From a virus (lineage: Duplodnaviria > Heunggongvirae > Uroviricota > Caudoviricetes), in IMG/VR virus record IMGVR_UViG_3300037852_000247, positions 64,001-93,733 of that record: a stretch of DNA of 29,733 nt. One strand, written 5' to 3'. Of the stretch, positions 1 to 29,733 are shown piece after piece. The position numbers and the translations under genes are program-made. The notes under the pieces were generated by a model. That model had not been told where the DNA came from, did not search any database, and saw only the letters and a list, made by a program, of their open reading frames with translations. Each line of letters begins with the position of its first letter. The stretch's first letter is position 1.

Positions 1-999
1 GACGAGATTCGCTCAATTCTTTGCACCCACATGGCCTACCCGATGCTTTCCCGGGCCATCACGCGGGCGGCCGTCGGGTCCCCGGACTGGCAGCGCGGCC
101 TCGCGCTCTACCGGCACCGGTTCAACGAGGTGGCCCGGACGCAGGCATGGGAGCTCGGCGCTCCCGAATGGGAGGGTGAGGATCTCGAAGGCAAGCACAT
201 CCTGGTGCACCAGGACCAGGGCGACGGCGACACGATCCAATTCTGCCGGTTCCTGCCTATGCTCGGCTTCCGCGCCGAGCGGGTGACCCTTGCGGTACCG
301 CGCCGGCTGATCGGGCTCATGCATGAAATGCCGGCGGTCGGCGAGTTCGAGATCCTCGACTTCGAGGGACCGCTGCCGATCCCGGACTATCACTCGCCGA
401 TCTGCACCTATTTCCTGCATCTCGACTGCACCCTGGACTATCAGCGGGTGCCGTACCTCCACTCGCGGGGCGCGCGCGATTGCTGGAACCACATGGTGCC
501 TGCCCGCGACGGCGATATATCAGTCGGCCTCGTGTGGGCGCCGCGGCCGACCGGCGAAGGTGCCCGCCGACGCGCGGTCCCGCTCGAGATGCTGCTACCC
601 CTGACGAAAATCCCCGGGGTGCGGCTATACAGCCTGCAATACGGCGAGGCCGCGCGCGATCTCGAGCGCTGCGGTCCCGACCCGCTGATCATCGATCTCA
701 GCACCCGGCTGCGCGAGTGGGATGACACCGCAGCGTATATGGAGCAGCTCGACCTGATCGTGTCCATCGACAGCGCGCCGTTGCATTTGGCCGGCGCGAT
801 GGGCAAGCGCTGCATCGGTTTATTGCCGTATTCCCCGTGCTGGCGCTGGGGCGTCGGCATCGAGGAGAATTGCTTCTATCCGACGATGACCGTGCTCCGA
901 CAGGGCAAGCCGGGCGACTGGAGCGGCGTGATGCATCAGCTGCGGCACATCATCGTCAATGCAACCCAAGCGAAAATGCTGTTGTGGCGCGGGGGGTGA
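1..999 (+). CDS. GT-B glycosyltransferase of the TPR-associated GT9-like type (probably 5'-truncated)
   Basis: Frame open from base 1 (first ATG at 31); motifs WEGEDLEGKHILVHQDQGDGDTIQFCRF, VGLVWA, LYSLQYG, DWDDTAA-like EWDDTAA, LDLIVSIDSAPLHLAGAMGK, CWRW. Confidence 0.8.
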   Translation, partial: DEIRSILCTHMAYPMLSRAITRAAVGSPDWQRGLALYRHRFNEVARTQAWELGAPEWEGEDLEGKHILVHQDQGDGDTIQFCRFLPMLGFRAERVTLAVPRRLIGLMHEMPAVGEFEILDFEGPLPIPDYHSPICTYFLHLDCTLDYQRVPYLHSRGARDCWNHMVPARDGDISVGLVWAPRPTGEGARRRAVPLEMLLPLTKIPGVRLYSLQYGEAARDLERCGPDPLIIDLSTRLREWDDTAAYMEQLDLIVSIDSAPLHLAGAMGKRCIGLLPYSPCWRWGVGIEENCFYPTMTVLRQGKPGDWSGVMHQLRHIIVNATQAKMLLWRGG

Positions 1000-1000
1000 G

Positions 1001-1252
1001 ATGAGTGATTCTATCTTAGTTGAGATTCCAGCTGATGCTCCCGATGGCGTCATGACCTATTACGGAGATAATAGAAAATACTATGGCGTTAAATTTCCGG
1101 ATGGTCGCGTCATCTTCGCCGATGCCAGACTCGAACAGAGTTTAACATTCACACCCCTGGAAATTGCAAAGCTTAAAGAACTTTGTCGAACAATTTATCC
1201 CGATTTGGTGGTCCCAAATGAGTGGGTAGCGAAAATCCACGCAACCAAGTGA
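1001..1252 (+). CDS. Hypothetical protein (83 aa), lower GC than flanks
   Basis: ATG two bases after the upstream TGA; normal globular composition. Confidence 0.7.
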   Translation: MSDSILVEIPADAPDGVMTYYGDNRKYYGVKFPDGRVIFADARLEQSLTFTPLEIAKLKELCRTIYPDLVVPNEWVAKIHATK

Positions 1253-1632
1253 CAAGCGCGAAATCGCGATGACCTCAAAAAGTCTGAAGTACACCGCAAC
1301 GCGGACGGACATCGTCAACGATTTCTATGATGAGATTCAGCGGCTCTTTGAGAAATACCGCTACCAACGCGAAGCAGTGTGCGCCTTGGATGACATCGAA
1401 AGCCTGGCCATATGGTGGGCGAACACGCCAGCCGTATGGTGGGAGAACGCGCCAGCCGTGGTGCGGCCAAAAGATCCAGGCGCGACTCCCGAGATGATCA
1501 AGGCTGGCGTCCGCGCCTATTGCCGGGCCGACGATCACCGTCCTCGCACTTGCGACGAGGATATCGTGGCCGAGATTTACGCCGCGATGCGCGTTGCCGC
1601 CGTGGACAACTAGGTGACCAGCGCGAAATCGC
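1249..1632 (+). repeat. 19-nt direct repeat pair (1249-1267 and 1614-1632)
   Basis: gtgacaagcgcgaaatcgc vs gtgaccagcgcgaaatcgc, 18/19 identical; flanks the 1269-1613 gene. Confidence 0.9.
1269..1613 (+). CDS. Hypothetical phage protein (114 aa)
   Basis: ORF in the coupled operon; C-terminal TPEMIKAG..AY...EDIVAEIYAAM segment resembles small phage proteins. Confidence 0.7.
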   Translation: MTSKSLKYTATRTDIVNDFYDEIQRLFEKYRYQREAVCALDDIESLAIWWANTPAVWWENAPAVVRPKDPGATPEMIKAGVRAYCRADDHRPRTCDEDIVAEIYAAMRVAAVDN

Positions 1633-1886
1633 TTACAGGAATGCTGGGCATCACAGCATACAAAATACCAGAAGTCGATAATTCCTTACCAAAGAGGAAC
1701 CCTATGCCGATAGGTTGCCCATTTCTCGATGCCAACACTCCCGAAAGGGCGCGCGAGGTGCTTCGCGAGGGCATGGCTGACTGGCATGAGGGTGAGGCTC
1801 AGTGGAAAGAGTTTATCGACAAGCTATTAGCCTCATTGCCGCCGACGGTATCACACGAGCCGCCGCCGCATGCTGACTCCATTTAA
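1614..1886 (+). CDS. Hypothetical protein (90 aa)
   Basis: GTG immediately after the upstream TAG. Confidence 0.6.
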   Translation: MTSAKSLTGMLGITAYKIPEVDNSLPKRNPMPIGCPFLDANTPERAREVLREGMADWHEGEAQWKEFIDKLLASLPPTVSHEPPPHADSI

Positions 1887-2034
1887 CATCGGGCAGATAG
1901 TCTGCATCGGGTGGTTCTTGATGGCAACCGCAGCGGCTGTTATCTGGCCACGCTTTCTTCCGCCGAGCACATGGGTCACCGTAGGATTCACTGTACCCTA
2001 CTTCGCTCTGACCATTGGCAAGCTTTTATCGTAG
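1870..2034 (+). CDS. Small two-TM membrane protein (54 aa; not in the ORF track)
   Basis: Manual translation MLTPFNIGQIVCIGWFLMATAAAVIWPRFLPPSTWVTVGFTVPYFALTIGKLLS; fills the gap between genes. Confidence 0.55.
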   Translation: MLTPFNIGQIVCIGWFLMATAAAVIWPRFLPPSTWVTVGFTVPYFALTIGKLLS

Positions 2035-2046
2035 ACCGCGCCGAAT

Positions 2047-2850
2047 ATGCTTTCGTTGCCCGACGTCACCCTGATCGCCATCGACGGCGTCGCGCTCGAC
2101 CTGACCCGGCTTGCGCTCGAAGAATGCGTCCGGCGCGTCAATTTCGCCGAAGTGATGCTTTTCACCGACCAGCAGGATTTCTCGGCGCGAGAGCTCGATC
2201 GAGTTTGGCCTTTCGGCCAACCGCCAGGCGCGCCGCGCCAGCATTTGGTTCGGACGCCGCCTTTGTGCGGCTGGGAGGCCGTGAACCGAGTCTGGTGGTA
2301 TGAGGTGCCCGAGCATGTCCACACCAGTCATTTCCTCACGGTCCAATGGGATTCGTGGGTCTTGAACGCGGCCGCCTGGGATCCCGACTGGCTGAAATAC
2401 GACTACATCGGCGCACCGTGGCCGTGGCACCGAATCTATCGCGTCGGCAATGGCGGGTTCTCATTGCGCTCCCGGCGCTTGCACGAGCATCTCGCGCACC
2501 AGCGGCTTCGCTACCCGACGCACCACCCCGAGGACGATACGCTTTGCCGAATCTACCGGCCAATGCTCGAAGCTGAGGGCTTTCGCTGGGCGCCGGAATC
2601 GATCGCGCAGCGGTTCAGCTTCGAGCGGGGCGAATGCTTGCAATATTGCGCGGGCGGCGCGATCGGAACATTGCCTTTCGGGTTTCATGGCGCTTTCAAC
2701 TTCTGTCGCGTCTTGAACCTGGAAGCTCTAAAGCAACGCCTTGGCGCCGCCAATGATTACGTCAAAGGCAAAGCCGATTGGCAGGAGATGCTACGGCTAT
2801 GCGGAGCCACGTATTTGCCGGGTCGGCCACGATGCCGCGCCACACTGTGA
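2047..2850 (+). CDS. DUF5672-family protein (putative glycosyltransferase-like)
   Basis: Signature HFLTVQWDSWV...YDYIGAPW...VGNGGFSLRS...PEDD...FSFE...PFGFHG. Confidence 0.85.
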   Translation: MLSLPDVTLIAIDGVALDLTRLALEECVRRVNFAEVMLFTDQQDFSARELDRVWPFGQPPGAPRQHLVRTPPLCGWEAVNRVWWYEVPEHVHTSHFLTVQWDSWVLNAAAWDPDWLKYDYIGAPWPWHRIYRVGNGGFSLRSRRLHEHLAHQRLRYPTHHPEDDTLCRIYRPMLEAEGFRWAPESIAQRFSFERGECLQYCAGGAIGTLPFGFHGAFNFCRVLNLEALKQRLGAANDYVKGKADWQEMLRLCGATYLPGRPRCRATL

Positions 2851-3044
2851 CGTTCTTCTCGATCGGCGCGCGCGTGTACCTCGATGGTGCAGCTCTCCAT
2901 GGGGGTTGCAATGGGACACTTATCGCCATTGGACGGAAATTCCTCCAGGTCCGGCTCGACAGCGGTCGCATCGTGCGCCGCGTCTGGCCGTCATGGATCA
3001 CTCGTGCACTGAATGAAATTCTGGCAACGGAGCTAACCGTATGA
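2832..3044 (+). CDS. Small beta-rich hypothetical protein (possibly SH3/KOW-like)
   Basis: MPRHTVTFFSIGARVYLDG...GTLIAIGRKFLQVRLDSG; stop overlaps the next ATG (ATGA). Confidence 0.55.
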   Translation: MPRHTVTFFSIGARVYLDGAALHGGCNGTLIAIGRKFLQVRLDSGRIVRRVWPSWITRALNEILATELTV

Positions 3045-3280
3045 GCGAAGCGCAGCGAATGACCTATGGCGAGAGGGCCGTAGGCCTGACGTTCAATCCG
3101 TCCGGAGACCCGAAGGTCAACGAGATCAAAAGCCTTTTCGCGCAGATCATCAATCTGTGCAATGAGCTGCGCCGCCTCGGCCCCCCCGGGGAAAAAACGA
3201 GGCTTTTGGAAGTCGCCATAACCGAGGCGCAGACCGCGCAGATGTGGGCCGTCAAGGCTATCACCTGGATGGGCCCATGA
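3041..3280 (+). CDS. Helical-hairpin protein resembling the Acb2/Tad1-related family (candidate cyclic-nucleotide sponge)
   Basis: GERAVGLTFNPSG...NEIK..FAQII...RLLEVAITEAQTAQMWAVKAITW; recalled family pattern R-x3-A-x-T-x2-[QE]-x-A-x-MW-A-x-KA. Confidence 0.55.
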   Translation: MSEAQRMTYGERAVGLTFNPSGDPKVNEIKSLFAQIINLCNELRRLGPPGEKTRLLEVAITEAQTAQMWAVKAITWMGP

Positions 3281-4293
3281 CGATGATGCACCCATACTTC
3301 AAGCTGCCGCGCGCCGATGCCCTCGTGCACGCGTGGTCGGTACCGCAGGTGTGCGCCCTCTACAATTGGCCGACCGGGCTGCCCGGCCGCGGCAAGATAG
3401 GCATCGTCGAGCTCGGCGGTGGCTGGGTGCACAAGGATATGCTCGCGTTCTTCTCGCGCGTCCATCAGACCCCGCCCAAGATCACCGACGTCAGCGTCGA
3501 CGGGACGCAAAACTCGCCAGGACTCTCCGATGCCGACGTCGAGGTCGCGCTCGACATCCAGGTCGCCGGGGCCGGCTATCATATCGCCACCGGCCAGCCG
3601 GCCGACATCACCGTGCTGTGGGCTCAGGACATCGCCAGCGCCGTCCTCAAGGGCGCAGAACTAGGCATCGACGCGATTTCAATCAGTTGGGGAGCCCGTG
3701 AGGCAATATGGGGCCATGCCGGGGCGATCGCGATGGATCAGGCGGCGGCATTCGCTACGGGCGGGGGCACCGTCGTGCTCGCCGCATCGGGCGACAACAA
3801 TTCGGGCGACGGCAGCCCCGGGGCCAACGTCGATCTGCCGGCCGGCTGCCCGCATGTCATCGGCTGCGGCGGGACCCGCCTCACCCGGGCGGCAGAGACC
3901 GTCTGGAACGACGGTCCGAGCGAGGGCACGGGCGGCGGCTTCTCGATGTTCTTCCTGGTGCCGACCTGGCAGATCGGCGCGCCGAATGGGCCCGGGCGCA
4001 TGGTGCCAGATGTCGCCGCCAACGCGGACCCCAACACCGGCTATCACATCGTCAGCGGCGGCCGAGACATCGTCGTTGGGGGCACGAGCGCCGATGCGCC
4101 GCTTATCGGTGGCCTCATTGCCGCGTGCGGCACAAAATTGGGATTCATCACCCCGAAGCTGTGGGCCAACCCGGCAGTCTTCCGCGACATCACCATAGGG
4201 AACAACGGCCAGTTCCGGGCTGGCGTCGGTCCCGATCCGTGCACCGGGCTCGGATCGCCGCACGCGGCGCGGATCGCGGCGCTGCTCGCATGA
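3277..4293 (+). CDS. Peptidase S53 (sedolisin/kumamolisin-like), catalytic domain only
   Basis: ELGGG; catalytic Glu/Asp in EVALD; SISWG; oxyanion Asp in AASGD; nucleophile in GGTS; Ca-site DITIGNN and DPCTGLGSP; ATG overlaps the upstream TGA. Confidence 0.92.
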   Translation: MTMMHPYFKLPRADALVHAWSVPQVCALYNWPTGLPGRGKIGIVELGGGWVHKDMLAFFSRVHQTPPKITDVSVDGTQNSPGLSDADVEVALDIQVAGAGYHIATGQPADITVLWAQDIASAVLKGAELGIDAISISWGAREAIWGHAGAIAMDQAAAFATGGGTVVLAASGDNNSGDGSPGANVDLPAGCPHVIGCGGTRLTRAAETVWNDGPSEGTGGGFSMFFLVPTWQIGAPNGPGRMVPDVAANADPNTGYHIVSGGRDIVVGGTSADAPLIGGLIAACGTKLGFITPKLWANPAVFRDITIGNNGQFRAGVGPDPCTGLGSPHAARIAALLA

Positions 4294-4670
4294 AACAGCG
4301 TTTCGAAGCGCAGGAGTACGTGCTCGGTACCGTGCTATACGACCGAGGGCCGCCTATCTGGCGATACCGAAAAGCTCTGCGGGCAGAAGACGGCGAGGTT
4401 CGCCACCTTCTCGAAATGCCCGGCAATCCGGGCAGGGAAATCACGGCCAAGGACGATGAAATCACGTCGATCCAGGGACGGCGATTTTTCTCGTGGGGAA
4501 ACCTAGTTTATCACATACATGATTCCTTCGTGAAGCCGCGGCTGTTCTGTTCGGTCGACGATCACCTCTCAGATTGCAGCGCCGTGGCGACGTGCCTCGC
4601 CGAATTCCTTGAGGCGGGCGGCGAAGCATGGTCGCGCGAGTTCCACGCCCTGTCGCTCACTCACCCATGA
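4290..4670 (+). CDS. Hypothetical protein (126 aa; C-terminal part of track ORF 3708-4670)
   Basis: ATGA overlap with the S53 gene; MKQRFEAQEYVLGTV... Confidence 0.7.
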   Translation: MKQRFEAQEYVLGTVLYDRGPPIWRYRKALRAEDGEVRHLLEMPGNPGREITAKDDEITSIQGRRFFSWGNLVYHIHDSFVKPRLFCSVDDHLSDCSAVATCLAEFLEAGGEAWSREFHALSLTHP

Positions 4671-4780
4671 CCAAATACACGGTCGAGGCGCGCGCCGACC
4701 CGGCTAGCCAAACTCTTGACGTAACGGCTTGAGTTGTAGAAGAGAGTTTCGCGTACTAGAGGCCATTGCGGAGAACAAAG

Positions 4781-5107
4781 GTGCTTAAAGCAGCCGGAAT
4801 CTGCGTCGGAGCAATCATTGTCATCCTGGCATTAACTTGGATTGCTCAGGGCAACAACTTCTTCCTATACCGTGTGTTCGGCATTCAATACGCCAACACC
4901 GCGCGCGAGATTTTCGAGCAATCCTATTCATACAACCGCAGCATGGCAGGCGACCTTGTCGACCTCAGGCGGCAGTATGAAAGCACGGACGATCCGAATA
5001 AGCGCGCCGCCATCGAAACGGCCGCGCGCGCAAAAATAGCCGGCTACGACCTAACGCAACTACACGATCCGGATCTTGCCGCTTGGGCGCGAGGGCTGGG
5101 TCGATGA
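4781..5107 (+). CDS. Single-pass membrane protein
   Basis: GTG after GGAG SD; N-terminal TM AAGICVGAIIVILALTWIA; then helical ..REIFEQSYSYNRSM.. Confidence 0.75.
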   Translation: MLKAAGICVGAIIVILALTWIAQGNNFFLYRVFGIQYANTAREIFEQSYSYNRSMAGDLVDLRRQYESTDDPNKRAAIETAARAKIAGYDLTQLHDPDLAAWARGLGR

Positions 5108-5718
5108 AGCATCCGTGGGGGATTGCTGGAGTGGCGCTGATCTGTTCGCCGCTTCTCATGGGTTCTTCGTCCAGTGGGTCGGGGTGCTCATCCCAGCCCA
5201 CAACGCAGGACGAGATACGCGACGAGCAGGAGACGATCACCTCGGAGATCGTCCGTCAGACTGGCATGCCTGGCGTCAAAAACGCCCGGGAGAAGAAAAC
5301 CCTGAAGTGGATCTATGAGCTGCGTGATCGGGCGGACCTAGTCACCTATACCTATAACTATGTGCCGATGACGGGGGAAATGCGGCCGCATTGCATCAGC
5401 CTCGGCTACCCCATCCCCGGCGGCGTCCAGTATTCAGCTAACGAATCCGAGCAAACCTATTACATCAATAACAAAGGCAACAGTGGGTACGCTTACGGGC
5501 ACGATCGGCTTCCTCAGGCCGAACCCAACGGCCTGTATATGCCCCAAGACATCAAAGCGACCTGGGTTCTCTGCCAGAACCCGCGCAACCCGAAAGATAT
5601 CCAGCCGATCTATTCCGAGCCTGATTTGGTGACGTTCCCTTGGCGCATCAGCGACGAGCCATTCCCTGGCGAGCCCGGATACAAAGGGTTCAAGGACACG
5701 AAGGATAAATCACCGTGA
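5104..5718 (+). CDS. Putative lipoprotein/exported protein
   Basis: ATGA overlap; hydrophobic leader GIAGVALICSPLLMG followed by SGSGC; body TGMPGVKN..YELRD..TYTY..LPQAEPNGLY. Confidence 0.7.
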   Translation: MKHPWGIAGVALICSPLLMGSSSSGSGCSSQPTTQDEIRDEQETITSEIVRQTGMPGVKNAREKKTLKWIYELRDRADLVTYTYNYVPMTGEMRPHCISLGYPIPGGVQYSANESEQTYYINNKGNSGYAYGHDRLPQAEPNGLYMPQDIKATWVLCQNPRNPKDIQPIYSEPDLVTFPWRISDEPFPGEPGYKGFKDTKDKSP

Positions 5719-6083
5719 CCAAATACACGGTCGAGGCCGGATCCGGCTGGCGCGCCACGCTCGACGGCAAGCAGGTGCTCTACGCGCAGGAGGCCGACGA
5801 CGTCGAAGGCTATGTGCTAGCCCTGCTGATCGACGCCGAGGGCAAACCCATCTTCGATCGCGCGCGCGAGGAATGGGCCATCGTCCGACGCGAAGGGAAG
5901 GTCCAGGTTCAGAAAAGCACTGTGACGCCGGAACAGCGCGCCTTGATTGCGGCGGACGACAACGCATTCCGGGTCGAGCTGGCACGCGCGGACGAGCTCA
6001 GCATCGATTACGCCGATACTGCCAGATACCCGGGTTGGATTTCGCTCGAGCAACTCGCCGAGGCGCTGAGGATCAAAACTTGA
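5715..6083 (+). CDS. Hypothetical protein (122 aa)
   Basis: GTGA overlap; ORF in operon. Confidence 0.7.
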   Translation: MTKYTVEAGSGWRATLDGKQVLYAQEADDVEGYVLALLIDAEGKPIFDRAREEWAIVRREGKVQVQKSTVTPEQRALIAADDNAFRVELARADELSIDYADTARYPGWISLEQLAEALRIKT

Positions 6084-6211
6084 TCTGCAAGCATTGCGCT
6101 ACGCTCGGCCACGGTCTGATCTCGGTTCTCGCGACGGCGATCGCGACGCGGGTGACCGCGCGCTTTCTTGCGCGCTGCCAGTTCTGCAATTGGCGGGGCC
6201 AGAAGGGCTGA
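6080..6211 (+). CDS. Small Zn-ribbon-like protein (CKHC...CQFC, 43 aa)
   Basis: TTG overlaps the upstream TGA; two CxxC motifs; stop overlaps the next ATG. Confidence 0.45.
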   Translation: MICKHCATLGHGLISVLATAIATRVTARFLARCQFCNWRGQKG

Positions 6212-6291
6212 TGGATACTGCCAAAATATTATATTGGTCATTCTGGATTGGTGTTGCGGTGGGCTTTATCGTAGGGAAGATATCGCCGTGA
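6211..6291 (+). CDS. 26-aa single-TM peptide
   Basis: MDTAKILYWSFWIGVAVGFIVGKISP; coupled at both ends (TGATG, GTGA). Confidence 0.45.
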   Translation: MDTAKILYWSFWIGVAVGFIVGKISP

Positions 6292-7106
6292 GCGATCGGC
6301 AACCCACGCTCAGCGCCTTTATCGTCACCTATAACCGGCCGGATATCCTGACTGCGTGCGTCAAAGCCGCCGTCTTCGCCGATGAACTCATCGTTGTCGA
6401 CAAGGCCAATACGGTGGTCAATATGGCGGCAGCCATGCAAGGCGGCGCTCACAGGATCGCCAACGCGCCCTGGTCGCCGACCGTTGAGCAGACCCGGACT
6501 TACGCCGCGGCATTGTGCGCCGGCGACTGGATCCTCGCGCTCGACGATGACGAGATCCTGAGCCCTGCGTGCGGCGAGGCGTTTCGCGCCGCCATCGCGG
6601 GCGACCAGGCCGATGTGTGGACGGTCCCAATGCGCCACTATGTCCTCGGCCGGCACGACGAGCGGGCCGGCTATTGGCCGGAGTTTCGGCCGATCCTCTT
6701 TCGCCGCGGCAGCGTCACGTTCGGCTCGACCGTTCACCGCGGTGTCAATGTTCAGCCGGGCGCACGTCAGAAGTGTTTCGAGACTGGCGGCCCGGTATTC
6801 ATCCAGCACCTCTCGCACGAAAACATCTCGACATGGATCGAGAAAACCAACCGCTACACCGATCAGAAGGACCGCATCGGCACGCGACCCCACGGCTCGT
6901 TGTGCGATTGGGCGATCAATGCCTTAGTGGTGCGCTGCGCGCGCGCGCGTGCATACACCAGCGACCCAGGCGGTGATTATCTCGAAGCGGTCGCCGTTAT
7001 GCGCGGGCTCTATGACATCGTCGACGGCTTCAAGCGCTGGGAGGAGGACCAGCCCGACGGCGCTGAAGCGTTCCGTAAGATCTGCGAGGAGGTCATGGCG
7101 CGATGA
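6288..7106 (+). CDS. Glycosyltransferase family 2 (GT-A; resembles WaaE/LgtF-like enzymes)
   Basis: LSAFIVTYN, DELIVVD, DWILALDDDE (DxD), RPILFRRG, IEKTNRYT; GTG start overlaps the upstream TGA. Confidence 0.88.
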   Translation: MSDRQPTLSAFIVTYNRPDILTACVKAAVFADELIVVDKANTVVNMAAAMQGGAHRIANAPWSPTVEQTRTYAAALCAGDWILALDDDEILSPACGEAFRAAIAGDQADVWTVPMRHYVLGRHDERAGYWPEFRPILFRRGSVTFGSTVHRGVNVQPGARQKCFETGGPVFIQHLSHENISTWIEKTNRYTDQKDRIGTRPHGSLCDWAINALVVRCARARAYTSDPGGDYLEAVAVMRGLYDIVDGFKRWEEDQPDGAEAFRKICEEVMAR

Positions 7107-7297
7107 GCGCGAACTGCCCGGATGGCAGGCCGTGTTTTCTTAACGTCTGCGGCGTCCATTCGCCCAAAATCGGCGGGCCGCCCGGCTGCTTCAGGATCCG
7201 GCTCGACAGTCTGAAAGCGGCCAAAACAGACGGCGGGCAGCCCCGCTATAATGCCGAGACGGATCTGTTCGAGCGCGACGAGGTCATGGCCCGGTGA
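7089..7297 (+). repeat. 18-nt direct repeat pair (7089-7106 and 7280-7297)
   Basis: gaggtcatggcgcgatga vs gaggtcatggcccggtga (16/18); both encode EVMAR-stop. Confidence 0.85.
7103..7297 (+). CDS. Small Cys-containing hypothetical protein (64 aa)
   Basis: ATGA overlap; ends in the same EVMAR as the upstream GT2. Confidence 0.6.
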   Translation: MSANCPDGRPCFLNVCGVHSPKIGGPPGCFRIRLDSLKAAKTDGGQPRYNAETDLFERDEVMAR

Positions 7298-7386
7298 CAT
7301 TCGTCGATTTTCTATGGATCGTCGATTGGTTCACCTTGTGTTTTGGGATTGCGTTTTTATGCGTAACTTCCCTAGATGACTCATGA
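7294..7386 (+). CDS. 30-aa single-TM peptide (not in the ORF track)
   Basis: MTFVDFLWIVDWFTLCFGIAFLCVTSLDDS; GTGA and ATGA overlaps at both ends. Confidence 0.45.
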   Translation: MTFVDFLWIVDWFTLCFGIAFLCVTSLDDS

Positions 7387-8177
7387 TCGCGTGGCCAACG
7401 ATTCACTGCTCCTGGCAACTGCTGCGCGAGGGCTGGATGTGGCTGTTCGGTGGCCCATACCGACCGCCTGTCCAAGACGCGGTCCCCTATGCTTGGCATG
7501 TCGAGGAGCCGAAGGAGCTGATAGCCAAGCTGATGCAGCTTCAACTCGTTGAACAAGCTCGCGCACTCGCCGATTTGCCGGTGCTCGTTCCGGCAAAGAA
7601 ACTTGCAATCGGCGTCGGGCCGCACCCGTTACCCGGTTGGGTCAACGTCGACCTCGCCCCGCATTCGAGCGACGTCGTCCGGATGGATGCGACCGGCCAG
7701 TTTCCCTGGCCCAACGACACGTTCAGCCACGTCTTTTCCGAACACATGATCGAGCACGTCGAGCTCGATGGCGCGCGGAACATGATCCGCGAGTGCTACC
7801 GCGTATTGCGGCCGGGCGGGCGCATCAGGATCGTCACGCCGGACCGCGACTTCCTCACCGCGCTCCTCAAGCAGCCCTTGTCGCAATTACAACGCGACTA
7901 CATCCGTTGGTCGTGCCATCACTTCGCGCCCGAGGAAACGTCCCCCTGCGCTGCTGTCGTGGTCGAATTCTTCCCGCGATTGTGGGGCCATCAGCACATC
8001 TTCGACCGCGGCGAGTTGTGGGCAGAGATGTGCAAGAGCGGCTTCACTGAACCGGTCATGTGCGAGTTGGGCGCGAGCATGGACCCCGAGCTGTGCAATC
8101 TCGAAAACGAGGCCCGCATGCCGCCCGGCTTCCTGCGGCTCGAAAGCATGACCATCGAGGCGGTGAAACCGCAATGA
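7383..8177 (+). CDS. Class I SAM-dependent methyltransferase (Methyltransf_11-like)
   Basis: KLAIGVGPHPLPGWVNVD, DATGQFPWPNDTFSHVFSEHMIEH, YRVLRPGGRIRIVTPD. Confidence 0.88.
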   Translation: MIAWPTIHCSWQLLREGWMWLFGGPYRPPVQDAVPYAWHVEEPKELIAKLMQLQLVEQARALADLPVLVPAKKLAIGVGPHPLPGWVNVDLAPHSSDVVRMDATGQFPWPNDTFSHVFSEHMIEHVELDGARNMIRECYRVLRPGGRIRIVTPDRDFLTALLKQPLSQLQRDYIRWSCHHFAPEETSPCAAVVVEFFPRLWGHQHIFDRGELWAEMCKSGFTEPVMCELGASMDPELCNLENEARMPPGFLRLESMTIEAVKPQ

Positions 8178-8470
8178 TCAACGCCTTCGAAATTCTTGGA
8201 GCTCTGCAAGAGGCGCGCATTGTGATTAATCTAGCGCGCCTGGATGAGGCTAGTAATGCTGATTACGATGGTGCCATTGAGCGCGTGGATCGCGCTCTAG
8301 CCGCCCTGGAAAAGTCGATGATGACAGTCGACAAGATGGACGCGCGCACGACCACCATTGCGGAATGTGCGGCTATCGTCCGCGAGCACGGGACTGGGTA
8401 CGCCGACCGCACCGAATTTCTAGCCAAGGAAATCGAGAGCTTGGGCCCATGCACGACACCGCGGCCCTGA
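8174..8470 (+). CDS. Hypothetical helical protein (98 aa)
   Basis: ATGA overlap; lies between two methyltransferases. Confidence 0.6.
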   Translation: MINAFEILGALQEARIVINLARLDEASNADYDGAIERVDRALAALEKSMMTVDKMDARTTTIAECAAIVREHGTGYADRTEFLAKEIESLGPCTTPRP

Positions 8471-9042
8471 CGGGCAACGCCTTCTTCCGCTGCTACGGCG
8501 ATCCGCTCTGCGATCCGGGAAGCATACATTGCGTACTCATACTCGACGTCGGCAGCCATGACGTGAACGGCACATTACGCCCCTATAAGCCGAAAAATGC
8601 AGCTTATCTGGGCGTCGACCAGGTCGCCGGTCCCGGTGTGGACCAGGTCCTCGACGACCCGCATAAGCTGCCGTTTCCCGATGCCTCGTTCGATCTGATC
8701 GTCTCGACCTCGTGCCTCGAGCACGACCCGATGTTCTGGCGGACCTTTGCCGAGATGGCGCGCGTCGTGGTCCCCGGCGGGTTCGTCTACATCAGCGCGC
8801 CGGCGAACGGGCCCTATCACGGCCACCCCGGCGATTGCTGGCGCTTCTACGCCGACGCGCCCAAGGCGCTCGCCGACTGGGCCACGTACTGCGGCCACAC
8901 GCTCGAGCTCGTCGAGGCCTTCATGATGAAGCCGATCAGCGACGTGTGGGTCGATTGCGTCGCGGTGTTCGGCAAACCGCCGGTACCGGAACGCATGCGC
9001 ATTGGCGATATTGCGCGATTTCCTTTGGAGACGATCCCATGA
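8449..9042 (+). CDS. Class I SAM-dependent methyltransferase
   Basis: ILDVGSHDVNG, YLGVD..AGPGVD, FDLIVSTSCLEH, MARVVVPGG, YHGHPGDCWRF. Confidence 0.9.
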   Translation: MHDTAALTGNAFFRCYGDPLCDPGSIHCVLILDVGSHDVNGTLRPYKPKNAAYLGVDQVAGPGVDQVLDDPHKLPFPDASFDLIVSTSCLEHDPMFWRTFAEMARVVVPGGFVYISAPANGPYHGHPGDCWRFYADAPKALADWATYCGHTLELVEAFMMKPISDVWVDCVAVFGKPPVPERMRIGDIARFPLETIP

Positions 9043-9398
9043 CCTTGAGCTACGTCTACCTCATCTCGCCGCCTTCAACCTCCGCATTCGCCGTCGGCGC
9101 GTCCGGAAAGGTATATACGCCAAATGCCGCCGGTGTGATCACCGGCGTCGCAGCGAGCGATGCCATGCTGATGACCGGCATCGGCGATGACGGGAGACCG
9201 CTGCTGGCGACCGGCGCCACCGCCGACCGGCCAGACCCAAGCCCCAGCCCGCCTACCGGCCCTGGGCTCAACAACACCTCCCCGCCGCTGGCGCTGGGGT
9301 TGCCATTCTATGACACTTCGCTTTCCAAGACGGTATTCTGGGTTGGCACGATCCGCAGCTTAACCGGCTGGGTAGACCAGGCCGGCAATCCCGCGTAA
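9039..9398 (+). CDS. Possible minor virion protein with a tail-fibre-type C-terminal module
   Basis: GATADRP...GLPFYDTSLSKTVFW...GWVDQAG resembles the recalled GTTAQRP...YFDTTLGKPIWW...WVDATG module. Confidence 0.5.
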   Translation: MTLSYVYLISPPSTSAFAVGASGKVYTPNAAGVITGVAASDAMLMTGIGDDGRPLLATGATADRPDPSPSPPTGPGLNNTSPPLALGLPFYDTSLSKTVFWVGTIRSLTGWVDQAGNPA

Positions 9399-9424
9399 AG
9401 CAAAACCCTTTTCGGAGACCAACC

Positions 9425-9631
9425 ATGACGGCAATCAAGACGACTGACCGCGGCCCCACCTATTCCGTGCCCGATGCGCACGGCAACACTGTGTCGCTCA
9501 AACAGGGCCAGCCGAGCTTTGTCGGCGGGGCACGGACGGTCACCATTGGCGGGCTTACCCTAACCCAGCAGGCCGTGATCGATTTGCTGCCGGCGCTGAC
9601 GGCATTTGCTGCCAGCGGCGTGGTGAGCTGA
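9425..9631 (+). CDS. Hypothetical protein (68 aa)
   Basis: GGAG SD upstream; high GC3. Confidence 0.7.
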   Translation: MTAIKTTDRGPTYSVPDAHGNTVSLKQGQPSFVGGARTVTIGGLTLTQQAVIDLLPALTAFAASGVVS

Positions 9632-9643
9632 CAGGTGTGCTGC

Positions 9644-9991
9644 CTAGCCTACTGGGTGCCCCGGCAACTCAGCCGTGCTTACAATGATTTTTGCCGTGCA
9701 AAAAGGACAAAAGTGAATTGGCGTCGACTCAATTATTGAGAACCCATCCCGACAGATTGCGCGGAAAATGTTTACCGTATCATTCGCTTGCGGATCACCA
9801 AAACGTGGCCCAAGCTTTATGAAACCACCCGACAACGCTTGGCTCATCTTTCGGCAACAGTAACTGATACCGCCGCGCTCCCTTTCGTAATAGCCACATG
9901 AAGTACGATAGGGTCCGTCAGCGGATCTGCTATATCCTATGTTAAACTGAGCATAATTCCGATATATCTCATTATCGTTATTCTCGGTCAT
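9644..9991 (-). CDS. Cys-rich hypothetical protein (115 aa), low GC
   Basis: ATG at 9991 overlaps the upstream TGA; CC and CPFC motifs. Confidence 0.6.
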   Translation of the reverse strand: MTENNDNEIYRNYAQFNIGYSRSADGPYRTSCGYYERERGGISYCCRKMSQALSGGFIKLGPRFGDPQANDTVNIFRAICRDGFSIIESTPIHFCPFCTAKIIVSTAELPGHPVG

Positions 9992-10230
9992 GGCAGCGGT
10001 GCCGGCCCACGGCTTTCGATCCAGCGCTGCACGCACAATAGATTGCAAAAGTCCTTCGGGTCTTTGAATAGCTCCCGCATCTCTGTGTCGATCGGTCTCA
10101 CGTCCTCGACGTAAGCCGCATAGCTCATCAGCGTGCCACCTCCCTGATGCCAGTTGATCCGAAGGTGCACGTGCTCGCGGGGGATCTCGGCCCCGCACGC
10201 ATCGCACGTCGTTGTTTCTTTCCTTGCCAT
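9988..10230 (-). CDS. Zn-finger-like protein (CDAC...DFCNLLC), paralog A
   Basis: GGAG SD before ATG 10230; CxxC...Cx3C pattern. Confidence 0.7.
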   Translation of the reverse strand: MARKETTTCDACGAEIPREHVHLRINWHQGGGTLMSYAAYVEDVRPIDTEMRELFKDPKDFCNLLCVQRWIESRGPAPLP

Positions 10231-10231
10231 T

Positions 10232-10501
10232 TCATTCTCCCAGATGGGCACGGTGCTGTTTCACGCGAGACTGAGCTGACTGAGCTATCGCCCATCGGGC
10301 CAGACACTCCAGATCGCAGAAATCTTTTTTTGTTTTGAGTAACTCTCGCAGTTCAACCTCCGCCGCCACCCGCCTCACCCGCTCGTCGGGATCAAGCGCA
10401 TAGCGGACTTGAGGCGGCCAGCAATCGATCTGCAGGCGCACCTTATCTTCCGGGATCTCCGCCTCACACGCATCGCAAGTCGTCTTCTCGATTCTCGACA
10501 T
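10232..10501 (-). CDS. Zn-finger-like protein (CDAC...DFCDLEC), paralog B
   Basis: GAGG SD before ATG 10501; same Cys pattern as paralog A. Confidence 0.7.
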   Translation of the reverse strand: MSRIEKTTCDACEAEIPEDKVRLQIDCWPPQVRYALDPDERVRRVAAEVELRELLKTKKDFCDLECLARWAIAQSAQSRVKQHRAHLGE

Positions 10502-10537
10502 CTGATTACCTCTTCTCATTTCAGCGAGGCCAGCATT

Positions 10538-13066
10538 ATGCGGCTTTACGGAGCGATTCAAAAGATCGAACCGCAGGACGACGGGACCGTGCGTGTGCAC
10601 GGGATCGCGACCACCGAGGCCGTCGACGACCAAGGCGAGATCGTGCGCGCGGCCGCAATGCGCACGGCGATCCCAGACTACATGAAGTTTCCTGCTCTTC
10701 GCGAGATGCATCAACTTTCGGCGGCCGGCACTGCGCTCGAGGTGGACTGCGGCGACGACGGGATCACCCGCATTGTCGCCCATGTCGTCGACCCCGTCGC
10801 GGTCACCAAGGTCAAGACTGCGACTTATCGCGGTTTCTCGATCGGCGGGCGCGTCACGCAGCGCGAGGCCGGCAATCCCAAGACCATCACGGGCATCGTG
10901 CTCAACGAGATCAGCCTAGTCGATCGCCCGGCCAATCCTGAGGCGATTTTCGACGTATGGAAGGCTTCGTCAATGCAAACAGAACAGGCGCCGGCAGCGG
11001 CGTTCAACCCGCCGATCCAAATATGGGCCTGCAGTGACCCGTCCCATCGGCATATCGCCAAGTCCGAGGCGCTGACCTGCCTGAAGGCCTCGGTGACGGC
11101 AGGCGCCGACGCTGCTCAAGCAGAGATCGACGCCGCGCTGAAGGCGCTCGAGCCTGGCGAGGTCGAGCCGCCCGCGCAAACCGATCCGCCGGCACTCGAA
11201 CCCGCCGCGGAGCCTCCGCCTACGCCCGAACCTGCGGCCACCGAGCCGCCCACCCCGGACCCGCCAGAGGCGGGTTTTTTATTGCCCGCAGCGGATCCGG
11301 CCGCGCCATCAGGCGACGACACGGCGGCGGCAGCGCTGGTGCCGGAAGAGGTTGTGCTGCCGGCCAACACCGCCGAGTTCATCGCCTCGGTGCAGCGATC
11401 ATTGGCCGAAGGCCAGGCCCTATTGGCGCAGGCCGATCCCGCCGCCAAGGCCGCGGACGACAACGCCGATGACGACGGCAAGAAGCCCTACGGCGATGTC
11501 GAATACGCAGATCCGGGCCACCAAGCAGACGGCAAGAAACGCTATCCGGTCGACACCGAAGCCCACATTCGCGCGGCGTGGAGCTACATCCACATGCCGA
11601 AAAACGCCTCGAAATACGAGGCAAAGGATCTGGCTTCGGTCAAGGCGAAGATCGCCTCAGCGTGGAAGGCCAAGATCGACAGCGAAGGGCCGCCATCCGC
11701 CAGTGAAAAGACCTCCGATCCCGATTTCGTCAAGGCATTGCTCGTCAAAGGCCTCTGGAATGTCTGCCGCACTGCCGAACTCGTTGAGGCGCTCGATTGG
11801 CTGCACGAACAGATCTCCATGGAACAGATCATGGAGAACGACGACAGCCCACTCCCGGCGCGCCTGAAAGGGATCATCGCCGAGCTGTGCGCTTTCCTCA
11901 ATGCGCAGGTCGCCGAGGAGACCTCCGAACTGTTGGAGGACGCGGATGTCGGCGACGGCCCCGGCATGACTGACCTGGGGATAGTCGCAATGAGCGCGGT
12001 CGCCCGCTCGCTGCGCAAGACGATTACCGACACACAGAAAGTGGAGCTGCTCGTGGAACAACTCGAAAAGGCGGGCGCCCGCCACAACAAATCCGATCAG
12101 GCGCATCTCGATACGATCGCGTTTGCGCTGCACAAGGCAATGGGTATCGCAACCACGCGCGCCGACATGGCCATAATGGGCCAGGCTCACAAGACCGTGC
12201 TCGACATTGGCGCAACCGCTCTCAATGCCGATGGCCGCCAAATGTTGACCAACAGCGCTCCCGCGCCCGAGGGCCCGACGACGCACGCCACGGTCGACAC
12301 CGGGCATGCCGGCCGGGTCACCACACCCAACCAGACCGGCGCAGTTCCCGCTACTCCGCATCCGCCGTCGGTCGCCAAAGCTGCGACCGCAGACGCGAGT
12401 CCGGCGTTCCTGATGATCGAGGCGATGGCGAAATCCGGTAACGGCCATGGTCCTTTGGCCGCCTGCGCGCACGGTCTGCTCAACGCGGTCAGCGATGGCG
12501 CGACCTGCAAGGAAGGCGCGGCCAAGCCGACCCGCCACAATGTCGAGGACATGGCGAGGATGCACACATTGCACGCCCAGCTGTGCATGGTCGACGGCGT
12601 CACTTGCTCCGGCGGTGCTGCTGCCGAGCCGGCGACCAAGGTTGCGGCCGCTGCTGCGCCGGTCGTTTCGGCTGTGCCCGCCCAGCCCGCAACCGCCGCA
12701 GTCCTCACCACCGATGACGGGCCGCTCAACAAGGCGATGGCCGAAAATACCGCGCTCACGAAGCTGCTCGGCGACATCGTGCCGATCATGGAAGGCATGA
12801 AGAAGCAGATCTCCGAAATCCACGCGCAGCCCATGCCCGCGGCGCTGGTCGCCAATGTCGGCGCAACCGACGCGACACGCAGCAATACCGGCACGCCCAC
12901 CACAGTCCTCACCTCCGACCAGGTCGCCGAGGCATTGAAAAAGATGTCCGTGGAGGAGAGCACGGTCACGCTCATCAAAGCGCGCCAGCCGATCTGGATC
13001 AATTCGCTCCATTTGCCGGACGCGCAGCGCGAGGCTCGCGACGAGCTGGCGGCCCGCAAAGCCTAA
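10538..13066 (+). CDS. HK97-type prohead protease fused to a Pro/Ala linker, a DUF6582-like domain and a scaffold region (842 aa)
   Basis: REMHQ (His), GFSIGG (Ser), EISLVDRPANPEA; YGDVEYADPG..KKRYPVDTEAHIRAAWSYI at about 11480-11670; directly upstream of the capsid gene. Confidence 0.88.
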   Translation: MRLYGAIQKIEPQDDGTVRVHGIATTEAVDDQGEIVRAAAMRTAIPDYMKFPALREMHQLSAAGTALEVDCGDDGITRIVAHVVDPVAVTKVKTATYRGFSIGGRVTQREAGNPKTITGIVLNEISLVDRPANPEAIFDVWKASSMQTEQAPAAAFNPPIQIWACSDPSHRHIAKSEALTCLKASVTAGADAAQAEIDAALKALEPGEVEPPAQTDPPALEPAAEPPPTPEPAATEPPTPDPPEAGFLLPAADPAAPSGDDTAAAALVPEEVVLPANTAEFIASVQRSLAEGQALLAQADPAAKAADDNADDDGKKPYGDVEYADPGHQADGKKRYPVDTEAHIRAAWSYIHMPKNASKYEAKDLASVKAKIASAWKAKIDSEGPPSASEKTSDPDFVKALLVKGLWNVCRTAELVEALDWLHEQISMEQIMENDDSPLPARLKGIIAELCAFLNAQVAEETSELLEDADVGDGPGMTDLGIVAMSAVARSLRKTITDTQKVELLVEQLEKAGARHNKSDQAHLDTIAFALHKAMGIATTRADMAIMGQAHKTVLDIGATALNADGRQMLTNSAPAPEGPTTHATVDTGHAGRVTTPNQTGAVPATPHPPSVAKAATADASPAFLMIEAMAKSGNGHGPLAACAHGLLNAVSDGATCKEGAAKPTRHNVEDMARMHTLHAQLCMVDGVTCSGGAAAEPATKVAAAAAPVVSAVPAQPATAAVLTTDDGPLNKAMAENTALTKLLGDIVPIMEGMKKQISEIHAQPMPAALVANVGATDATRSNTGTPTTVLTSDQVAEALKKMSVEESTVTLIKARQPIWINSLHLPDAQREARDELAARKA
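11259..11282 (+). terminator. Intrinsic terminator-like hairpin inside the protease gene
   Basis: acccgcc-aga-ggcgggt (7-bp stem) followed by tttttatt. Confidence 0.65.
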
Positions 13067-13091
13067 CCCGCTCCCAATCCCAAACAACCCG

Positions 13092-13115
13092 ACCCGCCGC
13101 CGGCGGGTTTTTTAT
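13092..13115 (+). terminator. Intrinsic terminator-like hairpin between scaffold and capsid genes
   Basis: acccgcc-gcc-ggcgggt plus tttttatt; 29/32 identical to the 11258-11289 copy. Confidence 0.7.
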
Positions 13116-13168
13116 TGCCCGCGTCAGATTTTAACGGCGCCGGCCTACCCCCCCCATTGGAGGGAACC

Positions 13169-14668
13169 ATGGACGTAATCACCCAGGAAACCATGGAGCT
13201 GATGAAAACAGCTCTGCGGACGCCGGATCAGACGCTCGCTAAGTCGATCAGCCAGGCCACTGGCCTCTTAGCCTTCGACCTGCAAGCGCCGGCGAAAAAC
13301 CTCTATCCCTTTATCACTCCTCTCCGCAATATCATCCCGCGGATCGGCGGTGGCACAGGCAGCCAGACCAACTGGCGCGCGGTCAACGCGATTATTGGCT
13401 CCGGCTTTGATGCAATGGGCTGGGTCCCCGAAGGCCAGCGCTCCGGCCAGATGGGCTACAGCACCAGCAACCGAAACGCCAATTACATGACCATCGGCGA
13501 AGAAGACGGCGCGACGTTCGAAGCAATCTCCGCCGGCCGCGACTTCGAAGACATCCAGGCCCGCATGGTCTTCCGACTTCTGCAGAAGATGATGCTGAAG
13601 GAGGAAATGGCGATCCTCGCCGGCAACAACTCGCTGCAATTAGGCGTCCCCCTCGCGCCGACGCTGTCCTCCAGCGGCACCGGCTCGACGCTGCCAAGCG
13701 CCACCTATTTCGTCAAAGTTGTAGCGCTGACCCTCGAAGGCTTCCAGAATTCGAGCGTCCTGACCGGCGTTGCCACGTCCAAGGGCATCACCGGCGCCGA
13801 CAACAAGCCGTACAGCTTGGCGGGCGGATCCTCGAATATCAGCCCCGAGGCGAGCCAAGCGGTCACCTTGCCGGCGCCTCTGCTGTGCTCCGTCACACCG
13901 ATCCAGGGCGCCGTCGCCTATGCCTGGTACGTCTCCAGCGCTACCGGAACCGAGACCCTGCAGGCGATCACGACCATCAATAGCCTGTTGGTCACCGCGC
14001 CGCTCAGCACCGGCAATCAGGCCGCCTCGGCGATCACCGCGGACAATTCGGCCAACCCGAATTACGCCTATGACGGGCTCCTCACCACGGCGCTCAAGGC
14101 CGGCAGCAATGCCTACGTCAACACCCTGGCAACCGGCACCGCGGGCGTCGGCACGGTATTGACCGCCTCCGGCCGCGGCTCGGTGGTCGAGATCGACACG
14201 ATGTTCCAGAAGATGTGGGACGTCTTCCAATTGTCTCCCACTGTCCTCTATGTCAATTCGCAGGAGCTGAAGAACATCACCACGAAGGTGCTGACAAACG
14301 CGTCCGGCCCCTTGCTGCGCTACGATGCCCCAGCCGACGGCAGCGGCGGCGAATACCAGCTCACCGCCTCGGGCGTCGTCCAGTACTACTACAACCCCTT
14401 CGCAATAAACGGCGGCCTGCGCATCCCCATCCGCCTCCACCCGAAGGTGCCCCCCGGCACCATCCTCGGCTGGTGCGAAAACCTGCCCATTCAGTACCAA
14501 TCGAATGAGGTGCCGAATGTCGCCGAAATCAAGACCCGGCAGGACTATTACCAAATAGATTGGCCAATCGTTACCAGACAGCGCCAGGTGGGTGTTTACG
14601 CCGAGGAAGTCCTTGCTGTGTATGCACCTTTTGCGATGGGTGTACTGACCAACATCGCAAACGGGTAA
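13169..14668 (+). CDS. Major capsid protein (HK97-fold inferred) with a Ser/Thr-rich insertion, 499 aa
   Basis: GGAGGG SD; position after protease; DLQAPAKNLYP..TPLRNIIPR, long helix ..LLQKMMLKEEMAILAG, YDGLL, C-terminal YAEEVLAVYAP. Confidence 0.88.
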   Translation: MDVITQETMELMKTALRTPDQTLAKSISQATGLLAFDLQAPAKNLYPFITPLRNIIPRIGGGTGSQTNWRAVNAIIGSGFDAMGWVPEGQRSGQMGYSTSNRNANYMTIGEEDGATFEAISAGRDFEDIQARMVFRLLQKMMLKEEMAILAGNNSLQLGVPLAPTLSSSGTGSTLPSATYFVKVVALTLEGFQNSSVLTGVATSKGITGADNKPYSLAGGSSNISPEASQAVTLPAPLLCSVTPIQGAVAYAWYVSSATGTETLQAITTINSLLVTAPLSTGNQAASAITADNSANPNYAYDGLLTTALKAGSNAYVNTLATGTAGVGTVLTASGRGSVVEIDTMFQKMWDVFQLSPTVLYVNSQELKNITTKVLTNASGPLLRYDAPADGSGGEYQLTASGVVQYYYNPFAINGGLRIPIRLHPKVPPGTILGWCENLPIQYQSNEVPNVAEIKTRQDYYQIDWPIVTRQRQVGVYAEEVLAVYAPFAMGVLTNIANG

Positions 14669-14681
14669 TAGTTTTATTGCC

Positions 14682-14710
14682 TTGACACGACTACTACAAG
14701 GGGTTAGAAC
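14682..14710 (+). promoter_or_regulatory. Sigma70-type promoter for the HNH gene
   Basis: TTGACA (14682-14687), 17-nt spacer, TAGAAC (14705-14710). Confidence 0.65.
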
Positions 14711-14718
14711 GGCCATGC

Positions 14719-14782
14719 GAGCCAGGACGATGGTGGAACATCGCCCTGGCTCTAACCACACAACTTGCCGTAGGAGGGCAAG
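14719..14782 (+). promoter_or_regulatory. Structured 5' leader: long hairpin plus an SD-containing hairpin
   Basis: gagccagg/cctggctc and cgatg/catcg stems (14719-14752); cttgcc-gtaggag-ggcaag (14764-14782) places the SD in a loop. Confidence 0.6.
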
Positions 14783-14785
14783 AGC

Positions 14786-15334
14786 ATGGCTGATCTCATT
14801 CTACAAACTCTACCCATAAACGAACAGAGGACGGCCGCCTTTTGGCGGAAGGTCGACATTCGCGGTCCGGACGATTGCTGGGCTTACAAACCGGCCGCAC
14901 GGACACAGGGCGGATATGGGGCTGGGTTTTACGGAGACACGCATACCACCGCTTCTCGAATAGCCTATGTGCTTCATTACGGGCCGTTTCTAAAGTCGTT
15001 ACACGTTTTGCACCGCTGCAACCGCCGTGATTGCCTGAATCCTCGCCATTTGTTCCTGGGGACTCCGCAAGGCAATTCTGACGACATGGTGGCGAAAGCC
15101 CGATCCACGAAAGGGCTGGCGCGCGCGTCGGTCATGGGCGAGAGAAACGCTAACGCCAAATTGTCGGACGAACAAATCGAGGAAATCATTCGGCTTGGCG
15201 CTACATACACGCAGCGAAAGCTGGCGCGGATGTTCGCCGTAAGCAAATCTCAGATCGGCAACGTTTTACGCGCCGAGAGCCGCGTTCTCCGCACGCCAAT
15301 CGAGAGCGGCATTCGGGGCGAGGGCCAATCATGA
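14786..15334 (+). CDS. Free-standing HNH homing endonuclease with C-terminal HTH
   Basis: FWRKVD..DDCW, GGYG, RIAYVLHYG, VLHRC..RDCLNPRHL..GT..GN..DM, GERNANAKL, RKLARMFAVSKSQI. Confidence 0.9.
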   Translation: MADLILQTLPINEQRTAAFWRKVDIRGPDDCWAYKPAARTQGGYGAGFYGDTHTTASRIAYVLHYGPFLKSLHVLHRCNRRDCLNPRHLFLGTPQGNSDDMVAKARSTKGLARASVMGERNANAKLSDEQIEEIIRLGATYTQRKLARMFAVSKSQIGNVLRAESRVLRTPIESGIRGEGQS

Positions 15335-15627
15335 ATCGACACCCGCTCATCGGCAAGTTGCTGCGTTGGGAGACTGAAGATGGCGCGGCATATACGGTCA
15401 GCCGTTTCACTACAGATCTCGGCAATGGTTTCTTTTTGGCCATGCGGCTGTGTCCGAACCACGGAACCAATCTTGATATGTCCCACATCCTCTCGTTTGA
15501 GATGCTCGCCGAACGTGAGGGTGCCGAGATCTACGACGATTGGGACGCGTTGGAAGAGGCTATGGAGTGCCCGCACGACTCAGACGGAGCCGACGACTCA
15601 GAGCCGACTATAACCCCCCTGCATTGA
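15331..15627 (+). CDS. Acidic hypothetical protein (98 aa)
   Basis: ATGA overlap with the HNH gene. Confidence 0.65.
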   Translation: MNRHPLIGKLLRWETEDGAAYTVSRFTTDLGNGFFLAMRLCPNHGTNLDMSHILSFEMLAEREGAEIYDDWDALEEAMECPHDSDGADDSEPTITPLH

Positions 15628-15631
15628 GAGT

Positions 15632-16040
15632 CCTTCTGCGAGGCCGCGCTCGCGATGAACGCTCTTGATCTATGTTTTGGCATCTTCTTCCTGGTTGGCT
15701 TCGTGGGTTGCCTAGCCGCTATTTCGTTCCTTCATCGGACCTGCGAAGACCACATCAAGGCGTTGATGCTTTCTGATCGACTAGAGGCAGATCGGATGAG
15801 GCGGCTGATGGATGATCTTCACTGAGGCCGTGCTCGCGACCCGAGGAATGCGATGACCTATCAGTGCCGTGATTCTCATGTCCGCATCATTCACCTTCCG
15901 ACGGGAATCGTCGTCGGTTGTCAGGGAAAAGGCTCGCCCATCAAGAACCGACAAGAAGCAATGAGGATGCTGCGCAGTAGGCTGGTTGCGCGGGAGCGGG
16001 AAGAGCGCATCGCCTTCTGCGAGGCCGTGCTCGCGACCCG
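15632..16040 (+). repeat. Three dispersed direct repeats, core gaggccg(c/t)gctcgcga
   Basis: Cores at 15640-15655, 15824-15839 and 16021-16036; copies 1 and 3 also share ccttctgc, copies 2 and 3 share cccg. Confidence 0.9.
15655..15825 (+). CDS. Small single-TM protein (56 aa; not in the ORF track)
   Basis: MNALDLCFGIFFLVGFVGCLAAISFLHRTCEDHIKALMLSDRLEADRMRRLMDDLH; exactly spans repeat copy 1 to copy 2. Confidence 0.55.
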   Translation: MNALDLCFGIFFLVGFVGCLAAISFLHRTCEDHIKALMLSDRLEADRMRRLMDDLH

Positions 16041-16056
16041 CGCGACTGCGTGCTAG
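15853..16056 (+). CDS. Class I peptide-chain release factor domain fragment lacking GGQ
   Basis: [38 protein letters not shown] aligns by eye to RF1/RF2 [24 protein letters not shown]...AM..L. Confidence 0.75.
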
Positions 16057-16067
16057 GATCCTGGCTC

Positions 16068-16295
16068 ATGGCGACTAGCGGCATCGCCGGTGAGGGTTAT
16101 CGTTACCGGCATCAGAAATTCACCGAGCACGAAAAGGGCATTGTCGCGCTTGGGATCGAGGCGAAATTATCGGACGCAAGCATCGCGCGCCTTCTGGGGC
16201 GCCCAACGAGTTCGGTCACAAACCTTCGCCAGAGACGCGGGATGGACAAGAAACGTGGCCGCGGTCTTTGGAAAGCCCTCGCGATCGAGTTGTGA
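16068..16295 (+). CDS. Small HTH DNA-binding protein
   Basis: FTEHEKGIV...LSDASIARLLGRPTSSVTNLRQR. Confidence 0.7.
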   Translation: MATSGIAGEGYRYRHQKFTEHEKGIVALGIEAKLSDASIARLLGRPTSSVTNLRQRRGMDKKRGRGLWKALAIEL

Positions 16296-16478
16296 ATGAC
16301 CATCCTCGTTGATACGTGCCCGCCCTGCGGTGGCTCTGGGCTACGGCCGCGGCAAGGCACGGAAGCCGACGCCGACATGCACCCGATCCTTTCCAAGCAA
16401 GGCACGCTATGCGAGCGCTGCGGTGGATCGGGTAAGGCGAAGCTTACGCCGGAAGAGATTGCCAGTCGCAGTAAATAA
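16296..16478 (+). CDS. DnaJ-type Zn-finger mini-protein
   Basis: CPPCGGSG and CERCGGSG (CxxCxGxG). Confidence 0.75.
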   Translation: MTILVDTCPPCGGSGLRPRQGTEADADMHPILSKQGTLCERCGGSGKAKLTPEEIASRSK

Positions 16479-16507
16479 ACCTTTTAGGATGTGGTAAATG
16501 GCAGGCG

Positions 16508-16717
16508 ATGGCGGATACGGCTGTTAAAGCCCACGTCTGGACCGAATACCCCGACGGCTGGGCGCATTGCTCTGTGTGCGGCACTGCGCGGCGACCTGAC
16601 GGAGAAGTGCTCTTCGGAGCACCCGTGCTCTTGGGCGGCGCCAGCCGGCGCCCTTGCGAGCCTGCGTCTACCCGCCGCATGATTGATGGCGTGACCGTGG
16701 ACGGGCCACCGTCATGA
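16508..16717 (+). CDS. Small hypothetical protein (H...CSVC...C)
   Basis: ORF in the run of small genes. Confidence 0.5.
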   Translation: MADTAVKAHVWTEYPDGWAHCSVCGTARRPDGEVLFGAPVLLGGASRRPCEPASTRRMIDGVTVDGPPS

Positions 16718-16736
16718 TCTCAGGTAAAATCGACGC

Positions 16737-17024
16737 ATGGGCATCACCTTTTACGACATCCAATACTCGTTGCGGTACCTCCACCCGAAGCCGCTCGCCG
16801 TAGATGAAGTCCTTGGGCTGCTGAGGCGGGGGGCCTATGAGCTGGAGGGCGAACCGGTTCCCAACATGCGCCTCGTAGACCTGCGCACTCTGGAGGAAGT
16901 CACGGGCCACATCCTTGAGGCGGACGAACCGCATATCGTCTGCTGCGAAGGCGGCGATGACCTCCCGCTGCTTCTTGAGCATTTGAGATCGGTCATCAAA
17001 CGAATAGCGATGGACGAAAACTGA
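16737..17024 (+). CDS. Hypothetical protein (95 aa)
   Basis: ORF with normal composition. Confidence 0.6.
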   Translation: MGITFYDIQYSLRYLHPKPLAVDEVLGLLRRGAYELEGEPVPNMRLVDLRTLEEVTGHILEADEPHIVCCEGGDDLPLLLEHLRSVIKRIAMDEN

Positions 17025-17036
17025 TGGGGCCGCTTT

Positions 17037-17393
17037 TCATTTCCGGCGATACAACCAGTCGTAGATTGATGTAGGTAAAGAGCGGTTGTCGTCAGGGGGC
17101 AGAGCGATGGCGCCACCCAAAGTCTCGATATTGAAGATCCTTCGCAATTGGTCAGCTTCACTCTCCTTATTCCCGGAGAGATACCAGCCCCTTATCGCCG
17201 GTCTTGCCGCCGCAAGCGCCTCGCCAACTTTATCGTCGGCTTCGCCTCGCTCAACGCGCTGAGCGACTTCCTCCAACGTTATTGCAAGATCCCGTTCTTC
17301 CGCTGCGCGCCCCTCGTAGAACTCAGTCATCTCTCTGATGCGATAGACGCGGTCTCTGATCTGTCTTGCAAGTTCTGAACGAATATCCGTCAT
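17037..17393 (-). CDS. Hypothetical helical protein on the opposite strand
   Basis: GGAGG SD upstream of the ATG. Confidence 0.7.
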   Translation of the reverse strand: MTDIRSELARQIRDRVYRIREMTEFYEGRAAEERDLAITLEEVAQRVERGEADDKVGEALAAARPAIRGWYLSGNKESEADQLRRIFNIETLGGAIALPPDDNRSLPTSIYDWLYRRK

Positions 17394-17448
17394 CTCGGGA
17401 TCCTCCGAAAGCGGACCCGATTATACCCCATGAAGGGACACCATCACA

Positions 17449-17646
17449 ATGGCAGCGGAGCTTTCCGACCACGACGCGCTCGTGGAGCAGCTGCGCGCGC
17501 ACAAGACTAGTGTGCAGCGGGTAGCAGACCTCTCCTACGCGGCTGCGCACGCAGCGCTGAATACCGGCACGCAGCGCGAAATGGAGCGCGTCGGGAACAA
17601 GGCAACGGATCTCGTAATCGCGCTCGGGGCGCTGCGCCCGGATTAA
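17449..17646 (+). CDS. Hypothetical protein (65 aa)
   Basis: High GC3, helical. Confidence 0.6.
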   Translation: MAAELSDHDALVEQLRAHKTSVQRVADLSYAAAHAALNTGTQREMERVGNKATDLVIALGALRPD

Positions 17647-17694
17647 CTGTCCGGCGTTCCGAGTCTTCCGCTTTTCCCACCAAAGGGGTTCTCA

Positions 17695-18225
17695 ATGGAC
17701 AGCGTCACACTGATCTGCCCGCCGGGAGCGAGCGACGCCCAAATTTCGCACGGCGCCACGAATTACCGCCCGTATCTGGCCGACCCGCGCGACCCCGAAA
17801 GCGACTATCACGTCATCGTGCCGCCCCATGTCGCCGAACACTTGCTCCACAAAGGAGGTTTTGCATTGGCCCAGGTTTACATTCTCCAGTCCGCCGGCAG
17901 CGTGCGGATGATCGCCCGCTCCGGAGCATCGTCCTGCAGTTGGGGCGGTCGGACCTTCGAGCCCGATGAGGATGGCGCCGTAACGGTGCCGGTCGAGGCG
18001 ATGGCGGATCTCAGCCCGCCCACCCATGACTTCGTGCCGTACAACGAGGCCCTCGCGCCCAAGCACGAGGAGACGCCTGCAGTAGCAGCGGCAGCACCAC
18101 CCAAGCCCAAGCAAACGGTCGAGGGCGGCGTGAACACCAAATTGCCGGAAGATCCGAAAGGGTCCCCGCATCCCGACGAGGTCCCGGTGCCAGCGAAGAA
18201 GCCGGTTCCCGACGCCAAGGTGTAA
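17695..18225 (+). CDS. Hypothetical protein, possibly virion-associated, with two similar halves and a Pro/Lys-rich tail
   Basis: TLICPPGASDAQISHGATNY vs RMIARSGASSCSWGGRTF; high GC3. Confidence 0.6.
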   Translation: MDSVTLICPPGASDAQISHGATNYRPYLADPRDPESDYHVIVPPHVAEHLLHKGGFALAQVYILQSAGSVRMIARSGASSCSWGGRTFEPDEDGAVTVPVEAMADLSPPTHDFVPYNEALAPKHEETPAVAAAAPPKPKQTVEGGVNTKLPEDPKGSPHPDEVPVPAKKPVPDAKV

Positions 18226-18265
18226 GGAGTTCGTCGCCGCCCGGTGCCGCGCCGAGCTCGAATGC

Positions 18266-18475
18266 TCATTGCCTTCGCTCGGTTATTTCTTTGTCTATAA
18301 GTACAGAAGCCCCCACACCAAACCATCCAAAGGACGCCAACACCATTGCGATAGCGTCGCCCTTAACGATGGCTGCAATAGTAGCGATTACCGCCAAGCA
18401 TAAGCCAAAGAGAATTAGACTGTAGCCAAAATTTTCGGCTGCGGTGTACTTATTCTTGGCGGGATCATCCTCCAT
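18266..18475 (-). CDS. Two-TM membrane protein (69 aa), low GC
   Basis: FGYSLILFGLCLAVIATIAAIV and AIAMVLASFGWFGVGASVLI. Confidence 0.65.
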   Translation of the reverse strand: MEDDPAKNKYTAAENFGYSLILFGLCLAVIATIAAIVKGDAIAMVLASFGWFGVGASVLIDKEITERRQ

Positions 18476-18689
18476 TCGAAACCGCCGGGCGGTGCCCGCG
18501 ATTACGCCGCAGCGGTACGATATTGTCGTCGAGCGGCGTGTCGAGCAGCAACGGTTCCGCATCGCGCTCCCCATCCCCTCCGGGAAGATGGAAGTAGTGG
18601 TGGATCTCGATGCGCTGCGGCCGGCGCGCGGCGCGGCGCATCCGCCATGAAAAGACGATCAGGGCCAGGATGAATACGAGTTCCATCAT
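18465..18689 (-). CDS. Small protein with an N-terminal TM
   Basis: MMELVFILALIVFSWRMRR...; start overlaps the upstream TGA. Confidence 0.55.
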   Translation of the reverse strand: MMELVFILALIVFSWRMRRAARRPQRIEIHHYFHLPGGDGERDAEPLLLDTPLDDNIVPLRRNRGHRPAVSNGG

Positions 18690-18934
18690 TGGCGTGGTTC
18701 GAATAACTTGCCTTCGGGGCCGCAGTATCCAGCCGTCGATGCTCGTTCTTCGCTGCATAATCGAGGGTCTTCGTCGCCCCATACAGGATCGACGATCGTT
18801 AACTTAACGTGCGTGCAGTAGGCATGTGGAGTTCCAAGTATCGGAGGGCTGGCAGAACCAATACGCAGGTGCTCGATCTGGCGTGTGAACATGTGGATGC
18901 AGTCTTTGCAGAATTTCATTGCGTCCTCAGACAT
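18686..18934 (-). CDS. Cys-rich small phage protein
   Basis: FCKDCIH...YCTH...C..ER...CGPEGKLFEP. Confidence 0.7.
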   Translation of the reverse strand: MSEDAMKFCKDCIHMFTRQIEHLRIGSASPPILGTPHAYCTHVKLTIVDPVWGDEDPRLCSEERASTAGYCGPEGKLFEPRQ

Positions 18935-19019
18935 TAGGATCTCCCTCGCACATTACTCCTATTGGCCCGACGCGCAACCCGAATTCGAGCTGCTGGAAGC
19001 ACCCGGACCGCCAGCCCGT

Positions 19020-19208
19020 TCAATGGCCGAATGCGCCAAGGCCAAAGACAAAGAAGAACACGAACCCAAAGAATACCCGCTTTTCTGTTGGAAACATGCC
19101 TCGATCCCACCTCGCCTGTTCCTCAAAAGAGGCGTTCATCCAATGAAACATCAGCACGAAATCTATCATCAAAAGCGCTAGGCTCGGAATCGAAATGAAC
19201 CAAGGCAT
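19020..19208 (-). CDS. Two-TM membrane protein (62 aa)
   Basis: GGAG SD before ATG 19208; ISIPSLALLMIDFVLMF and VFFGFVFFFVFGLGAFG. Confidence 0.6.
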   Translation of the reverse strand: MPWFISIPSLALLMIDFVLMFHWMNASFEEQARWDRGMFPTEKRVFFGFVFFFVFGLGAFGH

Positions 19209-19222
19209 TACGCCGTCTCCGA

Positions 19223-19453
19223 TTATCGGTGCAATCTGAAACCTGGCACCTTCCGCAATTGAGAAAGCGGCCAATACCGATCACGCGCGTGAACGCGCCC
19301 AGGAACGACGATCGGCATTATCGAACATAGACTATCGATATTATACCACCCACACGGATATCCGGGACTGCTGGGGCTGTAGGTGCTCGTCGTCAACGGC
19401 GGCAAACTGCCGATGACGCAACCGTTATCATCCACCACCAGCAACCTGCCCAT
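19223..19453 (-). CDS. Hypothetical protein (76 aa)
   Basis: GGAG SD before ATG 19453. Confidence 0.55.
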   Translation of the reverse strand: MGRLLVVDDNGCVIGSLPPLTTSTYSPSSPGYPCGWYNIDSLCSIMPIVVPGRVHARDRYWPLSQLRKVPGFRLHR

Positions 19454-19480
19454 CGAAATTCTCCAGGATTTGAACGTCCC

Positions 19481-19489
19481 TTTATAACA
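19481..19489 (-). promoter_or_regulatory. Extended -10 promoter driving the leftward 18266-19453 unit
   Basis: Minus strand TG-T-TATAAA about 28 nt upstream of ATG 19453; no good -35. Confidence 0.45.
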
Positions 19490-19633
19490 CTCCGCGACTG
19501 ACGCCGCTACGCCGGATCGCGCACGGACTCCGCCGGTGCTCCGGTGGCGCGTGTCCCCCCCACGCTCCTCTGGGTGGACCCCTTCCCGGACGGTAGCGGC
19601 CGACCGGGGCATCGGTGGAGACCTTTCCCAGCC

Positions 19634-20728
19634 ATGGCCTATGATCGTCACGTCGACCGCCTACCCCACTTCATTGCGCCCACCCCCAATAGCGCGCACG
19701 TTGCTATCGTCTACAAAAACTTCGCAGCAGCCAGGAACATCAGCCATATCGGTCTTGGGGTCACGGCTTTAACCAACGCCAAACTCCTGACCGCCGGCGG
19801 GATCTGGACAGAGGTCTGGCCGATCACCTCCGGCGATGACTTGCGCACGCGCCTTGCCAATGCGCAGCGTTCGACCCCGGCAACGCCGATCACCCACGTC
19901 GTGATCAGCGCGCCGTGGATACCGACCCAGCAGCTGGCCGCCATTGCCATGCTCTTCCATCAAGTGGATTTCACTATCGTCTCGCACAGTAACGTCGGAT
20001 TTTTGCAAGCCGACCCGAGCGGCCTCACGCTGTTGCGCCAAGTTGCCGATCTCCAGACCGGCACCGTCAACGTTCATATCGGCGCGAACAGTCAGAAGTT
20101 CATTGCATGGTGGCAGGAAGTCTACCAGGAGCCGATGCGATGGCTCCCCAATATGTATGCGGTCTCGACCGCTCGCTTCGTGCCGCAAATCTTTCAGGGC
20201 GGCGGTGTCCTGCGCATCGGATCGTTCGGCGCAATCAGGCCGCTCAAAAACATCCTGACTGCCGGCGGCGCGGCGCTCGCGATCGCTAACCGCGTTCAGT
20301 CCAACCTCGAATTCAACATCTCGTCCGGCCGGGCCGAAGGCGGGGGCGATACCGTGCTGCGCGGCCTCATTGCAATGTTTGACGGGTTGCCGAACGCCAC
20401 GATCGTCTACAACAATTGGGCGTCGTGGCCGGCCTTTTTGCGCACGGTGCGCAACATGGATCTGCTGCTGCAACCCTCCTATACCGAGAGCTTTTCCATG
20501 GTCACCGGCGATGCCGTCGGACAAGGCGTGCCGGTCGTCGGCTCCGACGCAATCACCTGGCTGCCGCGGCGATGGATCGCGTCAAACGACGATGCTCTCG
20601 ATATTGCCGATGTCGGGACGGCGCTGCTTTTTGTGCCCAATGCCGCGCATAAGGGCATGGACGCCCTGCAACGCCACAATGATGCCGGGCTGCGGTCCTG
20701 GTCGGGCATCGTGCTCGGGACCGGATAA
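19634..20728 (+). CDS. GT-B glycosyltransferase (GT4-like)
   Basis: SHIGLG; LRIGSFGAIRPLKN; MDLLLQPSYTESFSMVTGDAVGQGVPVVGS (ExxxxxxxE-type donor motif with Asp at the second position); GGAG upstream of ATG 19634. Confidence 0.85.
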   Translation: MAYDRHVDRLPHFIAPTPNSAHVAIVYKNFAAARNISHIGLGVTALTNAKLLTAGGIWTEVWPITSGDDLRTRLANAQRSTPATPITHVVISAPWIPTQQLAAIAMLFHQVDFTIVSHSNVGFLQADPSGLTLLRQVADLQTGTVNVHIGANSQKFIAWWQEVYQEPMRWLPNMYAVSTARFVPQIFQGGGVLRIGSFGAIRPLKNILTAGGAALAIANRVQSNLEFNISSGRAEGGGDTVLRGLIAMFDGLPNATIVYNNWASWPAFLRTVRNMDLLLQPSYTESFSMVTGDAVGQGVPVVGSDAITWLPRRWIASNDDALDIADVGTALLFVPNAAHKGMDALQRHNDAGLRSWSGIVLGTG

Positions 20729-21603
20729 TGGAAGACCGCGACGACACTGGACCGAGGCAAACCTCGCGCGGCTGGACGCCAGATCCGGATCCGACGCTCC
20801 TCACCACGGAGCAGTCCGGGCGACTGCGCGAGGAGATGTATCGCGCGGTTGGGAATTCTCGCGAGCTTACTGAGGCCCATTTGGAGGGACTGAGCACATC
20901 AGTCTCTGATTTCCACGCCAGGATCCCTAACGACATAAAGGACGCTTTAGCGCATCTCCGCGAACTGTTCGTAGAGAAACTCGCGGGCCTGCGAGACGAA
21001 GCCAATCAGAAGTTTTCAGGCATCGCGTTGCAGTTTTCCGAACGAGACGTGCGGACGACTCAGGCCTCCGAATTAAACAGGACCATGGTCGAACAAGCCA
21101 CCGTGGCGAGTAAGACCGCGATTGACGCGGCATTCCTGGCAAATCAAAAATCGGCGGACGCTAACGCCGAATATGTGGATAAATCCATTACCAAAAGCGA
21201 GGCGGCTACCAAAGAGGCGATCGTCGGCATGCAGGCGCTTTTGACGGGCTCGATCAACGACATTCGCGGACAGATCGCGGGCCTCACGAGCCGCCTGGAC
21301 CGAGGCGAGGGAGCTGACAAAGGATTGAGAGACAAAGATTTCGACCGCCGCGGTAATGTCGGGATGATCGTCGGAATGGCAAGCCTCGGCGCGACCCTAG
21401 TCGTGATGATCGTAGGCGCGGTGATGTTCGTCGCCGTACATGCTGCTGCCCCTGCCCCTGCCCCTGCCCCTGCCCCTGCCCCTGCCCCTGCCCCTGCCCC
21501 TGCCCCTGCCCCTGCCTATGGTTACAATGCGCCGCCAGCTCAATGGCCGACAGCCGTCCCGACCGCTCCCGGCGGAGCGCAAGCCACGCTCCCGGCGAAG
21601 TAA
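20728..21603 (+). CDS. Coiled-coil membrane protein with a C-terminal TM and (AP)n tail
   Basis: PDPDPTLLTTEQ, heptad-like helices, TM IVGMASLGATLVVMIVGAVMFVAV, then AP repeats. Confidence 0.8.
   Translation: MEDRDDTGPRQTSRGWTPDPDPTLLTTEQSGRLREEMYRAVGNSRELTEAHLEGLSTSVSDFHARIPNDIKDALAHLRELFVEKLAGLRDEANQKFSGIALQFSERDVRTTQASELNRTMVEQATVASKTAIDAAFLANQKSADANAEYVDKSITKSEAATKEAIVGMQALLTGSINDIRGQIAGLTSRLDRGEGADKGLRDKDFDRRGNVGMIVGMASLGATLVVMIVGAVMFVAVHAAAPAPAPAPAPAPAPAPAPAPAPAYGYNAPPAQWPTAVPTAPGGAQATLPAK
21448..21516 (+). repeat. Perfect hexanucleotide tandem repeat (GCCCCT)x11 + GCC
   Basis: Counted directly; in frame, encodes (Ala-Pro)11. Confidence 0.97.
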
Positions 21604-21608
21604 GACCG

Positions 21609-21863
21609 ATGAACGGATCGAAGTCGAATCAATCCCTCGCAAGCACGCTTGCCCAGCTCCGCGAAAAGGGCTGGTGCGTCGCGGCCCATCATGAATTCGA
21701 AATGCATAAGCAGCTGCGCACGTTCTGGCTTTTCACTCATCCGTGCGGCCGATGGATCAAGGCCGAAGGCGCGGCGACCTCCGAGATGCTCGTCCTGCAG
21801 CTCGCCCTCGGCGACGCGCTCGATCATCACTGCGACACAACAAAACCGGACGACCAAATATGA
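21609..21863 (+). CDS. Hypothetical phage protein (84 aa)
   Basis: LREKGWCVAAH...FWLFTHPCGRWIKAEG. Confidence 0.7.
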   Translation: MNGSKSNQSLASTLAQLREKGWCVAAHHEFEMHKQLRTFWLFTHPCGRWIKAEGAATSEMLVLQLALGDALDHHCDTTKPDDQI

Positions 21864-22096
21864 TGACAAAGATATCTTTGCGCCTCGCAGCTTTTGCCTT
21901 TGGATTGGGGGTCACGTTGCCAGCGACCTCCTTTGCCTTTGTCGAGAGGCAGTGTTGGCAGCCGGGTCACAGGGAATGGATGTGCGAGCCGGTCCCTCAT
22001 CCGGAATGGCGCGACGAGCATCATCGAGACTGGCACCCGGTGCCGTTGCACGAAGAGCGTCAATGGAATCACGAACACGAGCACGACCACCGATGA
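21860..22096 (+). CDS. Small exported His/Trp-rich protein
   Basis: Signal peptide MMTKISLRLAAFAFGLGVTLPATSFA, then WRDEHHRDWH..HEHEHDHR. Confidence 0.7.
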   Translation: MMTKISLRLAAFAFGLGVTLPATSFAFVERQCWQPGHREWMCEPVPHPEWRDEHHRDWHPVPLHEERQWNHEHEHDHR

Positions 22097-22332
22097 TGAC
22101 AAAAAAGACTGCTGACTTTATCTGGCCTGTCTGGCTCACCGCGGTCGTTAGTTCGTTCGCCGTGCTGGAGGGCCACGCAATCATGACTGGCGAGGACACG
22201 CTGAGCCGGGCCACATGGAAGACCACGAAGGCGTGGCCACCACTTGCCGTCGTCTACGGGATGTTGTTTGGCGGGCTGGCTGTCCATTTCTTCTGGACCA
22301 ACGAAGGTTTGGACGTACCCAAGAGCGAGTGA
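22093..22332 (+). CDS. Two-TM membrane protein (holin-like size, unproven)
   Basis: IWPVWLTAVVSSFAVLEG and LAVVYGMLFGGLAVHFFW; ATGA overlap. Confidence 0.6.
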   Translation: MMTKKTADFIWPVWLTAVVSSFAVLEGHAIMTGEDTLSRATWKTTKAWPPLAVVYGMLFGGLAVHFFWTNEGLDVPKSE

Positions 22333-22377
22333 GCGCGACGACGCGAATCGTCATAAATACGAAGAAGGAAACGTGAC

Positions 22378-22545
22378 ATGGAACTATTGCTCATCATCGT
22401 CGTACTGCTTGTCATCTTTGGCGGATTTGGCTATTACCACGGCGGCGGCGGGTTCGGCGGCGGAAATCTGATCTGGTTAATTGTGGTGGTGATCGTGCTG
22501 CTGGCCATCTTCGGCGGCGGCGGCCACTACTTCGGACGGTGGTGA
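22378..22545 (+). CDS. Gly-rich two-TM peptide, DUF3309-like (55 aa; not in the ORF track)
   Basis: MELLLIIVVLLVIFGGFGYYHGGGGFGGGNLIWLIVVVIVLLAIFGGGGHYFGRW; AAGGA SD. Confidence 0.7.
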   Translation: MELLLIIVVLLVIFGGFGYYHGGGGFGGGNLIWLIVVVIVLLAIFGGGGHYFGRW

Positions 22546-22549
22546 CACG

Positions 22550-22756
22550 ATGTCCTTTTTCAAGACAGCGATATGGATGCTGTTCGGGCACCGGCCAAAA
22601 GGCTTGGTGCTCACCGACGTCGAGATAGCCAATATCAAACGGCTGTCCGCAACGGGCAAATACCGTCAGGACGACCTAGCCGATATCTTCGGCGTCAACC
22701 AGAGCACGATCAGTCGCATTGTGACCGGCGAAACCCATTTGCGGCCGGATAGTTAA
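22550..22756 (+). CDS. HTH protein resembling the C-terminal DNA-binding domain of phage HNH endonucleases
   Basis: LTDVEIANIK...YRQDDLADIFGVNQSTISRIVTG. Confidence 0.7.
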   Translation: MSFFKTAIWMLFGHRPKGLVLTDVEIANIKRLSATGKYRQDDLADIFGVNQSTISRIVTGETHLRPDS

Positions 22757-22780
22757 TGGGTCGTCCCTAATATCATAGCA

Positions 22781-22872
22781 ATGGTCTCGGGCTCGCGCTC
22801 TCAGTCATAGCGTTCAAAGTAGTGGCAGCAGAACCCATCACGTAATATCCGCGCGATGGTCTCGGGCTCGCG
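22781..22872. repeat. Perfect 17-nt direct repeat (22781-22797 and 22856-22872)
   Basis: atggtctcgggctcgcg twice; encodes REPETI on the minus strand. Confidence 0.95.
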
Positions 22873-23031
22873 GTCGATCAGCTTCAATAGAATGAGCCCC
22901 AACGCCGGCGGCGACCGGCGACCCTGCTCGTATTGCTGGAGCGTCCGCTCGGGCAGCTGGTAGCGCGCGGCGAACGCCGCCCGGGTGAGACCAAGGCGGC
23001 GACGCAATGCGAGAATGTCGAGACCGTTCAT
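22801..23031 (-). CDS. XRE-family HTH (HigA/antitoxin-like) regulator
   Basis: LRRRLGLTRAAFAARYQLPERTLQQYEQGRRSP...LLKLI.REPE. Confidence 0.85.
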   Translation of the reverse strand: MNGLDILALRRRLGLTRAAFAARYQLPERTLQQYEQGRRSPPALGLILLKLIDREPETIARILRDGFCCHYFERYD

Positions 23032-23035
23032 TAAG

Positions 23036-23275
23036 ATCGCTCAGCCCTCCCCTGTCGGCACGAATGCCGCGCAGGCGTTGATTTTATCATCCGCTGTGTA
23101 AGCGTGGCCCACCTCGACATATTCATAGCCCGCATGCGGACAACCAGTGACGCGCCGCCAATAGTTGGCGCAGACACGCCTCGCTCCGTGAACGGTCTTA
23201 GCATAGCCGATCAACTCGCCGTCATAGCGGCGCGTAAGCACGGGAATTTTTGCGGCCATCGCTCAGCCCTCCCCT
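23036..23275. repeat. Perfect 18-nt direct repeat (23036-23053 and 23258-23275)
   Basis: atcgctcagccctcccct twice; on the minus strand it contains a GGGGAGG SD; flanks the 23041-23259 gene. Confidence 0.95.
23041..23259 (-). CDS. Hypothetical protein (72 aa)
   Basis: SD in the repeat; ORF bounded by the repeats. Confidence 0.7.
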   Translation of the reverse strand: MAAKIPVLTRRYDGELIGYAKTVHGARRVCANYWRRVTGCPHAGYEYVEVGHAYTADDKINACAAFVPTGEG

Positions 23276-23507
23276 ACCAACTTACGACGGCAGTCACATC
23301 GTCGCCCACATAGGCGACGGATGTGCGGCCAGCGCATGAACCATATTTTGTAAACTCGGCACCTCTACCAGCCGTCTTTTTCGCGAGATCAAAGGCTTCT
23401 TTGCGCGTCAATTCACTCGCGATCATCGTGCTGGACACGCAGTCCCCAACCTCGGCCACAATGTAAACGCTATGGGTGCGCCGGCTGCGATTCGGGTGAT
23501 TGGTCAT
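23274..23507 (-). CDS. Hypothetical protein (77 aa)
   Basis: Preceded by the start-associated repeat. Confidence 0.75.
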   Translation of the reverse strand: MTNHPNRSRRTHSVYIVAEVGDCVSSTMIASELTRKEAFDLAKKTAGRGAEFTKYGSCAGRTSVAYVGDDVTAVVSW

Positions 23508-23564
23508 CTTCGTCTCCGCCCCTGATTCCCCGAGGCGCGGGCTGCCGATAGGGGGTCTCTCTCG

Positions 23565-23750
23565 TTACGACCAAGACTCGATGAAATAGCGCTCGCCTCT
23601 CTGCGCGCACTCTTGATCGGTTAGTATGGTCCCTGGCGGGTCAACCACGTATCCGCGGCGATCGCGGCTCAATTGGCCGCCGATCTTTATGGCCCAGTGT
23701 ACCGCTGCCCGATAGCCGTCATCGCTGTGATGGAAAATTTGCGTGGTCAT
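23565..23750 (-). CDS. Hypothetical protein (61 aa)
   Basis: Preceded by the start-associated repeat. Confidence 0.75.
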   Translation of the reverse strand: MTTQIFHHSDDGYRAAVHWAIKIGGQLSRDRRGYVVDPPGTILTDQECAQRGERYFIESWS

Positions 23751-23811
23751 AGGGGTCTCTCCGCCCCTGAACCCCGAGGCGCGGGCCGGTCAGAGACCGG
23801 AATAACTGTGA

Positions 23812-24015
23812 TCAGGCGCAATCGGCGTAGGAATAGGCGTAGTGAGCGCCATCCGCCCTATGCCGTAGACCGTTCAATGCGGCTCTGCCGATCGCGGAGT
23901 CGTTATCCGCGCCCATTGGCGTCTCGCCTGCTTCGTAAGCGGCGAAATATGCCGCCTCGCAACCCCTGCCATCGCTCAGCAGGGCTGCGTAAGTCTGTTG
24001 GTGCTCGTGGTTCAT
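23812..24015 (-). CDS. Hypothetical protein (67 aa)
   Basis: First gene after the strong leftward promoter; preceded by the repeat. Confidence 0.75.
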   Translation of the reverse strand: MNHEHQQTYAALLSDGRGCEAAYFAAYEAGETPMGADNDSAIGRAALNGLRHRADGAHYAYSYADCA

Positions 24016-24069
24016 TTTATCTCTCCGCCCCTGATCCCCGAGGCGCGGGCTGTCTTAATCGACACTCCG

Positions 24070-24108
24070 AATATAGTGCGCCATCGGCGCACCGTCAAGA
24101 TATTTTTT
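24070..24108 (-). promoter_or_regulatory. Strong sigma70 promoter whose 17-nt spacer is a palindrome (candidate operator)
   Basis: Minus strand: AAAAAATATC TTGACG gtgcgcc-gat-ggcgcac TATATT. Confidence 0.85.
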
Positions 24109-24236
24109 CGGGAGATTTTCCAAGAAGCGTCGCGAGCATACGCCACCATAACGAGGCACCTAAGCGGCGTTGCCAAATGATGCCGTTAGTGTCCTGATGG
24201 TACTCAAACCGGCTATTTCGCCATTGCGGCTGCATG

Positions 24237-24824
24237 TCACTCCCCTCCCATTAGCATCCCTGCGCCAAATTGGACTGCTCCGTTGCCGCCTCCGCTGCCT
24301 CCGAATCGCCTCCACAGCTCCACTTCCTCGGTGCGAATCATCAGCAGGATCGCAATCAGCCGATCCTCCTCTGGCAATGTTCCCGGATCGCCGAATATGA
24401 TGCAGATGCGATTGTCTATGCCAGGGCGCTTGACGACAACTCGACTGCCCCAGATAAGTATATAATTGGCGATGTCAGTCCGAACCGAGAATCGCCGATG
24501 GACGAGATAATCCTCGCGTTGCTCGGGCGTCAGTAGACGGAGAAGCAATTCGCGAGCCCGCGTGGTAGTCTCTGGATGGCCATTGGGAACCAATCGATCC
24601 GTACCCCATTCGGTGGGAAAGGCTGTTCCGCCATCTCTCTGCCGACGGATGCGTGCGGCAAGCTTAATGCAGGTGATTACGTTCCACAAATTCGCGAGGA
24701 TGAGCCCCAGGTTGATACTAAGCTGGATCGGGTGACCCCCTTCGATCACGTCAAGCACAACCACCGCGCCAGAGAGGCCGGCAAGGACAAGCGCAAGCGC
24801 AGCGAAAATGTAGCAATAACGCAT
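24237..24824 (-). CDS. Hypothetical protein: N-terminal two TMs plus a conserved-looking C-terminal domain
   Basis: TM FAALALVLAGLSGAVVVL; ARELLLRLLTPEQ...F.V...ICI...LP.EDRLIAILLMIRTEE. Confidence 0.7.
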   Translation of the reverse strand: MRYCYIFAALALVLAGLSGAVVVLDVIEGGHPIQLSINLGLILANLWNVITCIKLAARIRRQRDGGTAFPTEWGTDRLVPNGHPETTTRARELLLRLLTPEQREDYLVHRRFSVRTDIANYILIWGSRVVVKRPGIDNRICIIFGDPGTLPEEDRLIAILLMIRTEEVELWRRFGGSGGGNGAVQFGAGMLMGGE

Positions 24825-24830
24825 TCAGGT

Positions 24831-25073
24831 TTAGCCAGCGACCATCCGTGGCACGGCGAGGATCTCGGTCGCCTCGGCGTCGAACGAATCGAGCTTCCGG
24901 CCGATCTCCTCGCCTGGGGTCAACCTCGGTCGCTCGCTGATGTCGTACATCGTATAGCCCCAGGCCTGATGCTTGGCGAATTCGGCACCGGCCTCGGTTT
25001 GGCTCGCCGCGTCTTCCGACCAGCGTGCAATTGGGCCATGACCGCGAGCGTCGAGACGATTCATGACGTGCAT
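24831..25073 (-). CDS. Small protein ending in PRMVAG (80 aa)
   Basis: GAGGAG SD before ATG 25073; LDARGHGPIARW...GYTMY...DSFDAEATEILAVPRMVAG. Confidence 0.7.
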   Translation of the reverse strand: MHVMNRLDARGHGPIARWSEDAASQTEAGAEFAKHQAWGYTMYDISERPRLTPGEEIGRKLDSFDAEATEILAVPRMVAG

Positions 25074-25238
25074 TTGGGTTTGCTCCTCTCGATAACAGTG
25101 CCTGGGATATAACGGGACGCGACCGCGAACGCAAGCCGCGCCCCGCTGCTGGATTTCGGACGAGAAATTACGTCCAAAAGCCGCGGCGACCACCGCCATG
25201 GCCCCGAAATCATACCGCCTTTCAGGGACGCGACGCAA

Positions 25239-25439
25239 ATGGGCTGCCCCTCGAAGCGACCGTTCAAAAAAAAGCCGGCGCCAGTCGGCAAGATTTATTA
25301 CGTCGCCTGGCATGATGAATTCGACCTCCATCACAATGCAGTCCGGGCAATGACGATGACGGAAGCAGACGAGATTTTCCGCCGGCATTACCCAACCCGC
25401 AAAGTCCTTGGGCTCTCAGCCGAATATCCTCGTTCATGA
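25239..25439 (+). CDS. Hypothetical protein (66 aa)
   Basis: KIYYVAWHDEF...EADEIFRRHYP; ends next to the adaptor SD. Confidence 0.5.
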   Translation: MGCPSKRPFKKKPAPVGKIYYVAWHDEFDLHHNAVRAMTMTEADEIFRRHYPTRKVLGLSAEYPRS

Positions 25440-25451
25440 GGGGGCCGACCG

Positions 25452-26141
25452 ATGACCGACCTCTGCATCCTGGCCAACGTCAAGGAGTGGCTGCGCACGG
25501 GCGCGGATCCGCTCCCGACGACGGACGACGCGATGCTGGCGCGGTTGATCACCGCCGCCTCGGCGTTTGTCGAGAGCTGGCTGTCGCGCCCCATTGGACT
25601 GGCCAACTGGCAGGAGGTGCGCGACGGGATGGGCGGCGAGCGAGCCAACCGCATGGTGCTGGCGGTGACGCCGGTAGTGGCTGTGCAGTCGCTGACCATC
25701 GACCGCATCGCGATTCAGCCCGTCCCTCCACTCCAGCCCGCCCCTCCATCGGCCCAGCCGGGGACATTTTCCAGCACGGCCGGCTACCTGTTCACTCCCA
25801 CGGAGCTAGTGCTACGCGGCTTTCGCTTCGAGCGCGGCACGGCCAACGTCGTCGTCCAGTACACCGCGGGCTACTACCCGATACCGGCCGACTTGGAGCA
25901 GGCGACGATTGAGCTAGTCGTGCGTAAATATCGCGAGCGCACGCGAATAGCCGAACGCAGTCGTTCGTTGGGCGGCACCCAGACGGTCTCCTATTCTACG
26001 GTGACGTTCAGCATGAATAGCTTGGCGACCGACGTGCAGGTACTGCTCTCGAAATATCAGCAAGTGGCGCCACTGCTGCGCGCTACGTTGCTGCCGTCTT
26101 CGCCGGCGGATGATCCCATGCTCGTCGGCGTGATAGTCTAG
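25452..26141 (+). CDS. Head-tail adaptor/connector (HK97 gp6/SPP1 gp15-like, with beta insertion)
   Basis: DLCILANVKEWL, DDAMLARLITAASAFVESWLSR, VVQYTAGY..IPADLEQATIELV, VLLSKY. Confidence 0.88.
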   Translation: MTDLCILANVKEWLRTGADPLPTTDDAMLARLITAASAFVESWLSRPIGLANWQEVRDGMGGERANRMVLAVTPVVAVQSLTIDRIAIQPVPPLQPAPPSAQPGTFSSTAGYLFTPTELVLRGFRFERGTANVVVQYTAGYYPIPADLEQATIELVVRKYRERTRIAERSRSLGGTQTVSYSTVTFSMNSLATDVQVLLSKYQQVAPLLRATLLPSSPADDPMLVGVIV

Positions 26142-26149
26142 GTTCTGTC

Positions 26150-26617
26150 ATGATTACAGCCCATCTTGTCGGCGACACTGAACTGATCGCCCGTCTCTCT
26201 GCCATGCCCGGCGCTCTCCAGCAGGGTATCGCGCGCGCCGTGACCCGCTTGGCGCTCGAACTGCAGCGCCTGGTCCAGCAGAAGCTCAGCGGCCCGGTGC
26301 TCAACGCGCGGACCGGCGTGCTGCGCAGCAGCATCAACTACCAGGTCCAGCAGTCTTCGACCGGGGCCCTGGCGACTGTCGGTACCGACGTAAAATATGC
26401 CCGCTTTCATGAATTCGGCGTCCCACACAGCTGGGAGATCCGGCCGAAATCGGCCCGGGCCCTGGCTTTTGAGATAGGCGGCCGAACGATATTCGCCGCG
26501 CACGTGATCCACCCTCCGCTGCCGGAGCGCAGCTTCCTACGCAGCTCGCTGCGCGAGATGACTCCGGAGATCATGGCGGAGCTCGAGGCGGCCGTGGGCG
26601 AAGTGGTGCGCCACTGA
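26150..26617 (+). CDS. Neck/virion morphogenesis protein (HK97 gp10/Mu gpG-like)
   Basis: RTGVLRSSI, VGTDVKYARFHEFG, PERSFLR. Confidence 0.85.
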   Translation: MITAHLVGDTELIARLSAMPGALQQGIARAVTRLALELQRLVQQKLSGPVLNARTGVLRSSINYQVQQSSTGALATVGTDVKYARFHEFGVPHSWEIRPKSARALAFEIGGRTIFAAHVIHPPLPERSFLRSSLREMTPEIMAELEAAVGEVVRH

Positions 26618-27075
26618 TGGCCATAGATCGCGAGCGGATCGCAGCCGCGCTGTTCGCCACGGTCAGCGGCGCGGCGCCATTCGTCACCACCAACCGACGC
26701 TTGCGTCACTGGACAGACGTTAATCCCCCCGAGCAGCCGGCGCTATTCATGAGCGAGAAGGGCGGCGAGGCGACCACCGAAGGCCGGATGTTCAACACGC
26801 CGGTGATCCACACGCTTCACTTTGATTTCTACATCTACGCGTACTCGTCCGACCCGTACCGGTCGCCGGCGATGGTTCTGAACCCGCTGGTCGATGCGGT
26901 CGAGCGTGTGCTCTCGCCGACATTCGCGCCGGACGGTTCGATCACTGGATTCAATAATCTTGGGCTGGATGGCATGGTGATGTGGGCGCGCGTCCACGGT
27001 CGGGTGGCTACGGACGAGGGCGTGCTGGGTGATCAGACGTTCGCCATCGTGCCCGTAGAGGTGAGGGCTGTATGA
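26617..27075 (+). CDS. Tail terminator/completion protein
   Basis: Position before the tube gene; EQPALF, LDG.V; TGATG coupling. Confidence 0.75.
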   Translation: MAIDRERIAAALFATVSGAAPFVTTNRRLRHWTDVNPPEQPALFMSEKGGEATTEGRMFNTPVIHTLHFDFYIYAYSSDPYRSPAMVLNPLVDAVERVLSPTFAPDGSITGFNNLGLDGMVMWARVHGRVATDEGVLGDQTFAIVPVEVRAV

Positions 27076-27127
27076 CGAGCGTAACATCGTAATTAACGGC
27101 ACACTACCACCATTGGAGCAGTGCAAA

Positions 27128-27388
27128 ATGGAAGATGATCAGGTCGCGGCTAAGCCGCAGGTCAAGGTTGAGCCGCAGGTCGCGGCTAAGCCTCAGGTCA
27201 AAGCCGAGCCGACGGTCAAAGCCGAGCCGCAGGTCAAGGCTGCGCCGCTGGACGCGGTGGTGGACCGCTGGTTCGGCGACCACTTCCCTGGGTCTGTGGT
27301 GGCCCGCGACGTCGACGCGTACAACTACGTGCACGGTGCCGTCGAGGAACTGAAGAAGCGGCTCAAGGCGGCGCCGACCCCGGATTGA
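27128..27388 (+). CDS. Small protein with (K/E)PQV repeats
   Basis: GGAG SD; 36-nt and 18-nt tandem units at about 27140-27240. Confidence 0.7.
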   Translation: MEDDQVAAKPQVKVEPQVAAKPQVKAEPTVKAEPQVKAAPLDAVVDRWFGDHFPGSVVARDVDAYNYVHGAVEELKKRLKAAPTPD

Positions 27389-27443
27389 AGAATTCTCTGG
27401 ACGAGGCCGCCGCTCATTAAGCGAGCGACCGATCCGATTCTGC

Positions 27444-27471
27444 AAGGCGCTTCGGCGCCTTTTTCTTTTTT
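27444..27471 (+). terminator. Intrinsic terminator-like hairpin just upstream of the tail tube gene
   Basis: aaggcgc-ttcg-gcgcctt (cUUCGg loop) followed by a T-rich run. Confidence 0.75.
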
Positions 27472-28287
27472 ATGGAGGCTACCATCCAACTTTCTTTCGG
27501 CCCAGGCGCCATGTGGGGAGTCCGCACGGACACCACAGGCAGCGGCATAGGCCCCCGCCAATTCGGTCTGCTCCAGGATGTGGATCTAACGGTCAGCTAC
27601 ACCTCCAAGGAGCTGTATGGCCAGTCTCAGTTCCCCGCTGCGCTCGCCCGTGGTCAGGGCAAGGTCAAGGGTAAGGCGAAGATGGCCCGCATTAACGTGC
27701 GGCTTTACTCCGATGTGTTCTTCGGCCTGACAGCCTCGGTCGGCAATTCGACGACAGCGCAATACGAGGCTGCGACGATCCCGGCTACTACACCCTTTAC
27801 GGCAACAGTGGCTAATGCGGCCACCTTCATTTCCGCCAGCGCGACGTTACCACTTGGTGGCGATCTCGGTGTCAACTACGCATCCAACGGCGACATGTTC
27901 AACTATGTCACCACACCTACCAACCCCGGCGAGTACACGGTCAATCCTGCCACCGGGGTGTATACCTTTGCCGCGGTGGACGCCGGACTACCGGTTCAGA
28001 TCAGCTACAATTACCGCCAAGCTGCCACGGGCTTACAGGTCTCCGTGACCAATCAGCCGCAGGGCACGACGCCGTTCTGGGCCGCGACGATCTTCCAAAA
28101 GATCAGTCCCGGCGCACCCGGTACGGCGGGGCAGAGTCTGCCGTGGATGGTTTATCTGCCGGCATGCCACGCTAATTCGCTCAGCATCCCCACTGCCCAG
28201 GACGCTTGGACGATGAACGCCTTCGACTTCGACGCGTTCGCCGATCCCACCGGGTTGGTCATGCAGTACAACGCGGTGAAGCAGTGA
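27472..28287 (+). CDS. Major tail (tube) protein
   Basis: QLSFGPG, FGLLQDVDL, KELYGQSQFP..LARG, G.YTF insertion, AFDFDAFAD; followed by the G/GT chaperones. Confidence 0.88.
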   Translation: MEATIQLSFGPGAMWGVRTDTTGSGIGPRQFGLLQDVDLTVSYTSKELYGQSQFPAALARGQGKVKGKAKMARINVRLYSDVFFGLTASVGNSTTAQYEAATIPATTPFTATVANAATFISASATLPLGGDLGVNYASNGDMFNYVTTPTNPGEYTVNPATGVYTFAAVDAGLPVQISYNYRQAATGLQVSVTNQPQGTTPFWAATIFQKISPGAPGTAGQSLPWMVYLPACHANSLSIPTAQDAWTMNAFDFDAFADPTGLVMQYNAVKQ

Positions 28288-28664
28288 TGATCCCGGGAAT
28301 CCTGATCTTCATGGGCGGCAAGGACTGGACGGTCCCGCCGCTGACACTGAGTAAGCTGCGACGACTCCGACCCAAGATCCGCCAGATGACTGATGCCGGC
28401 ATCGAAGCTAACATTGGTCTGACGGACGAACAGATAGATACGATAGCCGAAATCGTTCAATCCGCGCTCGCGCGCAACTACCCTGATTTAGCTATTGAAG
28501 ATGTGCTCGACCTAATTGACATGGGCAACGTACAGCCCGTGCTACAAGCCGTTCTAGCGGGTTCTGGACTTAGGCGCTCCACGCCGGGGGAAGCGAAGGC
28601 GGTGACGACTGGGGCGCCCTATACGGACTCCTCGCCACCGCCTGCGGATACAGCTACCCAGTGA
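28287..28664 (+). CDS. Tail assembly chaperone (gpG equivalent)
   Basis: Position; GGKDWTVPPLTL..L, ALARNYPDL...DLIDMGN; ends near a PGE slippery site. Confidence 0.85.
   Translation: MIPGILIFMGGKDWTVPPLTLSKLRRLRPKIRQMTDAGIEANIGLTDEQIDTIAEIVQSALARNYPDLAIEDVLDLIDMGNVQPVLQAVLAGSGLRRSTPGEAKAVTTGAPYTDSSPPPADTATQ
28586..28592 (+). other. Programmed -1 ribosomal frameshift site G-GGG-GAA
   Basis: The -1 frame is open from 28589 to 28918 and reads GSEGGDDWGALYGLLATACGYSYPVIDEMTL. Confidence 0.85.
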
Positions 28665-28918
28665 TCGACGAGATGACGCTCTTCGACGTAGAGGAGCTGT
28701 GTCACTACTGGCGTCGGCACCCGCCGGTCCACCTGCTGGTTGCAGGCTTCGTGGGCTATCGGGCTGATGATGCACCGTCGCCGACGGACGCAGAGTACTG
28801 GCCGGTGTCGACGCCGCTGCCACCGGAGTTGCTAAGCGTGCCCGGGGTGGCTTCCGGCGTGCTGCCGCCGAACATGCCGCAGCCCGTCCTCGACTTTGGG
28901 GAGCTAATGACGCGATGA
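28589..28918 (+). CDS. gpT portion of the G-T fusion chaperone
   Basis: DWGALYGLLATACG...IDEMTLFDVEELCHYWRRHPP; reached by -1 frameshift. Confidence 0.8.
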   Translation, partial: GSEGGDDWGALYGLLATACGYSYPVIDEMTLFDVEELCHYWRRHPPVHLLVAGFVGYRADDAPSPTDAEYWPVSTPLPPELLSVPGVASGVLPPNMPQPVLDFGELMTR

Positions 28919-29444
28919 AGCCCTGCGCCGGATGCTCACTCTGCTGCAAAGTCCTCGCGGTGCCCGAGATCGACAAGCCGGCGTGCGTCTGGTGCAGGAA
29001 GCTCGAACGCACTGGCGAACATACTGCGCGATGCGGCATTCACCCAGAGCGGCCAGATGCGTGCCGCACGTTTCAGTGCCTATGGACGCTGGATCCGAAA
29101 ATGCAGCCTGGGCTGAAGCCCGATCGCTGCGGCGTCGTCTTCGCTACCGACGAGTATCTGGATGGTCCGTTCGTCGCTGACGAGCCGTGGCTTCACGCGC
29201 ACGTGGATCCCGATCGGCCGTTGGCGTGGCAGTCCGGGCTGCCGTGGCTCGCCATCTCCGCATTCCTCGGACGAGGCGGCTCGGTCGCCGTCCACGTCGG
29301 TAGTTGGTGGCGGACGTTCCACCGAGGCGAGATCCGGAGCGGGTACGGCGAAGTGGACTATGGCTTCGCGGTGGGGATGTTCCGCCGCGCGACGCTCGAC
29401 GGCATGCCTGCACCCACCCTCGACTTCGCGGAGCTGATGCGTCG
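28873..29444 (+). repeat. Degenerate 42-nt direct repeat (28873-28914 and 29403-29444)
   Basis: 30/42 identical; MPQPVLDFGELMTR vs MPAPTLDFAELMRR. Confidence 0.8.
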
Positions 29445-29457
29445 TGGCGAATCCTGA
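28915..29457 (+). CDS. YkgJ/CxxCxxCC cysteine-cluster protein (putative Zn or Fe-S binding)
   Basis: CAGCSLCCK, C..L, CGIH..RP..CR.F.CLW, PDRCGVVF. Confidence 0.8.
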   Translation: MKPCAGCSLCCKVLAVPEIDKPACVWCRKLERTGEHTARCGIHPERPDACRTFQCLWTLDPKMQPGLKPDRCGVVFATDEYLDGPFVADEPWLHAHVDPDRPLAWQSGLPWLAISAFLGRGGSVAVHVGSWWRTFHRGEIRSGYGEVDYGFAVGMFRRATLDGMPAPTLDFAELMRRGES

Positions 29458-29733
29458 AGTCAAGGTAGTCTTCGGCGCCTCCGTCGATGGGCTACTGCAA
29501 GGCGTCCACGAAGCGCGCGTGGCCATCGAGGAACTGCGCAAACCGGTCGATGACTTCGTCAAAGATATCAGTAAGATATCCGAGGCATTGGGCGTCGCAT
29601 TTGCGGTTGAAAAGATAAAGGAGTGGATAACCGATGCGGCTGAGGCCGGTGAGCACGCGGTAAACCTGGGCGCGGCGCTCAATCTGTCCGCCGAGGCTGC
29701 TAATAACCTCAGCGGCATGATGTCGATCGTCGG
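29444..29733 (+). CDS. Tape measure protein, N-terminus (runs off the window; not in the ORF track)
   Basis: GTG after GGAG; MANPEVKVVFGASVDGL...ALGVAFAVEKIKEWI.DAAEAGE..VNL; open to the edge; follows the chaperones. Confidence 0.85.
   Translation, partial: MANPEVKVVFGASVDGLLQGVHEARVAIEELRKPVDDFVKDISKISEALGVAFAVEKIKEWITDAAEAGEHAVNLGAALNLSAEAANNLSGMMSIV

Follow-up and report, generated by a model that had tools for sequence, protein, structure and literature searches.

Most of the direct-repeat pairs in the window, the whole 29,733-nt stretch of DNA analysed here, are probably recombination scars, left where foreign DNA entered tight gene junctions of a temperate soil phage. The phage is uncultured, has a GC content of about 61%, and comes from a 93.7-kb record that is 87% complete. 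We count three verified events and three or four probable ones within 30 kb. At the verified sites, relatives without the extra gene carry one copy of the junction, which argues that the repeats are recombination scars of gene gain.

All eight repeat sets listed in an earlier note on this DNA were found again, with the match counts claimed there (for sets 1 to 8, in order along the window: 18/19, 22/22, 16/18, 29/32, 20/20 for 15824/16021, 17/17, 18/18 and 30/42), and ungapped extension lengthened them to 23–42 nt. Exact direct repeats of at least 15 nt lying within 2.5 kb of each other numbered 18, a count that takes in two tandem arrays, compared with 0.18 ± 0.48 in 100 dinucleotide shuffles; the density is thus above the shuffled background. 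At separations above 2.5 kb, the window scan returned no direct repeat longer than 14 nt. Non-tandem local repeat clusters occurred at 3.0 per 10 kb in the window; across 1.36 Mb of related loci the figure was 0.64 per 10 kb (median 0). Repeat copies were concentrated at gene boundaries: 17 of the 20 lay no more than 12 nt from a gene start or stop, where 3.2 were expected, and none of 20,000 random placements reached 17.

The repeats are unrelated to one another, as had been reported, and each matches its own neighbour and no other junction. The terminal peptides said to be shared by neighbouring proteins are real (EVMAR plus stop, MPxPxLDFxELMxR and MTKYTVEA). Elsewhere the bracketed genes and their neighbours are dissimilar; all-against-all BLASTP confined the similarity to the termini, excluding a tandem duplication of paralogues. 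GC content was 0.51–0.59 in inserts and islands and 0.63 in the core, with sets 3 (0.64) and 8 (0.66) as exceptions. Megablast of window positions 1–24000 against GenBank phages gave no match.

The claim that the repeats bracket accessory DNA held for sets 2, 3 and 8, where the enclosed DNA is absent in relatives, and failed for sets 4 and 6. For the same three sets the predicted empty-site alleles exist as single-copy relatives; at sets 2 and 3, the related loci L110 and L107 (83% and 75% nucleotide identity to the window) carry one repeat copy at the same site. The features at these junctions are:

4290–4670, plus strand: 126-aa gene after the S8 peptidase gene, with an ATGA overlap at each end
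4665–4732, plus strand: set 2 copy 1, a remnant of 21 codons from the 5' end of the MTKYTVEA gene
4733–5712, plus strand: set 2 inserted block, a non-coding stretch and gene 5104–5718 (phrog_24725)
5713–6083, plus strand: set 2 copy 2 with the complete MTKYTVEA gene (5715–6083)
7084–7106, plus strand: set 3 copy 1, the last six codons of a GT2 glycosyltransferase gene (EEVMAR and stop) with an ATGA overlap
7103–7297, plus strand: set 3 insert, a 64-aa ORF with its ATG from copy 1 and its DEVMAR-stop end from copy 2
7275–7311, plus strand: set 3 copy 2 with downstream context, 84% identical over 37 nt to the L110 junction
28873–28918, plus strand: set 8 copy 1, the C-terminus NMPQPVLDFGELMTR and stop of the 85-aa gene 28661–28918, with an ATGA overlap
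28915–29457, plus strand: inserted CxxC-rich 180-aa gene, whose C-terminal GMPAPTLDFAELMRRGES and stop form set 8 copy 2 (29403–29444)

At set 2 (4665/5713), L110 and L107 read ...CTCGCATGACCAAATACACGGTCGA... with one repeat copy, so that the stop of the S8 peptidase gene overlaps the start of the MTKYTVEA gene directly. Window positions 4294–5715 are extra relative to both loci, and both set 2 copies align to one site in the relatives: the first 22 nt of copy 1 equal copy 2, and 56 nt of copy 1 align to the single L110 site. The block 4733–5712 is absent in L107, L108, L109 and L110, and the GTGA overlap in copy 2 supplies the stop of inserted gene 5104–5718. Gene 4290–4670 is also absent in L107 and L110 and has no long duplication at its own boundaries. 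Viral contigs yielded no match to a degenerate MTKYTVEA pattern or to query 3708–4670, which is largely out of frame (the real gene is 4290–4670).

In the window as in L110 and L107, the GT2 gene at set 3 (7084/7275) ends in EVMAR and a stop with an ATGA overlap. Both window copies align to the one L110 junction; copy 1 is identical to it, and copy 2 with its downstream sequence matches the L110 junction and downstream sequence at 27 of 32 positions. No homologue of the 64-aa ORF was found among about 190 related loci, and a viral-contig scan with query 6168–7106 gave no match. The idea that this insert derives from the end of a diverged GT2 gene was rejected, the match being only marginal (PDGRPCFLNVC versus PDGAEAFRKIC, E = 0.06).

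At set 8 (28873/29403), 28 relatives have a single LDFAELRRRxxxx-stop end of the homologue of the 85-aa gene, followed immediately by a tape-measure-like gene and lacking the CxxC gene, and this single-copy state spans several sub-lineages. Among the roughly 190 loci only L111, at 68% DNA identity, has a homologue of the CxxC gene, which is known from the window, L111 and a few short contigs only; set 8 itself is also present, independently, in L111. The tail is missing from distant CxxC homologues that lie in another phage context. Because the LDFxELxRR tail is kept in CxxC homologues down to 45% identity, it may be a selected protein motif rather than a passive scar.

In the three cases the duplicated junction consists of the upstream gene's last codons and stop, a Shine–Dalgarno (SD) sequence and the overlapping downstream start. 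With the left copy the upstream gene remains complete, and with the right copy the downstream gene retains its ribosome site and start; the repeats themselves come from the ends of the resident genes on either side. The reading frame of the insert at sets 3 and 8 opens at the ATG of the left-copy ATGA and runs through the terminal codons and stop of the right copy; this borrowing of start and stop explains why C-terminal peptides are shared and start/stop overlaps preserved.

Repeat pairs of 87–100% identity are absent from relatives 75–83% identical to the window, and a 71%-identical pair is common to the window and L111. Set against the relatives' identity, this repeat divergence makes the proposed difference in age between events plausible. 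The description of the insertions as systematic was too strong: at least six other indels relative to L107 and L110 carry no duplication beyond background, which shows that an indel need not involve one.

Four further families of repeats accompany small genes:

1242–1267, plus strand: set 1 copy 1, 26 nt, the stop of gene 1001–1252 and the spacer before ATG 1269
1269–1613, plus strand: 114-aa gene bracketed by set 1, inside the low-GC island 1000–2046
1607–1632, plus strand: set 1 copy 2, 88% identical, covering the stop of gene 1269–1613
15632–15655, plus strand: set 5 copy 1, intergenic, ending at ATG 15655
15816–15843, plus strand: set 5 copy 2, overlapping the stop of the 56-aa membrane-protein gene 15655–15825
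16013–16040, plus strand: set 5 copy 3, coding, the C-terminus of gene 15853–16056
23036–23275, minus strand: set 7, the 18/18 repeat AGGGGAGGGCTGAGCGAT with an SD, flanking the 72-aa gene 23041–23259
23513–24053, minus strand: a ninth family (23513/23756/24020), three copies of about 34 nt with an SD and an upstream motif

Sets 1 (1242/1607), 5 (15632/15816/16013) and 7 (23036/23258) lie in lineage-specific islands and are not polarisable. Their genes had no homologue among the loci fetched, and these sets therefore have no informative relatives. The low-GC island 1000–2046 is absent in L107, and the stop of gene 23041–23259 lies inside the downstream copy of set 7. The 23513 family was absent from the earlier list; its copies precede three unrelated small minus-strand genes. 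Sequences of set 5 and the 23513 family folded no better than shuffles (z from −1 to +0.6), and structured RNA elements are unsupported for both. Outside the window, at genome positions 10.2–13.1 kb, a 14-copy motif precedes gene starts.

Two sets do not fit this pattern:

11255–11296, plus strand: set 4 copy 1, a terminator-like hairpin and T6, in frame within the protease-scaffold ORF 10538–13066
13088–13129, plus strand: set 4 copy 2, an intergenic terminator opening the conserved leader of the major capsid gene (ATG 13169)
22768–22875, minus strand: set 6, a 33-nt repeat present twice, at a spacing of 75 nt, in the 3' end region of the XRE/MqsA-like gene 22801–23031

Between the two copies of set 4 (11255/13088) lies the scaffold half of the protease-scaffold gene. 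Insertion as a cassette is excluded here, the scaffold domain being present in every relative examined and the ORF continuous in 61 of 67. The internal hairpin occupies the same linker position in L107 and L108, and is conserved in L107 although its flanks are unalignable; the pre-capsid leader is conserved in all relatives. In L113, the closest capsid relative (96% amino acid identity), one terminator copy is covered, and the locus diverges to the left of window position 11798. With set 4, a conserved terminator-like hairpin has been copied into the linker of the protease-scaffold ORF, and the set differs in kind from the others. Set 6 (22768/22843) encloses only 42 nt and reflects a 75-nt event inside the 3' end of the XRE-type gene; its copy past the stop is an in-frame 'ghost' C-terminus (EREPETIAMILGTTH and stop) whose length is that seen in homologues.

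Repeat-flanked insertions of this type were described in mycobacteriophages by Pope et al. 2011 (PLoS One 6:e16329, PMC3029335), who compared gene 68 of Island3 with Brujita and genes 43–46 of LRRHood with Cali. They reported an extra gene, absent in a close relative, that shares 18 C-terminal amino acids (about 50 bp) with the upstream gene, and a 1.35-kb block between 29-bp direct repeats that are single-copy in relatives and lie at the extreme 3' end of a gene; they invoked recombination at short sequences near gene boundaries and left its direction open (PMC3029335). Sets 3 and 8 resemble the case of C-terminal sharing and set 2 the 29-bp-repeat block. Repeat-flanked DNA absent from relatives, single-copy relatives and a shared terminal peptide were found at all three, the set 2 peptide MTKYTVEA being an N-terminal remnant. 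The principle is therefore already published, and the present case extends its range and establishes nothing new. It differs in phage lineage and host (an uncultured soil phage of about 61% GC), in the occurrence of several events within 30 kb, including two- and three-copy families, and in making explicit that an insert can borrow both start codon and stop from the duplicated junction.

Morons, as summarised in PMC3029335 from Juhala et al. 2000 and Hendrix et al. 2000, carry their own promoter and terminator. Like morons, the inserts described here lie between genes that are adjacent in relatives and often have deviant base composition. In contrast to morons, the inserts of sets 3 and 8 are chained by ATGA/GTGA overlaps, and consensus scans detected no sigma-70-like promoter or terminator in or beside them; at set 2, the 370-nt non-coding stretch 4733–5103 could hold a promoter missed by the simple scan. 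In the PeSL (promoter-early stem-loop) cassettes of T4-type phages, ORFans lie between short gene-boundary repeats that mediate gain, loss and exchange, circles can form between neighbouring repeats, and one shared promoter and stem-loop motif is used genome-wide (Arbiol et al. 2010, PMC2839356; Comeau et al. 2014, PMC4122927). Similar to these are the 23513 family, with its three copies, and the 14-copy motif, the only cases here of a shared motif; in contrast to PeSL, each pair in the window is unique to its own junction and copied from resident genes, and consensus scans found no promoter-like consensus in the repeat pairs. Lambdoid boundary 'linker' sequences (Susskind & Botstein 1978; Clark et al. 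2001), as cited in PMC3029335, likewise involve recombination at short homologies at gene boundaries, but are there shared between genomes for allele exchange, with no tandem duplicate within one genome. Integron cassettes are marked by attC imperfect palindromes and an IntI integrase acting at attI; the repeats here are not palindromic recombination sites, and each copies local coding sequence. Of the hallmarks of transposable elements, neither a fixed duplication nor terminal inverted repeats were found, nor a transposase in a scan of the set 2 and set 8 genes.

We propose that, in the first event, replicating genome copies would have recombined with a donor illegitimately or through very short homology. 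As the genes overlap (ATGA/GTGA), only junction-duplicating products would leave both neighbours functional, and selection would filter for them. Once formed, the repeats would allow homologous deletion, exchange or re-insertion, and repeated insertion at one junction may produce three-copy families. The earlier note had instead favoured Campbell-type integration, in which circles holding a gene and the local junction recombine by short homology through a phage Red-like annealing protein, with excision possible. We consider this unlikely. An H-X-H topology is the product of single-crossover circle integration, and the 18–56 nt repeats are within the length range used by annealing recombinases. 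For the PeSL cassettes of T4-type phages, the formation of mini-circles between the flanking repeats has been demonstrated. However, the RecT, ERF, YqaJ and Rad52 families (PF03837, PF04404, PF09588 and PF04098) gave no match in the 93.7-kb record, 87% complete, which leaves a Red-like mechanism unsupported; a circle must already hold the recipient's junction, which would explain transfer to, or loss from, an orthologous site and not a first insertion; and the inserts of sets 3 and 8 have neither a start nor a stop of their own.

The direction of change cannot be proved, since a precise deletion between the repeats in relatives would give the same pattern. If the two-copy state were ancestral, the repeats would mark deletion-prone cassettes that relatives lost by homologous deletion, regenerating exactly their single-copy junction, and for Island3/Brujita and LRRHood/Cali it was a history that Pope et al. 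were unable to rule out. We regard such a history as quite unlikely, given that set 8 is single-copy across the 28 relatives in several sub-lineages and the CxxC gene is rare, that set 2 is empty in both L107 and L110, and that the repeats derive from the ends of resident genes. It is improbable that the repeats are instead independently selected elements, such as translation-coupling signals, RNA hairpins, regulator sites or C-terminal docking peptides. The conserved set 4 hairpin and pre-capsid leader, the LDFxELxRR peptide conserved in both protein families, and the position of the 23513 family and 14-copy motif before gene starts would suit that explanation; the dead 21-codon remnant at set 2, the untranslated ghost at set 6, the unremarkable folds of set 5 and the 23513 family, the match of each repeat to its own neighbour only and relatives that manage with one copy argue against it. 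Scarcely credible is an assembly artefact or a transposon target-site duplication, for all that the contig is a metagenome assembly and direct repeats flank inserts as they do with transposons. A contig from another sample, 99.99% identical over window positions 1–7532, shows the same structure at sets 1–3, which together with the independent set 8 in L111 rules out an artefact. A transposon is ruled out by duplication lengths that vary from 18 to 56 nt or more and by terminal inverted repeats not above background at the insert ends; insert genes 5104–5718 and 28915–29457 (sets 2 and 8) gave no PHROGs or Pfam transposase match, and the remaining inserts are single ORFs of 56–126 aa.

Beyond the scars of gene gain that we favour, a bolder reading is possible, to which we assign a small chance: compact phage genomes could gain genes by junction duplication itself, as a generative process independent of any recombinase. 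DNA landing in frame at an overlapping stop/start might, at similarly low probability, be expressed at once through a borrowed ATG, C-terminal codons and stop, and coupling signal; and repeated hits might, just as tentatively, build arrays in which small genes unrelated to each other alternate with a single repeated junction motif (three copies at 15.6–16.0 kb and at 23.5–24.0 kb, 14 elsewhere in the genome). If true, ORFan birth, 'cassette arrays' and PeSL-like motifs would be one process.

The window offers unusually clean and polarisable examples of a tailed phage adding genes within an essential, translationally coupled operon while leaving the neighbours unbroken, and its sequence suggests how an insert without signals of its own may become an expressed ORF. 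For annotation, terminal peptides common to neighbouring phage genes can be insertion scars. The window is also a compact natural data set for short-homology and illegitimate recombination and for the origin of ORFans in phages.

The window is the final 29.7 kb of a linear 93.7-kb IMG/VR virus record that is 87% complete. Its genes follow one another in this order:

Glycosyltransferase/methyltransferase block (GT9-like, DUF5672, S8-peptidase-like, GT2, methyltransferases), first
10538-13066, protease-scaffold fusion gene, second
13169-14668, major capsid gene, after the protease-scaffold gene
14786-15334, free-standing HNH endonuclease gene, directly 3' of the capsid gene
Numerous small ORFs, after the HNH endonuclease gene
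Head-tail connector and tail genes, last

Capsid proteins ~80% identical to that of the window are encoded on >170 soil metagenome or viral contigs; megablast with window 1-24000 gave no nucleotide match among GenBank phages. Two related contigs, L110 and L107, have 83% and 75% nucleotide identity to the window. Four glycosyltransferase-like genes lie among the virion genes (GT9/TPR, DUF5672, GT2 and a GT4-like gene at 19634-20728), as do an S8-peptidase-like gene and two or three methyltransferase genes (window 1-9400). Gene order varies between relatives, the L104 contig group having its DUF5672, GT2 and methyltransferase genes after the tail-completion genes. The HNH endonuclease gene heads a 3-kb island not present in any relative. 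The closest capsid relative, L113 (Ga0210402_10040759; 96% amino-acid identity), matches the window collinearly, with 86% nucleotide identity, only rightwards from window 11798; to the left it is unrelated and lacks the protease, which indicates a mosaic breakpoint within the scaffold region.

The coordinates and match counts of all eight repeat sets in the earlier note were reproduced (set 1, 1242/1607; set 2, 4665/5713; set 3, 7084/7275; set 4, 11255/13088; set 5, 15632/15816/16013; set 6, 22768/22843; set 7, 23036/23258; set 8, 28873/29403), and ungapped extension lengthened the repeats to 23-42 nt. Repeat density was above the shuffled background, with 18 exact local direct repeats of ≥15 nt, a count that includes two tandem arrays, against 0.18 in dinucleotide shuffles. 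The non-tandem exact repeats are the sets already listed plus one additional family, at 23513/23756/24020. At separations of >2.5 kb, no repeat longer than 14 nt occurs within the window. Density is ~5 times that of related loci (1.36 Mb), and 17 of the 20 repeat copies are at gene starts or stops (within 12 nt), where ~3 would be expected. Because window 1-7532 recurs with 99.99% identity on a contig from another sample, the repeat structures are not assembly artefacts. A membrane-like protein (20728-21603) has an (AP)12 run close to its C-terminus, encoded by a (CTGCCC)n array at 21441-21524; the (A/E)(K/E)PQVK repeats at the N-terminus of the 27128-27388 product come from an array of 18-nt period at 27139-27264.

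Empty sites, that is, relatives without the insert that carry a single junction copy, were found for sets 2, 3 and 8. In L110 and L107, the S8-peptidase stop and the MTKYTVEA gene start overlap directly (ATGA), and window 4294-5715 is extra DNA relative to both. In L110 a single site aligns with each copy of set 2, over 56 nt for copy 1; copy 1 heads a dead remnant of 21 codons, and the stop of the last gene in the insert is the TGA of GTGA in copy 2. The upstream gene is 4290-4670, a longer ORF at 3708 having been rejected as out of frame. The GT2 gene end (...ICEEVMAR, stop) and its ATGA overlap are common to the window, L110 and L107, and the small gene 3' of GT2 differs in each. Copy 2 of set 3, together with its downstream sequence, matches the one L110 junction and the sequence downstream of that at 27 of 32 positions. 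Copy 1 supplies the ATG of the 64-aa insert and copy 2 its DEVMAR-stop end; the insert itself contributes no start or stop.

At set 8, an 85-aa homologue in 28 relatives ends ...VVLDFAELRRRxxxx-stop and is followed directly by a tape-measure-like gene. The CxxC gene at 28915-29457 is absent from the ~190 related loci save L111, which has both set 8 copies; the unrelated contig L112 encodes a distant 129-aa homologue. A TLDxxELMRR tail is present in CxxC homologues of 45-88% identity, and the gene occupies the same slot in all three sequences whose gene context was looked up: the window, L111 and the contig encoding the homologue P0018. The tail is missing from two distant 129-aa homologues, and in L112, the one contig of the two that was looked up, the gene has another phage context. 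Given both copies in L111 and the tail and slot of the homologues, set 8 is therefore an old, inherited event; its tail peptide may now be a selected motif.

Sets 1, 5 and 7 and the 23513 family are located in islands at 1000-2046, 14.7-17.7 kb and 20.7-25.4 kb. No gene of these islands has a homologue among the ~190 related loci, so that the direction of these sets cannot be polarised. The bracketed genes are unrelated to adjoining genes, those set 5 and 23513-family elements that were folded did no better than shuffles, and insert ends carry no terminal inverted repeats. These features are consistent with an origin by the same process but do not prove it. Outside the window, a small-gene array at 10212-13075 of the whole record holds ~14 copies of ACCGCCAGCGGGGCGCGGCGATGCCTAG at 170-600 nt spacing.

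Set 6 has the topology of the other sets but no inserted gene: the 3' end of an XRE/MqsA-like gene carries two 33-nt copies at a spacing of 75 nt. XRE homologues end ...REPETIARIL plus 2-6 residues, four being longer, and resemble the untranslated 'ghost' copy after the stop. In P0025, an XRE homologue of 82 aa, the same C-terminal segment is independently duplicated (REPEMIARIL...REPGTIARIL), which suggests that recombination recurs at this end of the gene.

Set 4, by contrast with its earlier reading as a bracket around accessory DNA, encloses a scaffold domain that follows the protease in 67/67 relatives showing both parts; protease and scaffold form one continuous ORF in 61 of them, and none of the 67 has the internal hairpin and T-run. 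Conservation of the internal copy extends to L107 and the related contig L108, the hairpin differing in the loop alone; the linker around it is otherwise unalignable. The downstream copy opens a leader conserved 5' of the capsid gene in all relatives, and no other site in the first 20 kb of the window is as strongly terminator-like as these two copies. Set 4 is a conserved element, not an insertion scar. The internal hairpin and T-run (11255-11296; L107:15930-15965) lie in frame within the protease-scaffold ORF, where they encode DPPEAGFLLPA; the distance to the twin before the capsid gene is 1833 nt (611 codons). This twin shares the frame of the capsid ORF (TTG 13115), so that recombination between the two would join protease to capsid in frame. 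The capsid leader (window 13088-13168) comprises, in ~45 relatives, a GC hairpin, T5-6, (A/G)TTGCCCCCC, GGGAGG and ATG, and pairing of its C-run with the Shine-Dalgarno sequence is conceivable. Another strong hairpin and T-run of this kind (27444-27471) lies just 5' of the putative major tail gene at 27472.

The earlier note's finding is real, and its interpretation holds in part. Junction duplication does not rise above background at no fewer than six other insertions or deletions relative to L107/L110 (island 1000-2046, gene 4290-4670, 9398-9994, gene 3041-3280, and L110- or L107-specific inserts), and the process is therefore frequent, not systematic. Gene 3041-3280 (79 aa) precedes the S8 peptidase gene, is missing from L110 and shows no junction duplication at its boundaries; its orthologues in L107 and the contig L193 carry the Pfam family Acb2_Tad1_hairpin, an anti-CBASS/Thoeris sponge fold. 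As to the Campbell-type circles and Red-like recombinases named in the note, a circle carrying the local junction cannot account for the first insertion, and no RecT, ERF, YqaJ or Rad52 gene was detected in the 93.7-kb record. We favour, as the first step, illegitimate or micro-homology joining of genome copies with a donor. Selection would retain those products in which the overlapping neighbours stay intact, and the repeats could later serve for homologous exchange or loss.

Morons differ in that they have their own promoter and terminator; consensus scans detected neither in or next to the set 3 and set 8 inserts. PeSL cassettes work similarly but employ one common motif (PMC2839356). The mycobacteriophage insertions of Pope et al. 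2011 bear the same signatures as the window sets: in Island3, gp68 has 18 C-terminal residues (~50 bp) in common with upstream gp67, and Brujita lacks gp68; in LRRHood, genes 43-46 lie between 29-bp repeats, and the repeat is single in Cali (PMC3029335). The window repeats are a further instance of this already published pattern.
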